A DNA stretch of 64,000 nt, from positions 492,153 to 556,152 of the forward strand of contig CAVVOH010000003.1 of NCBI GenBank assembly GCA_963749935.1, given 5' to 3'. The translations under genes were made by a program, and so were the position numbers. The stretch is from an uncultured Verrucomicrobiae bacterium. Lineage in GTDB: Bacteria > Verrucomicrobiota > Verrucomicrobiia > Chthoniobacterales > UBA10450. Positions 1 to 64,000 of the stretch are shown here, piece by piece (positions within the stretch are counted from its first letter, which is position 1; every line of letters begins with the position of its first letter). Under the pieces are notes generated by a model that had not been told where the DNA came from, did no database searches, and saw only the letters and a program-made list of their open reading frames with translations.

Positions 1-1177
1 TGAGATCGATATCCGTGAATTCGCTGATCAGATCCGGCAGCACGAAAGAATCAGGGTCGTCCGGATTAAGAAAGGCGCGGCCCTGCTCGGAGAGGTCGGC
101 TTCGTGCGATTTCTCGTCCATGGTGAAGAAGAGCTCTTCCTTGAGGGCGAACAGCTCTTCCTTGCGGGTATCCTGGAAAAACGAGAGCTCGGCCTTATCG
201 ATCGCCCGGCGCTTGTCAGGATCTTCCATCATGCGGAGGAGCTGTTTGTTGCGCGGCTGGCCGAGTTTGACTTTGAACATCATCCGGCCGCCCTCCTCGG
301 GGTCGCCTTTGTCGAAGGCTTCCTTCGCTTCGCTGGCCAGACGATTGCAGAGCATGTTCTGCTTCTTGACCAACTGATCGACCAACGGCTTCAGCCGATC
401 GTATTGATGAGTCGAGACGGTGGCGGGTCCGCTGATGATGAGCGGTGTGCGCGCTTCGTCGATCAGGATGGAGTCAACCTCATCGACAATCGCGTAGTGG
501 TATCCACGCTGCACCTGCTGATCACGCGTCGTGGCCATGCCATTGTCGCGCAGGTAATCGAACCCGAATTCTGAATTCGTCCCGTAGGTGATATCCATCG
601 CGTACTGCTCGCGGCGGAGGTCGGGCGGTTGATCGTGCTGGATACAGCCACAGGACAAGCCGAGGAAACCGTAAAGCTGGCCCATCCATTCCGCGTCGCG
701 ACGGGCCAGGTAATCGTTCACCGTGACCAGATGTGCGCCGCGCCCAGCGAGAGCGTTCAGGTAGAGCGGCAGAGTCGCGACCAGCGTTTTGCCTTCGCCG
801 GTGGCCATTTCCGCGATCCGGCCGCGGTGGAGAACGATGCCACCGATGAGCTGCACATCGAAGTGCACCATGTTCCAGGTCATCGGCTGATCGCAGACCT
901 GGAAAACTATCTGGCGTTCCGTCAGGCGGCGGGCGGCGTTTTTCACCACCGCAAAAGCCTCGGGGAGAATCTCATCGAGCCGGCGAGCCAGCGCCTCAGG
1001 GTCCTCGATGGTGGAGAGTTCGGCGTTCCAGGTCGCCGTCTTGGCCCGCAGCTCGTCATCCGAGAGTGCCTTGAACTGCTCGTCGAAATCGTTAATCGAG
1101 CGCACGATCGGGTTCAATCGCTTGATCTCGCGCTGATTTTTCGAGCCGAGTATTTTCTTTAAAATCCAACTGACCAT
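1..1177 (-). CDS. secA: Preprotein translocase ATPase SecA, N-terminal ~392 codons; the gene runs off the left edge of the window
   Basis: Own reverse-strand translation from the ATG at complement(1175-1177): [29 protein letters not shown]... Walker [11 protein letters not shown] at complement(~790-825). Missing from the ORF track because no stop lies inside the window. The + strand ORFs 104-574 and 629-1162 are its antisense shadows. Confidence 0.93.
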
Positions 1178-1270
1178 GAGGGGAGCAATATCAACGAGAA
1201 TCGCGCACGATCAATCGCAGCCGGCTTCGCTTCCATTGTGTCGCCTAATTTTGCAGCTAGACTCGGGACC

Positions 1271-1700
1271 ATGAAAAAAATTGTCTCCACTAGTGACGCC
1301 CCGGCCGCAATTGGTCCGTATTCGCAAGCTATTCGCACCGGCACGATGCTCTTCTGCGCCGGCCAGATTCCGCTCGATCCAAAATCCGGGCAAATGGTCG
1401 ACGGGAGACATTTCCGCGCAGACCAAGCGCGTCCTGGAGAACGTCAGTGGATTGCTCCGGGCCGAGAACCTGAATTTCAGCCACGTGGTCAAGACGACGA
1501 TTTTCCTCACCAGCATGGATGATTTCCAGACCGTGAACGAAATCTATGCCACCTATTTCCGCGAAAATCCGCCGGCCCGCTCGACGGTAGCCGTCTCGGC
1601 TTTGCCGAAAGGCGCAAAGGTCGAGATCGAAGTCATCGCGGTGGCGGGCGAGGAGCCAGCCGGCAAGGGCGGAAAGTCGGTCAGCGACACCTCCGGCTAG
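1271..1700 (+). pseudogene. ridA: RidA/YjgF-family enamine/imine deaminase; frame broken by an apparent extra nucleotide near 1405 (assembly error or pseudogene)
   Basis: [45 protein letters not shown] (frame of ORF 1238-1522) continues as [51 protein letters not shown]...PARSTVAVSALPKGAKVEIEVIAV in the frame of ORF 1281-1700. Confidence 0.85.
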
Positions 1701-1715
1701 GAATCGCGCGCGGTA

Positions 1716-2282
1716 ATGAACGACGACTTGTTGGCTTTGTTCCGCCAAACGGGCGCGCTGCTCGACGGGCACTTTGTCCTGCGTTCCGGCCTGCATAGCC
1801 GCCAATTTTTCCAATGCGCGCTGCTGCTGCAGCACACCGAAATCGCCGCCCAGGTTTGCGGACAGCTCGCCGACAAACTGCGCGACTTCGAGTGCGATGC
1901 GGTCATCTCCCCCGCTCTGGGTGGAATCGTTGTCGGGCAGGAAGTCGGGCGCTCGTTGGGCAAACGTCACATCTTTGCCGAAAAGGAGGCGGGCGGCCTG
2001 GTCCTGCGGCGCGGTTTCCAGATCGCGCCTAACGAGCGCTTCGTCGTCGCCGAGGACGTAGTGACGCGCGGCGGTCGGGTCCAGGAAACGATCGAGATCG
2101 TGCGTCAGCACGGCGGCCAGGTGGTCGGGATCGGCGTGATCGTCGATCGCAGCGGCGGCCAGCGCCCTGATCTTGGCTGCCCTTTCGTTAGTCTGATCGA
2201 GCTACAAGTGGAAACCTTTCCTGCTGACCAAATCCCAGCCGACCTCGTCTCGATCCTGGCTGTTAAACCTGGTAGCAGCTAA
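1716..2282 (+). CDS. pyrE: Orotate phosphoribosyltransferase
   Basis: 188-aa ORF. N-terminus GHFVLRSGLHSRQFFQC and PRPP-binding loop RFVVAEDVVTRGGRVQE are typical of PyrE. Confidence 0.9.
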   Translation: MNDDLLALFRQTGALLDGHFVLRSGLHSRQFFQCALLLQHTEIAAQVCGQLADKLRDFECDAVISPALGGIVVGQEVGRSLGKRHIFAEKEAGGLVLRRGFQIAPNERFVVAEDVVTRGGRVQETIEIVRQHGGQVVGIGVIVDRSGGQRPDLGCPFVSLIELQVETFPADQIPADLVSILAVKPGSS

Positions 2283-2938
2283 CGTCCGGTGCGCGCCCAA
2301 GGCGCGGCATCAATGCACTGTATCAACTCGTCTGAGACCCATCCGTATAGCGAGAGCTTGGACTCGCTGAAGCGAGTCCATCCGGAGGGACATGCTTCCG
2401 CATGTCTAGTTTTTGCCCGGCCGGTCTCGCTTTCGATGATAGGCTGCACTGGGGGCCTGTATCACTTGAAAGGTGAGTAGCGACAATGCCATCTGATGAT
2501 CATACTTTGTAAAGCATGACAGAGGAGAGACCGTCCATGAAATTGGAGGCCACGTGCTCACGTGGTCCATGATACAGGGCACCAGTGCAATGACGAAGTT
2601 ACTGGGGGGCGTTGAATCGGGGTTTATCCTCGTCGCTACCAGGCTGCGCGGTAGTGTTCTTTACTCCCAAAAAAAGACCAGACTTAGGGAGGGATACATC
2701 CTTTCTACATTTCTACCGAAGTGATTTCTCATTCAAAGCACATTTCAGCCTCGTCTTTTGGCCGTAGGAGAAAGTGCATTGCATGCCAGTTATCGCTTCA
2801 CGGGGTTCGGCCGCAGGACGGTAATGGCGCCGGAGAATTTGTGATCATCGCAAAAAAGAAAGGACGTTACCGGCCGGATCCAAATTTAGCTTGTGCCCCC
2901 GCTGATAACGCGGAGAGATTATCGCTATCGCCCTGCAA

Positions 2939-3874
2939 ATGGAAGACCAAGCCGCAATTCACACGAAGATCGCCCAAAAATGGGACGGGGTGGCACGACT
3001 GCGAGGAACAAACTGGTGGCAAACGCCGTTAGTACGACAGCACATCAACCGGCTCGTTGCTAGCCAACCATGCGGCACTGGGATTTCCGCTGGAACTATT
3101 TCATTTTTGAAAGAGCTTGCTAAAGGAAGAGTCTTTCAACGGGCGGTCAGCGTCGGTGCGGGGTCTGGAGTAAAAGAGATGCTCCTTCTTCGCAACGGGC
3201 TTGTGCAAGAGATGGATCTCTTCGAACTCTCCCCCAAGAGAATCGAGGAAGGTCAGAAAAAAGCCGCCGAATTAGGCTTCGCCGAACGCATTCACTTTCA
3301 TTCGACCGATGCTTTCGAAAGCCTGCCGAATGCGTCCGTCGATCTTGTCTACTGGAACAACTCCCTACATCACATGTTTGATGTCGATGCTGCCGTGACC
3401 TGGAGTCACGATGTCCTTCAAACCGGCGGACTGTTCTATATGGATGATTTCGTGGGACCCAACCGCCGTCAGTGGTCGGAAAAGGCTTTGACCATCGGAT
3501 CGCGTATTCGCAGCCTGTTGCCGGAACGTTATCTTAAAGCCCCTCAGGCCCTAAACGCACCTCCTAACAAATCAGTCCTACCGCGCACTCTGGTTCGGGA
3601 AGATCCGGAACGAATCGCCACCGCAGATCCTTCGGAAGCGGTCGACTCGGAACGAATCCTCGCAGCAATCAAACGGGAATTTCCCGAGGCGATCATTCGC
3701 CCCACCGGAGGAGTCGTCTACCACATGACGCTGGTCGGGATGCTACAAAATTTCGACTCGACGGACGACCGCGACATTGCGCTACTGGAGTCCCTCCTCC
3801 TGCTCGATGAGCTTTGCATCGAAGTGCCCGGTCTCGAGACGCACTACTGCGTCGCCGCAGCCTGGAAGACCTGA
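2939..3874 (+). CDS. Class I SAM-dependent methyltransferase
   Basis: 311-aa ORF. Motif I VSVGAGSGVKE, acidic loop MDLFELS, then HFHSTDAF...VDLVYWNNSLHHM...GGLFYMDDF. Convergent with the giant glycosyltransferase frame. Confidence 0.8.
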   Translation: MEDQAAIHTKIAQKWDGVARLRGTNWWQTPLVRQHINRLVASQPCGTGISAGTISFLKELAKGRVFQRAVSVGAGSGVKEMLLLRNGLVQEMDLFELSPKRIEEGQKKAAELGFAERIHFHSTDAFESLPNASVDLVYWNNSLHHMFDVDAAVTWSHDVLQTGGLFYMDDFVGPNRRQWSEKALTIGSRIRSLLPERYLKAPQALNAPPNKSVLPRTLVREDPERIATADPSEAVDSERILAAIKREFPEAIIRPTGGVVYHMTLVGMLQNFDSTDDRDIALLESLLLLDELCIEVPGLETHYCVAAAWKT

Positions 3875-6800
3875 TTCGTCGCTGGCGCAGTCCATATCTG
3901 GTCAGGGCGCCGCAGCCGCGATCTCGCGCGGAGTACCTGACAGACTCCGACGAGACATCCCGCGTCGGCCCTTCTTCCAGAACCGACCGGACAGCTCGCC
4001 GCGTCCAATCCGCCGCAGCGATTCGACAGTAAATTGCCAAAGCCTGACCCAACGTCCGGGCGCCAAAATTACGCATGAAAATCTTCAAGCCATGCGCAGT
4101 GAGACGCGTGGCGGTTGCCACATCCTGGGTAAGGGCCTCGACCTGAGATCTCACTTCCCCAAAATCGTTCCAAGACACGTGTCTGCTAAATCGCGCTGGT
4201 TCTGGATCGAGCCGATCGAAAATCTGATTCGAAAGCACGGGAATCTTCATTGCCAGGGCCATGGGCAGCGCGGAATATCCAGACCTCTCAGACTCACCGC
4301 GCCAAAAGAGATACGCGTCCGCAGGCGGGACCGAGGGGGGGTATGGCAGGGTGGAATTATCCAGCACCTCCTGAAGCGAAAGAACCGTGCTTAGTAGGAC
4401 GACCCGCATTTGGCGCCCAGGGAGCCCTTCGATGTTGCGCCGAATTTCGTGCGCTTCAGCTTCCGTTAGTTCGTAGTCATCCAACCAAAGAGAAAGGTGC
4501 GCGTTTTTCGAACGCTCGGCGAGATCCTGCCTAACGATCCTCTCGTCCCAAACCGGATTAAGACGGAAGCCCCCGCTCTCACCGGGATCCCACGGGCGAA
4601 CGATTTGATAACGTGCTGGCGATGCCTCCCATCTCTCGTTCGCAGCCAAAGTTCGGTTTGCATTGTCTACCACAATTGCAGCTTCGATCCGACCCTGCAG
4701 CTCACGAACCAGCCGCACCGTGAAATCATCGCACCCCATGTAGAGCAAGACGTCTGTCGAAGCCTCTTGCCCCTGGGCTCGGTTTTCATCACCTAACGAA
4801 ACCTCCACTCCGGGAAACATGCCTGCAAACGAGTCGAGGCTGGATCCCCCAAATATTGTCATTCTGAGTTTGCAGTAACGGGCCAGCGCACGAACCATCG
4901 GAGCGAAACTTGGAGTGCGAATGGCCTTCGCATGCACAACCACCTTCACGTTAAGATCTCGCTGCGCCGGCAAAGCCGTACTCAGTTTCGCCTCAGTCGC
5001 ATAAAGGCGGTCGATATTCCCCTTAACGATCAGACGAGGACCACTGCGATGCTCATGGAGGACGGTGAGCTGACCCCAATTCGAGTTCCGACGGTAGACG
5101 ACGAGGAATTGATCCACATAGAGAGGGTCTCCGTAAAAAGAATAGCGAACCACCAGATCCCAATCTTGCAACCGAACAAGGCTTTCCGTGAAGCCTCCCA
5201 GCTCTCGATACAACTCAATTCGGTGCGCGAAGCCGTTCAGATCGACAAAGTTTTTTGAACTCAACCGCTGATAGTCGAATGGCACATCGCGATAAGTCGC
5301 TAATCGATACCTCCCTTTCCCGTCTACCTTGGTATCCAAGTATCGGCAATAGACTGAAAACCTGTCCGGGCGCGCCATTAACTGCCCCACCATCGTCAAG
5401 AGATAATCCGGATGCCAGATATTGTCGGTGTCAAGGTAGGCGATGAAGCGGCCGGAAGCCCTGGCCAGACCCTGATTGCGCGCCGCGGCGGCCCCGCCAT
5501 GGACCAACTTATGAAACTTGATCCGCGAATCTCCCACGGCGGTCACGACTGACTCTGTGTCGTCTTCGCTCCCATCATCGCAAACATGCAACTCCCAGTT
5601 ACGCCAACTCTGAGTTAGCACGCTGCTCATTGCTTCCTGGATGAGTTCCGCGCGATTGTAAGTCGGCATGATAATCGAGACAAGTGGTTCGTCCCTCTCC
5701 CCGGCGGGGGTGCCGTCACAGATGTGAGATTCGCTCGCTCGCAGGGCGGACCAAAAGGTCGCGTCCAGAGTCGCGGCAAGCTCCTCTCGAATGATCCGGT
5801 GGAAAGGCGACTGCCGCTGCGCGTGCCACAAAGTCCGGTCGCGGGCGTCGAACTGGACAATCCACTCCTGCGCGGCAAGGATCGGCCGGAGCCACGCGCG
5901 CCAGGATGAGATCGAGCGAACATGAAACGGAACCCATGCGCCACTTTCATCCTTCAGCTCGAATGCGATCTGGTTTCGGAAGAAAGGCATCCTGGCGGTG
6001 ATCTCAAATCCGCTTTGCAAGGCTTCATTCCTGTCTGGAAAAGCTTTCGCTACATCAAGTCGCTCGAGACCGTAAGTTCCCTCGTAGATGGCACCGCCAT
6101 GCCGAAGACGAACGCCCAAGGCTTTTCCAATGGCCGGGAAGCACCAGCCGCGGATATGAACCTCTGAAACATTGTTCAGCCAGACGGCAGGATGATTGAA
6201 CGAATATCTGACCGTTTTACTCGACCATTTCCCGGTAATATCCAGTTTGATCCGCTCCGGTCGACGCACGGCGGCCGTGCCGCCTTGCGCGCTCCCTCGT
6301 CGTACTTTTGTGGCCTGAGCCGATCCACGGGCGTTCTTGTTCACCAGCCGGGAAATGGTATGGATGATTTGCCGCGCGCGCCGATCGAAGGTGTGTTGGC
6401 CTGAAACCTTGCTGCGCAGCGCTTCCCCTTTGCGCAGCCGCTCGTCATCGTGGAGCAGATAATATTCCACTATCTCCCGCAGTTCAGCCTGCGTCCGATA
6501 AGTCTGCACGCAACCGTCAAACACCTCGTCCATGCCTGCGGCTTGGTCCGAAACGATGAAGGCCCCGCAGGCGCCGGCATCGAAGAGTCGATTGGATAGG
6601 AAGCCGCTCTTGGCCATTGTTTCCCAATGGTCGTTGAAGAGAATCTTGCAGCCACTGTAGTAGTGACGCAAAACGTTATTGTCTATATGCAGCCCCTTAA
6701 GATGATCGGGCTGAAGAAAATCTTCCCAAAGCGACCCATAGACCGCCAATGGTAGGCCGGCTGCAATCGCATCTCTCACAATCGGCCGAAAAACCTTCCT

Positions 6801-7856
6801 TGAGTTCCCCACAAACAAAAGGGGATCGACTTGAAGATCCGTTCGGCGTTCGAAATAAAAAACCTCGGGATCTGTACACTGTAACAACGCACTCACGTTC
6901 GCTCCAAGGCGCACGGCGAGTTCCTGGGCAAAGGAGTGTGAGGCGACAAAAACGTGATCAAAGTCTTCATACTCCCCCGGCGCTACCCGGTCGGGATGAC
7001 TGATATTCCACATTAGATTGAGGTGTCGGGGATTCGGTTTGTATCTATGCCGTCCTCTCAAGGTCAGGGTAACATCGTCTCCTGAATCCGATTCGCGCCC
7101 CCATTCGGGATTCATATCGATCCGGCAGGAATGGCCCAAGCGATTGAACGCCCGTTGCAGGGCGAGCGCAAAATGGTGGTCCCCCCAGGCGGGCGCTTCC
7201 TGCGTGTTCGGTACGCTCGTTTTGATCGAGATAGTAAGGCGGTCCAAATCCGGAGGCTGCGAGGAAGCGTTGTCGCGTTGTGACTGGAGAATCAACGGCG
7301 CATCGGTATCACCACCTTCGCTGGAAATCGAAAAGCTAGCGGGGAATTGAACCGGGAGCGGACTTCTTAGCGAGGTGCTACCTGACGACAAGGCGACCAA
7401 CTCTGCGGCGCTTCGCTTTTGCCGGTCGAGGTCCTTGATCCTTGCCATCAGCTCCTTAGCCCGGTGAGCAAAGGTATGTGCGGCGAGAACCCGGGATTGC
7501 ATTCGCTCCGCCCGAACGCACCGTTCCGCAGGACGGGCTAAGTAATAGCGCACTTTCTCCTGAAAATCAGATTCGCTCTGGTAGGTCACCAAATCCTCAC
7601 CAAAGACCTCCGCGCCGCCATCGATTTGATCGGAAAGAACGAAAGCTCCAGCCGCCGCCGCATCGAAGAGTCGATTGGAAAGGAAGCCACACTCGCGCAT
7701 GGATGGCCAGTGATCGTTCACCAGAATCCTGCATCGACTATAGGTACTGACGCAGCACCGAGTTATCGATGTATTCGCCGCGGATGTAATCGACTGGGAT
7801 AAAGCTTCCCCAATCTTTTCCGTACACGCCAATCGGCATTTCAGCCGCCACGGCAT
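3693..7856 (-). CDS. Giant glycan-synthesis protein, ORF piece 3 of 3: end of the second and the complete third CgeB-like glycosyltransferase module, a GT2 (GT-A) domain, and a ~550-aa C-terminal region of unknown function
   Basis: 1387-aa ORF. Homologous coding begins near 7743, where YSRCRILVNDHWPSMRECGFLSNRLFDAAAAGAFVLSDQ continues ORF 7738-8997 after a 1-nt frame break. Internal paralogous module: YSGCKILFNDHWETMAKSGFLSNRLFDAGACGAFIVSDQ. GT2 signature: VSIIMPTYNRAELIQEAMSSVLTQSW...LHVCDDGSEDDT...YLDTDN. The last ~60 codons (3693-3874) are Arg/Ser-rich and overlap the methyltransferase 3' end, so the true stop is uncertain. Confidence 0.8.
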   Translation of the reverse strand: MPWRLKCRLACTEKIGEALSQSITSAANTSITRCCVSTYSRCRILVNDHWPSMRECGFLSNRLFDAAAAGAFVLSDQIDGGAEVFGEDLVTYQSESDFQEKVRYYLARPAERCVRAERMQSRVLAAHTFAHRAKELMARIKDLDRQKRSAAELVALSSGSTSLRSPLPVQFPASFSISSEGGDTDAPLILQSQRDNASSQPPDLDRLTISIKTSVPNTQEAPAWGDHHFALALQRAFNRLGHSCRIDMNPEWGRESDSGDDVTLTLRGRHRYKPNPRHLNLMWNISHPDRVAPGEYEDFDHVFVASHSFAQELAVRLGANVSALLQCTDPEVFYFERRTDLQVDPLLFVGNSRKVFRPIVRDAIAAGLPLAVYGSLWEDFLQPDHLKGLHIDNNVLRHYYSGCKILFNDHWETMAKSGFLSNRLFDAGACGAFIVSDQAAGMDEVFDGCVQTYRTQAELREIVEYYLLHDDERLRKGEALRSKVSGQHTFDRRARQIIHTISRLVNKNARGSAQATKVRRGSAQGGTAAVRRPERIKLDITGKWSSKTVRYSFNHPAVWLNNVSEVHIRGWCFPAIGKALGVRLRHGGAIYEGTYGLERLDVAKAFPDRNEALQSGFEITARMPFFRNQIAFELKDESGAWVPFHVRSISSWRAWLRPILAAQEWIVQFDARDRTLWHAQRQSPFHRIIREELAATLDATFWSALRASESHICDGTPAGERDEPLVSIIMPTYNRAELIQEAMSSVLTQSWRNWELHVCDDGSEDDTESVVTAVGDSRIKFHKLVHGGAAAARNQGLARASGRFIAYLDTDNIWHPDYLLTMVGQLMARPDRFSVYCRYLDTKVDGKGRYRLATYRDVPFDYQRLSSKNFVDLNGFAHRIELYRELGGFTESLVRLQDWDLVVRYSFYGDPLYVDQFLVVYRRNSNWGQLTVLHEHRSGPRLIVKGNIDRLYATEAKLSTALPAQRDLNVKVVVHAKAIRTPSFAPMVRALARYCKLRMTIFGGSSLDSFAGMFPGVEVSLGDENRAQGQEASTDVLLYMGCDDFTVRLVRELQGRIEAAIVVDNANRTLAANERWEASPARYQIVRPWDPGESGGFRLNPVWDERIVRQDLAERSKNAHLSLWLDDYELTEAEAHEIRRNIEGLPGRQMRVVLLSTVLSLQEVLDNSTLPYPPSVPPADAYLFWRGESERSGYSALPMALAMKIPVLSNQIFDRLDPEPARFSRHVSWNDFGEVRSQVEALTQDVATATRLTAHGLKIFMRNFGARTLGQALAIYCRIAAADWTRRAVRSVLEEGPTRDVSSESVRYSARDRGCGALTRYGLRQRRIRSSRLRRRSSASRDRALRCKAHRAGGGTPVAQCRGRPSSRNFVASRPASCGRRLLRWGE

Positions 7857-8997
7857 AGCGCACAGCCTCCCGATATTGCTTACGGGAGTTACCTACAAAA
7901 AGAATCTCCTCAGACAGCACGTCCGGATTCGGATCGGAAAAAAAGATGCGCGGATCAGTGCATTGCAAGAGGACACTTACAGAAGTTCGGAGACGTTGCG
8001 CGAGGGTCGTAGCATGCGATTCCGATGCGACAAAGACGTGGTCAAACTCGTTATACTCCTCGTCTTCAATCCGGTCCGGATGACTGATATTCCAGATGAG
8101 GTTTACCTGTCCTGGCTGCGGACGATATCGACTCAGTCCGCGCAGACTAATCGCAACGTCATCGCCAAACGACTGCGGCCGATGCCACTCATCAAGACAG
8201 TCGATACGAAACGAGTGGCCAAGGGCGGCCAGGTGTCGGCCGAGGGAACAAGCGAAGTGATAGTCACCCCAATGCTTCATTTCGCTGCGACTGGGCGCGC
8301 CTATCTTGAGGCCGATCCGATACCCCTCCCGCGCGTGAGCGATCAGAATGCGTTTCAAAGTGCGAGCTCGCGCCTGATAAGTGTGATGGGTTAGAACGCG
8401 CTGGCGCAATTGCTCCAGCAGAACCCTTCGGGCCGTCTCATCGCTCAGGTAACGCTCCAAAAGGGATTGGAGCTCCTCCGGAGAACGGTAAGCAGGCAAT
8501 TCGCCTTCGAAAATTTCCGCGGCACCAATAGAATTATTGGTAATGACCAAAGCGCCGGCGACGAGGGCATCAAAGACCCGCGAGTTCACTGAGCCCCAGT
8601 CTTTCGTCACGTGATTCGCGTCGTCGATCACCACTCTGGTAGAGGCATAAACCGTTGGCATCTCCGCGTACAGGTAGAGGGCCTCGCGCGTAACTCCGCA
8701 GCCGAGGATGCGTCTCCCAACCTTTACCGAAGACAGCGAAGTTGTAACTTTCGAGCTGTTGGGGCTGGAGTGCGTGGCCAATTTCGCGATCGAATTGCCA
8801 GTAGTTTCCCGTGAAACAATAGTCCGAATTGAGCCGCGCGTCGGCAAGGCCTGCGCTGAATCGCGCGGGATTGGTTGCCAACGGAAAGATCTGGGCAGGC
8901 TTATGATGCACCTCCCGCAGCCACTGCGCCGACCTGGCTGATGAGCAGAGAAAGAGATCATACTCATCAAAGTCCGGCCGGGCTGCCCAGCGCTCAA
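7738..8997 (-). CDS. Giant glycan-synthesis protein, ORF piece 2 of 3: C-terminal half of the first and most of the second CgeB-like glycosyltransferase module
   Basis: 419-aa ORF. The homologous part starts near 8671 (YAEMPTVYASTRVVIDDANHVTKDWGSVNSRVFDALVAGALVITNN) and continues ...FGKGWETHPRLRSYARGPLP of ORF 8570-11911. The first ~110 codons of the listed ORF are an out-of-frame overlap. It ends VLRQYL*, where paralogous modules continue YYSxC(K/R)IL. Confidence 0.75.
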   Translation of the reverse strand: MSAGQPGRTLMSMISFSAHQPGRRSGCGRCIISLPRSFRWQPIPRDSAQALPTRGSIRTIVSRETTGNSIAKLATHSSPNSSKVTTSLSSVKVGRRILGCGVTREALYLYAEMPTVYASTRVVIDDANHVTKDWGSVNSRVFDALVAGALVITNNSIGAAEIFEGELPAYRSPEELQSLLERYLSDETARRVLLEQLRQRVLTHHTYQARARTLKRILIAHAREGYRIGLKIGAPSRSEMKHWGDYHFACSLGRHLAALGHSFRIDCLDEWHRPQSFGDDVAISLRGLSRYRPQPGQVNLIWNISHPDRIEDEEYNEFDHVFVASESHATTLAQRLRTSVSVLLQCTDPRIFFSDPNPDVLSEEILFVGNSRKQYREAVRYAVAAEMPIGVYGKDWGSFIPVDYIRGEYIDNSVLRQYL

Positions 8998-11764
8998 ACC
9001 AATTACGCAACCAGGCTACTTTTAGCAGATAAGGTTTCGCATCGCGAATCTGGGAAGGCTCATAGGAGTCGAGAAGAACAACCAGGACGTCCACATCCTT
9101 GAGGTCGTACCAGTCTTCATTACGGGCCAGATATCGAATCGTCCAACCAAACTCCCGCGCACAGGCTTCCCCCAGTTCCGAAGCGCTGAAGAAATCGCCT
9201 GCCGCTGCGTCCGGCCCAACCTCGGTAACGGCGAAGGCTACCGTAAATGGAGACTCCGAGAAAAAGAGCCCGTTCGACATCTTATCGATCAGAAAGTTTC
9301 GTCGCAGATACCACCCGTGGCGGTGGAGGAAGTAACTGATGTTATCCCGTCGCCGATCCGCGATGACCTGTTGGCTCTGGTGCTGGCCGCTGGCGCTTTT
9401 GTGGTGAATACCAACGAGATGATTCGCCGAGGCCGAATGCAGACCCATTCGACGTCGAAGAGAAAGCGCCAGATCCACATCCTCGTAGCCGTAAACGTAA
9501 TCTTCACAAAAGCCGCCCACCGCCAGGAAATCCCGCCGCCGGCAGCTTGCCAGAGCGAGATTAACCGCGGGAAACTTCTCCAACAACGGGGGAGTATCAG
9601 TGAGGAGAGAAGACGCGCCTAGATTAAATGGCCGGTGGAAGAAAGAAGGCGGATCCCGTCGGAATTTCACTCCGGCGTGTCGGATCCCGCCGGGAAAATT
9701 GGGTGAATCATCAGGATAGACGAGGCGAAGTCCCACCAGCCCAATGCGTTCATACTCCAGGCAGCGAAGGAGATCGGGCATAACGTCGCTCCGGAAGGTG
9801 ATGTTGCTGTTTACAAAGACGAGATAGTCGGCGTCGGTCTGGTCAGCAGCACGATTGTTGGACTGCGCGAAAGAATGGGTATCCGGGTAGTCATTTACAC
9901 TTATAGGAAGACGATCTTTGAATTCGGCAATGACGTCGCGGCTGTCATCGGTGCAAGCGTGCAGGACGACGCGAAACTCTGTGCTAGGGTGGGTATTGAA
10001 CCTGAGGAACGAGTCAAAGAGATTGCGGAGATTATCTTCGCCCGCATGATGCACGACGATGCAGCAGGCCTTCGCCGACGCGGGAAAAACGCCTGCCGGA
10101 ATCGCCACCGCGTGTTTCTCCGCGGCGGCCTTGCGCATAGTCATGGCTCGGATGATCCGCGCCGGGTCTGGTTCAGCGGACTCCTCCTCCGAGCGCGACA
10201 ACTGAGCTGAACTCGACCTGGGGGCCGGATTGGCACTGGGCGCCTTGAGAGGAGTGGTCCTTTTTGCCTTTGCCCGCTTGAGGTCTTTGCGCGTTTTGGA
10301 AAAGAGGTTTCGAATTTCTTCGACATGATGCCGTGGGCGCCGGCTAACGAGACCCAGCCGGCGAGCGGTGTAGACGATAAAGTGAAAGGCACGCGATTCG
10401 CGCAGTTTGCGAAAATGATCTTCCACGGTGTCGAGCGCCTCCTTCAGAAGACGCCTTTCGGCAGTCATTTCCTCCCTCTGGCGACGCTCGTTCGTTAACT
10501 CGGCATCACGGCGCGCTACAGTCTGCTGGAAAGCGACGATCCGAGCGCTGCTACTCCGGAGGCGGCTCTGGAGGTCATCGACCTTGTCACTCAGCGCGCG
10601 GACGCGAATCTCCCGCGCGGCCAGTTCTTTATCCATGCGTTGGATCTGGCGATTAGTGGCATCGGCCTTCGCCGCCTGATGGAGAGCCTTTATCTCCCGT
10701 CGCACCGTCTCCTGCACTAATCGGGCGATCGCGGCATTTTTCTTCACTTCTTCCCGGGCTGTCCGGAGCGACCCGGATATCTCTGTCAGCTTCTCACGCG
10801 CTGCCTCCACCTCTTCGCGCAGCCGCTTCGTGTCCAAACCGACCAGCTCAGCCCTGCTTTTCCAGACGGCGACACCCGCCTCCCGTTCTTCTGCCCTGGC
10901 CTTCCAGGCCGCAACTTCCGCTTCCCGCTTCTTGACTAGGGCATACTGACGTTCCAGCTCCAGTCCTTGGTCGTGCTGCGCGAGTAACTCTTCCGCTAAA
11001 GCGGAGCATCGAATCGCTTTTGTCATGCTCAGCGCGTTCTTCTTTTCAAACCGCAGCCGAAGCTTCCGTTGCGCCGGACTTAGCTTCGCCGTTATCCCCT
11101 TTTCCTTCGCCCGGTATAACGCTGGATCGATGAACGAAAGGATCTCCTCCGCGGAGGGCAAACGAAGACCCCGCACCCCAGCCGCTTCCAGTTCTTCCAG
11201 CAGTGCCTGCATCGCCGAAACCGGTTCGGATAAAAGCTGAGGATGATTTACCTGGATGCGCTTCCGCTTCAGCGTGGCGTTAAGCGCCGAAGTACTGTAG
11301 CGCTCCCAGAGGGCGAGCCCGAAAGCGATCGAAAATTGGTTCCGCATCTGCAGAGAGCGCGCTACTTCCAGGGGCGACCGATAAACGAAGACGCAGACCG
11401 GGAATTCCAAAAGCTCCAACCAAAGCGGCGCCAGCACGCAGAGACGGGGTTCCTTGATGAACCAGGGCCGATGCGAATCCAGCTGATGAATGATTTGAGC
11501 GGCTTCGCTTTTGAATTGCTCGAGCGTCGCGACCGGGACTCGATCGAGGGAAAACCGGCTCAGTTCATCCCAATCTGCGCCGGCTGCACGCAGCACCATG
11601 TTATTCAAATTGCGCACATCGCGCCGCTCCCAAAAGCCCTTCGGATTCTCCGCGTTAGCCCCGTTAGAAACACCTTCGGGCGCGAAATAGGCGCCCATCA
11701 TATTTAAAAGGCGCGCCGCCAGCGAGGTGCCGGAGCGGTGCATTCCGAGGACAAGAATCTGCAT
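8570..11764 (-). CDS. Giant glycan-synthesis protein, ORF piece 1 of 3: N-terminal sulfotransferase domain, ~190-aa coiled coil, GT2 domain, first CgeB-like module
   Basis: Start placed at MQILVLGMHRSGTSLAARLLN (sulfotransferase PAPS-binding loop at the N-terminus) rather than at the Arg-rich upstream ATG at 11911. Heptad-rich stretch EAEVAAWKARAEEREAG...DKVDDLQSRLRSS...LKEALDTVEDHFRKLRE at about 10380-10950. GT2-like CCIVVHHAGEDNL...DADYLVFVNSN. The frame breaks near 8671. Confidence 0.8.
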   Translation of the reverse strand: MQILVLGMHRSGTSLAARLLNMMGAYFAPEGVSNGANAENPKGFWERRDVRNLNNMVLRAAGADWDELSRFSLDRVPVATLEQFKSEAAQIIHQLDSHRPWFIKEPRLCVLAPLWLELLEFPVCVFVYRSPLEVARSLQMRNQFSIAFGLALWERYSTSALNATLKRKRIQVNHPQLLSEPVSAMQALLEELEAAGVRGLRLPSAEEILSFIDPALYRAKEKGITAKLSPAQRKLRLRFEKKNALSMTKAIRCSALAEELLAQHDQGLELERQYALVKKREAEVAAWKARAEEREAGVAVWKSRAELVGLDTKRLREEVEAAREKLTEISGSLRTAREEVKKNAAIARLVQETVRREIKALHQAAKADATNRQIQRMDKELAAREIRVRALSDKVDDLQSRLRSSSARIVAFQQTVARRDAELTNERRQREEMTAERRLLKEALDTVEDHFRKLRESRAFHFIVYTARRLGLVSRRPRHHVEEIRNLFSKTRKDLKRAKAKRTTPLKAPSANPAPRSSSAQLSRSEEESAEPDPARIIRAMTMRKAAAEKHAVAIPAGVFPASAKACCIVVHHAGEDNLRNLFDSFLRFNTHPSTEFRVVLHACTDDSRDVIAEFKDRLPISVNDYPDTHSFAQSNNRAADQTDADYLVFVNSNITFRSDVMPDLLRCLEYERIGLVGLRLVYPDDSPNFPGGIRHAGVKFRRDPPSFFHRPFNLGASSLLTDTPPLLEKFPAVNLALASCRRRDFLAVGGFCEDYVYGYEDVDLALSLRRRMGLHSASANHLVGIHHKSASGQHQSQQVIADRRRDNISYFLHRHGWYLRRNFLIDKMSNGLFFSESPFTVAFAVTEVGPDAAAGDFFSASELGEACAREFGWTIRYLARNEDWYDLKDVDVLVVLLDSYEPSQIRDAKPYLLKVAWLRNWFERWAARPDFDEYDLFLCSSARSAQWLREVHHKPAQIFPLATNPARFSAGLADARLNSDYCFTGNYWQFDREIGHALQPQQLESYNFAVFGKGWETHPRLRSYARGPLPVRGDANGLCLYQSGDRRRESRDERLGLSELAGL

Positions 11765-11898
11765 GAGCCAGGATAGTGCTTTTACAGCTACGCTCCCGAG
11801 GCTGGAAAGCAACTCTGCGCTCGACCTACCGCAAGCCTGCTGGTTCGAGAAGCCGCGCGCGCGGCGCCTCCGGCGACAGCCCCTCCGCCCCGAGATTC

Positions 11899-11940
11899 GG
11901 ATCGATTCCACGCCTCGTCGCGAGTATTCAGCAGAATTGA
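11899..11940 (+). pseudogene. Relic of the last ~13 codons plus stop of a fourth fibre-gene paralog
   Basis: Own translation ...GSIPRLVASIQQN* resembles the C-termini of the three fibre genes (PIPLLTSIEQN*, APRTVANNP*, VPLTVASTR*). It is followed at the same 7-nt offset by the ccgcggatttcgcgg repeat that follows fibre gene 1. Confidence 0.35.
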
Positions 11941-12212
11941 GTTAAACCGCGGATTTCGCGGATCACACGGATAGCTGAACCAGGGCACCGGCGAACTCTG
12001 ATCCGTTAAATCCTTGTCATCCGTGGTCTAAATCCAAGTGTGTCCGCGCCGCGCGGGACTCGTTTTTGGTCCTTGACAGCTTCCGGGGCTTTCCCAGAGT
12101 CGATCTGCAGAATGAGCTAAAGCGGGCACTGAAGTTTACCTCCCCGGTGGCTTTCTGTTTCCGTTTCAGTCTTCACTTCCATCAACCAGAACCGGGAGAA
12201 AAGGAGATCCGT
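11941..12212 (+). repeat. Conserved inter-paralog module, copy A: ccgcggatttcgcgg hairpin repeat, cttgaca promoter-like box and a long conserved 5' leader of fibre gene 1
   Basis: Aligns by eye with 13640-13924. Shared blocks: ccgcggatttcgcggat(c/g)acacggata, catccgtggtc(t/c)aaatccaagtg, cttgacagc, gaagtttacctccc, ccatcaaccagaaccggga.aaa.ggagatcc.tATG. Its 3' half also aligns with 15841-15986. Confidence 0.75.
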
Positions 12213-13639
12213 ATGTTTCATTTGATTCATTTTATCAAGAACGTGCCGCGCCCGTCACTTTGCCATAATGGTGCTTCGTTTTCCCGGCTCGCGCTGTGCC
12301 TCGTTTGCCTGTTTTTTTTGCCGGCAGCATGGGCCGTCGATCCCCCACCGGATGGCGGCTATCCAAACGGTAACACGGCCGAGGGCGATGATGCGCTCTT
12401 CAGCCTTACTAACGACGGCCTTTGGAACACTGCGGTTGGCTTTCAAGCGCTCTACAGCAACACCAATGGCATCCGGAACACCGCCGTCGGATATATCTCT
12501 TTTTTCTTCGAATGGCCACGCCAACACTGCGATTGGTTTCGGAAGCCTCTCCAGTAATTTGGGCGGCTTCAGCAATACCGCCACTGGTGAAGGGGCGCTC
12601 GGCCTGAATACACTCGGCGCCTATAATACAGCCACCGGTGTGGGGGCGCTCAGAAATAACACAACCGCACTTCACAATACTGCCCATGGGTATTGGGCGC
12701 TCTACAACAACACGACGGGAGCGGACAACCCTGCCAACGGCTACGAAGCACTACTTCAATCTTACCGGCGCATCGAACACCGCCACCGGCTGGCGCGCCC
12801 TCTTCAAACTGGTGATCGCCGGCGGCCTGGTTTCCTTAAACAAAGCCAGTAACAATACTGCAAATGGTTACTGGGCTCTCAACAACAACACGACCGGCCA
12901 TGACAACACCGCCGTCGGCTACTCGGCCCTCTTCAATAACACCACCGGCTCCAACAATATAGCCATCGGCCCTTCCGCTGGCACCAATCTCACGACCGGG
13001 AGCAACAACATCTACATCGGCGCTTATGGCAGCGCGAGCGATTCCAGCGCGATTCGCACTGGCCGCACCGGGCTCCAGACCAGTGCCTACATCACCGGCA
13101 TCCATGGCACGACCGTAGCCGCGGGAATGGCCGTGATGGTCGATTCGAGCGGCCACCTCGGCACTCTTACTTCCTCCGCTCGTTACAAGAAGGCGATCCA
13201 ACCGCTGGATCAGGCGAGCGAAACGATCCTTGATCTGCAGCCGGTCACCTTCCGTTACAAAGAAGAGATCGATCCCGAGGGCATCCCGCAGTTCGGCCTC
13301 GTCGCCGAGGAAGTCGAGAAGGTCAACCCCGATCTCGTTGCGCGCGACGAACAAGGCAAACCTTACACCGTTCGCTACGAAGCGGTCAACGCCATGCTCC
13401 TTAATGAGTTCCTTAAAGCCCATCGTAAAATAACCGAGCAGGAGAGGACGATCAGCCAGCTAGGCTCTACCATCGCCGCCCAAGAGATGGAATTTCGAGC
13501 GACGGTCGCGGGCCTGGATAAGGAGAGGGCCTCTCTCGGCCAAACGCTTAAAAAGCAGGCGGTCCAACTCCAAAAAATAGACGCCCAACTGGGAACTAAC
13601 CGCCCAATTCCCCTTCTCACGAGCATCGAACAGAATTGA
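12213..13639 (+). pseudogene. Surface fibre / tail-fibre-like protein, paralog 1: signal peptide, NTAxG-type ~14-residue repeats, C-terminal intramolecular-chaperone auto-processing (Peptidase S74-like) domain and coiled-coil tail; at least 2 frame breaks
   Basis: Pieces lie in three frames (ORFs 12066-12557, 12268-12852, 12638-13639): MFHLIHF...LPAAWAVDPPPDGGYPNGNTAEGDDALFSL; NTAIGFGSLSSN...NTATGEGALGLN; NNTTGHDNTAVGYSALFNNTTGSNNIAIG...GHLGTLTSSARYKKAIQPLDQASETILDLQPVTFRYKEEIDPEGIPQFGLVAEEVEKVNPDLVARDEQGKPYTVRYEAVNAMLLNEF. Confidence 0.8.
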
Positions 13640-13924
13640 GCTGGACCGCGGATTTCGCGGATGACACGGATAAAACTCCGATCCGGTAAATGCGCTCGCC
13701 AAGGCGTAGCCCGTCCAAGGAGAAGACGAGTCATCCGTGGTCCAAATCCAAGTGCGGCCCGCGCCTCACATTTCCCCTTTGCTGCTTGACAGCATGCGGG
13801 GCTTTCCCCAACGTCGATTTACAGAATAAAGCTAGCATGGCCCCGAAGTTTACCTCCCGGTGCTTCTGTTTCCCGCTTTAGATCGTTATTCCATCAACCA
13901 GAACCGGGAAAAAGGGAGATCCAT
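13640..13924 (+). repeat. Conserved inter-paralog module, copy B (hairpin repeat, promoter-like box, 5' leader of fibre gene 2)
   Basis: See copy A. Begins 7 nt after the stop of fibre gene 1 with ccgcggatttcgcggatgacacggataaa and ends at ggagatccatATG. Confidence 0.75.
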
Positions 13925-15338
13925 ATGTTTACTCGACTCAATCCAGCAATCGCTATTTTACGGCCGTTTCTTCGGCGAACTGGCATTCCGTTGACCAGGC
14001 TCGCTTTGGGCCTCGGTTTGTCTAACCTTTTTGCCCGCAGCCTAGGCGGTCAACCCGCCGCCCGACGGCGGCTACCCCAACCTCAACACGGCAGGGGGGG
14101 AAGACGCTCTTTTCAGCCTGACCATCGGCGCGGGCAATACGGGTGTGGGTTATCATGCGCTCTTTAGCAACACCTCCGGCGACGACAATACCGCCGTTGG
14201 TTTTTCGGCGCTCGACAAGAACAAGACCGGTATTAGTAACACCGCCATTGGTGTTCAGGCACTGCGCGACAACACGGCGTCTAGCAATACGGCCATTGGC
14301 TTTCTTACCCTCTCGAGCAACACGACCGGGAGTTTTAATACGGCTACCGGTGGTTCTGCGCTCGCCTCAAACACAACCGGGTTCAACAACACGGCCAACG
14401 GTACTGCTGCCCTCCTCCAGAACTCCACTGGCTTCGATAACACAGCGATCGGGTATAAAGCCCTTTATTCCAACTCGAGCGGAAGTAGAAACACCGCTTT
14501 AGGTTATGACACGCTCCATTTTAACACCACCGGCACAAACAATACCGCCACCGGCTGGCGTGCCCTCTACAAGAACACCGCTTGCAACAATTCAGCCACT
14601 GGTTACTGGGCGCTGGATAACAACACCACCGGTCATGACAATACCGCCATGGGTTACGCTGCCCTCTTCAACAACACTACCGGTTCCAACAATATCGCCG
14701 TCGGTCCTTCCGCTGGCACCAACCTCACTACCGGGAGCAACAACATCGATATCGGCGCTTTCGGTGGCGGCGGCGATTCGAATACCATCCGCATAGGCCG
14801 CAACGGCCTCCATACCAATGCCTACATCACGGACATCCATGGCACGACCGTACCCGCGGGAGTAGCCGTGATGGTTGACTCAGCCGGCCACCTCGGCACC
14901 ATGACTTCCTCCGCCCGCTACAAGGAGGCGATCGAGCCGATGGACCAGGCCAGCCAATCCATTCTTGATCTCCAGCCGGTCACTTTCCACTATAAAAAAG
15001 AGTTCGACCCCGACGGTCTTCCGCAATTCGGCCTCGTCGCAGAAGAGGTCGAGAAGGTCGCACCCAACCTGGTCGCACGGGACGAGGCGGGTGAACCCTA
15101 TTCGGTTCGCTACGACGCGGTCAACGCGATGCTGCTTAACGAGTTCATTAAGTATCATCGTCAACTGGCGGAACAGGGGCGGAGAGCTGCAGACCAGGAA
15201 GCGACCATTGCGCGGCAGCAAAAGGAGATCGCTGCCTTGACCGCTGCCCTGAAGTCCCAGGCGGCCCAAATCCAGCAGGTCAGTGATCGATTGGAAGCGG
15301 CTCGGATGGCCCCCCGGACGGTCGCGAACAATCCATAG
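13925..15338 (+). pseudogene. Surface fibre / tail-fibre-like protein, paralog 2 (S74-type C-terminal auto-processing domain); one frame break near 14046, just after the signal peptide
   Basis: MFTRLNPAIAILRPF...LALGLGLSNLFARSLG (ORF 13925-14167) joins VNPPPDGGYPNLNTAGGEDALFSLTIGAGNTGVGYHALFSNTSG... (frame of ORF 14145-15338). C-terminal part: GHLGTMTSSARYKEAIEPMDQASQSILDLQPVTFHYKKEFDPDGLPQFGLVAEEVEKVAPNLVARDEAGEPYSVRYDAVNAMLLNEF, then a coiled coil. Confidence 0.85.
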
Positions 15339-15438
15339 GGGCCTGAGGCTTCGGGACGGCTTCTCAAGGACGAATCTTCCCGGTCGAGTTCACGATCTGC
15401 CGGCATCGGAGAGTCGTGCTCACCTGGCGCGCGCGACG

Positions 15439-15565
15439 CTTACATTCTTGACTCCATTGGCGCGCCTTCTAAATTTCAGCCATCTCCCCGTCCGGCACGC
15501 CCCGGCGGCGGATATCAATTTCCTGAGACCAACATCGCTGCCTTTCACCGTTCATCCGTCGGTCG
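15439..15565 (+). repeat. Decayed duplicate of the sdhC promoter and first ~13 codons (direct repeat partner of 17676-17793)
   Basis: cttacattcttgactccattggcgcgcc...cctgagaccaacatcgctgcctttcaccgttcatccgtcggtcg versus cttgcattcttgactccgttgacgcgcc...cctgtgaccaacatcgctgcctttcaccgctcatccgtcggccg. The GTG start is mutated to GAG in this copy. Confidence 0.8.
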
Positions 15566-15840
15566 CAGGCTCGCTCCGCTGCGCAGTGGCAGCGGAATGA
15601 TCAAAAAAATCTTGAAGTGCACGTTACGCGGCGCTTAAGACCCCGAGAGCTTTCGGGGCAGCTGGACGGGCCGCGGAGCGGAACATCTCTCCAACTAGCC
15701 GCCTTCAGAGCAATCAAGCCGACTGGAGCACTGGTGGCAAAAAACCGCTTTAAGCAAAATTAAAAAAACCCGGTTGTCCTTTCATCCCCTCGACCGCCCC
15801 AACTGACAAAACACTACCCCGTCTCGCAGGGTTCACTTTT

Positions 15841-15986
15841 CTGCTTGACGGGCGCCGCGGATTTTTCGGACGCTGTCCTTTGCATGGTGAACTGAATCGG
15901 ACATCGGAGTATCTCTCCCGGCTGCTTCTCTTTCCGCTTCAGGGTCAATTCCAACAATTGTGACCGGGAGCAGAAAGAAGGTATCT
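15841..15986 (+). repeat. Conserved promoter/5' leader module, copy C (upstream of fibre gene 3)
   Basis: ctgcttgac..., ctcccggctgcttctctttccgcttca and attccaacaattgtgaccgggagcagaaagaaggtatctGTG align with the 3' halves of copies A and B. Confidence 0.55.
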
Positions 15987-17578
15987 GTGTTTGCTTCGCT
16001 TCCACGTATTAAACTCCTCTAGCTCATCCCGAATTCGGTTCCGTCCATATCTTGGCGGAGCCGCACTTTTCCTCCTGCCGTAGCGCTCGCTCTTGTCACT
16101 TTGTCGCTTTTGCCCAGCGCGCAGGCGGTCATCCCGCCACCGGAGGGAGGCTATCCCGGCAACAACACGGCGTTGGGAACGGACGCGCTCTTCAGCCTTA
16201 CTATCGGCACCGGCACCACGGCCATCGGTTTTCAGGCTCTGTTTAGCGCTACTGGCGGATACAACACAGCTGTCGGATCTCAGGCGCTCTATAGAAACAC
16301 TGGTAGCGGCAACACAGCCGTGGGTACAGCAGGCGCTCTTTGGCAACACGACCGGCTTCGGCAACACGGCCAACGGTTCTTTTGCGCTCTATCGCAACAC
16401 CACCGGCAGCAGCAACACTGCCGCCGGATTTGGGGCACTTGAACTCAACACCACCGGCAGCAACAACACGGCCGCCGGTTATGGGGCACTTGACGTCAAC
16501 ACCTCCGGTAGCAACAACACTGCCGCCGGTTTCGAAGCGCTCGTCCACAGCGGCACCGGCAGCAACAACACGGCGAACGGTTCTTTTGCACTTCAAAACA
16601 ACACCACTGGGAGTATCAGCACGGCCGAAGGTTTCGAAGCGCTCTACAGCAGCTCGACCGGCGGCGGCAACGTGGCCAATGGTTATCAGGCGCTCCGTTT
16701 TAACACGACCGGGAGTAGCAACACGGCGAACGGTTGGTGCGCCCTATACAAAAACACCAGCGCGAGCAATAATACCGCCGACGGTTATTGGGCCCTGAAT
16801 AATAACACCACCGGCCACGACAACACGGCCCTCGGTTACTCCGCCCTCTTCAACAACACCATCGGGAGCAACAACATTGCGCTGGGTCCCTCGGCCGGCA
16901 CCAATCTCACCACCGGGAGCAACAATATCGACATTGGCGCGCTCGGCGGCGCCGGGGAATCTAACACCATTCGCATCGGCCGCTCAGGCTTTCAGACCAA
17001 CGCCTATATCACCGGCATCAGCGGCGTGACGGTGGCCGGAGGCGTGAGCGTAATCGTGGATGCCAATGGCCATCTTGGCACCCTCAATTCCTCGGCCCGT
17101 TACAAAGAGGCGATCCAACCGATGGACAAGACGAGCGAAGCCATTCTGGCCCTTAAGCCGGTCACCTTCCGCTATAAGGAGGAGCTGGATGCGGCAGGTA
17201 TTCCGCAGTTCGGTCTCGTCGCCGAAGAGGTGGCTAAGGTCGATCCCACTCTGGTGCACGCGATGAAGAAAGCCTTACACCGGTACGCTACGAAGCGGTG
17301 AACGCGATGTTGCTAAACGAGTTCTCAAAACGCATCGCAAAGTGGAGGAACACGAGAGAAAAGTCGCAGTCCAAGAACGCAATTTGGACGAACAGAATAG
17401 CGCGCTCGCCCAAGTAAAGACAGTCATTGCCAAACAGGAAGGCATCATTGCGCAACAGCAAAAGGAAATTGCCGGCCTTACGGCGAGTCTAAAAGCACAC
17501 GCTTCTCGCATCCAGCAGGTAAGCGAACAACTGGCCGCGAGCCGATCCGTTCCCCTAACCGTCGCGAGCACTCGGTAG
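15987..17578 (+). pseudogene. Surface fibre / tail-fibre-like protein, paralog 3 (S74-type C-terminal domain); about 4 frame breaks (~16015, ~16330, ~17255, ~17320)
   Basis: GTG start at the position homologous to paralogs 1 and 2. LVTLSLLPSAQAVIPPPEGGYPGNNTALGTDALFSLTIGTGTTAIGFQAL (ORF 16101-16442). NTTGSSNTAAGFGALELNTTGSNNTAAGYGALDVNTSG...GHLGTLNSSARYKEAIQPMDKTSEAILALKPVTFRYKEELDAAGIPQFGLVAEEVAKVDP (ORF 16093-17301). Coiled-coil tail in ORF 17342-17578. Confidence 0.8.
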
Positions 17579-17675
17579 GAAGCGACGCTCAGAGACGGCG
17601 GCGAAAATCAGAAAGAAATCCTGCCCCCGATCCGCTGGATCTTCGTGGAGAGGGTGCGCCCGCCTCCTCTGCATA

Positions 17676-17793
17676 CTTGCATTCTTGACTCCGTTGACGC
17701 GCCCCATAATTTCTGCTATCGCCCGCTCCTGCCTCTGCGAGATCAATTCCTGTGACCAACATCGCTGCCTTTCACCGCTCATCCGTCGGCCGG
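17676..17793 (+). repeat. Functional copy of the sdhC promoter/5' end (direct repeat partner of 15439-15565)
   Basis: Same alignment as for 15439-15565. Contains ttgact...cataat promoter-like boxes and the GTG start of sdhC at 17752. Confidence 0.8.
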
Positions 17794-18447
17794 AAGATCA
17801 TTGTGGCGGTAACCGGGCTCATCCTGATTCTTTTCGTGATCGGGCACCTTCTTGGCAACCTCCAGATCTTCCTCGGGCCAGAGTGGATCAATGGCTACGC
17901 TGAGCACCTGCGCGAGCTCGGGCCGCTCCTCTGGCTCGTCCGTGCCATTATGCTCGTTGTGGTGATCGTCCACATCTACTACACCATCCGGCTGGCGATC
18001 GAGAACCGGCGGGCTCGCCCCGCCCGCTATAAGCGCAAGGACACCGTCAAGGCCACCTTGGCCTCGCGCAGCATGGTCTTGAGCGGGCTCATTCTGCTCG
18101 CCTTTATCATCTATCACATCCTCCATTTCACCATCCGAGCGACCGATCCCCGCTTTAACACCCTCCCCCTCGACCCGCTCAATCATTACGACGTTTATTC
18201 GATGATGATCTTTGGTTTCCAAAGCCCGCTCGTCTCGGGCTTTTACGTCCTCTCGATGTTTCTCCTCGCTCTCCATTTGAGCCACGGCGCCTCCAGTTTT
18301 TTTCAATCGTTAGGGCTGAATAACCAGAAACTGACCGCGCGGCTCGCCCTCGGTGGCCGGGTCTTCGCCTGGCTGCTCTTCCTTGGCTACAGCTCGATTC
18401 CCGCCGCCGTTCTGCTCGGTTGGGTCAAATTGCAGACGCGCTCATGA
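17752..18447 (+). CDS. sdhC: Succinate dehydrogenase / fumarate reductase cytochrome b subunit (b558-type, ~5 TM)
   Basis: 231-aa hydrophobic ORF with conserved His residues in TM helices ([24 protein letters not shown]). Its stop overlaps the sdhA start (ATGA). Confidence 0.85.
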
Positions 18448-20369
18448 TCGGCACGCTCGATTCCAAAACACCGGATGGCCCGCTGCCGGAGAAATGGCGG
18501 CGACACCAAAACAATTCCCGGCTGGTTGCGCCGAACAATCGCCGGCGTTTCGAGATCATCATCGTCGGGACCGGTTTGGCCGGTGGTTCCGCCGCCGCGA
18601 CCCTGGCCGAGCAGGGTTACAACATCAAATCGTTCTGCTACCAGGACAGCCCGCGCCGGGCGCACAGCATTGCCGCGCAAGGCGGGATCAACGCCGCGAA
18701 GAATTACCCTAACGACGGCGACAGCGTTTACCGGCTCTTCTACGATACGATCAAGGGCGGCGATTTCCGCTCCCGCGAAGCCAATGTCTATCGCCTCGCC
18801 GAGGTGAGCAATTTGATCATCGACCAGTGCGTCGAGCAGGGCGTCCCTTTCGCCCGCGAATACGGCGGCCTTCTCGCCAATCGCTCTTTCGGCGGCGCGC
18901 AGGTTTCGCGCACTTTTTATGCCCGCGGTCAGACCGGACAACAGCTCTTGTTAGGCGCATATCAGGCGCTTAGCCGCCAGATCTCGGCCGGCACGGTAAA
19001 AATGTTTCCACAGACCGAGATGCTCGATCTCGTCCTGGTCGACGGCCACGCCAAGGGCATCATCACCCGCAATCTGATCACCGGCGAAATCGCGCGGCAT
19101 GCGGCCGATGCCGTCGTCCTCGCTACCGGTGGCTACGGCAACGTTTTTTACCTCTCTACCAATGCTCGCGGTTGCAATGTCACGGCCACCTACCGCGCCT
19201 ACAAAAAAGGCGCGCTCTTCGCCAATCCCTGTTACACCCAAATCCATCCCACCTGCATCCCGGTCAGCGGCGACTACCAGTCGAAGCTCACCCTCATGTC
19301 GGAATCGCTCCGCAACGATGGCCGGGTCTGGGTGCCAAAGCGCCAGGAAGATTGTGGCAAATCGCCTAACGAGATCGCTGAGGGGGAGCGCGATTATTAC
19401 CTCGAACGCAAATACCCGAGCTACGGCAACCTCGCCCCGCGCGACATCTCTTCGCGCAGCGCGAAGGAAGTCTGCGACGAAGGCCGCGGCGTCGGCCCGG
19501 GCGGGCGCGGCGTTTATCTTGATTTCAAGGACGCCATCTCGCGGCTGGGCGAAGACACGATCCGCGAGCGCTACGGCAATCTCTTCGACATCTACGAGAA
19601 GATCACCGGTGACAATGCCTACCAATCGCCGATGCGCATCTATCCGGCGGTCCATTACACCATGGGCGGCCTTTGGGTGGACTACAATCTGATGAGCAAC
19701 ATCCCCGGCCTGCACGTCATCGGCGAGGCCAATTTCTCCGATCACGGCGCTAATCGGCTCGGCGCCAGCGCCCTCATGCAGGGTCTGGCCGACGGCTATT
19801 TCGTCCTGCCTTACACCTTGCCGAACTATCTCGCCGGCCAGATCGGCAAACGACCCGCCACCGATCACCCCGAATTCATCAAAGCCGAAGGCGACGTGCG
19901 CGAGCGGACCAAGCGGATGCTCGACGTCGACGGCAAACGCTCCGTTGATTCCTTCCATCGTGAGCTCGGCCTGCTCCTCTGGGACAAATGCGGGATGGCC
20001 CGCAACGCCGCCGGGCTGGAGGAAGCGATCGCGCGCATTCCGCAACTGCGCGAGGAATTTTGGCGCGACGTCAACGTCCCGGGCTACGGCGAGACCTTTA
20101 ATCAATCGCTCGAGCGAGCCGGCCGGGTGGCCGACTTTCTCGAGTTCGGCGAATTGATGTGCCGCGACGCGCTGGCCCGCGACGAATCGTGCGGCGGCCA
20201 TTTCCGCGAGGAACATCAGACGGCTGAGGGTGAAGCGCTGCGCAACGACGAAGAGTTCGCGGACGTTTTTGCCTGGGAATACCAGGGCGATGCTGCCACC
20301 GAACCGAAACTCCACACCGAGCCGCTCGTCTTCGAATCGGTTCACCTCGCCACGCGCAGCTATAAATGA
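18444..20369 (+). CDS. sdhA: Succinate dehydrogenase / fumarate reductase flavoprotein subunit
   Basis: FAD-binding [53 protein letters not shown]. Start chosen at MIGTLDSK, overlapping the sdhC stop. Confidence 0.93.
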
Positions 20370-21121
20370 ATTTCAAACTCAAGATCTGGCGGCAGAAGCG
20401 CCGGGATTCCAAAGGCGCGCTCGAGCGCTACGAGATCGCCGACATCTCGCCCGCCACTTCGTTTCTCGAGATGCTCGATATCCTCAACGAGCAGCTCACG
20501 ACCAAGGGGGAAGAACCCGTCGCGTTCGATTCCGATTGTCGCGAAGGCATCTGCGGAACCTGTAGCCTAACGATCAACGGCGAAGCCCACGGGCCCTCTC
20601 ATCCCGCCGCCGCCTGCCAGCTTTACATGCGTCAGTTCAAGGATGGCGCGACCATCACGGTCGAGCCGTTTCGCGCCCGCTCCTTCCCGATCGTGAAGGA
20701 TCTGGTCATCAATCGTTCCGCGCTCGATCGCATCGTGCAGGCGGGCGGATTCGTCAGCGCGCGGACCGGCTCCGCGCCGGAGGCAAACTCAACCCCCATC
20801 CCGAAGCACAACGCCGATCTCGCAATGGAAGCCGCGGCCTGCATCGGTTGCGGGGCCTGCGCGGCGGCCTGCCCTAACGCCTCCGCCATGCTTTTCACGT
20901 CCGCGAAAATTTCCCACCTCGCCCTTCTCCCGCAGGGCCAGGCAGAGCGGTCGCGCCGCGTGCTGCGCATGGTCCGGCAGATGGACGAGGAAGGGTTTGG
21001 CAACTGCACCAACACCTACGAGTGCGAAGCCGTTTGTCCGGCCGAGATCAGCGCCAGCTTCATTGCGAAGATGAATCGCGAATACGCCGTCGCCAGCCTG
21101 CGCGCGCGGATGGGCGAATAG
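20366..21121 (+). CDS. sdhB: Succinate dehydrogenase / fumarate reductase iron-sulfur subunit
   Basis: Cys clusters [24 protein letters not shown] and [16 protein letters not shown] overlap with sdhA. Confidence 0.93.
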
Positions 21122-21122
21122 T

Positions 21123-22523
21123 TTAGCTCGTAAGGGGCGGACCTTCTTCGGGCCTTGGCGGCCCGGGCAGATCGCCAACCGCACCTTCGCTCCAGCGCAC
21201 GATCTCCACCCCGCTGATGCAGAAGAAGAGCCAGGCCGTGCCTTCCAGCATCGCCACCAGCGCGTCGCTGAAGAGCGTCGCTCCGAGATAGAGACTGCTC
21301 AGTGCGATCAGCAGCACCAGTAGCACACTCACCACCAGGGCCAGCGCGCGCCAGTGCCAGCCGCGCAAACTCCGCACCAGCACGTAGGCAAGGGCGCCGT
21401 ACACCACCGTCGCCGTCATCAGGTCGCCATCGAGCGGACCAAAGACCGCGCCGTGGTGAAAGTGAGGACGTTGCTGGACGAAAATCTGTTTCAAAAGAAG
21501 GTCGAGTAAGACCCCACCCGGCGCTGCGATCAGGAGCAGTCGGAGGCGATGCCGATTGTGGCGACCGATCAGCGCCACGATCAAGACCAGCGCCCCGAGC
21601 CAATAAATGGAACTCAAGTGCGCGATGAAATTCATCGTCGGGCTCATCACTTCGCTCGAGCGATTGGCAAACCATTCGGCGACCCGGAAGTCCGCTGTCA
21701 CAAACCAGACTCGCGTCCCGATCCGCTCGAACAACCCTCCGAAGATGGCGCTCGCCGCCAGAACCAGGAAAATGCCCACCGTCAGGTGAATACCGAGATA
21801 GCCTTTGGGCGAGAAACGCCGCTCCATCCATTCGATTTGGCCCGCAAACCGGGTTCGGAAATTCATCACCCAGGGGCGCTCGCGGAATTGCCGCCACCAT
21901 TCGCGGATCTCCAGCTCGCGACTCGCGATCCCGCGCCAGAGCACGATCGTCACAACCACCATCGTCGCGAAGATCGCCGCGATAATCCCGGCCCGCCCGA
22001 TCCAGCGATCGATCAGATGCCAGCTTTGGCCGAAGAGAAATCCGAGCAGGGAAAAAATTGTCGCCCAAAGAATGCAGCCGATGGCATTGAAAGAAAGGAA
22101 ACGCACATAAGGCATCCGCGCCGCCCCGGCCAGGAAAGGCATCAGCGCCCGCCCGACATGGAGAAAGTGGGCGAAGAGCACACTCAACCCGCCCCAGCGA
22201 ACGAAGAACGCATCCATCCGATCGAGCTGCTCGGGGCGCAGCCAGAACTTCTCCCCGTGCCGCCGCAGCCAATCGCGCCCCAGCCGCCGGCCAAATTCGT
22301 AGCCAATGCTATCCCCGATGATCGCAGCCACCGCGATCACCCCGATGAGCACGCGGAGATCGAGCAAATCCTGCCCGGCGAGGAACCCCGCCACCATCAC
22401 CATGCTCTCCCCGGGCATGAAAAAGCCGAGGAAGGCCTGGCACTCCAGGAGCACGATCAGAAAGACGATCGCATACCCCCAGTAATGGAGGCGCAGGATC
22501 AAGTCGTTGATATGTTCGAGCAT
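21123..22523 (-). CDS. DedA-family membrane protein fused to a PAP2-like domain with degenerate catalytic motifs
   Basis: 466-aa ORF. N-terminal half is DedA/SNARE-associated (FLGFFMPGESMVMVAGFLAG...IGDSIGYEFGRRLGRDWL). C-terminal half has PAP2 motif 1, LKQIFVQQRP, but GPLDGD replaces PSGH and SSLYLGATLFSD replaces SRxxxxxHxxxD. Confidence 0.75.
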   Translation of the reverse strand: MLEHINDLILRLHYWGYAIVFLIVLLECQAFLGFFMPGESMVMVAGFLAGQDLLDLRVLIGVIAVAAIIGDSIGYEFGRRLGRDWLRRHGEKFWLRPEQLDRMDAFFVRWGGLSVLFAHFLHVGRALMPFLAGAARMPYVRFLSFNAIGCILWATIFSLLGFLFGQSWHLIDRWIGRAGIIAAIFATMVVVTIVLWRGIASRELEIREWWRQFRERPWVMNFRTRFAGQIEWMERRFSPKGYLGIHLTVGIFLVLAASAIFGGLFERIGTRVWFVTADFRVAEWFANRSSEVMSPTMNFIAHLSSIYWLGALVLIVALIGRHNRHRLRLLLIAAPGGVLLDLLLKQIFVQQRPHFHHGAVFGPLDGDLMTATVVYGALAYVLVRSLRGWHWRALALVVSVLLVLLIALSSLYLGATLFSDALVAMLEGTAWLFFCISGVEIVRWSEGAVGDLPGPPRPEEGPPLTS

Positions 22524-22732
22524 CGCCGCGGAAAGAAATAACCGGTGTTACCCGCCCCGCGCGACACCAAAGCAGAGCCCTCCGTAACTTCATGCGAAAG
22601 TTACTCTCGTGCTCGGCCAGGGACCTGGAGAACCGCCAAATCTCCGAGCCGAAATAACTCTTGACACGAGATTCGAGAATTCCGTAGCAAAGATCAAACT
22701 CAACCAAATTGACAGCAAGTCAGCACACAACT

Positions 22733-23638
22733 ATGAAAAAACAATACTTCGTTAGTGGCATCCTGGCAGCCTGTTTCCTGCTCCCGACCATGGGAGCCTT
22801 CGGTCAACAAACCATCCGCGTCATCGAGACGGTGGACTTCCCAGCGGGAGGCATTGGCACCCTTCCGCAGAAAATAAATAACAACGGCGAAGTCGCCGGT
22901 GTTATCGACGCCTCTACCGGCGAGCGACGCGGTTTTGTCCGTTTTCACAACGGCAATTACAGCAAACCGCTCGTCGACCCGAGCGACGCTGGCGGCTTCA
23001 CCGATTTGCGCGGCATCAATAACGCGCGGCTCGTGAACGGCGCTTTTATCGGGGCGGATGGCCTTTTCCACGGCTTCTTCGCCACCCGCGACGGCTACAC
23101 CACCTCCGATGTCCCGGGCGCCAACAACACTATCCTGTTGTCGCTTAACGATGCCGGCGATTTCTGTGGCGGTTACACCACACTATCTAACTCTAACTAT
23201 ACCGCCTTCATCAATGTCGGCGGCACCATCACCACCATCGTCGTCCCGGGAGCGGCGACGAGCTTCGCCTACGACATCAACAACAACAATGAGGCTGTCG
23301 GCCAATACACCGACGCCAGTGGCGCCGCCCATGCCTTCTTCCGCGATGCCGCCGGTAACATCACCGCCCCGGCTGACCCTGCCGGTGCGACCGCCGCCGT
23401 CCTCTTCGGGCTAAACGACCGCGGCTATCTGGTGGGAAGGTATACCGATACTGCGGGCGTCGAGCGCGGTTATGTGCAGTTGCCTTCCGGCACAGTACTA
23501 ACGCTCGATCTGCCCGACGCCACCCTCACGTCGCTCAACGGGATTAACAGTAGAAACATGATGTGCGGACGATTCGTCGACCTCAACGGAGTCGCTCACG
23601 GCATCATCGCCCGGATTACGAGTCAGGCGGCGGAGTAG
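22733..23638 (+). CDS. Secreted repeat protein (HAF-like extracellular repeats); function unknown
   Basis: Signal peptide MKKQYFVSGILAACFLLPTMGAFGQQ. Recurrent units: INNNGEVAGV, LNDAGDFCGGY, INNNNEAVGQYTD, LNDRGYLVGRYTD, INSRNMMCGRF. Confidence 0.6.
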   Translation: MKKQYFVSGILAACFLLPTMGAFGQQTIRVIETVDFPAGGIGTLPQKINNNGEVAGVIDASTGERRGFVRFHNGNYSKPLVDPSDAGGFTDLRGINNARLVNGAFIGADGLFHGFFATRDGYTTSDVPGANNTILLSLNDAGDFCGGYTTLSNSNYTAFINVGGTITTIVVPGAATSFAYDINNNNEAVGQYTDASGAAHAFFRDAAGNITAPADPAGATAAVLFGLNDRGYLVGRYTDTAGVERGYVQLPSGTVLTLDLPDATLTSLNGINSRNMMCGRFVDLNGVAHGIIARITSQAAE

Positions 23639-23774
23639 GCCGCGCACGCGGGAGACCGAAAACAGAATCGCGCCCCTCGCAACTTCACCTAAAAGTTGCC
23701 CCCAGGACTGCCCCGGCATTTGTCCTTGGCAGCCCGAGCCCGTCAGGGCTACGCCGTAAGCTGGCGCTAAGCCA

Positions 23775-24190
23775 GTGCAACTCGCCGGCGGCAGGGTCAA
23801 GGGCGGTAACGGGTCCATCCCCACGAGCGCGGTCCAAATCTACGACCCGGCCACTGCTACTTGGACGCCGACTGGCTCGATGAGAATCGCCCGCGACTCG
23901 GTGACCCTCCAATTGTTGCCCGATGGCCGTGTCCTCGCGGCGACCGGCACCCATGGTCTTTACAGCGAACCCTCGGCCACGGCGGAGATTTACGATCCTT
24001 CCACCGGTATCTGGAACCGCACCAGCAAACTCGGCATCGCCACTCAGAACCAAATCGACGCCTCGCTGCCGACGGGCGTGTGCTGGTCGCAGGCGGAGAG
24101 AACGATAATCCTTTCTATGCTTTGCGTGGGGCGACGCCTCAGCCGAGATCTTCCGCCCCTAGCAGCGCCGGATATGGACAGAGGCGAGTA
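23775..24190 (+). pseudogene. Kelch-repeat protein remnant (no N-terminus; frame break near 24060)
   Basis: VQIYDPATATWTPTGSMRIARDSVTLQLLPDGRVLAATG...AEIYDPSTGIWNRTSKL (ORF 23775-24191), then ...RLAADGRVLVAGGENDNPFY in the frame of ORF 23861-24286. Confidence 0.45.
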
Positions 24191-24329
24191 GCCGCAGAGG
24201 TCGCAGAGGCCATTGGTCCGCAAGGGCTGGATATGGTTTTGCCTCTGCGAATTCCCCATCCCAGGCCACGAAATTCCGCTCGCTAAAATCTTTTTTGGCG
24301 CACGCGGCGTTGCTGGCTAAAATCCTCCG

Positions 24330-25361
24330 ATGTTGCAAACCGCGAAACCCGCCGCCAAATCCTCCTCGGCAAAGGGCCCGCCGCACGAGCGCTATCTGGA
24401 GGCGTTTCGCTGGATGCTCCAGACGCGCATTTTTGAGGAAAAGCTGACCAGTCTCTATCGCGGAGGACTCATTACGGGCGGCGTTTATGTCGGCCGCGGG
24501 CAGGAGGCTGTCAGTACGGCTTGCGGATTGTTTTTGCAAAAGGGCGACGTCTTTGGTCCGCTTATCCGCGATCAGGCCGGCCGCGCGGCGGGCGGCGAGC
24601 CGCTCCTCAATGTGACGCGCACATATCTCGGTTCGCGACAGGGTTCGATGCGGGGTCGAGATGGAAACATCCACCGGGGTTGGCCCGAAACCGGCCAGCT
24701 CGCCATGATCTCACATCTCGGCTCTCTCATCGCGGTGGTGGTGGGAAAGCTGATGGCGAAGCGGATGAAAGGGGAGAAGAATTTTATCGGCCTAACGACG
24801 ATCGGCGAAGGAGGGATGCAGACGGGCGCAACGCATGAGGGGATGAACATCGCGTCGGTCGAAAAGGTGCCCTTTGTCCTGGTGGCCTCGAATAATCACT
24901 TCGCCTACTCCACGCCTAACGACCGGCAATTTGCCTGCGCCCAACTGGTCGATCGGGCCAGGGCTTATGGCTACGAAGGTCACGAAGTCGATGGAACGAA
25001 CCTGGCCGATTGCCTGGAAGTGATCGGTGGGGCGGTGAAACGGGCGCGCGCCGGCGGTCCACCACAGTTGGTAGTGGCGTCGTTGCTCCGCCTCGCCGGA
25101 CATGGGGAACACGACGACGCCAGCTATGTTCCGGCGGAGATGAAGAAGGAACCGTGGGCGCAGGATTGCGTGGTCGCGACGGAGAAGGTGATCACGGAAA
25201 ACGGCTGGCTCGATGCCGAGACGTTGAGGCAATGGCGCGCGGAGATTTCCGCGGAAGTGGGGAAAGCGGTCGAAACCGCGCAGAAGGAAGAGGGCCCGGT
25301 CGGGAGCGAAGAAGATTGGTGCGCAATCTCGACCCGCCATTTGGTGGACCAAATCTCGTGA
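24330..25361 (+). CDS. 2-oxoacid (pyruvate/branched-chain-type) dehydrogenase E1 component, alpha subunit (TPP-binding)
   Basis: 343-aa ORF. TPP motif GEGGMQTGATHEGMNIASVEKVPFVLVASNNHFAYSTP; also RLAGHGEHDDASYVP. Confidence 0.88.
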   Translation: MLQTAKPAAKSSSAKGPPHERYLEAFRWMLQTRIFEEKLTSLYRGGLITGGVYVGRGQEAVSTACGLFLQKGDVFGPLIRDQAGRAAGGEPLLNVTRTYLGSRQGSMRGRDGNIHRGWPETGQLAMISHLGSLIAVVVGKLMAKRMKGEKNFIGLTTIGEGGMQTGATHEGMNIASVEKVPFVLVASNNHFAYSTPNDRQFACAQLVDRARAYGYEGHEVDGTNLADCLEVIGGAVKRARAGGPPQLVVASLLRLAGHGEHDDASYVPAEMKKEPWAQDCVVATEKVITENGWLDAETLRQWRAEISAEVGKAVETAQKEEGPVGSEEDWCAISTRHLVDQIS

Positions 25362-26328
25362 GCGTCACTTACCTCGAGGCGATCCGTGAAGCGCAGGCGC
25401 ATCTCTTACGCGAGGACGAGCGCGTCTATCTCTACGGGCAGGATATTGCCGGAAAATTCGGCGGGGCCTTCAAGGCAACGAAGGGTTTGGCCGAGAAATT
25501 TCCGGGCCGGGTCCTGAACACGCCCATCAGCGAGGACGCGATGGTCGGCACCGCGATCGGCGCGGCCATGGAAGGGATGCGGCCCATCGTCGAGATGCAG
25601 TTCGCCGATTTCTCCAGCATCGCGCTCAACCAGATTTTGAATAACGCCGGCACGCAGTACTGGCGGACGAATAGTCCCCTGCCCGATCACCGTGCGCCTG
25701 CCGAGCGGCGGCACAAAAGGCAGCGGACCGTTCCACAGCCAGAGCATGGAGGCGATCTACTCTCATTATCCCGGTCTGGTAGTGATGACGCCGGCGACGG
25801 TCGAAGATGCCTACACCATGTTGATCGACGCGGTCGCGATCGATGACCCGGTCATCTACTGCGAGCACAAGTATCTTTATTACCATCTCAAGGCCGATGC
25901 CCTGCCGAAGGAAGCCCTGCCGATCGGGAAGGCCAGAGTCGTTAGGCCAGGCCGCGATCTCACGCATCGTGACGAACAGCGCGATGGTGCACGAAGCGCT
26001 CGCGGTCGCGAATCAGATGAGCCGTGACGGGGTTGAGATCGAGGTGGTCGATCTGCGCACGGTAAAGCCGCTCGATACCGACACCGTGCTCGCATCTGTC
26101 GCGCGCACCGGCCGGCTGGTTTGCGTGGGCGAGACCTTTCCGTGGGGCGGCGTGACGGCCGAAGTGATCGCGCGTGTCACAACCGAAGGCTTTCATCTGC
26201 TCGATGCCGCCCCGGCCCGGCTCAATGCCAAGGACACGCCGATTCCGTATCACCCGAATCTCTGGGAAACCCATCGCCCTAACGCCAAGACCATCGCCGC
26301 CAAGGCCCGCCAGGTTCTCGCCGAGTAG
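25358..26328 (+). pseudogene. 2-oxoacid dehydrogenase E1 component, beta subunit; two frame breaks (~25683, ~25964)
   Basis: GTG overlaps the E1alpha stop. VSVTYLEAIREAQAHLLREDERVYLYGQDIA...VLNTPISEDAMVGTAIGAAMEGMRPIVEMQFADF (tail of ORF 25010-25846). ITVRLPSGGTKGSGPFHSQSMEAIYSHYPGLVVMTPATVEDAY (ORF 25692-26027). AMVHEALAVANQMSRDGVEIEVVDLRTVKPLD (ORF 25843-26328). Confidence 0.85.
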
Positions 26329-26369
26329 CCTGCTCTTAACTCTCACCTAACAACTCTCGACTTTCCGTC

Positions 26370-27614
26370 ATGCCAAAAGTTCCAATCACCATGCCACAGC
26401 TCGGCGAATCGATGGCCGAGGCCACCATCGTCGCGATCAAAGTCAAATCGGGAGACAAGGTCGCGGTCGATCAGGAGATCATCGAGGTCGAGACGGACAA
26501 GGCAGTGATGGGCGTGACCACCCCGTGCGCCGGGGAGGTCGCCGGGATTGAGGCGGAAGTGAAAAAAGTTTACGCGGTTGGCGCCGTGCTCGGGTACGTC
26601 GAAGCGAGCGAGGCCGATGCGGCACGCTTTACCAAGACGGCGGAGGCGGAGATGGCCGAGGAAGTGCCCGGGCGCGAGGAAGAAGGCAGGCAGAACGGCA
26701 GCGGTTCGCATTTTCAAATCGATGAAAAGGAACTCGCGCCGGTGCCAACCGGTTCGCATTTTCAGGTCGACCAGGCCGGCGTGCTGCCCGTGCCCGTCGC
26801 TACGAAGGGCGCCGGCTTTCTTTCGCCACGAGTCCGGGCGCGGATGGCAGAATTGAAACTGACCAACGCTGACCTCGCCGGTGTCGCCGGCAGCGGCAAC
26901 GCCGGACGCGTCACGATCAAGGACTTGGAGTCGTTCCTCGGCGGTCTCGAGAAGCAGACCGCAGAAGACGCGAGCGCAATTCGCACCAGTGTGGCCGACG
27001 CGATGCGGCGCAGTTGGACACGCCCGCTGGCCACGGTAGGCGTGTCGGTTTGCCTCGATCCCGTTCTGGAAGATCGCAAGAAGCGCGACCCGAAACCGGG
27101 TCCGGCCTTGTATGCTTTGCGCGCGCTGGCTCTCGCTCTCGCGGAAACGCCCGGGGCGGCTGCACGCCTCATCGGCAATCGCGCGCTCCGCTCGGAGTCG
27201 ATCGATATCGGCGTCGCGGTTGAAGCGCAGGATGGCATCATGGTGCCGGTCATTCGCGGTGCGGATAAGACTTCGCTCGCTGACCTAACGAGTAAATACA
27301 CCGAACTGGTCGATCTCGCCCGCCGCCGCCGCGTCACGGCCGAGATGACCGCCGGCGGGATCGCTTCAGTTTCTAATTTCGGCACCTTCGGCCTCGACTG
27401 GGGAACGCCCATTCCCCTGCCCGATCAGACTCTTCTTCTCGGTCTCGGCGCGGGAAAAAAAGCCCCCACCTGGAGCGACGAGAAAAAGCAATTCGTTCCG
27501 ACAACGCAGGCCGAGCTCACGCTCAGCTTCGATCACCGCAGCCTCGATGGCGGCGGCGCGGGACGCTTGCTGCAGAAAATCGTCGAGCTGCTGGGCGATC
27601 CCTCCAAGCTGTAG
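26370..27614 (+). CDS. 2-oxoacid dehydrogenase E2 component (dihydrolipoamide acyltransferase)
   Basis: Lipoyl domain IIEVETDKAVMGVTTPCAGEV, E3-binding-like SPRVRARMAELKL, catalytic SFDHRSLDGGGAGRLL. Confidence 0.9.
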   Translation: MPKVPITMPQLGESMAEATIVAIKVKSGDKVAVDQEIIEVETDKAVMGVTTPCAGEVAGIEAEVKKVYAVGAVLGYVEASEADAARFTKTAEAEMAEEVPGREEEGRQNGSGSHFQIDEKELAPVPTGSHFQVDQAGVLPVPVATKGAGFLSPRVRARMAELKLTNADLAGVAGSGNAGRVTIKDLESFLGGLEKQTAEDASAIRTSVADAMRRSWTRPLATVGVSVCLDPVLEDRKKRDPKPGPALYALRALALALAETPGAAARLIGNRALRSESIDIGVAVEAQDGIMVPVIRGADKTSLADLTSKYTELVDLARRRRVTAEMTAGGIASVSNFGTFGLDWGTPIPLPDQTLLLGLGAGKKAPTWSDEKKQFVPTTQAELTLSFDHRSLDGGGAGRLLQKIVELLGDPSKL

Positions 27615-28036
27615 CGTGAAGCGCGCTTGGGACGGACTGGCATTCGGTTCGTACTTCTCATCGAGATAAACGATAAGATTGTATTTTCACTACCCGGTAC
27701 GCCGGCGTTTCCGAAATTGCCCGAAGAGGAACGTCTCAAACCCGCGCTGCGCGGGAAAATCGCCGCGTCCAAATCAGTCAAGACTGCGGCCGATTTAGCT
27801 TACACAACGGACGGGACGGGCTGGCCTGACAGGCTGACAACACGCGATCATGACCGGGGAAGGCGCGGTCTCTCAGTTCATCGGATGGGTGACGATAGAG
27901 AACACGACCGGCCTCCCCTTCAAAGACGCCCGCGTACAACTCGCCGCTACACCCATCTACCGGCCCGTCTCTATAATCGCGCGCCGGTTCCGCGGAGCCT
28001 TGCGAAAAAGCGACCCTCCCTTAGGTTTACGCGCCG

Positions 28037-28591
28037 ATGAATTCCACCGCGACGATCGATCCGAGCATCACGATGCGAGAGCTCCTGGAGCAATTTCCCG
28101 GTGCTCAGCGCGCGCTTTTTCGCCGCTACCATATCGGCGGCTGCGCGAGTTGCGGGTTCAGTCCGGACGAGACGCTCGCCGGTGTTTGCGAGCGGAACGA
28201 AAACCTCGACGTCGACGAAGTGGTCGAGCATATCTTCACGAGTGACGCAGCCGATCGCGCGCTGCAGATTGAGCCCCGCCAACTGGCCGATCGCCTTGCC
28301 GCCGGCGAAAGGATTCACCTCCTCGACATTCGAACGCGCGAAGAATTCGATGCCGTGAAACTTCCGGGTGCGCAATTGTTCACGCAGGAATTCATGCAGG
28401 AGATTTTAACGAAGTGGTCGCGCACCGATCTCGTTGTCATTTACGATCATCAGGGCGCGCGGAGCATGGACGCATCGGCTTATTTTCAAGGACACGGCTT
28501 CGAGAGAATCAAAAGCCTGCGCGGCGGGATCGATGCCTGGAGCGCTGAGGTCGATCCGAAATTGCCCCGTTATCATCTGGAGAACGCCTAA
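28037..28591 (+). CDS. DUF1858-like redox-disulfide domain fused to a rhodanese domain
   Basis: N-terminus ITMRELLEQFPGAQRALFRRYHIGGCASCGFSPDETL. C-terminus LLDIRTREEFDAVKLPGA...VVIYDHQGARSMDASAYFQGHGFERIKSLRGGIDAWS. Confidence 0.7.
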   Translation: MNSTATIDPSITMRELLEQFPGAQRALFRRYHIGGCASCGFSPDETLAGVCERNENLDVDEVVEHIFTSDAADRALQIEPRQLADRLAAGERIHLLDIRTREEFDAVKLPGAQLFTQEFMQEILTKWSRTDLVVIYDHQGARSMDASAYFQGHGFERIKSLRGGIDAWSAEVDPKLPRYHLENA

Positions 28592-28593
28592 CG

Positions 28594-29067
28594 ATGAGCG
28601 ACGAACTCGAGAGACGCATCGAAGCCGCGGTCAAAAATCCTCAGAACCTGGGCGAGATGGAAAACGCCGACGCCATCGGGACAGTGGGCAGCGCTGATTG
28701 CGGCGACATGCTGCGGATGTGGGTCAAGTTCAAGGAAGAAGGCGGCCGCAAAGTGATCGACCGCGCCACCTTCCAGACCTTCGGCTGCCAGACGGCCATC
28801 GCCGTCGCCAGCGTCGCGACCGAAATGCTCGCCGGAAAGACGGTCGACGAGGCGATGTCGATGTCGGGCGAAGATTTGGCGGCGCCATTGGGCGCGCTCC
28901 CGCCGGTTAAAATTCATTGTGCGCAACTGGTCGAGGGTGCCCTTCGATCGGCGCTCGGCGGCAACTCAGCGCCGGAGACGAAAGTCTCCCCGCTCGCCAG
29001 CAACGCCCCCACCTTGGTGGACTCCTTCGCGCCGCCGAAGAAGATTAAAATCGTCCTTGATTCCTAA
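28594..29067 (+). CDS. IscU/NifU-N-type iron-sulfur cluster scaffold protein
   Basis: GSADCGDMLRMWV, FQTFGCQTAIAVAS and PPVKIHCAQLVEGAL supply the three conserved Cys positions. ATG lies 2 nt after the upstream stop. Confidence 0.85.
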   Translation: MSDELERRIEAAVKNPQNLGEMENADAIGTVGSADCGDMLRMWVKFKEEGGRKVIDRATFQTFGCQTAIAVASVATEMLAGKTVDEAMSMSGEDLAAPLGALPPVKIHCAQLVEGALRSALGGNSAPETKVSPLASNAPTLVDSFAPPKKIKIVLDS

Positions 29068-29084
29068 CTAACGAGCTTACCCGC

Positions 29085-29642
29085 ATGCACGAAAACACCG
29101 AATTTACCACCACTCGCGAACTCGAAGCGATCCAGATCCCGAGCGGGACCAAGACGATGCTCCCGGTTGGAACGCCCGGCGTCGTAACGCAGACCCTCGG
29201 CGGCAGTTACACGATCGCCACTTATCAAGGGCTTGCCCGCATGGCTGAGAAAGACTTGGACGCGCTCGGCCTCGAAAAGCCGGCCTCACCTGATGGCGAA
29301 GCCGGCCAGCGGAGAGACAGCGGGTCCGGTCGATGAAAAGGCCGTCTGGGATCAATTACGCCAATGCTACGATCCGGAAATCCCGGTCAACATTGTCGAT
29401 CTCGGGCCTTGTTTACGATTGCCAGGTAATCCAGAAACCGGAAGGCGGCTCCAAAGTGGAGGTGAAAATGACGCTAACCGCGCCCGGCTGTGGGATGGGG
29501 CCAGCGATTGCGCAGCGACGCCCAGAGCAAGATCCTGAGCATCGAAGGGGTCGACGAAGCAGATGTGCAGCTCGTCTGGGATCCGCCCTGGAACCAGAAC
29601 ATGATCAGCGAAGCCGGGCGGATGAAATTGGGGATGATCTAA
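29085..29642 (+). pseudogene. sufT: SufT-like Fe-S assembly protein (N-terminal SufT domain plus DUF59/MIP18 domain); about 3 frame breaks (~29290, ~29405, ~29515)
   Basis: ELEAIQIPSGTKTMLPVGTPGVVTQTLGGSYTIATYQGLARMAEKDLDALG; [22 protein letters not shown]; [36 protein letters not shown]; [38 protein letters not shown] (last piece from my own translation). Confidence 0.75.
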
Positions 29643-29812
29643 ACCGGCAACTGGCCTTCTCCGCTTGCCCCTACGACGCGGCGACCGACGCGACGACGCC
29701 GAGTGGCCCTTGCCTCCCAAGAAAAACACCCAGACCATTCATTTTTTTCTGGCATTGACCTGCATCTCTGGCACGGTCCCCTGCAACAGCAAAGACCCAT
29801 CGCAAAATCACT

Positions 29813-32087
29813 ATGAAAAAATGCTCACTCCTTGCCGCCGCCCTTCTCCTGCTTCTATCGCCACTTGGCCTCGCCACTCAGGCCGATGACACTACGATCA
29901 CGATTGACAGCCAGACGCCCGGGGTAACTCCTTTCATCAACCAACTGTCCCTGACGGCCAGCGACACGAGCGTGATCAAAAGTATTCAATTTACGATCGC
30001 TCCCAAGCCGGGCTCAGTTACGCGTCCGCTCTCGGGAACCTACTCCAACAGCTACCTCGCTGAGCGCGGGTATCTTCTCCCTGGGACTGGGGAAATTTTT
30101 GTTCCGGTCTACGGACTCTACGCAAACTTCAGCAACTCCGTCACATTGACCTATTTCTTCAATGACGGCTCTTCCAAGCAAGACGACGCCACGGTGACAA
30201 CTTCGACCTTCGACGACCCGTGCGGATACGAGAATCCCACCGTCCTACAGGAGCGAACGGACAGCACAGAGCTCAGTTATGATTTTATCATGGTCAAGGG
30301 ACGCTGCAGCACCTTTTCGCCTGCCATCATCGACACGGACGCCGCGCTGCGCTGGGTTGGCACAGCCGGTTTCGGAAGCTTTACTTCCGCATTTAAGGAC
30401 AACGCGGTTTACCTGAGCCAGCTGACAAGCCTATATCGCATCGAACTCGACGGAACCGTGACACTGTTGCATGACTATAGCGGCGACGGTGTCACCAGCA
30501 TTCATCACAATATCGACCCGGGCAAGACGGGCTTGTTCCTGGAGGTAGATACCCCGGACTATTTTGAGACAGAGGTCATGGAAGTTGACCTTGCCGGTAA
30601 TATCATCAAAACTTGGAATCCCGCCGCCATTCTTAGCGCGGCCATGATCGCGGGCGGAGATGATCCCTCCGAATTCATTTTCCCAAGTCCCGACGACTGG
30701 TTTCACCAGAATGCGACCACCTATAACCGAGCTGATGACACAGTCATCATTTCGAGTCGGGAAGATTTTGTTCTCGGGCTCGATTACGAAACGGGCGCAA
30801 TCAAGTGGATTCTTGGCGATCCAACCAAGAAGTGGCACGAGTTCCCTTCGCTCGCCCAATATGCTTTGGAGGTGGCTCCCGGTAGCCTTCCGCCCATCGG
30901 GCAACACGCCACGTCGATCACCCACGATCAGGATCTGCTCCTCTTTGACAACGGGCGTAACAGCACCTTTTTCACCGATGTGCCGGGCGACAACCGCCTT
31001 TACGCCGCATTGCGGAAATATCGCCTCGACTTCACGACTAACCTCGCGACCGAAGTCTTTAGTTACACGATGGAGGAGAGTGTCTACAGTCCGTTTTGTG
31101 GTAGCGTTTATGAAGACGCCCCCTTTAACTATGTCGCTGCATACGCTTTCGTCGGCGGCCCCTTGGCAGACAACCCGCTCGCCCAGCTTCTGGGCTTGGA
31201 CGCATCCGGCGACAAGATTTTTTACTACGAATACCCGACGACGGGCTGTGACACGGCTTTCAACGCCTTTCCGCTTCATCTGGAGAACACCAAGTTCCCC
31301 ACTGTTTCTCCCCGTGCCCTGAATATCTCGACTAGAGGACTTGTTGGCAGCGACCAAGATTCGCTCATTGGCGGGTTTATTGTCCAAGGCACCGAGTCAC
31401 AGACGGTCGTGCTTCGCGCCCTGGGCCCAACACTGGCTGATTCCGGCGTGGACGGTACAGTGGCCGATCCGCTCCTGGCTCTTATTGACTCGAACGGTGT
31501 CGTTATTGGGAGCAATGATGACTGGGAATCCGACCCCGGTGCGGCCCAGATCGCTGCCGAAGGTCTCGCTCCGGAAAATTCGACCGAAGCCGCCACCATC
31601 CAGACCTTGGCTCCTGGAACTTACACCTTTGTCGTGACGGGTAAAGACGCCACGCCAAGCATTGGTCTGGTCGAGGCCTATGATCTCTCGACCGGTGCCG
31701 ACTCGAAGCTCGCCAACATCAGCACTCGGGGCTCCGTCGGGACGGGCGACGGCGTTCTCATTAGCGGATTTATCGTCGGCGAAGTGGATAGCGCGACGGT
31801 TATACTGCGGGCGATCGGCCCCTCTCTTGGCTCGGTTGGGATCGACAACCCGCTCGCCGATCCCACCCTCACCGTCTACGACAGCAATGGTGCTGCCATC
31901 GCCGCGCAACGATAACTGGCAGGACGACCCAGCCGCCAACGCGGTCGAGCAGAATGGACTCGCCCCCACCGACGACGCGGAATCCGCCACCGTGCTCCAT
32001 CTCACGGCCGGCTCCTATACCACGATCGTTAGCGGCGTTGATGGCGGCACTGGAACAGGCTTGGTCGAAGCCTACACTCTGCCATAG
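29813..32087 (+). pseudogene. Secreted arylsulfotransferase (ASST)-like beta-propeller protein with two C-terminal ~120-aa tandem domains; frame break near 31905
   Basis: Signal peptide MKKCSLLAAALLLLLSPLGLATQA. ASST-like DDWFHQNATTYNRADDTVIISSREDFVLGLDYETGAIKWILGDP. Tandem domains NISTRGLVGSDQDSLIGGFIVQG...LVEAYDLS and NISTRGSVGTGDGVLISGFIVGE...; the second continues as NDNWQDDPAANAVEQNGLAPTDDAESATVLHLTAGSYTTIVSGVDGGTGTGLVEAYTLP* in ORF 31662-32087. Confidence 0.7.
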
Positions 32088-32227
32088 TCGCTTGGAAATC
32101 AACCTTCCCAAGAAAACGGCGGCACGCTAGAGCCCCGCGTTGACACGCGTGCCTCGTGCCCTATAATCACGTCCCCCGCGCCTTTCGCGATTCCGGGCGC
32201 GGGTCGAGATTAAGACGCCCTTATTTC

Positions 32228-32768
32228 ATGCCTTCCACTCAAATCATTCTGACTGAAAACGTGCCCGGCCTCGGTGCCGAGGCCGATGTCGTCAAAGTCC
32301 GCCGCGGTTACGCGCGCAATTTTCTTCTGCCGACCGGCAAAGCCTATGAAGTGACGCCCCGCGCCATGCGCCAGCTCGATACGCTCAAGGCAAAACGCGC
32401 CGAACGCGAAGCCCGCGAACTGAACGAGGCCGAGGATTTGGCGCGCCGCATCGGCAAGCTCAAGGTCACCTTCATGCTCGCCACCGGTGAGACGGGCAAG
32501 GCCTTCGGTTCCATCACCGCGAACGACCTGGCCGAGCGTCTGAAACAGGAGATCGGCCGCGAGATCGACCGTCACCTGCTTCGTGCTCGAGCACCCGATC
32601 AAGACCACCGGCGAGCACGAGGTGCCGATCAAGTTGCATCCCGATGTCATGGCCAAGTTCAAATTTAACGTCAAATCCACCGAGGAACCAAAACCGGAAG
32701 CCACGCCGCCGAAGAATCAGCTGAAAAGTCTCGCGGTCCTCGCAAACGAACAAAATAAATGCCGCTAA
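32228..32768 (+). pseudogene. rplI: 50S ribosomal protein L9; frame break near 32575, C-terminal end uncertain
   Basis: MPSTQIILTENVPGLGAEADVVKVRRGYARNFLLPTGKAYEVT...AFGSITANDLAERLKQEIGREIDRH, then LEHPIKTTGEHEVPIKLHPDVMAKFKFNV in ORF 32583-32768. Confidence 0.85.
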
Positions 32769-32780
32769 GTCCCCAAGGGA

Positions 32781-34259
32781 ATGATCCTGGGGGGCCTCGT
32801 AAGACAGCGACCAATGGCGCTGGCCGAGGCTCGGCGGAGCGGAACGGCGGAAAAGTTATTGGTCAGTCGTCCCCAGGTTCTCCCGTAGGATATTCACCGC
32901 GCTCTCCCCCACAGCGTCGAGGCCGAGCAGGGCGTGCTCGGCTCCATGCTCATCTCGCCGCGCGACGTCGATCGCGGAAGCGGTCGAGAAGATTAACGAG
33001 AACTATTTCTACATCCCTGCCCACCAGACGATCTACACCGTCCTGGTCGATCTCTGGAATGCGGGCCAGGGCATCGACCTGATCACCTTCACCCAGATCC
33101 TGCGCGACCGGAACCTGCTCGAGACCGTCGGCGGCGCTTCGTTCGTCACCAGCCTTTTCACTTTCGTCCCGACCGCGGCCAACGTCGGCTACTACCTCGA
33201 GATCGTTCGGGATAAATACATCCTGCGCGAGATCATCAGCGCCTGCACCGAAGGGGCCGGCGTTCCTACGAGGAACAGGACGAGGTCGACAACCTGCTCG
33301 ACGAAGTGGAGCAGAAAATTTATGCAGTCGGCGAAGACCGCTTCAAGGACAAGGCGCTCTCCATGAAGGACCAGGTCATGGACGCGATCGAGGCGATCGA
33401 AAAACTCTACCAGCAGCATGGCGGCATCACCGGGCTCTCGACCGGCTTCAAGGACCTCGACCGCCTCACGAGCGGACTGCACCCGGCCGAGATGATCGTC
33501 ATCGCGGCCCGTCCCGAGCATGGGTAAAACCGCCCTGGCCATGAACATCGCCGAGCACGTGGCGGTCAACGAAAACCGCCCGGTCGCCGTCTTCAGCCTG
33601 GAAATGAGCGCGCAGCAGCTCGTCCAGCGCCTCCTCTGCTCCCGCGCCGGAGTGAACTCGCAAAAGGTGCGCGACGGCACTTTCCTGGCCGAGCGCGATT
33701 TCCCGAGACTAACCGCCGCCGCCTCCAAGCTGGCCGAAGCGAAGATCTTCATCGACGACAGCCCGGGCCTGAACATCCTCGAGCTCCGGGCCAAGGCCCG
33801 CCGGCTCAAGGCGCAGCACGACGATCGAGCTGATCGTGATCGATTACCTCCAGCTCCTCCGCTCCACCTCGCGTCGCGGACAGGAAAACCGCCAGATCGA
33901 AATCTCGGAAATCTCCTCCGGCATCAAGGGCCTGGCCAAGGAGCTCAATATCCCGATCATCGTCGCCGCCCAGCTCAATCGAAATCCAGAAAACCGCACC
34001 GGCGACAGCAAAGGCCGCCCGCGCCTGAGCGATCTGCGCGAATCGGGCAGCATCGAGCAGGACGCCGATGTCGTTGGCCTTGCTCGTCCGGCAGGAATAC
34101 TACGCCGACACCGAGGAAGAAAAAGACGAGACCGAAGGCAAAGCCGACCTCATCATCGCCAAGCAGCGCAACGGCCCGACCGGCGACGTGCCGCTGACCT
34201 TCCGCAAGGAATTCACCCGCTTCGAAGACCGGGCTCGCGAAGAGCGCGAGCCCCTCTAG
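32781..34259 (+). pseudogene. dnaB: Replicative DNA helicase DnaB; at least 6 frame breaks (~32886, ~32965, ~33260, ~33515, ~33825, ~34075); start approximate
   Basis: Own multi-frame reading: PHSVEAEQGVLGSMLISPRDV | IAEAVEKINENYFYIPAHQTIYTVLVDLW...LEIVRDKYILREII | EVEQKIYAVGEDRF...GLSTGFKDLDRLTSGLHPAEMIVIAARP | MGKTALAMNIAEHVAV...FSLEMSAQQLVQRLL | [12 protein letters not shown]...[12 protein letters not shown]...[16 protein letters not shown] | LVRQEYY...[29 protein letters not shown]. Confidence 0.88.
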
Positions 34260-34314
34260 CGACGAAGCTTGCGAGTTTTTTGCTCACAAGGGCCGCGCGA
34301 GCTGGAAGCTTGCG

Positions 34315-36304
34315 CTACAGCAGCGATTTGGCGGCGGCGATGACGTGCTGGGCGTCGATCCCAAGCTCTTTCATCACGGCGTCACCTGGCGCGCTCATCC
34401 CGAAGCGAGTTATCCCAATGATTTTGCCATCGAGACCGACGTATTGCGACCAAATCTGCGGGACGCCGGCCTCGATTGCCACGCGTTTCCTGCACTCGTT
34501 AGGCAGAACTGCTTCACGATACTTTTCTGTTTGGCGCTCGAATCGTTCGAAGCAGGGCATGGAGACGACGCGGGTCCCCTCGCCCAGTTTCTGCGCGGCG
34601 GCGAGGGCGTGCTGCAATTCACTCCCACAGGAAAGAAGAATGAGCTTAAGCTTCTTCGTCTCCTTCTTTGCGATGTAACCACCGCGGAGGACGCCTTCGC
34701 GACGAAGTTTCACATCGATCTCGCTCAGGAGCGGCACTCCCTGCCGGGTGAGAGAAAGGAGGGTGGGGCCGTCGGTGCGTTGCGCGGCCGCGATAAAGGC
34801 GCCGGCGGTTTCTTCCGGATCGGCCGGGCGGATGACATCGATCTGCGGCATCAGGCGCATGCTGCTGACGGTCTCGACCGGCTCGTGGGTCGGGCCGTCT
34901 TCGCCAACCGCGACGGAGTCGTGCGTGAAAATATATATGTTCGGCAAACGCGAGAGGGCGGCCAGGCGGATGGCGGCCCGGCAGTAATCGGTGAAGACCA
35001 TGAAGGTCGCGCCCGAGGCGCGAAAAATCCCGTGATAGGAGACGCCGTTCATGATCGCGCACATCCCGTGCTCGCGGATGCCGAAATGGATGTTGCGACC
35101 GCCCGGGTTATCCCGGGTGAAATCGCCGCCGTCCTTGATGTAGTTAAGGGTGGAGCCATGCAGATCGGCGCTGCCGCTGATCAGGAAAGGCATGGCCTGG
35201 GCGAGCGGCTGGAGCACTTCGCTGCCGGCTTTGCGTGTGGCAATCTTAGTGTCGGTAGGGAAATTCGGAATTTTCTGGAAGAGGTCATCCGGCACTTTTC
35301 GGTCGATCGCATCGTCGAGCTGCTGCGCTTTGTCCTTGTTGGCTTTGCGCCAGGTGTTATAAGTCGTCTCCCACTTACGGTAGTCGGCAAGAAGGTTCTT
35401 CTTATGCGCGGTGAAGTATTTTCGCACTTCGCCTGAGACATAATAGGGTTTCTTCGGCAGGCCGAGGCCTTTGCGCGCCTCGGCCGCAAACTTGGCGCCG
35501 CCTTCGCCGTGTGCCTTGGAGGTGCCGGCAACTTCCGGGATGCCTTTGCCAATCAAGGTATGGGCGATGATGAGCTTCGGCTTGCCGTTATCACCTTCCC
35601 GGGCGGCCTTGAGCGCGGCGAGGAAGGCGGTCATGTCGTCGCCATGCACTTCCTGCACGTCGAAGCCGTAGGCGCGGTAGCGCATGGCGGTATCTTCGCT
35701 CTGGGTGGCCTTGGCCATGGCGTCGAGGGTGACGGCGTTGGAGTCGTAAATGAGGATAAGGTTATCGAGCCCGAAGTGGGCGGCGAAAGCGCTCGCTTCC
35801 GCGGAAACGCCCTCCTGCATGCAGCCGTCACCGGCCAGGCAAAAGACATGTTGATCGAAGATGCGGTGCTTCTCGGTATTGAAACGCGCCGCCGCCATCT
35901 TCGCTGCCATGGCCATGCCGACGGCGTTGGCGACGCCCTGGCCTAACGGGCCGGTGGTGCATTCAACGCCGGGAGTTTCGAAAAATTCGGGGTGCCCCGG
36001 AGTCTTGCTGTGCAGCTGGCGGAAGCGTTTGATCTCCGACATGGGCAAGTCGTAGCCGCTCAGGTGCAGCCAGGCGTAGAGAAACATGCTGCCATGTCCT
36101 GCGGAGAGAATGAAATAGTCGCGATTGATCCAGCGCGGCTAGATTGGGGTTGTGCTTGAGCGCGTGGCCGTAGAGGACCGCACCCATCTCGGCACAGCCC
36201 AAGGGGAGCCCAAGGTGACCGGATTGCGAGGCGTGGACACCGTCGATGGCAAGGCCGCGCGCCTGATCGGCGGCGCGTGCGAGGACTTCAAGATTGAGAC
36301 TCAT
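34315..36304 (-). pseudogene. tkt: Transketolase; one frame break near 36125
   Basis: N-terminus [54 protein letters not shown] (ORF 35963-36304) joins ...[34 protein letters not shown]...[16 protein letters not shown]... (590-aa ORF 34315-36087). Confidence 0.92.
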
Positions 36305-36412
36305 GCAGCATTCTAACGCGAAATTCGGCGCGTATGGAAACAGTGTTTTTGGGTCAGGTCAGCCGGGGAAGAAGGCTCCTCCAGCGCCTCGAAAATACGC
36401 CTAACGAATCCC

Positions 36413-37669
36413 TTATTTTTTCGGGGTGGCTGAAGTCGGCGCGTCTTTCGCTTTCACGGCCGCTTCATTGAGGGTGAACGCCCAGTGCGCTTCAGCCTTT
36501 CGATCGCCGATTTTTGCCTCGACGATGACGGTGCAGGAATCGCCGTGCAGCGGCTGCGCCACCTGATAGGAAATGATTTTGCTGGCCGGATCGTATTTTG
36601 CCGGAACGAGGCCGAGGCCGCTGACCCGCATTTTGACCGAGCCGGGCTCGATCCCGCCGATCGCGCCGAGGTTGGCTTTGATCAACGGCTTCGAGCTGGC
36701 GATCGAGCCGTCAGCCGGTTGCGGATTGATGCTGCCGAGCGGGAGTTCATCGACCGGAGCGCTGCCGCCACTGGAGGAGCCGCCAAAGCTGATCGCGGTC
36801 TCAAAAACCTTCGGCTTGTTGGCCTCGATCATGTATCTGCCTAACGAAAAATTGTCGGAACCATAGGAGAGTTTCTGGCCGTAAACGGTGAAGACGGTCT
36901 CATAGCGTGCCCGCTTGGCGGCTTCCTTGACGGTGTCGTTGTAATAACCAAAGGGCACCGCAAAGCAGTTCACCCGGATGCCGAGTTTTTGCTCGAGGGT
37001 CGCTCTCGATCCGCCCACTTCGCCATCGAGCCACTCCTTGTATTCCTCCGGACTGAGCTTTTTCTTGGTCACCTTGTCGTAAGGCTTGCGCAAATCCTGG
37101 TGGGTCGCGCTATGCGCCTGGATGTCGACCCCGGCGTCGCGCAGCTCGGCCAACTGGTCCCAGCTCATCGCTTCGCCACCGCCGAACTTTCCGCCTTTGA
37201 TTCCCTCGGTATAGATGAAGAGCGTGAAGGGATAGCCATACTTCTTCAGGATCGGCCAGGCCACTTCGTAGCCCGTCTTGTAGCCGTCATCGATTGTAAT
37301 GATGGCGGCCCGCGCTGGGATCGCTTTTTCGCCCCGCTTCCAGGCCAGAAAGTCCTGCATCCCGATGACCGGGATCTTCTGGTCCTGCAATTCTTTCATC
37401 TGCGCCTCGAAGGCTTCCGGAGTGATCTCGGTGTCGGGGCGACGGACCTTTTTTTCAAAACGGTGGTACCCAAAGACGATGACCTGTGCGTTCTGGTCGA
37501 TAGCGGGTTTGATCGGGGTCGGAACGGGCGTCGGAGCCGTCACCACCGCCACGGTCGGAGCCGGACTTCCGTTCGGAGTTGGCTTGGCCTTGGCTGCCTG
37601 ATTTCCCTTCTTACAGCCGCTGAAAAGCAGCCCGCAAAGCAATAAAATAGTCGTGAAACGGATGCACAT
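36413..37669 (-). CDS. Polysaccharide deacetylase (NodB-homology) lipoprotein with a C-terminal extra domain
   Basis: Start chosen at MCIRFTTILLLCGLLFSGCKKG (lipobox) inside the 569-aa ORF. ITIDDGYKTGYEVAWPILKKYGYPFTLFIY, HSATHQDL. Confidence 0.8.
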   Translation of the reverse strand: MCIRFTTILLLCGLLFSGCKKGNQAAKAKPTPNGSPAPTVAVVTAPTPVPTPIKPAIDQNAQVIVFGYHRFEKKVRRPDTEITPEAFEAQMKELQDQKIPVIGMQDFLAWKRGEKAIPARAAIITIDDGYKTGYEVAWPILKKYGYPFTLFIYTEGIKGGKFGGGEAMSWDQLAELRDAGVDIQAHSATHQDLRKPYDKVTKKKLSPEEYKEWLDGEVGGSRATLEQKLGIRVNCFAVPFGYYNDTVKEAAKRARYETVFTVYGQKLSYGSDNFSLGRYMIEANKPKVFETAISFGGSSSGGSAPVDELPLGSINPQPADGSIASSKPLIKANLGAIGGIEPGSVKMRVSGLGLVPAKYDPASKIISYQVAQPLHGDSCTVIVEAKIGDRKAEAHWAFTLNEAAVKAKDAPTSATPKK

Positions 37670-37796
37670 AAATCGAGGGTAGCCATTAAGTGCGAGCGCC
37701 AAAAACACAAGCGATTTTCGCTCGATAATCGGAACTTCTCGTCCGCGGGGAGCGGCTTTTTCTTGGCCCGGCACGCGATTCGCTCTATTTGTATCT

Positions 37797-38498
37797 ATGA
37801 AGCGTTCGATCAGCTCCATTGCCGCGCTTTCTCTGGCGGCCGCTCTCTTCCTGGGCGGTTGCGCGACCGTCGCCACCAACACCAGCCACACTTTCGAAAC
37901 CGTGGTCGTCGATGCCGGGCACGGCGGCAAGGATAGTGGCGCCTGGCGCCGGCACGGACCGCCCGAGAAAGCGGTCGCGCTCGATGTCGCCTTGCGGGTC
38001 GATCGCAAGCTGCGCGAGTCGCAACTGAGGACCGTGTTGACGCGCGCCAACGACACCTTCATCCCGCTCGATAATCGCGTCGCGCTCGGCAATGCGCAGA
38101 AGAACTCCATCTTCGTCAGCATTCATTTCAATGACTCGCGCCGGCGCGGAACCTCTGGCGTCGAAACCTATTATCATTCGCCTTATGCCTTTGATCTTGC
38201 GTCCAAAATCGAGCGCTCGCTTCTTACCCTTCCCGGCACGGTTAACGGCGGCGTCCGCACCGCGCGCTTCCGCGTCCTGCGCAACGCGAACTATCCTTCG
38301 GTTTTGGTGGAATGCGGTTACCTGAGTAATCGTAGCGAAGCGCGGGGCGCGGCCGACGCCGCCTATCGTGAACAGCTGGCCGACAAGATTGCCGAAGCGA
38401 TTGTCGATTACCGCTACGGTGACGGAGTTTACCGTCGGCAGCCGGCCTTCCTCGCCCGGGCCGGCGGCGGGGCTTCGTTTCTGCCCAGCTATCGTTAG
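37797..38498 (+). CDS. N-acetylmuramoyl-L-alanine amidase (Amidase_3 family) lipoprotein
   Basis: Lipobox AAALFLGGCAT. VVVDAGHGGKDSGA, IFVSIHFNDS, GVETYYH, SVLVECGYLSN. Confidence 0.85.
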   Translation: MKRSISSIAALSLAAALFLGGCATVATNTSHTFETVVVDAGHGGKDSGAWRRHGPPEKAVALDVALRVDRKLRESQLRTVLTRANDTFIPLDNRVALGNAQKNSIFVSIHFNDSRRRGTSGVETYYHSPYAFDLASKIERSLLTLPGTVNGGVRTARFRVLRNANYPSVLVECGYLSNRSEARGAADAAYREQLADKIAEAIVDYRYGDGVYRRQPAFLARAGGGASFLPSYR

Positions 38499-38534
38499 GC
38501 CGGCCGGTCGCGGACTGCCGCGCAAAACTGCCGT

Positions 38535-39764
38535 TTAAAACTCGATCCCGCGCGCCTCGCGCCCAATTGCGGTGAGGATGATGAGGATCAAGAAAACCAC
38601 GACCAAGACACAGGCCATGGTGAGCGCGTAGTCGGGCTGGCCATTTGGCCTCACGAAATGCTCGGCCAGCTTTGCCTGCAGCATGGCGGCATTGGCGGAA
38701 AAGAAGTTCCCGAGCTGGTAAACCACGCCGGGGAACGTCCCGCGCCAGGCCGGGGGCGAGAGCTCGTTCAAGTGCACCGGCACCACTCCCCACGCTCCCT
38801 GCACCATGAACTGCATGCAGAATCCTCCCGCGATCAAGAGCGGGAGGGTCGGAGAAAAAATCCACGCCGGGATGAGCAGGATGCCGAGCGCCGCGGCCAT
38901 GATGATTGTTCGCCGCCGGCCCCAGCGCTGCGAAAAATGTCCGAGCAACGTTCCGCCGCAGATTGCGCCGAGATTATAGATGATCGCAATCGGCGCGATT
39001 TGATTCACCGATAGCCCCCGCTGCTTTTGCAGAAAGGTCGGGTAAAGATCCTGCGTGCCGTGCGACATATAATTGAAGGCGGTCATGAGAAGAACCGCGT
39101 AAATGAAAAGCCGCCAATGCTCCTTCATGAAGCGCAGCATGCCTAACGACTCCCGCGGTGTCCGTCGTTGCCGCTCCCAGACGGTCGACTCTGGCACGCG
39201 GGCGCGAATGTAAATGACGAGCAGCGCCGGCAGCGCGCCTACCACAAAAAGCGCGCGCCAGCCAAAGTGCGGGAAAACGAGCCAGTAAACGACTGCCGCG
39301 AGCAGAAACCCGCACGAATAGCCCTGCTGCAAAATACCCGAGGCCAGGCCGCGCGCTTTCGCTGGCAGGCTCTCCATCGCGAGCGAAGCGCCGAGGCCCC
39401 ACTCCCCGCCCATCCCGACACCGTAGAGCGCCCGGAAAATTAGAAAGACGGTGTAATTGGGCGAAAATGCGGTCAACAATTCCATCAGCGAATAGAAAAC
39501 GATGTCGACCATCAACGGGATGCGGCGGCCAAAGCGATCGCCGAGCAGCCCGAAAATGAGCGCGCCCAGCGGACGCATCATGAGGGTAAGCGTGATGGCG
39601 AACGTTACCTTGACGATCGAGACCGAGAACTCAGCGGACACGTCCCGCACCACGAAAGTGAGGAGAAAAAAATCGAGCGCATCGAGCGTCCAGCCGAGGA
39701 AACAGGCGATGAACGTGTTGCGTTGATCGCGATTCAAGGAACGGAAGATGCGCCAGGCTTCCAC
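38535..39764 (-). CDS. MFS transporter
   Basis: 409-aa ORF with ~12 hydrophobic segments. MFS motif A: GLLGDRFGRRIPLM. Confidence 0.85.
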   Translation of the reverse strand: MEAWRIFRSLNRDQRNTFIACFLGWTLDALDFFLLTFVVRDVSAEFSVSIVKVTFAITLTLMMRPLGALIFGLLGDRFGRRIPLMVDIVFYSLMELLTAFSPNYTVFLIFRALYGVGMGGEWGLGASLAMESLPAKARGLASGILQQGYSCGFLLAAVVYWLVFPHFGWRALFVVGALPALLVIYIRARVPESTVWERQRRTPRESLGMLRFMKEHWRLFIYAVLLMTAFNYMSHGTQDLYPTFLQKQRGLSVNQIAPIAIIYNLGAICGGTLLGHFSQRWGRRRTIIMAAALGILLIPAWIFSPTLPLLIAGGFCMQFMVQGAWGVVPVHLNELSPPAWRGTFPGVVYQLGNFFSANAAMLQAKLAEHFVRPNGQPDYALTMACVLVVVFLILIILTAIGREARGIEF

Positions 39765-39837
39765 GCCTGCATCTAACCTTCAGAGCCCAGGCAAGGAAAG
39801 CTCTTCTCTTACACTCAGGAGATCTTATACCCGACAT

Positions 39838-39861
39838 ATTGATGCATCATGATGCATCAAT
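39838..39861. promoter_or_regulatory. Perfect 24-bp palindrome ATTGATGCATCATGATGCATCAAT (two abutting copies of the self-complementary 10-mer TGATGCATCA) in the divergent MFS/metH promoter region; candidate operator
   Basis: Read directly from the sequence; the reverse complement is identical. Lies ~50 nt upstream of the likely metH start (39909) and ~75 nt from the MFS start. Confidence 0.55.
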
Positions 39862-42280
39862 TTGTTAGTTGCCGTGCAGGCGCTGCTGCGATTAGATTGC
39901 GCATTGTCATGAACGCTGCCGATTTGAATCATCCGCTGGCCGCCCTGCTCCGCGAACGCATCGTCATCCTCGACGGGGCGATGGGCACGATGGTGCAGCG
40001 CCACAGATTTTCGGAGGAGCAATACCGCGGAGCTCGCTTCGCCCAGCATCCGGCCAAGAGTCTGAAAGGTAATCTCGAGCTGCTTCAGCTGACCCGTCCG
40101 GATGCGATTGAAGAAATCCACACCCAGTATCTCGAGGCCGGCGCGGACATGATCGAGACCAATACCTTTAGCGCCACCACTATCGGTCAGCACGATTTTC
40201 TCTTCACCGGCGAATCCGCGAGTGGCCGCAAGGACGCCGGATTTTTCGGCCAGGTCGTGGACGATCCGGAGTTGGTCGCGCTCGCGCAGGAGATGAATCT
40301 TTCCGCCGCCCGGCTGGCTCGCCGCGCGGCCGATCGCGTGGCCAACGAAAGCGGCCAAATTCGCTTTGTCGCCGGTTCGTTAGGCCCGCTCCCCGTGACG
40401 GCTTCCCTCTCGCCGGATGTCAATGACCCGAGCTTTCGGGCCATCACCTTCGATCAAATTTGCCGCGCCTACCGCGAGCAGGTCGGCGCCTTGCTCGAGG
40501 GAGGGGTCGACGTCCTCCTGGTCGAGACGATCTTCGACACCCTCAACGCCAAGGCGGCCCTCTTCGCCATCTCGGAAACCTTCGAGTCGTTAGGGAAACA
40601 TGTCCCGGTTTTGATTTCCGGGACGATCACCGATCTCTCCGGTCGCACCCTCACCGGCCAGACGGTCGGCGCTTTTCTCACCTCGATCCTCCATGCCGAC
40701 CCGCTCGTGGTCGGGTTGAACTGCGCGCTCGGCCCGGCCGAGATGCGGCCCCACGTCGAGGAAATGGCGCGGCTGGCCTCTTGCTTTACCAGTGCGTATC
40801 CGAATGCCGGGCTGCCCGATCCGCTTTCGCCCACCGGATTTCCCGAGACGCCGGAATCAATGGCACCGCAACTGCGCGACTGGGCACAGCAGGGCTGGCT
40901 AAATCTGGTCGGCGGTTGCTGTGGCACGACGCCGGACCACATCCAGGTGCTGGCCGCGGCGGTGAAGGATTGCCCGCCGCGAGCCCTCCCGCGCCCGCTC
41001 GCAGCCGTCGCCTAACAATGACCGACGCGCAGAACGTCCTCCATCTCTCCGGGCTCGAGGCGCTCGATGTCACACCTGACTTTGGTTTTGTCGTGGTTGG
41101 CGAGCGGACCAACATCACCGGCTCACCCAAGTTTTCGAAACTGATCCTGGCCGACGATTTCGAAGGCGCGCTGGTCGTCGCGCGCCACCAGGTCGAAGGC
41201 GGCGCCAACATCCTCGACGTCAACATGGATGAGGGCATGATCGACTCCGAGGCGGCCATGACTCGCTTCCTCCATTTGATCGGCAGCGAGCCCGACATCT
41301 CGCGCCTCCCGATCATGATCGACAGCTCGAAGTGGAGCGTGATCGAGGCCGGCCTCAAATGCGTCCAGGGCAAGGGCGTGGTCAATTCCATTTCGCTCAA
41401 AGCCGGCGAAGAAGAGTTCCTGCGCCAGGCCCGGCTCGTCAGGCGCTACGGCGCGGCGGTCATCGTGATGGCCTTCGACGAAAAAGGTCAGGCCGATAGC
41501 CTGGCGCGCAAAACCGAGATTTGCGCCCGGGCTTATCGCCTGCTGACCGAGCAGGCTGGCTTCCCGCCTAACGACATTATCTTTGATCCGAACATCCTTA
41601 CTGTCGCGACCGGGATCGAGGAACATAACGGTTACGCGGTCGCCTTCATCGAGGCCACGCGCTGGATCAAAGCCAACCTCCGCGGCGCGCGCGTTAGCGG
41701 AGGAGTGAGCAACATTTCCTTTTCCTTCCGCGGCAACAACACCGTGCGGGAAGCGATGCACTCGGCCTTCCTCTATCACGCCATCCGTGCCGGGCTTGAT
41801 ATGGCGATCGTCAACGCGGGGCAGCTCGCAGTTTATGAGGAGATCGAACCCGCGCTCCGCGACCTGGTTGAGGACGTGCTTTTCAATCGACGGCCGGATG
41901 CGACCGAGCGGCTGGTCGATTACGCCGAACGAGTCAAATCGAAGGGTAAGGTCAGCGCGAAAGATGAGGCCTGGCGAAGCGCGCCAGTTGCGGAACGGCT
42001 CTCGCACGCCCTCGTCAAAGGCATTGTCGAACATATCGAGACGGACACCGAGGAAGCGCGACAAAACGCCAGGCGGCCTCTCGAAGTCATCGAAGGCCCG
42101 CTCATGGCCGGGATGAGTGTCGTCGGGGATCTCTTTGGTTCGGGGAAAATGTTTCTCCCCCAGGTGGTAAAAAGCGCGCGAGTGATGAAGAAGGCGGTTG
42201 CCTACCTGATGCCGTACATGGAAGCGGAGAAGCAGGCCGATTCCAAACCGCAGGGCCGCATCGTGATGGCGACGGTAAAG

Positions 42281-42312
<32 letters not shown>

Positions 42313-42830
42313 CGGCGTTGTCCTGCAATGTAACAATTACGAGGTCATCGACCTCGGGGTGATGGTGCCGGCGGAGAAAATCCTCCAGACCGCCCGGGAG
42401 AAGCAGGCAGACATCATCGGCCTGAGTGGACTGATTACGCCGTCGCTCGACGAGATGGTGCATGTCGCGCAGGAAATGGAGCGACAGGAATTTCGATTGC
42501 CGCTCCTGATCGGCGGCGCGACCACCAGCCGCGCGCACACCGCGGTGAAGATCGCGCAGCATTATGGCGAGAGCGTGGTCCACGTGCTCGACGCCTCGCG
42601 CGCGGTCGGCGTGGTCAATTCGCTCTTAAACTCGGAAGCGAAGTTGAAGTTCGACGCGACCACGCGTGCGGATTACGAGCGACTGCGGACCGAACACGCC
42701 GATAAAACGCGAGAAAAGAAAATGCTTACCCTCGAGCAGGCACGGGCGAAGCGCCTCGCGATCGACTGGAGCAGTTACGAGCCACCCGTTCCCGAATTTC
42801 TGGGAGTGCGCAGTGTGGCGACAGCTCCGA

Positions 42831-42876
42831 GGAGCGCACGCGCCTCGCGTGCAGTTTTCGGCGCCTCGCCGAAAAC
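42831..42876. repeat. Left terminal inverted repeat / REP-like double hairpin
   Basis: ggagcgcacgcgcctcgcgtgcagttttcggcgcctcgccgaaaac. Internal hairpins gcacgcg-cct-cgcgtgc and ttttcggcg-cct-cgccgaaaa. Confidence 0.75.
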
Positions 42877-43358
42877 ACCGGGGGAAGACACTCGCTACAG
42901 CAAACGCACCCTTCCTTATTTCGCGCGCCCCTGGGGAAAATACGCCGTCGCCTTTTCGACTTTCGAGCGACGCCAGCTCTCCGCAGCAGAGCGGGACATC
43001 GTTCTGCAGTCGGTCCTGACTGCGCAAGACCGCAATCAAATTGAGCTCTACGCCGCCACCGTGATGCCGGATCATGTGCACCTTCTCTTCGAACCGCAGA
43101 TCAAAGAAACCGATGTTGCCGGTAACGCGGTCTTCTGGTCGCTGACCGAAATTCTCAAGGGCATCAAATCAGCGACCGCGCATCGGATTAACAAAGCGAG
43201 CGGACGCACTGGACCGGTTTGGGAGAAGGAATCTTTTGATCGGTTGATTCGATCGGAATCGGATCTGCAGGAGAAGTTTGAATACATCACGCGAAATCCT
43301 TGGGATTCGGGGGTCATTAGGCCGGACGAGGAATACCCCTGGCTTTGGACGCTGGACG

Positions 43359-43404
43359 CTTTTCGGCGAGGCGCCGAAAAGAACACGCGAGGCGCGGGTG
43401 CTCC
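43359..43404. repeat. Right terminal inverted repeat / REP-like double hairpin
   Basis: cttttcggcgaggcgccgaaaagaacacgcgaggcgcgggtgctcc. Its reverse complement matches the left repeat at about 40 of 46 positions (hand count). Confidence 0.75.
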
Positions 43405-44346
43405 CCAGACGACGTGCGACCCGTCAGATGGTTCGGTGAAGGAAATTTCGCTCGAGACCTTGGTCGAGTACATCGATTGGTCGCCCTTTTTTCACACTTG
43501 GGAATTGCGTGGGCGGTATCCGGCGATCTTCGACGATGACGTTGTCGGAGAACAGGCTCGGGAGCTCTTCGCCGACGCGCAGAAATTATTGAGCCGAATT
43601 GTCGATGAAAAGCTCCTGACCGCGCGTGGCGTTTACGGCTTCTGGCCGGCTAACTCTTTAGGGGATGATGTGGAGATCTATCGCGATGAGACGCGAACCG
43701 AGCCGCTCACCACTTTTCATTTCCTGCGTCAGCAAATGCAGAAACCGGCGGGGCAAATCGAATTATTGCCTGGCTGATTTCGTTGCGCCGAAGAGTTCGG
43801 GTAAAGCCGACTACCTCGGCGGATTCGCGGTCACAGCCGGGATCGGCGCTGACGAACTGGCCAGACAATTCCAGGCAGAACATGACGATTACAGCGCGAT
43901 CATGGTCAAGGCGCTGGCCGATCGGCTGGCGGAAGCGTTTGCGGAATACCTGCACCACGAGGCGCGGATCGCCTGGGGCTTCGGGGCCGCGGAGAGCCTG
44001 ACGAGAGAGGATCTGATTCGAGAACGATATCGCGGCATCCGCCCGGCGCCGGGTTATCCCGCCTCGCCCGATCATGTCGAGAAACGGACGCTGTTCGATC
44101 TCCTGGCGGCGGAGGAAAAGACCGGGATCAACCTAACCGAATCGTTTGCCATGCATCCGGGAGCGAGTGTCAGCGGTCTCTATTTTTCCCATCCGGACTC
44201 GCGTTATTTTGCGGTCGGTAAGATCCAGCCCGACCAGGCGCAGGACTACGCGGTGCGCAAAGGCGTTTCGTTAGGCGAAGTCGAAAAGTGGCTCTCGCCC
44301 AATTTGAATTACGACCCGCGTTCGGTCGTGGCCTAACGAAACCGTC

Positions 44347-46059
44347 TTAATGCGTGCTGCGGCTGGCGAGCGTCTCCTGCGCGCGCAACAAATCGTGCAG
44401 GGTGATGATGCCAGCCGGTTTGTCGCCCGCTTCCAGGACGGCAAAACCACCCGGCGCGTCGATCAATAGCCGGGCCACCTCGCCGATCGTGAAACTGCGC
44501 CGGCAGGTTACGACCTTCTCGATCATCGCGACCCGGTTTTCCTCGAGCGCAGCCTGCATTTCCTCGCGCGACAGACATCCGATCATTCTCCCCGCCTCCA
44601 CCACCGGGAAGCGTTTGAACTGATTTTTCTCCAGCACGAGGCGCAGGTTTTCCGGCGCGAGGTCCTCGATCACCACCGGCCGGAAATTAGCGATGGCCGA
44701 GACCGGATAAGCCTGCCAGCTGCGCAAATCGCGCGGCGGAATGACGTGCACCAGCACATTGCCATCCTGGGCCAGGACTTCGTCATAGAAGTTATGCGTC
44801 GTTAGGCCGCGTGAGATCGCTTCGCTGACCAGGGCGCCGAGCATGAGCGCGGGCACGAGCGAGAATTGGTGAGTCATTTCAAAAACGATCAGAATGGAAG
44901 TGAACGGCGCCCGCACCACCGCGCTGAGGCAGGCGCTCATCCCGATGATTTCGAGGAGCGTCCGACCATCTGGGGTGAGCGGCAGGACATAGCCGACGAG
45001 GCCGCCGATCGTTCCGCCGGCGGCCGCGCCAAGGAAAAGCAGCGGAGCAAAGATGCCGCCGCATCCGCCCCATCCGTAGCAAGCCACGGTGGAAATCCAT
45101 TTGGCAAACAGAAGCGCGGTGATGACAAGCCACGGAATCTGGCCGCGCAGCATGGCGGAGAGATCGTCGTAGCCGAGCCCGAAGACGCCGAGCCGGCCGG
45201 ACCAAAGAAAAATGCCAGCCCCCAGCATCCAAACCGTCAGGCCGCCTAACAATGGATGCAACCAGCGTGGGAAGGCCGTCCAGGTTTTGGAGAAAGCGCG
45301 CAGACGGAGAGTGGCGCGCTGGAATCCGATGCCGATGAGGGAAGCAAAGGCCGAGGCGAGCGGGACCCCGAAATAAGCGCGCCAGGTAGCGCCCTCGATT
45401 TGCGGTAAAACGAATGCCGGGTTCTCTCCGATGATGGCGTGGACGGCAAAGGCGCCGAGGACGGAGGCGAGAATGACACTGCCGATGAGCGGGCTGTTCA
45501 AATCCTGCACGATCTCCTCCAGCACAAAGGTGATGGCGGCGAGCGGGGTATTGAAAGCAGCCGCCAGACCGGCCGCTGCGCCCGCCGCAGCCGGACGCCG
45601 CCGGCGCTGCTTCGGCACGCCGAGCAGGCTGCTCAACTCCGATGCGACGCCACCCGCGATGTGGACCGAAGGCCCCTCCCGCCCCAGGCTCATCCCGCCG
45701 CCGACATGGAGCAGGCCGGCAAAGAATTTGACCAGAACGGTTCGCAGCCTAACGAACCCGAAATCCTGCCAGAAGGCGAACTTGAGCTGCGGAATGCCGC
45801 TGCCGGCCGCGCTTTGATCGACCCGGAACATGAGGAACCCGCCGCCTAACGAGCAGACGACCACCACGGCGAGCGAACCGAGCAGAAAGACGGTCAGGCT
45901 GCGATGGGAGAGAGCGACAAAGGTGGAGAGATAAACCCAGTTGATCCCCAGCTCGAAGAGGACCGCCGCCAACCCTCCGGCCAGACCATAGATCGCGGTG
46001 AGAAGAATCGAGCGACTGGATTCGGGGAGACGCTGGAATTGCCGGGCGACGAATGACAC
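44347..46059 (-). CDS. ClC-family chloride channel / H+-Cl- antiporter with a C-terminal CBS pair
   Basis: 570-aa ORF. GSGIPQ, GREGPSVH, GIFAP. C-terminal CBS-like region (VVIEDLAPENLRLVLEKNQFKRFPVV...GIITLHDLL). Confidence 0.9.
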   Translation of the reverse strand: MSFVARQFQRLPESSRSILLTAIYGLAGGLAAVLFELGINWVYLSTFVALSHRSLTVFLLGSLAVVVVCSLGGGFLMFRVDQSAAGSGIPQLKFAFWQDFGFVRLRTVLVKFFAGLLHVGGGMSLGREGPSVHIAGGVASELSSLLGVPKQRRRRPAAAGAAAGLAAAFNTPLAAITFVLEEIVQDLNSPLIGSVILASVLGAFAVHAIIGENPAFVLPQIEGATWRAYFGVPLASAFASLIGIGFQRATLRLRAFSKTWTAFPRWLHPLLGGLTVWMLGAGIFLWSGRLGVFGLGYDDLSAMLRGQIPWLVITALLFAKWISTVACYGWGGCGGIFAPLLFLGAAAGGTIGGLVGYVLPLTPDGRTLLEIIGMSACLSAVVRAPFTSILIVFEMTHQFSLVPALMLGALVSEAISRGLTTHNFYDEVLAQDGNVLVHVIPPRDLRSWQAYPVSAIANFRPVVIEDLAPENLRLVLEKNQFKRFPVVEAGRMIGCLSREEMQAALEENRVAMIEKVVTCRRSFTIGEVARLLIDAPGGFAVLEAGDKPAGIITLHDLLRAQETLASRSTH

Positions 46060-46185
46060 AGGTGCCCTGCCACTAAACCTGAGGATTCAGATTTGGCACG
46101 GAGTTTCCTCCGAGGGGACGGGCGCAGGGCCTTCTGTGGTTTGCCCGCAGGGGCCTGACGAAACTGGGCAGGCGGAGCGCCCGCC

Positions 46186-47082
46186 CTACAAGGCTGAATT
46201 TGGATCGGCGCGATTGATCAGCATCGTGCCGGCTTCGTCCGCCGTCAGCTCCTCGGATTCTTTTTCGGCCGCGGATGGTTCCGGCCAGACGACGTTCCAG
46301 GCGAGGTGCAGTTTTTCCAGCGTCCAGATGGTGTAGCGCGTGAGATCGAACTCCCACCACTTCAGCCCGTGCGCTGCACAACGTGGCTTGGCGTGATGGT
46401 TGTTGTGATAGCCTTCGCCGAGCGCCCCGAGGCCGACCCAGAAGTTGTTTTTGCTTTCATCCGAGGTTTCGAAGCTGCGATAGCCAAACTGCTTCATGTG
46501 GCAGATCGAGTTGACCGCCCAGGTGCAGTTGTAAACAAACAGCATCGGCACGTAAAGACACCAGAGCATCCCGGCGAGACCGAGGGTGAAATAGAGGAAC
46601 GCGGCGACCGCGAGATGCGGCAGAACATAAAGAGCCGAGTTTTCCCAGAGCTTGCAGTACCAGATCTTGCGCACGTCAGCCGCATAACGGAGCGAGCGTT
46701 CGCGAAAAGAAGGGGGCTTGCGAATCAGCCACATCATATGCGCATACGGGAAGCCGTGGCGCGGGCTGTGGATGTCTTCTTCGGTGTCGGATTTAAGATG
46801 GTGATAACGATGATCCCCCACCCAGGTCACCGGGTCGCCCGAGAGCCCAATGGCCGAGCCGGTGGCGAAGAGGAATTTCAACCAGCCCGGCATTTCAAAT
46901 CCGCGGTGCGTGAGATAGCGATGGAGATAAAGCGTGGTGCCGAGACCGATCCACAAATAAACGCCCAGCATGATCGGCAGAAAGAAGAGCTGAAACCGCG
47001 TCCAGACCGCAGCCACACCGAGGAGCTGGAGCACGATGAGGATCGTGAAAATGGCGATATTGAATTTCTCGTTCTTGAACAT
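46186..47082 (-). CDS. Acyl-CoA/acyl-lipid (delta-9-type) fatty acid desaturase
   Basis: Three His boxes: HRYLTHRGF, GDHRYHHLKSD, GEGYHNNHHAKP. N-terminal TM pair. Confidence 0.88.
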   Translation of the reverse strand: MFKNEKFNIAIFTILIVLQLLGVAAVWTRFQLFFLPIMLGVYLWIGLGTTLYLHRYLTHRGFEMPGWLKFLFATGSAIGLSGDPVTWVGDHRYHHLKSDTEEDIHSPRHGFPYAHMMWLIRKPPSFRERSLRYAADVRKIWYCKLWENSALYVLPHLAVAAFLYFTLGLAGMLWCLYVPMLFVYNCTWAVNSICHMKQFGYRSFETSDESKNNFWVGLGALGEGYHNNHHAKPRCAAHGLKWWEFDLTRYTIWTLEKLHLAWNVVWPEPSAAEKESEELTADEAGTMLINRADPNSAL

Positions 47083-47216
47083 AAGAGAGGGCTGCAGCAG
47101 ATTGCCGGCCGCGAGAGCAAAGGGACATTTTCATCGCCCAGCCATGATGGCAAGACGTTTTCTCCCTGGAAAACGGCGGCCGGGATCGACGCCTCGGCTC
47201 CGACGTGAGGGAGAAA

Positions 47217-47290
47217 TCGGGGTGACAGGATTCGAACCTGCGACCTCCTGGTCCCAAACCAGGCGCTCTACCAAGCTAAGCTACACCCCG
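47217..47290 (-). tRNA. tRNA-Pro (anticodon TGG)
   Basis: Reverse complement cggggtgtagcttagcttggtagagcgcctggtttgggaccaggaggtcgcaggttcgaatcctgtcaccccga folds as a cloverleaf: acceptor CGGGGTG/CACCCCG, anticodon stem CCTGG/CCAGG with loop TTTGGGA, T-loop TTCGAAT. Confidence 0.9.
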
Positions 47291-47488
47291 CGAAGTGCGT
47301 TGCCCTATAACACGCGCTGCCGGGAAACGCATGCGAACTTTTGCCCGCAGTGATGTCGCCTGGAGCGCGTCGGTTCCTTTTTCCGAGCCGCGACCAATCC
47401 GGTCGACCCGCAACGTCCGGGAAGGTTACAGCGCTGTTACCATTCAGTTGTTGGTTCCGGAGCTCGCAATCAGGGAAAATCCAATCCT

Positions 47489-48922
47489 ATGAAAAAAATG
47501 CTAGCGGCCCTTTTCCTCGCTGCGGTTTTCACTGTTCAGCCCTTCTCTTTCGCTCACGCGCAAGCCGTTCTGCCCTTCACGATTGTCGAAACCCCCAATC
47601 TCGGCTCACATGACTATCTAAACGGTATTGCGGCTCTCTCGCCCAACGACGTCTGGGCGGTCGGGTATCACGTCTCCGGAGCGTTCCTCAATCTCGCAAT
47701 GCATTGGAACGGGACCGCCTGGACGATCACCCCCACCCCCAATCCTGCCCAGCCCTACACCGACCAGTTGAAAAAAGTCACAGCGATCGCCTCGGACAAC
47801 GTGTGGGCCATCGGCGGGCACGGACAGTCCTACAGCCTCCGTTGGGATGGCGTGCAATGGTCACAGGTGCCAATACCGCCGATCGTGAATCGAGGCAGCG
47901 TGGGCGTGACCAATTACCTTGAGGATCTGGCGAGCACTTCGAGCAGTGACATCTGGTCGGTTGGCTCGATGGATTCACTGGAAGGCGGCTTCTGGACCCT
48001 GACGGTTCATTGGAACGGCACGGAATGGATCCAGGTGCCGAGCCCGAACAAAGCCTCCCCCACCGGCAGCTTCTATACTCAGACTCTGAACAGCGTGGTG
48101 GCGCTCGCGCCTAACGATGTCTGGGCCGCGGGATACTACCTTGTCGGGAATACCGACCACCCCTTGATCCAACATTGGGACGGCACGAAATGGAGCATCG
48201 TTCCATCGCCCGATGGACCAACGGGGGACGGCACGCTGCGCGGCATCGCCGCTGCCGGCCCGAACGACATCTGGGCCGTTGGAGAATATGACAAGCCAGA
48301 TTTCGCCGTCATGGGCAAAGCGTTCACGATGCATTGGGACGGCACGAGCTGGACGGTTTTTATCCCGCCTAATCCGAGCCCGTGGGGCGTCAACCCGCTC
48401 AATCATGTGGTCGTGCTCGCCCCTAACGACGCCTATGCGGTCGGCCAATGGTCAACCGCCGCGCAGGGTTTGAGCACCTACGTCGTTCATTGGGACGGCG
48501 CGGGTTGGACTCAGGTTAGCAGCGAGAATATACCCGGCTTCACCACCGGGTGGCATGTCTTGCAGGATATCACGAAGGATTCCTCAGGCGGCTTATGGAC
48601 CGCTGGAGTGAAGCAGGCTTCTTTCGGGAGCACGAATTTCACCCTGGTAGAACGCTCCGGCACTGCCACCATGACCGATACCGTTGCGGTGACTCGGGCG
48701 ACCTATCAGACTGCACAGAAAAAATTGCAGATCGCGGCTACGACGACGGCGAGCGACGCCACCCTCACGGCCTACGTTACCTCGACCAATGCGCTCATCG
48801 GAACGCTCACCAAGCAGGGCAGCCGATTCATCGGCAAGTTCAGGTGGCCGACTAATCCGGTGAACGTCACGGTCAAAAGCAGCGCCGGCGGAACGGCGAG
48901 CAAGGCCGTCGTAACCAGGTAA
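47489..48922 (+). CDS. Secreted beta-propeller-like repeat protein; function unknown
   Basis: Signal peptide MKKMLAALFLAAVFTVQPFSFAHA. Six to seven repeats of the type (S/A)PNDVWAVG...HWNGT.W...P. Confidence 0.65.
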   Translation: MKKMLAALFLAAVFTVQPFSFAHAQAVLPFTIVETPNLGSHDYLNGIAALSPNDVWAVGYHVSGAFLNLAMHWNGTAWTITPTPNPAQPYTDQLKKVTAIASDNVWAIGGHGQSYSLRWDGVQWSQVPIPPIVNRGSVGVTNYLEDLASTSSSDIWSVGSMDSLEGGFWTLTVHWNGTEWIQVPSPNKASPTGSFYTQTLNSVVALAPNDVWAAGYYLVGNTDHPLIQHWDGTKWSIVPSPDGPTGDGTLRGIAAAGPNDIWAVGEYDKPDFAVMGKAFTMHWDGTSWTVFIPPNPSPWGVNPLNHVVVLAPNDAYAVGQWSTAAQGLSTYVVHWDGAGWTQVSSENIPGFTTGWHVLQDITKDSSGGLWTAGVKQASFGSTNFTLVERSGTATMTDTVAVTRATYQTAQKKLQIAATTTASDATLTAYVTSTNALIGTLTKQGSRFIGKFRWPTNPVNVTVKSSAGGTASKAVVTR

Positions 48923-49039
48923 ATCGCCTGCCCTGGCGAATAGTTTGCCTTGAACCGGCAAAGCTTGGGCAGCAAATGAAGTTGCTTCGTCGGCGGAGGG
49001 CATCTTATGGTCCCTCGGCAGCGCCCGGCTGCTCCACCG

Positions 49040-49690
49040 ATGACCTTCCCTTTTCGCATTCTTCTCGCCTCGCTTGGCGGGGTCGCACTCACGATGTCGG
49101 CGCAAACCCCCAGCCCCGGTAACACTTCCGCGCAAGCCGCCGACGCAGAGCTCGCCGCTTCGGTAGCTGCTCCCTCCCCCTCCGCGGTTGTCCCGGTCGA
49201 GCCGCCCTCGCTTATTCCCTCCAACATTTTGCCCGCGCCCGGAGCTTTGCCGCAAATCCCGAGCGCACCGGAATTGGAGAAGCTCAACACCCTCTTCAAG
49301 CAGAGCTCGTTAGGCAAAGCAGCCGATGAACATCGCCTCCACGTGCAGATGGCGAACCTCGAGACCCGCATCCGGAACGACCAGGATTTGCACGACCTGA
49401 AGGCGGTCGCGCAAAATGCCCCGACCGACCTGGAACGGCGGCATCGTCTCCGCACCTACTACGAGCGTTATTATGGGAAATTGCGTGCGCTCGCCTCGAC
49501 GCCCGATCTCAAATCATATCTCGACGCCCAGGAGGCCAATCATGAATTGGGCCTCCTCCAGCCGCGCGTCCGCCATGCGACCGATGAAGCGGAAGCGGCG
49601 GCGCTGGTCAAGAAGCGGGGCGACCAGGCGACCGCCACCGCCCTCCCGACTCCGGCTCAGGCGCGCGCGAGCGATGCGCAGCGCGATTGA
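49040..49690 (+). CDS. Hypothetical secreted protein (Ala/Pro-rich N-terminal region, helical C-terminal region)
   Basis: Start chosen at MTFPFRILLASLGGVALTMSAQ (signal peptide) inside ORF 49007-49690. No recognisable family. Confidence 0.5.
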   Translation: MTFPFRILLASLGGVALTMSAQTPSPGNTSAQAADAELAASVAAPSPSAVVPVEPPSLIPSNILPAPGALPQIPSAPELEKLNTLFKQSSLGKAADEHRLHVQMANLETRIRNDQDLHDLKAVAQNAPTDLERRHRLRTYYERYYGKLRALASTPDLKSYLDAQEANHELGLLQPRVRHATDEAEAAALVKKRGDQATATALPTPAQARASDAQRD

Positions 49691-49762
49691 GCCTGCGCGA
49701 TCGTTAGGCTGAGCAGAGGGTTGCCGCAGCCGATGAGTGCGGCTAAAATTGGCCGCTCAACT

Positions 49763-49837
49763 GGCGCGTTCGTCTAGTGGTTAGGACACAGCCCTCTCAA
49801 GGCTGGTGCACGGGTTCGATCCCCGTACGCGCTGCCA
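49763..49837 (+). tRNA. tRNA-Glu (anticodon CTC), CCA encoded
   Basis: ggcgcgttcgtctagtggttaggacacagccctctcaaggctggtgcacgggttcgatccccgtacgcgctgcca. Anticodon stem CAGCC/GGCTG with loop CTCTCAA, T-arm ACGGG-TTCGATC-CCCGT, D-loop GTCTAGTGGTTAGGAC typical of tRNA-Glu. Confidence 0.9.
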
Positions 49838-49845
49838 CCCACCCG

Positions 49846-51147
49846 CTAGGGCGCCACCTCTATTGCGAAAGGCACATAAACCGGCCGGCCGTCGACCTGC
49901 ACCTGGGCGAAAAGGCGGGTAAAGCCCGGTTTGGTTGCGTAAATCTTGAATTCCAACTCCGGCCCGCCCCGCTCGCTCTCGCCTGAAATCGGCGCGCCCG
50001 TCGGGTGCATGTGCAAGACCGTTTCGGCGTCTTCATTGAATCCGACGAGATGCGCGAAGGCGCCCATCACCGGCTCGAGCTGCGCGAATCCGCTGCCGTC
50101 TGGTTTGGTGATCCGCAATATAGCGGAGGTCGGCTCACCGGCCTTCACCTCCGAGCGCGACAGGTTGAGTTCGAAGTGCAGGCCACTGGAATCGCCGGCC
50201 AGGCGCGTTTTTCGGTCCGCGATTGGCTCCGTTGTTCCGCTCCCGGCAATGATCGCCTTTTCGTATTCCTGCAAACCGAAAGGCAGCGGACGCAGATCCG
50301 CCCAGGCGAGATATGAGCCCGGCTTTTGCGGCGTAAAAATAAACGCGTAATCGCCCGGGGTTCCGGTCGGTTGCGGATGCTCATGATGATAATCGGTCAG
50401 GCTGCGATCGACCACCAGCAGATGAATCTTGCGCGTGTGCGTCTCGATCAAATCGGCCAAGGTGACCGGCCCCGTATCGCCTCGGCGCAAATGAAGGATC
50501 GCCTGCGCCGGTTTTCCCGCGGTCAACGGCCCGTCGGTGGTGATCGTCGCCGTCACGGCATGCTGCGCCACGAGGCCGCTCCTGGCATCGTCCGGCAGCA
50601 GCACGACGAGTTGGTCGAGGGGCATGCCGCATTTGCCGCAGGTATCCTTCTTCCTGCCCACCACGTCGGCGTGCATCGGGCAGGTGTAGCGGGCGGCATA
50701 TTGTTGCGCCGCCTGCAGCAGAGCGGGATCCGAATTGTTCAGAAGCTGTTGGAATTCCTCTTCCAGCCGCTTCGTCAACTCGAGGCAGGCCTCCTCCTCC
50801 CCGGCATCCGCCGCGGTGTGCAGAGTGGAGATCTCCCTAACGAAAACGGTCCAGGCGATTTTCATCGCGGCTCCGTTGGGCGGCGCGGCCTTGGTCAGCT
50901 CCCCCAGCAGGGTGGAAACGGCCGCACCGGCCACCGGGTCCTCATTATGCACGAGAGTGAAATCGCGCCGGGCCGCGCTCGCCCGCAGCCGCTCCATCAT
51001 CTGGAAGAGCGTGGCCCAGGCTTCGACGGTAGGCGAAGGGGCCGGAGTCGCCGCCGGCTGCAACTCCCGGGCGCCAAGCGGAACCGGCCCGTGCAGGAGT
51101 AACACGGCCAGGCAAAAAACCGTGGCGCCCTTCAACCCTCGCCTCAT
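49846..51147 (-). CDS. Secreted heavy-metal-binding-domain protein with two YtkA/FixH-like beta-sandwich regions
   Basis: Signal peptide. YTCPMHADVVGRKKDTCGKCGMPLD (CPMH...CxxCGM metal-binding domain signature). His-rich segments DYHHEHPQ and VLHMHPTG. Confidence 0.65.
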   Translation of the reverse strand: MRRGLKGATVFCLAVLLLHGPVPLGARELQPAATPAPSPTVEAWATLFQMMERLRASAARRDFTLVHNEDPVAGAAVSTLLGELTKAAPPNGAAMKIAWTVFVREISTLHTAADAGEEEACLELTKRLEEEFQQLLNNSDPALLQAAQQYAARYTCPMHADVVGRKKDTCGKCGMPLDQLVVLLPDDARSGLVAQHAVTATITTDGPLTAGKPAQAILHLRRGDTGPVTLADLIETHTRKIHLLVVDRSLTDYHHEHPQPTGTPGDYAFIFTPQKPGSYLAWADLRPLPFGLQEYEKAIIAGSGTTEPIADRKTRLAGDSSGLHFELNLSRSEVKAGEPTSAILRITKPDGSGFAQLEPVMGAFAHLVGFNEDAETVLHMHPTGAPISGESERGGPELEFKIYATKPGFTRLFAQVQVDGRPVYVPFAIEVAP

Positions 51148-52255
51148 TATTCAGACTTCGGTCTTGCCCCTTCGAGTCCGCGCCCGGTGGTGAGATAGAC
51201 CGCGTAACTTCCCAGCCAGTGCCCACCTTCGTAGTGCGCTCCCGTTACCGCGGCCAGGCCAGCCCGGCGATGCGCCGCGGCGGCGGCGGTCAGGGCCGGC
51301 CGATGCGGATCGTCGTTAGGCAGACCCGCCAGAATGCCCTCCAGCATCCAGGCCCGGCTCAGGTTCAACCCATCCAGGTGCGCGAGCTTCGGGTCGCTTG
51401 GGTCGGGCGAAACCGCCACCGGCAGCCAGGCGGGGTCGTCCGTCGTAGGGATCTGGGGCAGAAGGCCGCCAGCCATTTTGCAAATTCGTCAGGCGAGAGG
51501 ATGCGCCGCATCACGTCCGCTTCGCCGAGGCAGGGAGAAAGGAAGTCTTCGCCCGATGGCTCATAAGTCGAGCGGACACTCCTTGTCCTTCAGGTAGAAC
51601 TTCCGGGCCGCGTCCGTGGCCAGTTTCACGAAAGCCTCGTCCCGCTTCCCCGGGCGTAATCAAGCATCAGGCCGAGGGCAAAAGCAGTCTGGTCGTGCTC
51701 GCCGATGCGGACGGGATGCGAGAGCTTCGGCAGCCAGCTCGACAGATGTTCGACCGCCAGCTTCTCCAGCGGCCGAAGGTTTGCGGCCAGCTCGCGGGCC
51801 AGCGGATCGTCCCATTCCCGGAGTTCAGCCGCCAGTTGCAGGAGCCAGACGAGGCCGTAGGGGCGTTCGAAACTGGCCCGCCCTTTCCCATTCAGGTAAG
51901 CGACCTCCGCCTTGAGGTTGGCGCTCGTTAGGCTCTGCGAGAGCGCGGCGTGCGCCTCCCTGGCAAAGGAGGCTTCGGGAAAGGTGCGGGCCAGGCGGGC
52001 CAGCAACCAGTGCCCATGAACCGAGGAGTGCCAGTCGTAGCAGCCGCAAAAGGCCGGCGTCAGTGTGTGCGGCGGCGCGACATCTTCATCGCTGTTGAGG
52101 ACGTGGCTGATCTTGTTCGGATATTCCTTATGCACACAGGCGAGCGCGAGACGGGCGAAGCGCTCCGCGGCCTGGGCATCGAATTGCTTCGCAGGGACCG
52201 GGTCAGCCATCGCAAACGATGGAAGGAAAAGGAGCGCCGCGAACAAGAACTTCAT
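51147..52255 (-). pseudogene. DUF2891-like secreted protein; about 2 frame breaks between 51476 and 51626
   Basis: MKFLFAALLFLPSFAMA...ACVHKEYPNKISHVL...FCGCYDWHSSVHGHWLLARL...ERPYGLVWLLQLAAEL (ORF 51626-52333) and ...LDGLNLSRAWMLEGI...GAHYEGGHWLGSYAVY (ORF 51147-51476). Family name is from memory. The stop overlaps the start of the downstream gene (TAATG). Confidence 0.5.
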
Positions 52256-52275
52256 GAGGCATTCTAGCATCGCTC

Positions 52276-53078
52276 TTGCGGATTCCGCGCGGATCGAGAC
52301 AATGGGCCGACAAATGCCGGAAACCGCTCCCAAGACCTTACCTCATCCTTTGTCTCGCGCTCTGCTTTTCCTCTGCCTGCCATAATCCCGTGGCCCGCCG
52401 ACTCTCGGCCCGCATTCTGGCGGTCGAGGGGGAAGCGCAGCGGCTCACGCCCGGCGGCCCGGCCCCCCTTCTTCCCGGATCCTGGGTTGAGCCGAAGGAG
52501 AAAATCTCGGTCGCTCCTGGTGGCCGGGTCGATCTCATGATTCTGCCGGGTATCTGGGCCGAGTTGGAAGGCGGAAGCGAGCTGGAACTGGAGACGCTTC
52601 TGTTGGAGCGGAACGGCGATGACTGGATTCACCCGATGCGCGGACGGCAGGCGACGGTGCGCCTGCTCCAGGGCTCGATCTGCATTGCGCTGCAACAGAG
52701 CCAGACGCGGTCTCGGCTCACCGTCCACACCTTCGCCGGCACTGTTTTCGCGGGGGCGGGCAGGACGGGAAGAATTCGTGCGCATGGCAATTGGGCGTCG
52801 ATTCTCTCCGTGCACAGTGAGTTCGCTTTCCAAGCCAACGGCCAAACACAACGCCTGCAGATTCCGGCCGGTCACTTCGCGCAGTGGCCGGGCCTGCCAA
52901 AAGAGCCGGTCCCCGTTGCGCGGGCCGGCGCGACCCGCAGGCCGAGGTGCGGGAAGTGCTGAAAGTGAGGAAACGTTTGTTTGCCCTCGCAGACGAGGCG
53001 GTGGCGCGCTTTCCGCTGGCTGCAACGGAATCCTTCGCCCGGCCTCAAGATTTTGAGGCAACAGATGGGCAAAATTAA
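52276..53078 (+). pseudogene. FecR-domain-like lipoprotein; probable frame break near 52900
   Basis: Lipobox LALCFSSAC. SWVEPKEKISVAPGGRVDLMILPGIWAELEGGSELELETL...LLQGSICIAL...LTVHTFAGTV resembles the FecR beta-sandwich. The tail continues in ORF 52884-53078. Confidence 0.4.
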
Positions 53079-53144
53079 ATTGAAAAAATTCTTGTCAGGC
53101 AAAGGTGGTTTCCTACAATCGCCCGCAACTTCAATTATTATCCC

Positions 53145-53429
53145 ATGAAAAATCAATCACCCCGGACCTGGCTTTACGGCTTGGCCGTAGCGCTGACGGC
53201 CAGTTTCTTCATCGGTATTACCGGCTTGTCGTCGGCGGCACCCGCAGACCCGAGCGAGAGGGTCTGTCCCTCAGGTCACCATCGTAAATGTAAAGTGTGC
53301 CATCGGACACCGCATTGCCCCCAGGGCAGAACTCTCACTTTGCGTTGTAGGGCGGCGCAGAAACATCTCCATAAGCACCCTCACGACACCCGCGGTCGCT
53401 GCCCGCACGACCCTTACGACGACGATTAG
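53145..53429 (+). CDS. Small secreted Cys/His-rich protein (94 aa); function unknown
   Basis: Signal peptide MKNQSPRTWLYGLAVALTASFFIGITGLSSAAP. The mature ~60 aa carry 6 Cys and 9 His (CPSGHHRKCKVCHRTPHCPQG...CRAAQKHLHKHPHDTRGRCPHD). Lies immediately upstream of the export cluster. Confidence 0.4.
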   Translation: MKNQSPRTWLYGLAVALTASFFIGITGLSSAAPADPSERVCPSGHHRKCKVCHRTPHCPQGRTLTLRCRAAQKHLHKHPHDTRGRCPHDPYDDD

Positions 53430-53444
53430 TCTTGGGCCCAGCCG

Positions 53445-55058
53445 ATGAAGCCGGCATGGGCTGCCTACTGTTGCCTTGAGGCCTTGGTTATTCGGAAGAC
53501 TGTAGCTTGCTGGTGCAGAGTTCTACTCTTTTGCCTGCCGTTCGTTTTCGCATTGCTCCCCGCGCCGCCCCTTCTCGCCGAGTCTTCCACTGCCGAGATG
53601 GAAGCTTTCCTCGTTGCCGCGCTGCTCGAGGAACAGGCAGCACCACACGAACCGGTCGGCGGCGATGATACGCAACCCGCCGCGACCACCCCGGCGCAGC
53701 CGGAGCCTGCGGCCACACAACCGCCTCCAGAAACCAAGGATTCAACTCCGACGGGCGTGACAGAAGAGATTGCGCCCTCACCTCCCGCCTCTCCTGCGGC
53801 CACGCCAGACTCTGACGATCCCCCCGCCCCCGACGAGGCTGCCGCTGCCGTGGGCGAAGAAGACCGGCTCATCGAGCAGGCAGCCCAGGCGCTGCCGCCC
53901 CCCGACCTGCCTCAGCCTGGCTTGGAAGGGATCGCTACCGAGGAGCAATCGGCGGTGCCGCGCCGCATTCGTTATCGGGTCGGTCTGGCGGTCCGGACCG
54001 TGTACGACGACAACATCAATCTCACCCAGATCGATCGAGAAGGTGACTTCTACACCTCGATCGAACCGACGATCGAAATTGGATACGGCCAGGCGGACGG
54101 AAATTTCGTTCAGCTGGTCTACCAGCCTAACGCCTTTATCTTCTTCGATCACTCCGAGAACAATGCTGTTCAGCACATCATTGCCCTCACGGGCCAATAT
54201 CGTTTTCCGCTTCTTTCCCTCAGCCTCTCCCAGGACGTCCAGCTTCTCGACGGCACCGGGCTAGATACCGCCACCGGGACAGGCACAGATTTTACTCGCA
54301 CCAATCTCGATGTCTCCAATCGCACCAAGGTGGACATCTATACCACTCGCATCAACTCCAACTACTCGCTCACCGGGAAGACCTTTCTTACCGCAAGCCT
54401 CTACTACAGTCTGAGCGACTACGAGAGCCTGCTCAGTTCCTCGGTCATCTCGGGAAATTTCTATCTCAACTACAACTACAGCCCCAAGCTTGCGGTAGGC
54501 CTCGGCGCCTCCGGCGGCTACAATTTCGTCGAGTCTCCCAGCCAGGACGAAACCTTCGAGCAGATCAACGCCCGCGCTTCCTATGAGTTGACCGGTAAAG
54601 TCAGTGCCAGCCTCAGCGCCGGCGTCGAGTTTCGCCAGGTTGAAGGCGGTGGCCAGGATAACGGCTCGCCGGTCTTTGACGGCAGTCTTTTCTATCAGCC
54701 ATTCGACGGTACCAGTCTCTCGCTGAGTTTTTCCCGGCGCACCCAGAACTCGGCCGTTCTCGCCGGCCAGGATTTTCATTCCACCCAGGTCACTCTTTCG
54801 GCCCGTCAGCGGTTCCTGCAGCGTATCTACCTTGGCCTCTCTGTCGGCTACGAGAACTCCGGTTATTTCAGCACATCCACCGGAATTTCCTCGACCCGGA
54901 CCGACGATTATTATTTCATCCAAGCGTCGCTCGATTTCAATCTCACCAGTTTCTGGTCGGCTGGCGTATTTTACCTGTATCGGGAAGACGATAGCTCCCT
55001 CTCTCTTTTCAGCTTCTATGACAACCAATTCGGACTTCGTTCCTCTCTCGCTTTTTAG
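53445..55058 (+). CDS. Outer-membrane beta-barrel protein of the polysaccharide export cluster
   Basis: 537-aa ORF. Pro/Ala/Glu-rich N-terminal linker, then alternating hydrophobic beta-strand pattern with many Y/S/N/G turns. C-terminal FGLRSSLAF ends in Phe, as in typical OMPs. Confidence 0.55.
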   Translation: MKPAWAAYCCLEALVIRKTVACWCRVLLFCLPFVFALLPAPPLLAESSTAEMEAFLVAALLEEQAAPHEPVGGDDTQPAATTPAQPEPAATQPPPETKDSTPTGVTEEIAPSPPASPAATPDSDDPPAPDEAAAAVGEEDRLIEQAAQALPPPDLPQPGLEGIATEEQSAVPRRIRYRVGLAVRTVYDDNINLTQIDREGDFYTSIEPTIEIGYGQADGNFVQLVYQPNAFIFFDHSENNAVQHIIALTGQYRFPLLSLSLSQDVQLLDGTGLDTATGTGTDFTRTNLDVSNRTKVDIYTTRINSNYSLTGKTFLTASLYYSLSDYESLLSSSVISGNFYLNYNYSPKLAVGLGASGGYNFVESPSQDETFEQINARASYELTGKVSASLSAGVEFRQVEGGGQDNGSPVFDGSLFYQPFDGTSLSLSFSRRTQNSAVLAGQDFHSTQVTLSARQRFLQRIYLGLSVGYENSGYFSTSTGISSTRTDDYYFIQASLDFNLTSFWSAGVFYLYREDDSSLSLFSFYDNQFGLRSSLAF

Positions 55059-55761
55059 GAAAGCGCCCGCTGGCTGGGCGGGACTGCGCCGCCTTCATCT
55101 CATCTTCGGGCTGTTGCTCGTTCCCACGCTCGCCTGGGGCCAGTCGAACGTGTTTGATGCCCCGCGCCCGCCGGCTGTTTCTGCGTCCTCCGCTGCTGCC
55201 GCCGGCGCACCGGCTCAAAATGCGGTCAGTTCCGGCGACGCGATCAGCGCCCCGAGCGGCTATCAGCTCAGCGCGAACGACCAGGTCGCAGTCGAAGTCT
55301 TCGGCGAAGACGATCTTCGCACCAACGGCCGCCTGAATCCCGAGGGGAACCTGAGCCTTCCACTGCTAGGCCCCGTGCGTCTCGGGGGTCTCACTCTCAC
55401 CCAGGCCGCGGCCCGGTTAACCGAGCTTTTCGGCCGCGATTACCTCGTCAATCCCAAGGTCAACGTTTCGCTGGTCGGTTATGCGCGGCGCCGCTTCACC
55501 ATCCTCGGCCAGGTAAATCGGCCCGGAAGTTACGAGTTACCGGAGGGCAACCCTGGCGGCATCGATCTGCTTGAAGCCGTCGCGATGGCTGGCGGCTACA
55601 CCCGGATCGCGGCGCCGGAGCGGATCAGCGTGCGACGCCAGAGCGAACGCGGCGGAGACCAAGTCTTGAAAGTAAATGCAAAGCGCGTCGCCAAGGGCGA
55701 AGGCGCCAGTTTCGTCGTCCTCCCGGGCGATACAGTGACGGTCGGCGAAAGCATCTTCTAG
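55018..55761 (+). CDS. wza: Polysaccharide export protein, Wza-like (Poly_export plus SLBB domains); start approximate
   Basis: GYQLSANDQVAVEVFGEDDLRTNGRLNPEGNLSLPLLGPVRLGGLTLTQAAARL...YLVNPKVNVSL...FTILGQVNRPGSYELP...IDLLEAVAMAGG...LPGDTVTVGESIF. Confidence 0.8.
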   Translation: MTTNSDFVPLSLFRKAPAGWAGLRRLHLIFGLLLVPTLAWGQSNVFDAPRPPAVSASSAAAAGAPAQNAVSSGDAISAPSGYQLSANDQVAVEVFGEDDLRTNGRLNPEGNLSLPLLGPVRLGGLTLTQAAARLTELFGRDYLVNPKVNVSLVGYARRRFTILGQVNRPGSYELPEGNPGGIDLLEAVAMAGGYTRIAAPERISVRRQSERGGDQVLKVNAKRVAKGEGASFVVLPGDTVTVGESIF

Positions 55762-55855
55762 AATGATCCCCACTCAACCGTCCTCCTTCAGCCTTGACTC
55801 TATCAGCCTCCTGTCTTTCTCCTTTAGCCTTCCGACTTTCTACTTTCTTTAATCC

Positions 55856-58298
55856 ATGACCATCCCTCCTGATTCCAACCTGCCGGCCTCTTCCGCCCCT
55901 GACTTCGCTCGGTGAAGGGAAACACGGATTCGACTTCCGCCATTTCTGGCATTCCATCCTCGAACGCCTCTGGGTCTTGGTCCTCTGCGTGGTGGCGGGC
56001 CTTTTCTTGGCTCTCGGTTATTTGGCGAAGACGCCGAAGGTCTACCAAAGCCACGCCGTGCTGGAAGTCGATTTCCAAGAACCCACCATGATGGATGGCG
56101 ATCAAAGTTCGTCCCGCATGCGCTCGATGTTCCTGGCCAGCCAGGAAGCGCTCCGCACCATCGAGCAGAATCTGACCAATCGGAATCTGATGGCCCGCGT
56201 CATCCGGGCTGAAGGCCTGGCCGACGACGGCGGCCGCGGCCTGCTTGGCTCCAGCGTAACGGACGAACAAAACCCCAGCCCCACGCCGGCCCCGGCCAAT
56301 TCGAAAACATCGTCCGCGCCTAACGAAGATAGCTTTCTGCGCGACCGTGCCTTTACCCCGCTCGAAGACGGGCTCGGCGGTGCACTCTCCACTATGGTCA
56401 AGCCGGTCATCCGGCGCGGCACCCGTTTGATCGATCTTTACGTGAGCAATCGCGATCCCGCCCTGGCCCAGCGTCTAGCCGAGAGCGTCGGCCGCGAATA
56501 TATCCGCATGTCGATCGAGCGCCGCTCGAACTTCAGCCAGGAAAGTCTCCGCTACCTGATCGAGGAAGAGGAACGACTCAAAGCCAACTTGCGCAAGAGC
56601 GAGGCGGCGGTGGCCGAATACAAATCCAACACACCCGACGCGCTCCAGCTCGGCGGCGGCGCGGCCTCCACCGGTGGGCAATCCAGCGCGGCGCGGCGGT
56701 GGACGCGGCGGTTTGGTCGAGGACAAACTGCAGGAGCTGTCGAGCAAGGTCACTTCCGCCAAAGCCGATCGGGTCCGGCTGGAGAGTGAGTTGAAACAGA
56801 TCGAGCAGGTCGGAGATAAAGTGGAAGCGCTGCTCGCCATCCCCAGCATCGCCACCGCGCCCGTCGTGGTCGATCGGCGCAAAGATGTCGCCCAACTTGA
56901 ATCCTCCGTCGCCAGCCTGGCCCAGCGCTACAAATCCAGGCATCCCAAAATGATGGCCGCCCGCGCCGCTCTCGAAGAAGCGCAAGAAGCGCTCAAGCGC
57001 GCCGTACTCGCTCAGCCCGCTGTCCTGCGGAACGTCCTCGCGCAAGCCCGCGCCGCCGAGAGCAGTCTCGGCTCCGCTGCCACCGAACAGGAGAAGGCGG
57101 CTCTCGCCCTCAACAAAGCCGCCATCGGTTACCAGGAGCTGGCCCGCCAGGCTGAAACCGATCGCGCCCTTTACGAAAGCGTTCTGCGCCAGATCAAAGA
57201 AACCAATTTAACCAAGGATGTGAAGACCAACGCCGTCAGCATCGCCGAGCATGCCACCATGCCTTATGCGCCGGCCAGTCCGAATTCGGGCAAAGCCATC
57301 CTTCTCGGTCTGCTCGGCGGTCTGGCCGCCGGCCTGGGCTTTATCTATGCCACCGATGTGATCGATCGTTCGCTCAAGACCGTCGACCAGGCCGAAGCAC
57401 TCCTCGGCCTGCCCGTCCTCGCCGCCGTCCCGGAAAGAACCGGCAAATCGAAGCAGGGCGAAGACGCGCGACGACCCCTCCGGGGTCGCCCCCTACCGGC
57501 TCGTGGCCAAAGTCCCGGAAGGCCCGGTCGCGGAAGCTTTCCGCAACCTGCGCGCTTCGCTTTCCCTGCTCGGACCCGAAATCGAGAGAAAGGTTTTCCT
57601 CTTCACCAGCGCCTTGCCGTCCGAAGGCAAAAGCTTCACCAGCGCCAACTACGCCCTGGCCCTCGCGCAGCAGGGGCATCGCGTGCTGCTGATCGACGGC
57701 GACTTGCGCCGGCCGAGCCTGCACAAGATCTTCTCCGATTCGAGCCCGGGCGCGACCCAACGCCAAATCGCTCGTCGGCGTGGTGGATTATCTGGTCGGT
57801 GAAGCAGGGCTCGAAGAATCCGTCATGCGCATCGCGGCCAGCGATGTCGACGTCACTCGCACCCGCACCGACAGCGGCAAGAAGTTTGTCACTGCCACCG
57901 GCGGCCAGCTCTCCATCCTGCCGGGCGGTCGCCGCGCGCCGAACCCGGCCGAACTCTTGAGCGGCCCCTCCTACGGGGAAATGATCGCCGAAGCAGCCCG
58001 CCTCTTCGACCGCGTCGTCATCGATAGCGCCCCGCTCCTCGCCGTGAGCGACACCCTCCTCATGATCCCCTACGTCCAGACCGTCACCCTGGTCGTGCGC
58101 GCGGCCAAGACCCCGCGCAACGCCGTTCTGCGCGCCATCTCCCTTCTCGCCACCGCCTCCACTCGCCCGGCCGGAATGATCCTCAACCGTCTCCCCCACC
58201 GTCGCGGCGCCGGCTATTACTACTACTACGCCTCCCACGGCTATGGCGCCGGGGAAGGGAGCTATGAAGCGGAGGCAGAGAGTGAGGTGAAAAGCTGA
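55856..58298 (+). pseudogene. wzc: Polysaccharide co-polymerase / BY-kinase (Wzc/GumC-like chain-length determinant with C-terminal tyrosine autokinase); at least 4 frame breaks (~55910, ~56690, ~57480, ~57770)
   Basis: Wzz-like N-terminus FWHSILERLWVLVLCVVAGLFLALGYLAKTPKVYQSHAVLEV. Coiled periplasmic region. Second TM KAILLGLLGGLAAGLGFIY. Kinase: Walker A FTSALPSEGKSF, A' LLIDGDLRRPSL, B VVIDSAPLL. Tyr cluster RGAGYYYYYASHGYG. Confidence 0.8.
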
Positions 58299-58543
58299 AA
58301 TGCTGAATGGAGCTAACCGGGAGATAGACGAAGCCCCGCAGGGGTGAGCGGGCCAGTATCAAAAAACTGAATCCGCCGCGCGAGCTGTAAGAGCAGAGCT
58401 GCTGCGGCGCGCGCCTATCGCCCGCAAGCGATCTGCGGGGGCCTGAAGCCTTCGAGACGGGGAGTGCGGCGTGCTTCAGCGAAGACTACCCAACGGGCAA
58501 AGCGGCTTGCCGCGGGCGACACGCCCGCCGCTACATCGCCTTT

Positions 58544-60193
58544 TTGAAACGATCGACTACATTCTTTCAGTTCTTTTCGATGTCCGCTTTTCGCTTTCCC
58601 TTTTCCTCCTGGATGGGCGACTCTGCTGGCTGGCTGCTGGTAGCGTCAATCTTTTATATTCCCTGGAATTATGGCGGCACCAGCGCGTCCGGCATTGACG
58701 TCCTCAACGCTCTCCTGGGCGGCGCCTTCTTTTGCTGGCTCGTCTCCAGCCTCGCGCGAGGGAAAAACCCCGACCACGGCTGGTTGCCCTGGCTTCTCGG
58801 GGGGGTCATCCTTCTCCTACTTTCGTTAGGCTGGGGCATGGCCTTAAATGCCCGCGCCATCTCCGACGCCGATTACCAGATCATGGTTCCGCGCGCCGCA
58901 CCTTTTCCCGGCGCCCCCGGTTCGCTCGATCTCGCCCTCAGCATCGCCATGATGTGGCGGGTCAGCGCGCTGCTCGGCGCGCTCTGGATCGTGACCCGGC
59001 TGGTCCGGGATGAACGCTGGCTCCTTCGCATCTGGTGGTCGCTGGCTTTGGCCGGCGCATCCATCGGCCTCCTAGGGCTGCTCCAAAAAGCGACCGGGGC
59101 GCAAATGATCTTCTGGGACCAGCTCGAGCCGGGTGAGCCGCCGATCACGACTTTTTTTGCGACGTTCTTTTACCACGCCAACGCCGGCGGTTATCTCAAC
59201 CTGGCTCTCCCCGCCGTGCTCGGGCTCGCCTTCCGCTACGTCACCCGGCCCGCTCACCCGGCGGGCCGGGCGCTTTGGATTCCTCTTTCCTTCATCATGA
59301 TCGTGGCCTTGTTTTCAAACACGTCGCGAGCCGGACAGGTGGTCGCGGGGGCGATAGTTCTCGCGCTCCTGCTCTTTTGGATGCCGCTCCTTTTTCGTCG
59401 GCGGCTAATCAGGCTCAGAATCGCGCTCGTCGCAGTTCCGGTCGGTCTCCTCACATTCTGGGCGATCGCCCGGACGAGCCATCTCGATAGCTCTTTTGGT
59501 CGGTGGGAACGCTTCACCACCAGTTGGTCGGGCGACGCCCGATGGGAGGTCGATGCGGTCGCCCTCGACGCGCTCCCCGAGGCGGGCCCTTTCGGGTTTG
59601 GCCCAGGGACCTTCAACGCAGTGTTCCCCGTCCTGCTCGAAGAGCGAGGGAAACGGATCGAAGACCAGGAATGGATCTTCCTTCACAACGACTGGCTGCA
59701 AACGGTCCTGGAATGGGGCTGGATCGGAGCGGCGCTCTGGGCCGTGTTATTCTTCGGAGGGATCATTGCCGCCTACGCTTATCTTCGGCAAAGCAGCGCG
59801 GAAAGCTGGCTCCCGCGCCAGCGTACGATCCTGCTCGTGGCGCTCGTCGCCCTGACGGGCGTCGCCTTCCATGCCATGATCGACTTCCCCCTCCAGATCG
59901 CCTCTATACAACTCTCCGCCGCAATCTATCTCGGAGTGTGCTGGGGAAGCCCAGCGTGGAGACAAGTGGGGAGGCCGGAGGTGAAGGAGAAAGGAGAAAG
60001 GAGAAAGGAGAAAGGAGAAAGGAGAAAGGAGAAAGTAGCCGTAACGGATGCCGAGCAACGGCCGGGCTTTCAAAGGCTAAAGGCTAACCTGGCTCCTGGC
60101 CCGTTCTCCGGTGATGTTTCCAATCCCGGGGACGTCGTCGGTGGCGCACCTGGAAGAGAATATGGCGGCCGCCAAGCTACAGCTTACACCTGA
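58544..60193 (+). CDS. O-antigen ligase / Wzy-like polytopic membrane protein; the C-terminal ~70 codons (heptamer repeat onward) are probably not native
   Basis: 549-aa ORF with ~10-12 hydrophobic segments (WLLVASIFYIPWNYGG, LLLSLGWGMALN, LGALWIVT, SLALAGASIGLLGLL, ...HNDWLQTVLEWGWIGAALW, typical of the Wzy_C region). Follows wzc directly. Confidence 0.55.
   Translation: MKRSTTFFQFFSMSAFRFPFSSWMGDSAGWLLVASIFYIPWNYGGTSASGIDVLNALLGGAFFCWLVSSLARGKNPDHGWLPWLLGGVILLLLSLGWGMALNARAISDADYQIMVPRAAPFPGAPGSLDLALSIAMMWRVSALLGALWIVTRLVRDERWLLRIWWSLALAGASIGLLGLLQKATGAQMIFWDQLEPGEPPITTFFATFFYHANAGGYLNLALPAVLGLAFRYVTRPAHPAGRALWIPLSFIMIVALFSNTSRAGQVVAGAIVLALLLFWMPLLFRRRLIRLRIALVAVPVGLLTFWAIARTSHLDSSFGRWERFTTSWSGDARWEVDAVALDALPEAGPFGFGPGTFNAVFPVLLEERGKRIEDQEWIFLHNDWLQTVLEWGWIGAALWAVLFFGGIIAAYAYLRQSSAESWLPRQRTILLVALVALTGVAFHAMIDFPLQIASIQLSAAIYLGVCWGSPAWRQVGRPEVKEKGERRKEKGERRKEKVAVTDAEQRPGFQRLKANLAPGPFSGDVSNPGDVVGGAPGREYGGRQATAYT
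59984..60035. repeat. Heptanucleotide microsatellite (AAGGAGA) x 7.4
   Basis: aaggaga repeated 7 times, then aag; read directly from the sequence. Translated in the ligase-like ORF as EKGERRKEKGERRKEK. Confidence 0.9.
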
Positions 60194-60221
60194 CGAGTTG
60201 CACTCGTTAGGGGCGAGCTAA
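60087..60221 (+). pseudogene. C-terminal ~44-codon relic of an aldo/keto reductase
   Basis: Own translation: TWLLARSPVMFPIPGTSSVAHLEENMAAAKLQLTPDELHSLGAS*. It matches the conserved AKR C-terminus (..W.L.....v.PIPGt....hLeeN..a....L...e...L). No upstream AKR sequence is present. Confidence 0.6.
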
Positions 60222-60261
60222 GCACAACGCCTCCCGCTAATGGCGGATGGCCGGTTTATGC

Positions 60262-61131
60262 TCAAGCTGGCTCGGTATCGTGCAGCCGAGCGTAATCGAC
60301 GGTCAGCCGGCCGTCGCCGTGATCAGTGTAGATCTCGACGAAGCGTTCATCGAACCGGATATCTCGAAAAGTGTAATCCTGCTGAGTTTGAACTGAAGCA
60401 GGAATAACCGGATCAATGCCGACGACAGAAGCGACGATGAGGACGCGGTCGCGCTCGAGCGACTCGAGAGTCTGGCCGTAGAGCGGGCTGCTCTCATCGA
60501 TGACGTGGCGTAGAGTGAGCGCGGCCGGAAAGGTGGGCAGGCGATCGAACTGAAGTTTCAAGTTATAGAAGTAGCGAAACTCGCCGCCTTCCTGCAAAGG
60601 CTCGTCACGGTTGAAGAGGATGCGGAATTCCGCCTCGATCATGCTGCGATGACGCAAGTTGCCGATGCGCAACATCAGTGTGGGCCGGCCATTCAAGGGC
60701 GCGATGACGACCGAGCGGCTAAAGACGATGCGCGCCGTCGGGCGGGAGAAGCGAACGAAGATGAGGCCAGTCATGACAGCGAGCAAAAAGAGGCCGCTCA
60801 TTATCTCAATCGTGGTGAGAACGTTGCTGTAGAAATTGCTCGGATACATGTTCCCGTAACCCACGGTGGCAAGGGTTTGGACACTAAAAAAGAAGGCGTC
60901 GACGGCCGAGCCGGGCCGCATGTGCGCGACACAGTTGCCGCCAAAGAGGTAGAGCGAACCAAACAGGATATTGAGGGCGAGGTAGACGGTGGCGACGACC
61001 AGAGCGAACTGAGGCCAGGTAAGCGCCAGCATCCATTGGTAGACATCGCGCCATTCCCACTTCTCGGCATTGAGCTTGACGAATTCGATCTGCCCGGCAC
61101 GGATGGTTACAGGATGGCTTCTCGATTTCAT
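60262..61131 (-). CDS. Inward-rectifier-type (KirBac-like) potassium channel
   Basis: 289-aa ORF. Two TM helices flank the selectivity filter TLATVGYGNMYP. C-terminal cytoplasmic Ig-like domain (FSRSVVIAPLNGRPTLMLRIGNLR...). Confidence 0.85.
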   Translation of the reverse strand: MKSRSHPVTIRAGQIEFVKLNAEKWEWRDVYQWMLALTWPQFALVVATVYLALNILFGSLYLFGGNCVAHMRPGSAVDAFFFSVQTLATVGYGNMYPSNFYSNVLTTIEIMSGLFLLAVMTGLIFVRFSRPTARIVFSRSVVIAPLNGRPTLMLRIGNLRHRSMIEAEFRILFNRDEPLQEGGEFRYFYNLKLQFDRLPTFPAALTLRHVIDESSPLYGQTLESLERDRVLIVASVVGIDPVIPASVQTQQDYTFRDIRFDERFVEIYTDHGDGRLTVDYARLHDTEPA

Positions 61132-61361
61132 AAAACCAGTTTAACGCGGTTTTCGCGTTTGCGAGACCAGAGCGATCCGCGCTGGTATGTTGGCTGCGTT
61201 TGGACGGTGCCCGGCCTTTTTGTCGAGGTTTTGCGGCACGAACGCCGCTCGGTAACTCGGGCGTGGGACCGATTGCCGGTAATTCTGCTTAAAGGAGCAT
61301 AAAATGTTTGCGCCCAGATTTCGATTGACGCCTAACGAAGAACCTGTTGTGAATCGCACCC

Positions 61362-61838
61362 ATGAACAACAAACGCACTCTCTTAGTGGCAGCAGCGCTG
61401 TGGTTAACAGCAGCCGCCGCAGGATTCGCTGCCAGTGCCCAAATGGGCACTTGGAAGCTCGACGAAAGTAAATCCAAACTCGCGCCGGGCGCGACGAAAA
61501 ACTATACCGTGACCTACACCGAGGCGAAGGATGGCATGATCAAATTGACCGTGGAAGGCGTGGATAAGGATGGCAAAGCCATCAAGTGGACCTGGAAGGG
61601 GAAGTTCGATGGACAGCCGCAAAAGGTAAAAGCGAAAGGCGATGCGATCGTCGACACCATGTCCTACAAGCAAGTCAACGACCAGACTAATAGCCTGACA
61701 GGCATGAAAGATGGCAAGATAGTGATCAGCGGCACGATTACTGTGGCTAAAGACGGCAAATCGCGCGTCGTGACGAATACCTACACCGACGCCGACGGAA
61801 AGAAACACACCGACAAGGCCTACTACGACAAGCAATAG
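61362..61838 (+). CDS. Hypothetical secreted protein (158 aa, Lys/Thr/Asp-rich beta-type sequence)
   Basis: Signal peptide MNNKRTLLVAAALWLTAAAAGFAASA. No family recognised. Local GC is lower than in the rest of the window. Confidence 0.55.
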   Translation: MNNKRTLLVAAALWLTAAAAGFAASAQMGTWKLDESKSKLAPGATKNYTVTYTEAKDGMIKLTVEGVDKDGKAIKWTWKGKFDGQPQKVKAKGDAIVDTMSYKQVNDQTNSLTGMKDGKIVISGTITVAKDGKSRVVTNTYTDADGKKHTDKAYYDKQ

Positions 61839-62038
61839 CTGGGGGTGAATCAGGAATCGAAACGGCTGCTCTCCCGGTGACGGACGGGCCGCTGGGTTTG
61901 ACGCGTCAGGGAAGGCATCCTGGGTGGGCCGAGCGGTAACGTGGCTTTGATCTCGAATTCCCTGTCGCGGCTACCTAAACCTTTCCTCATTGTGCTCCAG
62001 TTTCTGCCTTCGCGAGATCTTGAGCAAAGAATGAAACT

Positions 62039-62470
62039 ATGAAAAGAAGTTGGATTGCAACTCTGGCAACGTGCCTGGTTGGTAGCGGCGTATTGGTAGG
62101 CGCGGGATCTGAGCCGGACTTCTTATTCAAGAATCTCGCTTACTTTCATCGCTGGTCGCAGAAGGAGCAGCATGAGTATACACCGGCGAAGCAGGAGGAC
62201 CTGGATAAGTGGACCGACATGGTCACGATCGATGGTTACTCCACGGTGCATGACGGGGATGCCCTGGCGGAGCGGGCTAATTCTGTCCTGGAAAACTACA
62301 AGACGCACCAGGCGATCGTGCTCAAGACCAGCTCTGTCCCCCGCATGGCAGACAGGCCGGCGGAGCACTTTGTCGCCGTCGTCTTTGCTCAGCCGAAGTT
62401 TTGTGAAGTCGCCTTTGCCCGGTTTCGATTGATCCAAGGCAAGGGTTTCGCGGTGGTTTACTCCCATTGA
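62039..62470 (+). CDS. Hypothetical secreted protein (143 aa)
   Basis: Signal peptide MKRSWIATLATCLVGSGVLVGAG. No family recognised. Confidence 0.5.
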   Translation: MKRSWIATLATCLVGSGVLVGAGSEPDFLFKNLAYFHRWSQKEQHEYTPAKQEDLDKWTDMVTIDGYSTVHDGDALAERANSVLENYKTHQAIVLKTSSVPRMADRPAEHFVAVVFAQPKFCEVAFARFRLIQGKGFAVVYSH

Positions 62471-63049
62471 ATCTACGGCCAGAAAGCGGGAGACGCGATG
62501 AGTGCCTGGGTCAAGGCAAACGCGCCGTCCAGCGAGAAGGCTCTCCTTGGATGGGAGTCGCTTCCGAAATTTCCGCCCTGATCCATCCGGCATGACTCGG
62601 CGATTTACGGGGCCGTTCTCTTCCTCATCGCAGCAGTGACGCTGGCACCGGTCGCATCGGTAATGGTGTTTGGATGGGTGGCCCACGCACATGGCTGCAG
62701 GGTGGACGAAGGATCGGCGCATCCCTGCATTATCGACGGGAAAGATTACGGCCAGCTTCTTTATACGCTCGGGGTGCTGGGCTGGCTGATGTTGGTCACC
62801 CTGCCGCTCGGCGGCTCGCTTTTTGCGCGTGTTTCATCGTACTGCTGCTCCATCGTACGCGATGGCGGCGGCAGCGGCCGCCCCCAATTCCCGCCGTGAC
62901 GTGATAGCGGCGGCTCAGCCTAGTTGAAATCCGACGATTCAGGACATGTTTCCGACCACTTGCGACATATTTCCCAACTCGAAATGCAAATCAGTTGCGT
63001 GCCAGCGTCTCTCTGGGATAGGCTTTTCTTTTCCACGGAGGAGAAAATC

Positions 63050-63394
63050 TTGAAACCAACGATCCGAATTCTCGCTGCATCTGTTTTGCTCCTGCTGCTG
63101 GCGGCAAATATGACGAGCTGCAGCCCGGAAAATGCAGAGGAAGTTGCGATGGTGCCGATCAGCCCGCTCGATGCCAGGATCAACAGCTTCGAGAAAACAA
63201 CGAACGAATACGTACGCCTCTCGAGAAAACACACGACCGGCGACGTGAGCATCACCGTGCTGCTGATCCAAGCACGCAAAAGTTTGCAGGAAGAAAAGGC
63301 AACGCTGCAACAGGCAGCGCCGCAGATGACGCCGCAGCAGTCAGAAAAAGTGGCGGCCATTTCGGCCAAAGCCGATCCCTATCTACCAAAATAG
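63050..63394 (+). CDS. Hypothetical lipoprotein (~114 aa); TTG start inferred
   Basis: LKPTIRILAASVLLLLLAANMTSCSPEN (lipobox) inside ORF 62924-63394. Helical remainder. Confidence 0.45.
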   Translation: MKPTIRILAASVLLLLLAANMTSCSPENAEEVAMVPISPLDARINSFEKTTNEYVRLSRKHTTGDVSITVLLIQARKSLQEEKATLQQAAPQMTPQQSEKVAAISAKADPYLPK

Positions 63395-63716
63395 GAACTG
63401 AGATGCCTTCACCGGGGTCTTTCAGGCTGGTAGTGGCCGCAACGGCACCGGCGTTTCCCAGCGAGGTCGGTTGAATCACCGAGCAGCGCGGGAAACTGGC
63501 ATCGATGAATTGACACGTCTCCGGCATGATGAAGGCCCTATCTCGCAACGATTCAATCTTACTAACGCGACGACTCTTTGACTTGGCTGGCGATTGCACA
63601 AAGCCGAGCTTCGTGCAGGACTGTTATAAGCACCGGGGGAGAACCTAAGGAAATGAGTAGTAACTGAACAGTTACATTCTGTCTTGCTGGAAGAAACGTC
63701 CGGCGGGCAGGCGTCC

Positions 63717-64000
63717 TTAGCGAGCCGAGGCCAGCGTGGCCCGCTGGGCGGGCGCGAGCCATTCCTTTGCCCTGGCGGGATTCGAACGCGCGAAGGCATT
63801 CACTTTCGTAGCCTGTTCGGAAGTGAGGTTGAGTCGGGCGTAAGGCGTGCCTTCGAGTTGTTTCTTCTGGTCGCTCGCAGGGGCAACGCGATAGCTGTTA
63901 TCTAATTTTCCACCCACCGTCACTCCGCCGACCGAAGTCGCAGTCGTCCCGCTGGTAAGATGAATCCGATCCGCCACCCCCGCCTGCCGGGCGCGACGGG
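63717..64000 (-). CDS. Hypothetical protein, C-terminal part; may start beyond the right edge
   Basis: ORF 63717-63977 (GTG start in the track) stays open upstream to the window end. No family recognised. Confidence 0.3.
   Translation of the reverse strand, partial: RRARQAGVADRIHLTSGTTATSVGGVTVGGKLDNSYRVAPASDQKKQLEGTPYARLNLTSEQATKVNAFARSNPARAKEWLAPAQRATLASAR

Follow-up and report, generated by a model that had tools for sequence, protein, structure and literature searches.

Which process keeps one short, asymmetric word at so many places in a bacterial genome? The window analysed here is a 64,000-nt stretch of a Chthoniobacterales (Verrucomicrobiota) genome. By exact-match count it contains the octamer CCTAACGA 36 times, 22 times on the forward and 14 times on the reverse strand, and by k-mer count its commonest 9-mer is GCCTAACGA. 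A first-pass annotation, scanned by eye, had reached the same totals, with every coordinate correct except 56329, a typographical error for 56319. The excess that it described is real, but its estimate of ~20-fold was too low: dinucleotide shuffles of the window gave an expectation of 1.05 copies (maximum 5), and the Markov correction that it had proposed gave 0.9–1.7 copies for orders 0–3, placing the excess at ~26–38×.

The base preceding the octamer is G in 28 of the 36 copies, as reported earlier, C in six, A in two and T in none, giving the consensus [G>C]CCTAACGA. No conserved flanking position was found beyond this base among the window copies, and no AT-rich flanks were seen around them. 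The one-mismatch variants of the first-pass annotation were all located (CCTAACAA at 3563, 26346, 41011, 45245 and, on the reverse strand, 18948; CCTAACGC at 20873, 26278 and 54126). All individual copies are listed in Table 1.

Table 1. Copies of the motif, decayed copies and the motif-free stretch in the window (L numbers, other genomes)
Feature	Position	Strand	Context
Motif copy	2028..2035	+	sense, phosphoribosyltransferase gene, Pro-Asn-Glu
Motif copy	4530..4537	+	antisense, giant glycosyltransferase gene, Val-Arg
Motif copy	4792..4799	+	antisense, giant glycosyltransferase gene, Ser-Leu(TTA)-Gly; final copy ahead of motif-free stretch
Motif-free stretch, 13.5 kb	4800..18306		glycosyltransferases, sulfotransferase, three Peptidase_S74 (endosialidase-chaperone) proteins
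Motif copy	18307..18314	-	antisense, sdhC, Ser-Leu(TTA)-Gly
Motif copy	18708..18715	+	sense, sdhA, Pro-Asn-Asp
Motif copy	19365..19372	+	sense, sdhA, Pro-Asn-Glu
Motif copy	20566..20573	+	sense, sdhB, Leu(CTA)-Thr
Motif copy	24791..24798	+	sense, 2-oxoacid dehydrogenase E1 alpha, Leu(CTA)-Thr
Motif copy	24915..24922	+	sense, 2-oxoacid dehydrogenase E1 alpha, Pro-Asn-Asp
Motif copy	25939..25946	-	antisense, E1 beta (C-terminal piece), Ser-Leu-Gly
Motif copy	27284..27291	+	sense, E2 acyltransferase, Leu(CTA)-Thr
Motif copy	28587..28594	+	TAA stop of rhodanese gene; abuts nifU start
Motif copy	34496..34503	-	sense, transketolase, Pro-Asn-Glu
Decayed copy, position 5 A>C	35252..35259	-	exact in L003, L004, L008, L036
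Motif copy	36400..36407	+	intergenic, directly downstream of polysaccharide deacetylase gene
Motif copy	36840..36847	+	antisense, polysaccharide deacetylase, Ser-Leu-Gly
Motif copy	38492..38499	-	complement gives TAG stop of N-acetylmuramoyl-L-alanine amidase gene
Decayed copy, position 4 A>C	38649..38656	+	exact in L001, L003, L004, L036
Motif copy	39142..39149	+	antisense, MFS transporter, Ser-Leu-Gly
Motif copy	40377..40384	-	antisense, metH (Hcy domain), Ser-Leu-Gly; common to L001, L007, L008
Motif copy	40587..40594	-	antisense, metH, Val-Arg; variable protein position, other genomes 4–6 mismatches off
Decayed copy CCTGACGA, position 4 A>G	41436..41443	-	exact in seven relatives; L008 also has CCTGACGA
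Motif copy	41567..41574	+	sense, metH, Pro-Asn-Asp in conserved NDIIFDPN peptide
Decayed copy, position 6 C>A	43655..43662	-	exact in L001, L003, L004, L008, L036
Motif copy	44268..44275	-	antisense, metH C-terminus, Ser-Leu-Gly
Motif copy	44332..44339	+	TAA stop of metH
Motif copy	44799..44806	-	sense, ClC channel gene, Leu-Thr
Motif copy	45748..45755	+	antisense, ClC gene, Val-Arg
Motif copy	45845..45852	+	antisense, ClC gene, Ser-Leu-Gly
Motif copy	48110..48117	+	sense, repeated 'LAPNDVWA' peptide of 477-aa secreted repeat protein; partly protein-level repeat
Motif copy	48422..48429	+	sense, second repeat 'LAPNDAYA' of same protein
Motif copy	49307..49314	-	antisense, 227-aa hypothetical gene, Ser-Leu-Gly
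Motif copy	49701..49708	-	intergenic, 227-aa gene / tRNA-Glu
Motif copy	50836..50843	+	antisense, HMBD-domain protein gene, Val-Arg
Motif copy	51313..51320	-	sense, DUF2891 (C-terminal piece), Pro-Asn-Asp
Motif copy	51925..51932	-	sense, DUF2891 (N-terminal piece), Leu-Thr
Motif copy	56319..56326	+	sense, Wzz-like gene, Pro-Asn-Glu
Motif copy	58823..58830	-	antisense, O-antigen-ligase-like (Wzy_C) gene, Ser-Leu-Gly
Motif copy	60204..60211	-	intergenic, between convergent Wzy_C and Kir-channel genes
Motif copy	61331..61338	+	intergenic, upstream of 158-aa lipoprotein-like gene

A word of this kind could be a by-product, whether of protein motifs, of codon usage, of a repeat element dispersed in the genome or of faulty assembly. 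Three copies do fall in peptides that favour it, two in 'APND' repeats (48110 and 48422) and one in metH (41567); the latter also occurs in five genomes without general enrichment and is therefore explained in part by the protein. Shuffling synonymous codons within each gene, which keeps all proteins and the codon usage per gene, produced 2.1 ± 1.2 copies (maximum 7, 1000 runs) against 29 observed in coding DNA, and whole-codon permutation produced 0.5. The coding copies use all four stop-free frames, as the first-pass annotation had stated (PN[DE] 10, SLG 10, LT 5, VR 4, with seven copies at gene edges or between genes), and are divided into 15 sense and 14 antisense. Eight relatives use the four frames too (41/36/30/27). 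The suspected rarity of the Leu codon TTA was also borne out: TTA and CTA each account for 3% of Leu codons in the window's gene set, and seven of its 39 TTA codons lie within the motif. The copies said to supply stop codons do end the rhodanese, metH and amidase reading frames. As synonymous shuffling, rare Leu codons and the use of four frames all show, the bulk of copies is not protein-driven, and together with the comparison of orthologues these data support the earlier proposal that the motif is maintained as a DNA sequence, in spite of codon preference. Non-coding copies (7/36) match the 18.5% share of non-coding DNA, revealing no intergenic enrichment, and copies were not enriched in inverted-repeat terminators.

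The orthologue comparison, another check proposed at the outset, showed that 59% of genome pairs share the identical 8-mer at motif sites, compared with 19% for control 8-mers at equal flank identity, while states with one or two mismatches are scarce at motif sites (17% versus 56% in controls). In the metH alignment, new copies overwrite variable protein residues. The site at 40377..40384 reads TCGCTCGG, TCGATGGG and similar in other genomes, and the alignment column of the 44268 copy holds the motif in opposite orientation in L021 and L024. The window's metH also contains one unrelated REPIN/RAYT-like element. In the ClC gene, the pair at 45748 and 45845, 97 nt apart, is conserved in L003, L004 and L036. 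Turnover of copies is all-or-none in permissive sites, and high conservation in permissive positions is the behaviour that Treangen et al. described for DNA uptake sequences (DUS; PMC2397512). REP, REPIN and MITE elements likewise reach high copy number, but they are insertions of 20–300 nt that carry hairpins and have conserved flanks, whereas the 9-mer replaces existing bases without a change in length and its flanks are unconserved, which excludes a MITE or REP. With the codon-aware null, these two properties refute a by-product origin for the bulk of copies, and such an origin is hardly credible overall.

The word is not peculiar to the window. Nine relatives, represented by independent assemblies, carry it at 0.4–2.0 per kb, and across ten genomes (233 kb) 189 copies were counted against 3.6 expected, with most one-mismatch variants at ~1×. 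Enrichment is 59× in the motif-rich group, 8.9× in other Chthoniobacterales and 1.2× in other phyla. In a metH tree, all motif-rich genomes belong either to a single clade or to one sister pair. Density differs five-fold among close relatives, being lowest within the rich group in the lineages of the window and L008, and the word is almost gone in sister lineages. A search of these sisters for an alternative 'dialect' returned no convincing one; the candidate GATCGACA was rejected as a codon effect. Rich loci derive from separate studies and were assembled with SPAdes, with MEGAHIT or from long reads; given this variety of assemblers, technologies and pipelines, the enrichment is not an assembly artefact. 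Among 120 metagenome contigs, defined as those seeded by a motif pair, 30 unrelated ones were motif-rich, with 250 copies in 207 kb and ordinary housekeeping genes. The spread of the word is genome-wide. It extends to a phage head module (L081), where ten copies in 12.1 kb equal the host-level density. The first-pass annotation knew of no described motif with this sequence, and none turned up in the literature searched either.

Among highly over-represented oligomers, Elhai named only three classes: Chi sites, uptake sequences and HIP1 (PMC4390886). A Chi-like signal would mark DNA as self by turning a nuclease of the RecBCD/AddAB type from degrading DNA to promoting its recombination, and phages would copy the word for protection. 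The asymmetric, octamer-sized form, clade specificity and conservation of the word would suit such a signal, as would its density in the phage head module. Chi (e.g. GCTGGTGG in E. coli) and the architecture-imparting KOPS/AIMS (GGGNAGGG) are likewise asymmetric 8-mers found in excess, and they serve chromosome maintenance, but they are strongly co-oriented with replication. The strand ratio of the present word is ~1:1 in each of ten independent loci (lnBF 15 for 50:50 over a 75:25 skew), and neighbouring copies are oriented at random (84 direct, 47 convergent, 48 divergent). The cumulative GC skew of the window falls overall, which suggests that it lies in a single replichore. The absence of strand skew from every locus tested disfavours the Chi-like and architecture-imparting options that the first-pass annotation had offered. 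Known Chi sequences are, in addition, G-rich, and their excess is lower by an order of magnitude than the 30–90× seen here, making a Chi-like role very improbable.

The longest interval between copies is 13.5 kb; a maximal gap at least this long has a Monte-Carlo probability of 0.007. Its GC content is 0.57, compared with 0.60 in the remaining window, and it is likely an accessory or recently acquired surface-polysaccharide island; recently acquired genes lack DUS as well (PMC2397512). Absence from such an island would also fit dense binding sites for a lineage-specific chromosome-associated protein, acting in nucleoid organisation, cohesion or replication/repair loading, with each copy selected for the benefit of binding, irrespective of orientation. 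Sharp specificity, conservation above background, genome-wide spread and independence from transcription direction and gene ends are all compatible with binding sites. However, known sites at ~1 per kb (KOPS, Chi) are strand-skewed, and those of parS, matS, Noc and SlmA, with only tens of copies in a genome, are palindromic or regional. An essential architectural role sits poorly with the five-fold range in density and the near loss in sister lineages. If each of ~2000–6000 sites per genome were selected for a tiny effect, such selection would moreover be weak compared with a drive mechanism, and binding sites of this type seem rather improbable.

The main rival, still unlikely in our estimate, involves methylation. 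A DNA methyltransferase would modify the word or a core such as CCTAAC, and methylation-dependent mismatch or very-short-patch-type repair bias would ratchet the word up in resident DNA without uptake, converting near-matches to matches and restoring mutated copies. Such a ratchet has been used to explain the comparable density, coding location and conservation of HIP1 (PMC4390886). A phage with the word at host density fits a process acting on any resident DNA. Furthermore, A>G variants at motif position 4 are in excess in long-read assemblies only: GCCTGACGA and GCCTAACAA occur 10 and 5 times (2.0 and 0.36 expected) in the long-read-like assemblies (window, L008, L003, L021), compared with 2 and 2 times (1.5 and 0.27 expected) in short-read assemblies. 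The window itself is probably a long-read assembly, as it carries homopolymer indels. Several of these variants occupy sites where all other genomes have the exact word, and one is common to the window and L008, which are not sisters. Purine-transition miscalls are typical of nanopore reads at methylated motifs. The excess gives a weak hint that the word may be methylated, in line with the modification site among the options that the first-pass annotation had listed, although the copies may truly have decayed in the lineages of the window and L008, where densities are lowest.

HIP1 (GCGATCGC) and the alternate HIPs of cyanobacteria resemble the present word as very frequent octamers in coding and non-coding DNA, with lineage-specific gains and losses, above-background conservation and unproven function (PMC4390886). 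The deviation pattern differs: one-mismatch forms of the present word are not concentrated at outer positions, unlike those of HIP1. The window revealed no DNA methyltransferase; its gene at 2939–3874 matches generic class I SAM methyltransferase families. Known HIPs are palindromes holding 4–6-bp sites of identified type II methyltransferases; this word is asymmetric with 8–9 contiguous specified bases, and we know of no methyltransferase with such specificity.

The uptake sequences DUS and USS (collectively DUES) allow Neisseria and Haemophilus to take up DNA of their own species. As the best explanation it is proposed here, with a probability just short of one half (~0.48), that GCCTAACGA is a DUS-like self-recognition word of its lineage, spread by biased uptake and recombination. 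Density, strand symmetry, clade specificity, conservation at permissive sites, absence from the island and presence in phage all fit this proposal, although the same sequence-level properties would also be expected from any intracellular process that favours the word. The DUES comprise the DUS GCCGTCTGAA and its dialects in Neisseriaceae and the USS AAGTGCGGT or ACAAGCGGT in Pasteurellaceae. Like the present word, they are short, asymmetric and clade-restricted, occur at ~1 per kb on either strand with no skew between replichores, lie inside genes in whatever frames are tolerated, are highly conserved yet sit in permissive protein positions, do not occur in recently acquired DNA and build up in temperate phages (PMC2397512, PMC6776037, bioRxiv 10.1101/2025.10.24.684340). 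Temperate Pasteurellaceae phages, for example, gain USS up to the host level (PMC6776037). The sequences are unrelated, and the known systems belong to Proteobacteria rather than Verrucomicrobiota. About half of DUES lie in terminators (bioRxiv 10.1101/2025.10.24.684340), whereas this word, unlike the Neisseria DUS, is not enriched intergenically, in terminators or in inverted pairs. It also differs from the Hin-USS in lacking AT-rich flanks and from the Neisseriaceae DUS in that no dialects were found in sister lineages.

For this DUS-like word, we infer uptake bias, a receptor and natural competence. Competent cells of the Chthoniobacterales clade would bear a surface DNA receptor (ComP in Neisseria) that prefers double-stranded DNA with [G/C]CCTAACGA over other DNA; this receptor may be a subunit of a pilus or pseudopilus, or else some other component of the uptake machinery that binds DNA. 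Bound fragments would enter as single strands, followed by DprA and RecA loading and chromosomal recombination. As word-bearing fragments would be imported more often, alleles gaining a copy would spread and alleles losing one would be replaced by recombination, a molecular drive that would work whether or not repair with conspecific DNA brings a benefit. Over time, the word would occupy all protein-tolerated positions, in any open frame of either strand; sharply conserved, it would be missing from recently acquired DNA and would accumulate in temperate phages co-evolving with their host. Of the competence genes that the first-pass annotation had suggested seeking, a full-length DprA (DNA_processg_A 1e-73, DprA_WH, N-terminal HhH) adjoins topA on the motif-rich contig L474; prepilin or pilus-ATPase signatures were absent from the ~0.45 Mb sampled, a small and redundant sample. 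DprA is widespread in non-transformable bacteria as well, and we know of no demonstration of natural transformation in Verrucomicrobiota.

In one clade of uncultured Verrucomicrobia from soil, GCCTAACGA is ~30–60× as frequent as expected by chance. To our knowledge, uptake sequences have been described only in the two families of Neisseria and Haemophilus, the Neisseriaceae and Pasteurellaceae.

An exact search of the window returned 36 copies of CCTAACGA, 22 on the forward strand and 14 on the reverse; its reverse complement is TCGTTAGG, and the word is therefore non-palindromic. The first-pass annotation, made by eye, had arrived at the same total and split, and its coordinates agree with the search for every copy but one, which was entered as 56329 through a typing error and lies at 56319. 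The one-mismatch relatives that it listed are all found where it placed them. In 100 dinucleotide-preserving shuffles of the window, the word occurred 1.05 times on average and at most five times, and Markov models of order 0 to 3 predict 0.9–1.7 copies; the excess in the window amounts to 26–38-fold. Its density is 0.56 copies per kb, or 0.71 outside a motif-free island. CCTAACGA ranks second among the 8-mers of this 60% GC window, and GCCTAACGA ranks first among the 9-mers. Position −1 of the 36 aligned copies is occupied by G in 28, C in six, A in two and T in none, which bears out the preceding G that had been noted by eye. As the aligned copies show no conservation outside the octamer other than at position −1, the unit is a 9-mer that does not extend into a longer repeat. 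No preferred spacing or dimer layout of the copies was found; the intervals between them have a median of 650 nt and look random.

Copies were placed against gene calls annotated with Pfam. Twenty-nine of the 36 lie within genes and seven at gene edges or in intergenic DNA, a proportion equal to the 81% coding fraction of the window, so intergenic enrichment is absent. Relative to the genes, 15 copies are sense and 14 antisense, and all four stop-free frames are occupied, as had been claimed: Pro-Asn-Asp/Glu (10), Ser-Leu-Gly (10), Leu-Thr (5) and Val-Arg (4). Across eight relatives, the four open frames hold 41, 36, 30 and 27 copies, with a further 15 in non-coding DNA. The Leu codon TTA, suspected earlier to be rare, makes up 3% of Leu codons in the window's gene set (as does CTA), yet seven of the 39 TTA codons fall inside the word. 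When synonymous codons were shuffled within each gene, holding proteins and codon usage fixed, 2.1 ± 1.2 copies resulted (maximum 7 in 1000 shuffles) versus 29 observed; whole-codon permutation gave an expectation of 0.5. The excess of CCTAACGA thus sits at the DNA level, as the first-pass annotation had argued, and is not refuted by the codon-aware null model that it had proposed for this purpose. Three copies are favoured by the peptide that they encode (see table). An RNA signal was rejected, since sense and antisense copies are equal in number and no Rfam or tRNA match overlapped a copy in scans of the window. An assembly artefact is ruled out, because the motif-rich loci of relatives were assembled in unrelated studies, with SPAdes, with MEGAHIT or from long reads. 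An origin of the excess in protein sequence, codon usage or artefact is barely credible.

Relatives of the window were sought through its metH gene in a species-level genome collection. They are Chthoniobacterales (Verrucomicrobiota) MAGs, including one 'Candidatus Udaeobacter' MAG, with a best protein identity of 86%. Nine of their loci are motif-rich, at 0.44–2.0 copies per kb, the locus L001 holding 45 copies in 23 kb. L001, L003, L004, L024 and L036 come from contigs JACDGS010000003.1, CAWFYE010000009.1, JBKJNW010000103.1, JBBQFI010000001.1 and JBBPZS010000125.1, and L008, L003 and L021 from the Microflora Danica MAGs MFD02416.bin.2.223, MFD05442.bin.1.417 and MFD00822.bin.2.108; the low-density L017 and L032 come from the 4.0-Mb contig CAWBIP010000002.1 and the chromosome OY970345.1. 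The window and these nine loci together (233 kb) contain 189 copies where 3.6 are expected, a 53-fold excess. Enrichment is 59-fold in the nine loci, 8.9-fold in 27 other Chthoniobacterales-like loci (a value to be read with care, as those loci are syntenic and have a few conserved sites in common) and 1.2-fold in 44 loci of other phyla. In the pooled 233 kb, single-base variants of the word mostly occur at about the expected frequency, with changes at position 7 enriched 4–6-fold and a few others 2.5–4-fold. In a metH tree, the window groups with L001, L007, L003, L004, L036 and L008 in one rich clade; the sister group contains a rich pair, L021 and L024, alongside the poor L023, L032 and L014. 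The word is clearly clade-restricted, and its density clearly varies among relatives. When metagenomes were scanned with a divergent motif pair as seed, 120 loci came back; 30 of these are rich in the word, with 250 copies in 207 kb and a GC content of 0.54–0.69. These 30 encode ordinary housekeeping proteins and come from unrelated genomic places, so the abundance of the word is a genome-wide property.

No alternative dialect of the word was found in sister Chthoniobacterales loci. AAGATCGACATC, the top 8-mer of the sister loci L012, L017, L019, L022 and L025, was considered as a second dialect and rejected: it exceeds an order-2 Markov expectation about 6–9-fold, but occupies almost exclusively one frame per orientation and encodes the common codons xID or VDL. 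Its excess most likely reflects codon and dipeptide usage rather than a DNA-level signal. The candidate GATCGACA was attributed to a codon effect.

Chi, KOPS and other architecture-imparting words (AIMS) are co-oriented with replication. The cumulative GC skew of the window falls overall, suggesting that it represents a single replichore, and the strand ratio of the word is near 1:1 in each of ten loci. Across these loci, a 50:50 model outperforms a 75:25 skew of free direction (log Bayes factor 15), and neighbouring copies are randomly oriented (84 direct, 47 convergent and 48 divergent). The Chi-like and architecture-imparting options raised in the first-pass annotation are not sustained: KOPS and AIMS are ruled out by the 1:1 strands and random neighbour orientation, and Chi by strand symmetry together with the magnitude of the excess. 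A Chi-like word is very unlikely. A recognition site for a chromosome-binding protein is somewhat less improbable, although still distinctly unlikely. MITE, REP and REPIN elements were also rejected, as the copies have no conserved flanks, hairpin or indel and align without gaps to non-motif sequence.

The turnover of copies was followed in a metH alignment of 24 genomes. Some metH copies recur across most of the rich genomes, and some are private. At shared sites, genomes without the word carry unrelated sequence that is three to six mismatches away and often encodes other residues, so the word overwrites variable protein positions without changing their length. At one alignment column, the orientation of the word in one group of genomes is the reverse of that in another. 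In all pairwise comparisons of the nine rich genomes, 59% of motif sites were perfectly conserved versus 19% of control 8-mers, at flank identities of 0.797 and 0.810; these pairs are phylogenetically non-independent, but the contrast is nevertheless large. States with one or two mismatches were depleted (17% versus 56% of controls), and those with at least three were as frequent as in controls. Neisserial DUS show the same all-or-none pattern, with high conservation amid slightly more divergent surroundings (Treangen et al., PMC2397512). For DUS, an enrichment of recombination tracts near the copies has also been shown (PMC2397512).

The metH open reading frame of the window also contains an element with a Y1 (IS200-like/RAYT-like) transposase domain, which lies in frame and stop-free between the B12-binding and activation domains. 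The same site is occupied in L001, L002 and L005. In L021, L017 and L032, the element is found at another metH site, the inter-domain linker that follows Hcy. In most relatives, the element is absent from both sites, and in L021 and L017 only a short hairpin remnant is left at the site used in the window. The element looks like a mobile insertion that keeps the host reading frame. A tie between it and the word was rejected: the element was inserted and is bounded by terminal inverted repeats, but copies of the 9-mer originate through base substitution.

It is proposed, with a probability of about 0.48, that the word acts like a DNA uptake sequence, through a surface receptor, biased import and recombination. 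Competent cells would carry a surface receptor for DNA with a preference for CCTAACGA preceded by G or C, and word-bearing fragments would be imported and then recombined via DprA and RecA. The resulting drive would spread gains of the word and erase losses. The tested sequence-level properties match those of uptake sequences apart from terminators and AT-rich flanks; the likeness suggested by the first-pass annotation is upheld at this level for density, strand symmetry and conservation at permissive sites. The DUES (the DUS of Neisseriaceae and USS of Pasteurellaceae) are words of 9–12 nt, in hundreds to thousands of copies at about 1 per kb. Like them, CCTAACGA is a short non-palindromic word far above chance (0.56 per kb in the window, 0.44–2.0 in relatives), is equally frequent in both orientations with no replichore or transcription-strand bias, is conserved in permissive regions and turns over by replacement instead of gradual decay. 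Unlike the DUES, it has no AT-rich flanks and has so far shown no dialects, and it does not favour terminators or inverted pairs, a placement that is typical of DUES although not strictly defining: the seven copies in intergenic DNA or at gene edges match the non-coding fraction, and close inverted pairs number only a handful among the 189 copies. Of DUES, about half lie in terminators, and they make up >90% of inverted repeats (bioRxiv 10.1101/2025.10.24.684340).

A motif-rich contig, L474, encodes a full-length DprA adjoining topA, with a DNA_processg_A match (1e-73), a winged-helix domain and an N-terminal HhH; this gene lends weak support to the uptake reading. DUES are characterised by preferential uptake of word-bearing DNA by competent cells and by a specific receptor, which in Neisseria is ComP; the transformation machinery comprises ComEC, ComEA, DprA and a pilus or pseudopilus. 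In about 0.45 Mb of motif-rich DNA, DprA was the only competence gene found, with no prepilin, pilus ATPase or secretin signature.

Close motif pairs were also sought in 2.9 million viral contigs. Almost all of the roughly 310 loci recovered hold pairs that arose by chance. The phage evidence is one case, L081 (IMGVR_UViG_3300036819_000104; 12.1 kb, GC 0.61), which encodes a terminase, portal, head protease and major head protein and carries 10 copies (0.83 per kb) with unrelated flanks, nine of them preceded by G. Within the viral scan, its terminase had no relatives but itself. At first sight, a motif-rich phage favours an intracellular process. Temperate phages of Pasteurellaceae, however, gain USS up to the host level, and large lytic phages do not (PMC6776037), so L081 fits the uptake model as well. 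Three L081 copies share the extended form GCCTAACGAACAAAG/A, an extension that the window copies lack; the host word may here be the basis of an intergenic element specific to the phage. A second viral contig, L255 (IMGVR_UViG_3300023035_000005; 157 kb, GC 0.36), was rejected as motif-rich: it holds ten dispersed copies of a longer unrelated repeat, CCTAACGAAGTATGGC, often after GACTTCGTAG, with the octamer inside by coincidence.

HIP1, the iterated palindrome of cyanobacteria, is tied to known methyltransferases. A methylation-linked ratchet of this kind, the main rival to uptake, is an unlikely source of the word, CCTAACGA being asymmetric where HIP1 is palindromic, but it gains some ground from variants in long-read-like assemblies (the window, L008, L003 and L021). 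There, GCCTGACGA occurs 10 times versus 2.0 expected and GCCTAACAA five times versus 0.36, compared with 2 versus 1.5 and 2 versus 0.27 in short-read assemblies. The position-4 A>G variant CCTGACGA, to which the figure of 10 versus 2.0 applies, is over-represented only in the long-read-like assemblies and occurs in the window, L008 and L003. Several long-read variants lie at sites where all other genomes hold the exact word, and one is common to the window and L008, which are not sisters. Methylated bases cause purine miscalls in nanopore data. If the position-4 variants are such miscalls, the word would be methylated, and a HIP1-like repair ratchet or methylation-dependent uptake would be favoured. 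They could instead be real decay, the window and L008 being the two lowest-density lineages. The window is probably a long-read assembly. Four of its genes are split by frameshifts into two or three overlapping ORFs each, which suggests that the splits are long-read indel errors and not true pseudogenes.

Highly over-represented oligomers have been grouped into three classes: Chi sites, DNA uptake sequences and HIP1 (Elhai, PMC4390886). It is conceivable, if rather improbable, that the word represents a fourth kind, an asymmetric 9-mer whose fourth base is methylated and which is written intracellularly into all resident DNA, phages included. In place of uptake, the process at work could then be a repair ratchet coupled to methylation or a nuclease that leaves word-bearing DNA intact, and the word would be a chromosomal 'self' label, for which a counterpart among asymmetric words is not known.

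The longest interruption of the word in the window is a copy-free stretch of 13.5 kb; a gap of this length among 36 random points has P = 0.007. It encodes giant glycosyltransferases, a sulfotransferase-glycosyltransferase and three Peptidase_S74 proteins, a content typical of variable surface-polysaccharide islands. Judged by composition and gene content, the stretch is probably accessory. The S74 genes adjoin the giant glycosyltransferase genes in this lower-GC island; their products look like tail-fibre proteins of phages, here found in a surface locus of the cell.

Positions of features in the window and in the phage contig L081
Feature	Position	Remarks
Copy-free stretch	between 4800 and 18306	GC 0.57 vs 0.60
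Three successive genes	12638-17301 (+)	each ends in a Peptidase_S74 (endosialidase chaperone) domain
Tandem repeats, third S74 gene	16344-16876	51/102-nt units, Asn/Thr/Gly-rich
Tandem array (AAGGAGA) x 7.4	59984-60035	perfect; 3' end of O-antigen-ligase-like (Wzy_C) ORF
Y1 element	42830-43405 (+)	~576 bp, in metH ORF 40460-43777; HUH motif 'DHVHLL'; PF01797, E = 1.3e-6
Terminal inverted repeats of Y1 element	42830-42851, 43384-43405	22 nt
Copies favoured by peptide	48110, 48422	repeated 'APND' motif
Copy favoured by peptide	41567	conserved metH 'NDIIFDPN'
Variant CCTGACGA	41436, 7381, 43997, 46154, 60189, 51486	position-4 A>G
Split metH	39849-44336	extra A in homopolymer ~43757; 1-nt deletion near 40981
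Split E1 beta	25010-26328	
Split DUF2891	51147-52333	
Split dnaB	32700-34680	
Extended copies in L081	7820-8890 (L081)	three, around the major-head-protein gene

Literature searches by sequence (CCTAACGA or TCGTTAGG) retrieved only primers and unrelated matches. The word was described nowhere in these or in full-text searches by topic, which also yielded no report of uptake sequences or of competence for Verrucomicrobiota. A 2025 survey places DUES in Neisseriaceae and Pasteurellaceae only, two proteobacterial families (bioRxiv 10.1101/2025.10.24.684340). The word is a hyper-abundant genomic word, probably closest to the DUES type, and new to the literature searched. Under either reading, it may serve as a clade-specific barcode for contig binning, as a marker of foreign islands and for assigning temperate phages to these hosts, as in USS profiling of Pasteurellaceae (PMC6776037). 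Should the word prove to be something other than an uptake sequence, HIP1 would have an asymmetric counterpart that lacks an explanation. If the word is an uptake sequence, sequence-selective natural transformation would extend to a different phylum, in uncultured soil Chthoniobacterales related to 'Candidatus Udaeobacter', and would provide a third independent case in which to weigh molecular drive against selection for conspecific repair.

Follow-up and report, generated by a model that had tools for sequence, protein, structure and literature searches.

Three open reading frames of a Verrucomicrobiota genome most likely form one gene for a giant sulfotransferase-spacer-glycosyltransferase enzyme

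Do the three minus-strand ORFs at positions 8570-11911, 7738-8997 and 3693-7856 of the window (the whole 64-kb stretch of DNA that was analysed) represent a single coding sequence or fragments, and what would their product do? When a single base is deleted at each of 8671 and 7743, 2,689 codons lie in one uninterrupted frame, which extends from an ATG at 11764, the start also chosen by the gene caller of the deposited record (P0240), to a stop codon at 3693. Across the repaired joins the peptides read RGPLP followed by YAEMPTVYAST and NSVLRQY followed by YSRCRILVNDHW, and repair yields GPLPYAEMPTVYAST at the first break and NSVLRQYYSRCRILVNDHW at the second, both in agreement with homologs. 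Homologs 53–69% identical run uninterrupted through both joins; P0001-P0004 are continuous and 53–54% identical to the repaired frame, and P0244 and P0246 match a 500-residue query taking in both joins with 69% identity and 100% coverage. The repair and these continuous homologs bear out the single reading frame proposed in the initial annotation, and the three ORFs are most likely one gene, whose product would be a glycan-assembly enzyme of several modules and about 2,580–2,690 residues. The gene is flanked by secA and sdhCAB, and no sugar-nucleotide or transporter genes lie beside it in this interval. The host genome is Chthoniobacterales-like (Verrucomicrobiota) and was assembled from error-prone reads. 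Features of the protein are given below with their window positions, all on the minus strand.

If the gene is intact, why is its frame broken? Frame break 1, one extra base at 8671, lies inside or next to a GTAC (8668-8671), and frame break 2, one extra base at 7743, lies next to another (7744-7747); GTAC is rare, with 37 occurrences in 64 kb. Compared with the window, a second assembly of this sample (run ERR11593400; Logan contig L085) shows three indel positions and no substitutions over 6.9 kb, and this contig ends at 8673, by break 1. A GTAC occurs no more than 5 nt from each break, from an indel difference at 11295 and from two Logan contig ends. Frameshifts affect further genes of the window: the DnaB_C domain of dnaB is divided over two frames, transketolase is broken at about 36140, the metH activation domain at about 43755 and E1-beta at GTAC 25657, and a DUF2891 gene has three frame breaks. 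Since other genes are frameshifted, the second assembly shows indels and the rare GTAC occurs at both breaks, we read the breaks as probable one-base insertion errors of assembly instead of real stops, a reading based on sequence comparisons.

A pseudogene that was recently inactivated, or three leftover fragments, would be expected if the frameshifts were real. The deposited assembly contains the breaks, and its gene caller gave separate 1,064-aa and 1,387-aa products, and both a degenerate glycosyltransferase (GT) domain and the C-terminal tail, described below, can be counted on this side. We nevertheless consider decay improbable. Breaks of this kind also affect essential genes (dnaB, tkt), two assemblies of one run differ by indels, and GTAC is found at both breaks. 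Moreover, both breaks fall mid-core in the conserved Glyco_trans_1_2 domain, unlike the natural gene boundary in a related locus (L005), which has the same modules divided over two genes and falls between modules. Outside the degenerate domain, conserved positions are retained as in an intact homolog: at columns where four homologs agree, the window protein keeps 92% and P0004, in the same test, 91%, which argues that the gene has not decayed.

What does this gene encode? The domain order claimed initially was confirmed, and Pfam supported its sulfotransferase and GT assignments (Sulfotransfer_3, Glycos_transf_2 twice and Glyco_trans_1_2). Residues 1-250 (11015..11764) form a PAPS-type sulfotransferase domain, identified by Pfam, AlphaFold2 (AF2), Foldseek and motifs. 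Sulfotransfer_3 scores 28.8 bits (cut-off 27; E 1.8e-6), and AF2 pLDDT is mostly >95 over residues 1-290, with 82–87 at 31-50 and 211-230. The best Foldseek PDB matches are sulfotransferases (CurM ST 4gbm, TPST 3ap1, Stf9 and Stf1, all with prob 1.00), and GMHRSGTS (7-14), KEPR (104-107), R129 and S137 are invariant among 29 sequences. The domain therefore has the fold and motifs of a sulfotransferase. APS kinase adjoins homologs in L001 and four further loci. The Pfam family, PF13469, includes NodH (PMC11625862), and the window protein shares family and fold with NodH, other PF13469 carbohydrate sulfotransferases, TPST and CurM ST, including a PRSGT-like 5′-phosphosulfate loop and an R-x7-S 3′-phosphate motif as in PF13469 enzymes. 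However, NodH, TPST and CurM ST are single-domain enzymes that decorate their substrates, whereas the window protein is a multi-module fusion; in the literature searched, none of these enzymes is described as part of one chain with a coiled coil and GT modules.

The sulfotransferase is followed by a long helical, coiled-coil-like spacer (residues 255-456; 10397..11002). In residues 253-462, no 28-residue window has more than two Pro/Gly, and from 337 on there are none; charged residues, Gln and Ala make up 54–71%, and the heptad a/d signal reaches 0.7. AF2 models residues 255-361 and 371-456 as two long helices, and there is a weak SMC_prok_B match at residues 240-457. Composition, heptad signal and AF2 helices thus confirm the predicted coiled-coil region of about 200 residues. 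As AF2 places a low-confidence break between the helices at 362-370, the spacer might double back at this point, halving its length. Homologs have spacers of variable length (206–324 residues). After the spacer comes a conserved basic helical segment (residues 457-501; 10262..10396), which begins SRAFHFIVYTARRLGLVSRRPR, is predicted by AF2 to form helices at 458-469 and 477-501, and has no match in Pfam. Residues 455-560 are common to 21 of the fetched proteins, and an SRxFHF motif occurs where expected in the 10 homologs having both markers. We suggest that the basic segment is a candidate membrane or partner docking element.

The remainder of the conserved protein consists largely of GT modules. 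The first GT2 (GT-A) domain, GT2a (residues 561-830; 9275..10084; Pfam Glycos_transf_2, 26.3 bits), is present as described initially, but a key residue is missing: the LNND motif has Asn (N654) in place of its Asp, which is kept by 71 of 73 homologs and by the uncharacterised database relatives described below. The second assembly (L085) likewise has AAC at codon 654. Where four homologs share a residue, mismatches are also concentrated here (14/66 in GT2a versus 16/311 elsewhere; Fisher p = 1e-4). From its sequence, GT2a is probably degenerate and catalytically inactive, having lost a metal-binding Asp. This loss and the excess change count in favor of the pseudogene explanation, and the missing Asp might mark the onset of decay.

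Three CgeB-like GT-B modules follow. Module 1 (residues 835-1145; 8329..9262) contains frame break 1, is recognized by Glyco_trans_1_2 in the 419-aa ORF (9e-21) and shares 70% identity with P0002 and P0230 across 311 residues. Module 2 (residues 1146-1450; 7413..8328) contains frame break 2 and is 69–70% identical to P0244, P0208 and P0246; its Glyco_trans_1_2 half is located in the 1,387-aa ORF, which matches this family in two stretches (4.6e-45). Module 3 (residues 1505-1810; 6333..7250), whose best Glyco_trans_1_2 stretch is 359-498 of the 1,387-aa ORF, is 57% identical to P0122. Pairwise comparison shows that the internal paralogy noted for these modules is real, with identities of 50% between modules 2 and 3 (E 1.6e-108), 25.5% between 1 and 2 (E 3e-20) and 27% between 1 and 3 (E 7.5e-16). 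Modules 2 and 3 are separated by a Ser/Pro-rich linker (residues 1451-1504; 7251..7412), at which a P0004-like N-terminal half is joined to a P0122-like C-terminal half: P0002-P0004 terminate at the linker, and the P0122 alignment begins at residue 1505. Through the linker the frame is open and unchanged, and the other two frames are stop-rich. The second GT2 (GT-A) domain, GT2b (residues 2020-2240; 5043..5705; Pfam Glycos_transf_2, 97.9 bits), has intact IIMPTYNR, DDGSEDDT and DTD motifs. Its PDB sequence matches include chondroitin polymerase K4CP (2.5e-21) and SpsA, its AF2 pLDDT is mostly 80–94, and Foldseek gives TM 0.7–0.9 against GT-A enzymes.

Two further regions lack Pfam assignments. 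A β-rich domain (residues 1830-1965; 5868..6275), with strands predicted by AF2 at low confidence (pLDDT 45–63), is present in two copies in P0122 and had no Pfam match even at E = 10. The C-terminal α/β domain (residues 2241-2583; 4014..5042) shows strand/helix alternation in AF2 (pLDDT 30–83) and no Pfam match. It is rare, as a search of 1.84 billion representatives gave only itself and one 172-aa fragment, and it aligns weakly with the end of P0122, which stops at about residue 2583. The final 106 residues (2584-2689; 3693..4013, including the stop codon) are an unconserved, Arg-rich tail with which no homolog aligns and which overlaps the neighboring methyltransferase gene by 182 nt. A second-assembly contig (L084) ends at 3935, beside GTAC 3933, and the tail is possibly read-through from a third indel at this GTAC; with one base less, a stop would occur near 3899. 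A read-through tail also fits the pseudogene explanation. With the last 106 residues set apart in this way, the unassigned C-terminal part amounts to about 345 conserved residues plus the tail, instead of the ~550 residues first estimated.

The convergent neighbor (2939..3874, plus strand) encodes a 311-aa SAM-dependent methyltransferase (Pfam Methyltransf_31, _11 and _25). Its proposed link to the giant gene holds, as orthologs (42–45% identity) are just 3′ of the two closest homologs, in L002 and L001/L018. On the other side, divergent from the giant gene, are three paralogous Peptidase_S74 fibre genes (12066-17301), whose proteins are rich in N-x-T repeats. A Poly_export/GNVR/Wzy_C cluster is located at 53.4-60.2 kb, 42 kb from the giant gene.

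How unusual is this protein? The combination of domains is not rare: databases hold hundreds of Sulfotransfer_3-coiled-coil-GT proteins of 1,500–2,966 aa. The window protein belongs to a widespread, uncharacterised class composed of a sulfotransferase, a ~200-residue spacer, a basic helix and GT modules. P0001-P0004 (1,481–2,966 aa), from Verrucomicrobiota and metagenomes, are uncharacterised; P0002-P0004 are 54–59% identical to residues 1-1450, with domains identical in kind, and P0122 (1,170 aa), likewise uncharacterised, is 39% identical to residues 1505-2583. P0001 is a very long fusion like the window protein but has other C-terminal modules, and no protein uniting P0004-like and P0122-like halves was among those retrieved. 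Literature searches found no paper describing a sulfotransferase terminator; the claim of novelty therefore stands for the class and is not particular to this gene.

The class as a whole is linked to Wzt-type transporters. About 22 of 83 related loci encode a Wzt-like ABC ATPase no more than 10 kb away, wzt is directly upstream of relatives that share the N-terminal sulfotransferase in L014, L015, L019, L022 and L037, and a Wzt_C cap-binding domain is present in L020, L022 and L037. With such ATPases in about one-quarter of the loci, the analogy to a terminator, ruler and polymerase is supported for the class. Wzm/Wzt was not found in the 64-kb window, nor was a Wzt-type transporter found near any of 13 Verrucomicrobiota loci, which agrees with the earlier remark that no transporter gene is next to this one.

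The closest parallels are enzymes that terminate O-antigen chains. WbbB (Klebsiella pneumoniae O12/Raoultella terrigena) begins with a chain-terminating enzyme, continues with an extended coiled coil and ends in polymerising GT modules, all in one chain, and Klebsiella O7 ORF6 has the same order of enzyme, coiled coil and GT (PMC11231755). The window protein has the module order of WbbB, but the WbbB terminator is a β-Kdo glycosyltransferase instead of a sulfotransferase fold, WbbB has two GT modules compared to five or six, and its Wzm/Wzt transporter is encoded nearby, whereas none is in the window. The 1,414-aa K. pneumoniae O7 ORF6 contains a methyltransferase-kinase, a CBM, a coiled coil and two GT2 modules. 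In both proteins the terminator would transfer a small group and is not a GT, with further GT activities coming from other modules, and the β-rich domain may be an additional likeness. However, the O7 cap is methyl-phosphate, whereas that of the window protein would be sulfate, and the window protein is almost double the length, with a GT set that is mainly CgeB-like GT-B. The layout of WbdD (E. coli O9a, with separate WbdA) is matched by stand-alone sulfotransferase-spacer proteins of 543–689 aa in Lysobacter and Luteimonas, while fused forms reach 2,966 aa; the stand-alone and fused forms thus mirror WbdD and WbbB. Stand-alone relatives adjoin wzt in Lysobacter, Luteimonas and Pseudoxanthomonas, and the helix after the spacer could act like the WbdD membrane/recruitment region. 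WbdD differs in being a kinase plus methyltransferase, and its ruler function is proven, whereas for the window protein it is proposed by analogy. At the level of sequence, no homology to WbdD or WbbB was found, the N-terminal 1,064 residues having no PDB match. The WbdD/WbbB comparison made initially thus holds for module order and for relatives beside wzt; it extends to capping and ruler roles by analogy only.

By this analogy, one intact giant enzyme may polymerise a glycan with its GT modules, measure it with the spacer and cap it with the sulfotransferase, a model that we regard as about evenly balanced against all others. On the cytoplasmic side of the membrane, the three CgeB-like modules and GT2b would lengthen a lipid-linked glycan. 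When the chain spans the spacer, the sulfotransferase would sulfate its non-reducing end, ending growth and marking the chain, and the neighboring methyltransferase would add O-methyl groups. Capping and length measurement, a lipid-linked acceptor and the route of export are all inferred from the characterized systems.

Sulfation could instead occur along the chain. An intact enzyme might decorate a polymer or other acceptor along its length, with the helices serving for oligomerisation or as a scaffold. The product would then be a surface polysaccharide or glycoconjugate carrying sulfate and methyl groups, and its export would follow a different route, for example that of the Wza/Wzc/Wzy-type genes 42 kb away. 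The lack of an ABC transporter in the window and near Verrucomicrobiota relatives, the presence of the Poly_export/GNVR/Wzy_C cluster and the fact that known PF13469 members such as NodH modify and do not terminate are in keeping with decoration. Relatives' loci also encode membrane-anchored GT2s and DUF7657 proteins, which suggests extra-cytoplasmic steps. We consider this possible but the less likely course: the order of enzyme, long spacer and GT, with variable spacer length, is a hallmark of terminators, Wzt with Wzt_C adjoins relatives, and the Wza/Wzc cluster is distant, with housekeeping genes between.

Could the acceptor be a protein? The GT-B modules are named for CgeB, which acts on proteins of the spore surface. 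The fibre genes and the giant gene have a common intergenic region, and their arrangement is identical in the second assembly, so that the enzyme might glycosylate proteins such as the three fibre proteins instead of a lipid-linked polymer. We view this as very unlikely. Homologs of the fibre proteins occur in 0 of 83 related loci, which indicates that the adjacency is not conserved, and relatives of the giant protein associate with Wzt transporters and methyltransferases.

The giant gene is represented by three ORFs on the minus strand (8570-11911, 7738-8997 and 3693-7856), and the position at which the homologous reading jumps frame was located by translating all frames around the ORF overlaps. 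The minus-strand DNA reads ..CCT CTA CCT GTA CGC GGA GAT G.. at the first break and ..CAG TAC CTA TAG TCG.. at the second. The break coordinates proposed in the initial annotation are right, since dropping a single base at 8671 and another at 7743 opens a frame of 2,689 codons, from an ATG at 11764 to a stop at 3693. The single frame that it claimed is also borne out by homologs that run uninterrupted over both joins: database proteins P0001 (2,966 amino acids), P0002 (1,594), P0003 (1,569) and P0004 (1,481), to which the best local alignments of the giant protein show 53-54% identity, are continuous across both. The closest homologs read ..GFLPYAEMPNVYAST.. at the first join and ..NSVLRQ(Y/H)YSR.TILLNDHW.. 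at the second, and two other proteins, P0244 and P0246, match a 500-residue query spanning both joins with 69% identity and 100% coverage. The search with this query returned no near-identical protein spanning the joins, an exact-protein look-up for P0121 found no contig, and a plasmid search with the region gave no match.

How, then, did the frame come to be broken? Programmed frameshifting can be rejected, as there is no slippery sequence at 8671 or 7743 and a single-base drop beside GTAC restores exactly the peptide of the homologs at each site. Three naturally split genes can also be rejected: both breaks fall inside the conserved Glyco_trans_1_2 core and not between modules, whereas in L005, the locus of a Chthoniobacterales relative, the gene boundary lies between modules. 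A third alternative is that the frameshifts are genuine and the locus is a pseudogene, and the source contig (654,687 bp, NCBI/ENA) does carry calls for separate products of 1,064 and 1,387 amino acids. We regard this as quite improbable. Where four homologs share the same residue, the repaired protein has it at 92% of columns and the intact P0004 at 91%; by this measure of sequence conservation the repaired protein is not decayed.

Several lines of evidence, drawn from assembled sequence, point instead to sequencing or assembly errors. Frame breaks are frequent elsewhere in the window: the replicative helicase has its DnaB_C domain spread over two frames, the transketolase frame is broken near 36140, the metH activation domain frame near 43755 and the E1-beta subunit frame near 25660, at the GTAC at 25657, and a DUF2891 gene has three breaks within 700 nt; break sites in the window also include 51440-51660, 33815 and 34085. 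Since, to our knowledge, no organism can lose dnaB or tkt, the breaks in these genes favor error. A second assembly of the same sample (Logan, run ERR11593400), which spans window positions 8673-15529 and 2133-3935, differs from the window at three indel positions and by zero substitutions; one of these indels disrupts the sulfotransferase domain there, while the window version is intact. The Logan contigs end at 8673 and 3935. Although GTAC occurs only 37 times in the 64 kb, both breaks in the giant gene, the indel difference at 11295, the E1-beta break and both Logan contig ends are within a few bases of one (the sites concerned are 8668, 7744, 11292, 25657 and 3933), and we estimate the chance that a given site lies ≤4 nt from GTAC at ~0.7%. 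The remaining breaks in the window fall at G4/C4 runs or a GATC cluster. An ORF-joining test was positive at 8 of the 37 GTAC sites, compared with 17% of random positions, but this test is crude and missed 8671. The positions of the breaks suggest systematic base-calling error, probably tied to a methylated motif. Such motif-linked indels split large genes here. Gene calls under-report giant multi-domain enzymes in assemblies of this kind, and calls across the whole assembly are best treated as fragmented.

The repaired protein (minus strand throughout) begins with a sulfotransferase domain (residues 1-250), and here profile, fold and motifs all agree with the initial assignment. The match to Pfam PF13469 (Sulfotransfer_3) is barely above threshold (28.8 bits against a cut-off of 27). 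AF2 pLDDT is mostly >95 over the domain, and the best PDB folds found with Foldseek (probability 1.00) are the CurM ST, tyrosylprotein sulfotransferases and mycobacterial Stf9/Stf1. Across 29 sequences there is no variation in the loop GMHRSGTS (7-14), in KEPR or at R129 and S137, and the features that define PF13469, the 5′-phosphosulfate loop, the 3′-phosphate R...S motif and the sulfotransferase fold, are all present. APS kinase genes are found near at least five homolog loci, which lends indirect support to the predicted use of PAPS as sulfuryl donor. The domain is followed by a spacer (255-456) that AF2 models as two long helices, 255-361 and 371-456, separated by a low-confidence break. 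The spacer has a heptad signal and few Pro or Gly residues, with none from residue 337 on; together with the modeled helices, this agrees with the coiled coil proposed initially and not with disordered low-complexity sequence. A conserved basic helix (457-501; SRAFHFIVYTARRLGLVSRRPR) and a linker (502-560) lead into the glycosyltransferases.

Pfam profiles match the three CgeB-like modules and two GT2 domains that had been proposed. The first GT2 (561-830) matches Glycos_transf_2 at 26.3 bits, but its metal-binding Asp motif is altered to LNSN and lacks the final Asp that 71 of 73 homologs retain (LNND or LNSD). The second assembly has the same AAC codon at this position. Among columns conserved in four homologs, changes are concentrated in this domain (14 of 66, compared with 16 of 311 elsewhere; Fisher p = 1e-4), an excess that P0004 does not show. 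Judged from these substitutions, the first GT2 has probably become a pseudo-enzyme in this lineage. The CgeB-like modules occupy residues 835-1145, 1146-1450 and 1505-1810, with PF13524 (Glyco_trans_1_2) E-values of 9e-21 and, for a match in two stretches, 4.6e-45. Each ~305-residue module can be aligned over its full length with two-module stand-alone proteins, and the profile match falls on the predicted C-terminal Rossmann half, with a predicted N-terminal half ahead of it, as expected of a CgeB-like GT-B enzyme.

Beyond the third module, AF2 models a beta-rich region (1830-1965) that is present in two copies in the stand-alone relative P0122. The second GT2 (2020-2240) has intact motifs, DDGSEDDT and DTD, matches Glycos_transf_2 at 97.9 bits and is modeled confidently as a GT-A fold matching SpsA and K4CP. 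It is followed by an alpha/beta domain seen in the AF2 model (2241-2583) with almost no relatives: it has no Pfam match even at E = 10 and two matches in all among 1.84 billion representatives. The C-terminal model is of low confidence, and its Foldseek matches are driven by the GT2 part. The protein ends in an Arg-rich tail (2584-2689) that is absent from every homolog compared and whose coding sequence shares 182 nt with the convergent methyltransferase gene. We conjecture that a one-base error at the GTAC at 3933, which would shift the stop to ~3899 and abolish this overlap, could account for the tail.

The giant protein appears to be a mosaic of two halves. Residues 1-1450 are the counterpart of the complete proteins P0002-P0004, while residues 1505-2583 are the counterpart of P0122 (39% identity). 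An artificial fusion of the halves by error is unlikely: the frame is unchanged across the 54-residue Ser/Pro-rich linker between them and the other frames are closed. The fusion is real as far as this assembly goes. It is possible that the added C-terminal half, with its third CgeB-like module and second GT2, compensates for the degenerate first GT2. In L005 the same modules are divided between genes of 930 and 541 amino acids, and in P0001 different modules are fused after the second CgeB-like module, reminiscent of the module shuffling between chains described for Klebsiella O-antigen enzymes (PMC11231755).

By analogy, the best-supported reading is that the giant gene encodes a polymerase that carries its own sulfate-adding terminator and a spacer. 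The glycosyltransferase modules would polymerize the chain, and the sulfotransferase, at the far end of the helical spacer, would add the terminating sulfate. The initial annotation had likened the protein to WbdD/WbdA and WbbB, and the likeness holds for domain layout: an extended coiled coil has a putative terminator at its distal end, and the same chain continues beyond the spacer with polymerizing glycosyltransferases, namely an intact GT2 and three Glyco_trans_1_2 modules. The order of enzyme, long helical spacer, conserved helix and glycosyltransferase modules matches that of WbbB and Klebsiella O7 ORF6; WbdD is matched by stand-alone relatives of the giant protein. The likeness does not extend to homology or to a transporter at the locus. 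The PDB includes structures of WbdD and WbbB, and a phmmer search of all PDB chains with the N-terminal 1,064 residues returned nothing at E ≤ 0.01. The resemblance to WbdD, WbbB and ORF6, as far as such comparisons reach, is one of layout and not of descent. Since homology was not found and the locus has no Wzm/Wzt with a cap-reading Wzt_C (in the 64-kb window or the 13 Verrucomicrobiota loci), the protein would resemble these systems in its working and is best regarded as an analog of them, not as an established member.

The first homolog search returned 197 proteins at E ≤ 1e-10, and among the 120 matches listed most combine Sulfotransfer_3 with glycosyltransferase domains in 1,500-2,966 amino acids. 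Across 83 loci of species-representative genomes, the proteins that begin with this sulfotransferase vary in length from ~250-690 amino acids (alone or with the spacer) up to 2,966. The ABC-transporter route raised at the outset gains support from these loci, as a Wzt-type ATPase is encoded ≤10 kb away in about 22 of the 83, including all nine Lysobacter, Luteimonas, Pseudoxanthomonas and Novilysobacter genomes; in five loci (L014, L015, L019, L022 and L037) the sulfotransferase gene begins shortly after the end of the ATPase gene. Three of the ATPases tested (those of L020, L022 and L037) have a Wzt_C module, which binds the chain cap in characterized systems (PMC11231755). The same route finds no support nearer to the giant gene, with no ABC ATPase motif within the 64-kb window and no nearby Wzt in any of the 13 Verrucomicrobiota loci. 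The main rival to a terminating sulfate is that sulfation occurs along the chain and export follows another route, which we consider rather unlikely. In relatives, a second Sulfotransfer_3–GT2–GT4 protein (1,119 amino acids), a DUF7657/DUF7654 protein (932 amino acids) and membrane-anchored GT2s (GT2_TM_C) are encoded at L005 4542-7901 (minus), L005 14502-17300 (plus) and L001 21991-23175; together they hint at additional extra-cytoplasmic glycosylation steps in Verrucomicrobiota versions. Outside the immediate region, a Wzx/Wzy-type polysaccharide export cluster lies 42 kb from the giant gene (53445-60193, plus), with beta-barrel porin-like, Poly_export/SLBB (Wza-like), Wzz/GNVR (Wzc-like, seemingly spread over two frames) and Wzy_C O-antigen ligase/polymerase-like genes.

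The class is common in databases yet uncharacterized. As the initial annotation had supposed of the combination, we found no paper on a sulfotransferase terminator or such a fusion in the literature searched, from which subscription journals were mostly absent. In Aeromonas salmonicida, wzt and wbbB flank a small sulfotransferase-like gene that was reported with no function assigned (PMC4483657). A broader reading, which we put forward tentatively, is that sulfation could be a fourth or fifth chain-terminating, export-licensing cap, beside methyl, methyl-phosphate and beta-Kdo, added by a large, cross-phylum sulfotransferase–coiled-coil family of Xanthomonadales, large sulfur bacteria, Actinomycetota, Planctomycetota and Verrucomicrobiota. 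The giant gene would then unite in one chain a cap, a ruler and a heteropolymer synthase of four to five modules, one glycosyltransferase having become a pseudo-enzyme, and might be the most elaborate Verrucomicrobiota member retrieved and among the longest overall (P0001 has 2,966 amino acids). We infer every functional step, and the giant gene itself is not exceptional within its class; what is distinctive is its length, third CgeB-like module, rare C-terminal domain and degenerate GT2. If the N-terminal domain does cap glycans with sulfate, it would be a new chemical "stop and export" signal in a well-studied pathway, would account for unexplained sulfotransferase-like genes in O-antigen clusters such as that of A. 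salmonicida (PMC4483657) and would allow sulfated surface polysaccharides to be recognized from the genomes of many uncultured bacteria of soil and sediment.

The closest relatives of the giant gene are in Chthoniobacterales and Verrucomicrobiae genomes. The methyltransferase, whose association with the giant gene had been suggested, is a conserved neighbor, with orthologs (42-45% identical) directly downstream of the two closest homologs. On one flank are secA and a phosphoribosyltransferase gene, and on the other three fibre-protein genes followed by sdhCAB. Third-position GC is 0.60-0.64 in the giant gene (3693-11764) and 0.73-0.78 in housekeeping genes of the window, consistent with acquisition of the giant gene as an island between secA and sdhCAB. 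The fibre-protein genes were not found beside homologs of the giant gene; glycosylation of these proteins thus finds no support in neighborhood conservation. They lie divergent from the giant gene (12066-17301, plus), at least the first and third appear frameshifted, and they encode paralogous fibre-like proteins that contain numerous N-T-A/N-N-T-T-G repeats and have a coiled tail as well as a C-terminal domain of the intramolecular chaperone type, Peptidase_S74. A PAPS-independent arylsulfotransferase, ASST (29813-31915, plus; Pfam E 2.4e-36), is encoded 18 kb away and probably has no connection with the giant gene. Finally, the metH ORF (40460-43777, plus) appears split after the homocysteine-binding domain, with a TGA-CA-ATG stop-start near 41012-41020, and has a ~290-residue insert between its B12-binding and activation domains that contains an in-frame Pfam match (42938-43205) to the IS200-like Y1 transposase (PF01797, E 1.3e-6).

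Follow-up and report, generated by a model that had tools for sequence, protein, structure and literature searches.

In the 64-kb stretch of DNA analysed here (the whole of which we call 'the window'), a complete RAYT transposase gene, bracketed by inverted REP hairpins, lies in frame inside metH, the gene for methionine synthase. On balance, and with rather better than even confidence, we favour the reading that this is the RAYT of a REPIN system lodged in the tether of MetH, most likely produced there as an internal 'guest' domain and presumably still active on REP sequences.

Host gene and reading frame

Following metH along the forward strand, we see all of the expected modules in the correct order: homocysteine-binding (Hcy), pterin-binding, cap/B12-binding and activation (Pfam PF02574, PF00809, PF02607, PF02310 and PF02965). 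The first ORF (39849–41015, + strand) encodes the Hcy module (S-methyl_trans, E = 2e-87) and ends with a TAA at 41013–41015; the first part of the second (41018–42817, +) encodes the pterin-binding, cap and B12-binding modules (Pterin_bind, B12-binding_2, B12-binding), ending at a ...PEFLGVRSV junction; the activation (AdoMet-binding) module then occupies 43439–44336 (+; Met_synt_B12), with an apparent +1 frameshift at around 43753–43755. The modules of MetH are connected by flexible linkers, and it is to one of these, between the B12-binding and activation modules, that positions 42818–43438 add 207 in-frame codons (621 nt). An ORF running from 40460 to 43777 (+) reads through this block without a stop, confirming an earlier note on this DNA in its claim that the insert is in frame at both MetH junctions. 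The repeat-bounded unit itself (42826–43409) is 584 nt long and so no multiple of three, the figure of 621 nt including the junction codons; those leading from the right REP to the activation module (43410–43438, +) have equal length and similar sequence in two relatives, P0122 (TTRDPLDGSLIE) and P0123. The Ser-Val pair that had been remarked upon at both junctions is present in the window, but is coincidental—encoded by AGTGTG at one and TCGGTG at the other, and absent from relatives P0121–P0123—observations that also rule out its origin as a target-site duplication.

As assembled, metH is split after the Hcy module, the TAA being followed in another frame by the ATG at 41018 ('TAAcaATG'); the same split, here as an overlapping TGATG, is found in the short-read-style assembly L087. 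Lower down, the frameshift near 43753 corresponds to an extra A in 'caaatcg' as compared with relative L001; it divides the Met_synt_B12 match over two frames (profile positions 2–103 and 98–273), and removal of one A restores the frame of the activation module. A hidden stop or frameshift had been raised as a concern: 42818–43438 is free of stops, but a frameshift does exist, namely this one downstream. We regard it as probably an assembly indel error rather than a sign of gene decay, since a second gene of the same assembly, for E1-beta, is broken twice within the window and MetH is under strong purifying selection (see below). The window assembly is indel-prone, and the exact frame at short junctions rests partly on relatives.

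Identity and predicted fold of the insert

The assignment of the catalytic core of the insert (42896–43348, +; YSKR...WLW) draws on Pfam, NCBIfam, an AF2 model and Foldseek. Profile searches place the block above the cutoff for Pfam Y1_Tnp (PF01797; 33.5 bits against a cutoff of 23, E = 5e-8) and make it a near miss for the NCBIfam family REP_Tyr_transpos (NF047646; 76.9 bits, just below the 80-bit cutoff, with profile positions 8–145 of 146 covered), thus bearing out the proposed Y1/RAYT identity; we take the protein, on these scores, to be a divergent relative of the NF047646 family and no equivalog. Both motifs picked out by eye in the earlier note are confirmed, the HUH motif His-Val-His at 43073–43081 (PDHVHLLF) and the single catalytic tyrosine, in a C-terminal helix, at 43283–43285 (FEYITRNPW, YITRNP). 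Across 61 homologues H86 and H88 are invariant, whilst conservation of Y156, N160 and P161 is 90% or higher. The insert carries the Y...NP signature as Y-I-T-R-N-P; this is the class-2 signature, that of the RAYT / TnpA_REP proteins, of Quentin et al. 2018 (PMC6006769).

The AF2 model has a mean pLDDT of 81.9, with the core above 94 and the REP-encoded ends disordered. Its best Foldseek match is 4er8_A (E = 3.8e-7), the structure of E. coli TnpA_REP (PMC3479197), followed by the TnpA chains of ISDra2, IS608 and IS200, all at probability 1.00; a search of the PDB by sequence was weak, with 4ER8 at E = 0.032, and the fold search was needed. Judged by this model, the block is a complete RAYT with intact catalytic motifs and a predicted fold closest to that of E. 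coli TnpA_REP.

Hairpin ends and the REP/REPIN population

The block is flanked by 50-nt inverted-repeat arms at 42826–42875 and 43360–43409, which are 86% complementary and form the strongest inverted repeat of the entire window; taken with the profiles and fold, they uphold the description of the element as an entire RAYT unit whose ends are inverted, REP-like double hairpins. The repeats had been put at 46 nt with two hairpins each: the inverted double hairpins stand and their extent is now 50 nt, but the right outer hairpin proves to be degenerate. The left REP (42826–42876, +) comprises a terminal TCCGAGGA (family consensus TCYGGGGA), an outer hairpin (42836–42852) and an inner hairpin (42854–42876), both perfect and each with a CCT loop, the arm having a DNA fold of −23.2 kcal/mol (z = −3.4). 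The right REP (43359–43409, +) comprises a perfect inner hairpin with an AGG loop (43359–43381), the outer hairpin (43383–43399), whose stem is degenerate in the window copy as against the intact 'TRGACAPQ' of P0121–P0123, and a terminal GCTCCCCAGA. Left and right REPs are each translated in frame as 16 residues. The inner-hairpin motif occurs twice, against 0.1 occurrences expected by chance. An Rfam scan found no family over the element, hence no group I intron, and yielded only two tRNAs in the window.

The search for a wider REP/REPIN population, suggested in the earlier note, succeeded in the Chthoniobacterales, whereas the window holds no REP copies beyond the RAYT's own ends. A scan with the outer-hairpin 19-mer returned at least 119 genome stretches, nearly all of them from Verrucomicrobiota among the matches listed, and in these genomes we see at least 23 REPIN doublets with spacings of 81–130 nt, as well as RAYT units with a constant spacing of 548 nt. 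A length rule for the doublets was considered and rejected: 11 of the 23 spacings are multiples of three among the matches listed, not convincingly above one third. The pairing of the inner hairpin is preserved across 65 different stem sequences. In place of the 5′ GTAG tetranucleotide, which is absent next to the hairpin, there is a tag, TCYGGGGA(GC), conserved in 147–148 of the 154 REP units from which the consensus was drawn. REP units free of stops in all six frames make up 76% of 157, compared with 19.5% of shuffles, and REPIN doublets in related loci are also found in frame within mnmA and a uvrA-like ORF. From their sequences, the hairpins belong to a REPIN population of soil Chthoniobacterales.

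Recurrence in relatives, age and selection

The in-frame B12–RAYT–activation architecture is found in independent assemblies from related soil Verrucomicrobia, P0121, P0122 and P0123 among them being closely related to the copy in the window; a second RAYT/REP subtype occupies the same linker in P0124 to P0128, P0132 and P0151, and L103 also has a RAYT in frame there. The linker between the Hcy and pterin-binding modules hosts a RAYT too: in L009 a single ORF of at least 1503 codons runs through the whole without interruption, P0240, P0241, P0243 and P0244 share its architecture, and L103 carries RAYTs at both linkers of a single gene. Identical junction architecture is seen in independent JGI, NCBI and ENA assemblies, which speaks strongly against an assembly chimera. 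The lengths of the junctions differ by whole codons, at the 5′ side among P0059, P0061, P0070 and P0088 and at the 3′ side between P0124 and P0125. In L085, L103 (site A) and L005, a stop just follows the right hairpin and MetH resumes as a coupled ORF, so that fusion at the 3′ side is not obligatory. All of the organisms compared are uncultured, represented by MAGs or metagenome contigs.

The two ends also differ in how they are read. The left hairpin is read in a single frame (GSARASRA...) in 116 of 120 homologues, in 111 of which the spacing of 26 amino acids between hairpin and core is kept; for the right hairpin there are at least three frame combinations, and in some cases it is not read through at all. 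Outside metH, the same RAYT family is present in most genomes examined as a translationally coupled ORF of an Amuc_1100/PilM/secretin pilus-type operon. Many MetH alleles of the clade have no RAYT, or footprints only; in many genomes single REPs and doublets are present in the MetH linker, and the length of one MetH linker varies between 13 and 214 residues from relative to relative.

The RAYT core has a dN/dS of 0.13 against L001 (dS 0.74), and other RAYT copies compared give 0.07–0.11; for MetH the values are 0.04–0.06, with 0.04 for the window against L001. On these ratios, guest RAYT and host MetH are both under purifying selection, and the insert appears to be long established, having been inherited vertically since before the split from L001 (dS about 0.74–0.86). 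The picture of a recent or unique insertion drawn from the window alone does not survive this dating, nor the finding of RAYTs at two MetH linkers in many other genomes. The low MetH ratio, together with the E1-beta breaks and the L087 split, also speaks strongly against reading the 41013 stop and the frameshift around 43753 as marks of a decaying pseudogene.

Expression of the guest and alternative explanations

We propose that the block is the resident RAYT gene of a Chthoniobacterales REP/REPIN system, bracketed by its two inverted double-hairpin REPs. Within those bounds it contains neither a promoter nor a start codon for itself, and it would be transcribed together with metH. The stop-free REP units would be read as linker peptide, giving a chimera in the order MetH (pterin-B12), REP-encoded disordered tether, folded RAYT, a second REP-encoded disordered tether, MetH (activation). 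Such a chimera could retain both activities, given stop-free REPs, flexible MetH linkers and the monomeric state of TnpA_REP-type enzymes. TnpA_REP is a monomer (PMC3479197). The guest would presumably still bind and cleave single-stranded REP hairpins, so maintaining the REPIN population; both production of the fused polypeptide and activity of the chimera on REP DNA are steps that we infer.

The earlier note held that the transposase could be made only as an internal domain of MetH. Its supporting observation is borne out, there being no in-frame ATG, GTG or TTG between the left arm and the Y1 core, but the claim is too strong, because an SD-like GGGAG (42802–42806) and in-frame GTG codons (42806–42808 and 42815–42817) lie just upstream of the left hairpin, in the LGVRSV codons of MetH (42802–42817, +, by reading of the sequence). 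GGGAG stands 8 nt before the GTG at 42815, and a RAYT product of its own might be initiated here, within metH. Initiation at 42815 or 42806 would give a RAYT with a free N-terminus, running on into the activation module in the window but ending as a free RAYT where a stop follows the right hairpin, as in L085, L103 (site A) and L005, and the 5′ junction would need to be in frame only since the host supplies the start codon. In keeping with this, free-standing homologues start 8–26 codons before the hairpin peptide, a distance similar to that of the MetH Val codons. Against it, the Hcy|pterin linker of L005 has no start codon near the left hairpin; that RAYT is nonetheless under purifying selection and keeps the frame of the Hcy module across indels of whole codons; and the frame of the 3′ junction likewise survives whole-codon indels in many assemblies, as would be the case were ribosomes obliged to continue through it from MetH. 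We therefore consider internal initiation unlikely, if a serious contender.

Exaptation would make the RAYT fold a structural or regulatory component of MetH, or of some process linked to MetH, with transposase action abandoned. Long residence under purifying selection, RAYTs at two MetH linkers (both in the one L103 gene) and the lack of REP copies elsewhere in the 64-kb window would all suit it, but we think it improbable: the family preserves its HUH and Y...NP motifs with little or no variation, every RAYT subtype retains at its ends the hairpins that match it, related genomes contain scattered REPIN doublets of the matching kind, the same family also sits in the pilus-type operon, and many MetH alleles of the clade have no RAYT or mere footprints. 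Far less credible again is a disruptive insertion in a decaying metH, in frame by chance, or a chimera of assembly. The stop after the Hcy module and the frameshift could be read in this way, as could the metH of L001, which is broken into many frames; yet the MetH dN/dS between these very genes is 0.04, the frameshift is a single extra A in a homopolymer, the twice-broken E1-beta gene points to assembly error, the Hcy-module split is a stop/start junction shared with L087, and the architecture of the insert junctions is identical in independent JGI, NCBI and ENA assemblies.

Comparison with known systems

The nearest counterparts of the element are the REPtron / REPIN-RAYT systems (E. coli TnpA_REP structure 4ER8, PMC3479197; Bertels and Rainey, PMC3116915 and PMC5581495; Quentin et al. 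2018, PMC6006769), with which it shares the Y1 HUH fold nearest to 4ER8, the HUH and Y...NP motifs, a gene bracketed by inverted REP hairpins, matching REP doublets dispersed in related genomes and a gene at fixed loci across species. It differs from them in its tag, GGGGA(GC) rather than GTAG, in having a double hairpin at each end, in hairpins that fall within the reading frame with the start codon outside them, in lying inside a host gene (metH) or operon rather than between genes, and in an NCBIfam equivalog score just under the cutoff. Of the TIRYT / TIRtron elements and '5′ov/3′ov' REPtrons (Di Nocera et al. 2013, Figs 8–9; PMC3733652) it recalls the overlap of repeats with both ends of the ORF and, for TIRtrons, the G-rich terminal motif (consensus GGGGWSAS) and the double palindromes of some TIRs; however, the motif here, GGGGAGCG, is an inexact fit to GGGGWSAS, the protein has no long HTH-bearing C-terminal extension of the kind found in subclass 2.1, and fusion to a host gene is not described for those elements.

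Intragenic REPs and the RPEs of Rickettsia are likewise palindromic repeats that keep the frame of the housekeeping genes they enter and are translated as additional peptide, but the known cases add 20–80 residues, whereas here a whole folded transposase lies between two repeats. Di Nocera et al. 2013 (PMC3733652) report the largest number of intragenic GTAG REPs in the verrucomicrobium Opitutus terrae, uvrA included. Like inteins and IStrons, the element nests a mobile-element enzyme in an essential gene without destroying it; unlike them, it would be tolerated through in-frame translation in a linker and not through splicing. No splicing residues or blocks are apparent by eye at the junctions, whose residues vary between relatives, and a Pfam scan returned no intein family. 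A literature search for a RAYT in metH / methionine synthase found no description of such a case.

Significance

RAYTs are the textbook 'domesticated' transposase, single-copy and vertically inherited. Here one persists, under purifying selection, within the reading frame of an essential modular enzyme, at two linkers and in at least two RAYT/REP subtypes. In annotation, MetH-RAYT genes are labelled as partial MetH, as 'RayT' or as fragments, with long fusions dismissed as errors (PMC6006769).

Should the chimera be produced, it would represent a way for the enzyme of a mobile element to borrow the transcription and translation signals of a host gene, would extend the tolerance of coding sequences for palindromic repeats from short peptides to a whole folded enzyme, and would provide natural test material both for the tolerance of the MetH tether and for the persistence of REPIN-RAYT systems. 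More tentatively, and with confidence a little short of even, we suggest that this RAYT lineage, with no start codon in its REP-bounded unit, may have given up autonomous expression and survive only where ribosomes reach it from a reading frame or operon of the host, the MetH-RAYT chimera being the working form of the REPIN-maintaining enzyme; were this true, the dosage of the RAYT would be tied to that of a housekeeping enzyme.

A RAYT-type transposase lies in frame within metH

Reading the locus 5' to 3', we see a metH-module ORF (40460..43777, +) with Pterin_bind, B12-binding_2 and B12-binding (Pfam) ahead of the block at 42818-43438 (+) and Met_synt_B12 after it, stop-free through both block junctions. 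The 207 codons of the block match Y1_Tnp above the Pfam gathering score (E=5e-8), as the earlier note had led us to expect, and cover nearly the full NCBIfam profile REP_Tyr_transpos at 76.9 bits, slightly under its 80-bit cutoff; the HUH motif PDHVHLLF (43073-81, +) and the catalytic tyrosine of FEYITRNPW (43283-85, +) are both present as sequence motifs. Enclosing this core is the strongest inverted repeat of the 64-kb window, with 50-nt arms (42826-42875 and 43360-43409) that are 86% complementary. Folded as single-stranded DNA, the left arm forms two perfect hairpins with CCT loops; in the right arm the inner hairpin is perfect but the outer degenerate.

Given the stop-free frame, the Pfam and NCBIfam matches, the catalytic motifs and the inverted hairpin arms, the in-frame REP-associated tyrosine transposase (RAYT) with REP-like ends described in the earlier note is real; it is recurrent, and no artefact. 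The extra 621 nt are in frame, but this figure counts junction codons too, the unit between the repeat ends being 584 nt and no multiple of three. Ser-Val at both junctions, considered as a target duplication, was rejected: the DNA differs (AGTGTG vs TCGGTG) and relatives lack the dipeptide.

As assembled, metH is not otherwise intact, having two more breaks. The ORF of the homocysteine-binding (Hcy) module ends at TAA 41013-15 (+) and ATG 41018, in a different frame, opens the next (TAAcaATG); this junction looks genuine, since metH of a relative with a short-read-style assembly (L087, 6915-6925) is likewise split after the Hcy module, with an overlapping stop/start, TGATG. In relatives L005, L009, L085 and L103 the linker in which this split falls is occupied by a RAYT. 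Further on, one extra A near 43753 (43750-43756; 'caaatcg' vs 'caatcg' in the closest relative, L001) puts the activation module out of frame; without it the module is back in frame. An E1-beta dehydrogenase gene (pyruvate/2-oxoacid, Transket_pyr; 25361-26328, +) is split over three frames, which takes two frameshifts in a stretch of about 350 nt and suggests an indel-prone, long-read-like assembly; the extra A is thus most simply an assembly error.

metH is a recurrent host

MetH modules and RAYT were mapped by tblastn over all fetched loci of relatives. In L001 (81% DNA identity, same gene neighbours) the RAYT occupies the B12/activation linker, as in the window, in frame at its 5' side; the rest of the gene has many frameshifts. 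L009 carries a RAYT in the Hcy/pterin linker and a 55-aa insert resembling a REPIN (inverted REP doublet) in the B12/activation linker, all within a single unbroken ORF of at least 1503 codons. L103 has one RAYT in each linker (5767-5246, - and 3369-2788, -), the two being of different subtypes within one metH gene; the Hcy/pterin copy is in frame 5' and meets a stop 3', the B12/activation copy is in frame on both sides and only 56% identical to that of the window. In L085 and L005 a RAYT in the Hcy/pterin linker is in frame with the Hcy module and is followed by a stop after the right hairpin; at this site in L085 and L103 the post-hairpin stop overlaps, or lies directly next to, the start ATG of the metH ORF that follows.

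Searches with chimeric queries returned many more fusions from independent JGI, NCBI and ENA assemblies, their junction lengths varying by whole codons. Three proteins (P0121, P0122, P0123) share 79-84% identity, in the best local alignment, with a query made of the window RAYT core and the activation module; P0124 to P0128, P0132 and P0151 have the B12-RAYT-activation order, their RAYT/REP being of a second subtype (GSARGPRA); and in P0240, P0241, P0243 and P0244 a RAYT is joined in frame with the pterin-binding module, with the Hcy module also upstream in P0241, P0243 and P0244. Across 73 clade MetH proteins spanning the B12/activation linker, its length is 13-14 residues when empty, 19-31 residues in a group where several show 'DPGSA'-type footprints, 31-87 residues where single or paired REPs, from at least four families, are present, and 209-214 residues with a RAYT.

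Several further observations concern these linkers and the activation module. The near-empty B12/activation linker of P0156 (657-kb contig; LGLRVVASDLGSAR directly followed by NILPVSLETL) looks like the footprint of a left REP end after RAYT loss. Another repeat-encoded peptide family (VIPSEVEG, then RDPSTALRSAQDD) is found there in P0148, P0193, P0198, P0202, P0204, P0211 and P0222, and the free-standing RAYT P0004 has a similar peptide (RDPSTALRSAQDD) as its leader. A more distant metH (L060, 1080-1330; labelled 'uncultured Bifidobacterium sp.', probably a binning error) has a REPIN-like doublet in frame between Hcy and pterin modules. The activation module itself varies in length at a third place, between CLAD(Y/F)(V/I)AP and DYLGGFAV, where L005, L009, P0125, P0127, P0128 and P0138 have 10-30 extra residues; the form in the window is the short one (KSSGKA).

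The RAYT family and its repeats

With the insert as query we retrieved 296 homologues, mostly about 205 aa long, many labelled RayT at source and nearly all from Verrucomicrobiota or Chthoniobacterales metagenomes/MAGs. Among the 120 listed, the left hairpin is translated in one frame (GSARASRAxSGASPE) at the start of 116, with a constant 26 residues to the core in 111 of these and the few length variants still in frame. The start codon is found 8-26 codons ahead of this peptide, and a Met between hairpin and core occurs in only two proteins; the fixed frame and upstream starts indicate that ribosomes in this family reach the core by reading through the left hairpin, having started outside it. 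The right hairpin, for which the same listed set shows three or more frame combinations and also proteins that do not read it, is conserved as DNA, not peptide. We modelled the protein with AlphaFold from 61 sequences: core residues 40-180 have pLDDT above 94, the REP-encoded ends low confidence. Among known structures the model is most like E. coli TnpA_REP with bound REP hairpin (4er8_A, E=3.8e-7), with IS200/IS605 transposases next.

No further copies of the repeat were found within the 64-kb window, but in the clade a scan with the outer-hairpin 19-mer (one genome per species) gave at least 119 stretches, nearly all in Verrucomicrobiota, including 23 inverted doublets of 81-130 nt spacing; that of RAYT units is constant at 548 nt (552 nt in L001). 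The unit consensus is TCYGGGGA-GCGCACGCG-CCT-CGCGTGC, then an inner hairpin of 9-10 bp whose stem, in 116 perfect cases, comes in 65 sequence variants, so that pairing rather than sequence is conserved. Of 157 units, 76% are stop-free in all six frames, vs 19.5% of composition-matched shuffles. REPIN doublets also lie in frame within mnmA (tRNA 2-thiouridylase; L064, 4445-4574, -) and, twice, within one long uvrA-like ORF (L051, 171-276, + and further downstream), in agreement with intragenic REPs already reported, the highest number of which was found in Opitutus terrae, also a verrucomicrobium (PMC3733652).

All six free-standing homologues with fetched contigs (L002, 5001-5654; L003 and L004, 5001-5657; L125 and L126, 3001-3624; L127, 3001-3618) share one slot, a PilM / Amuc_1100 / TPR-secretin (type IV pilus-like) operon, with the RAYT on the operon strand and abutting or overlapping neighbour ORFs by 1-4 nt in four (L002, L125, L126, L127). 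In every locus examined, then, a host operon or host gene embeds the RAYT. L003 also has a solo double hairpin of right-end type (4908-4960) about 70 nt upstream of the RAYT left hairpin.

Comparison with known systems and expression of the guest

Among Y1 HUH enzymes the window protein comes closest to TnpA_REP, and the system resembles a REPtron or REPIN-RAYT system, differing in its tag (GGGGA here, GTAG there), in the double hairpin at each end, in hairpins inside the reading frame and, chiefly, in placing the gene inside a housekeeping gene. Repeats overlapping RAYT ORF ends have been noted earlier (PMC3733652), and a large survey discarded long fusion proteins as errors (PMC6006769); in the literature searched we met no report of a RAYT within metH. 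Intragenic REPs and Rickettsia RPEs are the nearest precedent for tolerance, but add short peptides only.

By the Nei-Gojobori method, the RAYT core has a dN/dS of 0.13 (dS 0.74) between window and L001, against 0.07-0.11 for other RAYT copies compared and 0.04-0.06 for MetH. Guest and host are thus both kept under purifying selection, which argues that the RAYT is translated, and the insertion predates the split of the two lineages. Readings of the RAYT as exapted, as a pseudogene or as an artefact are disfavoured, a decaying pseudogene being excluded by this selection on guest and host.

The main rival is internal initiation. The earlier note held that the RAYT could be made only as an internal domain of MetH, and there is indeed no start codon between left hairpin and core; just upstream, however, in-frame GTG codons at 42806 and 42815 follow a GGGAG and may allow initiation within the B12/activation linker. 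At the Hcy/pterin linker this is less plausible, L005 having no start codon near the left hairpin. Under the guest-domain reading, the RAYT would be transcribed together with metH and translated as a domain flanked by two disordered REP-encoded tethers, which is plausible because flexible linkers join MetH modules and REP units are coding-compatible in most frames. That TnpA_REP acts as a monomer (PMC3479197) adds to this plausibility. An intact RAYT with its REPs sits in frame in the MetH tether, in a conserved arrangement, and is most likely made as a guest domain within MetH, transcribed and translated with its host.
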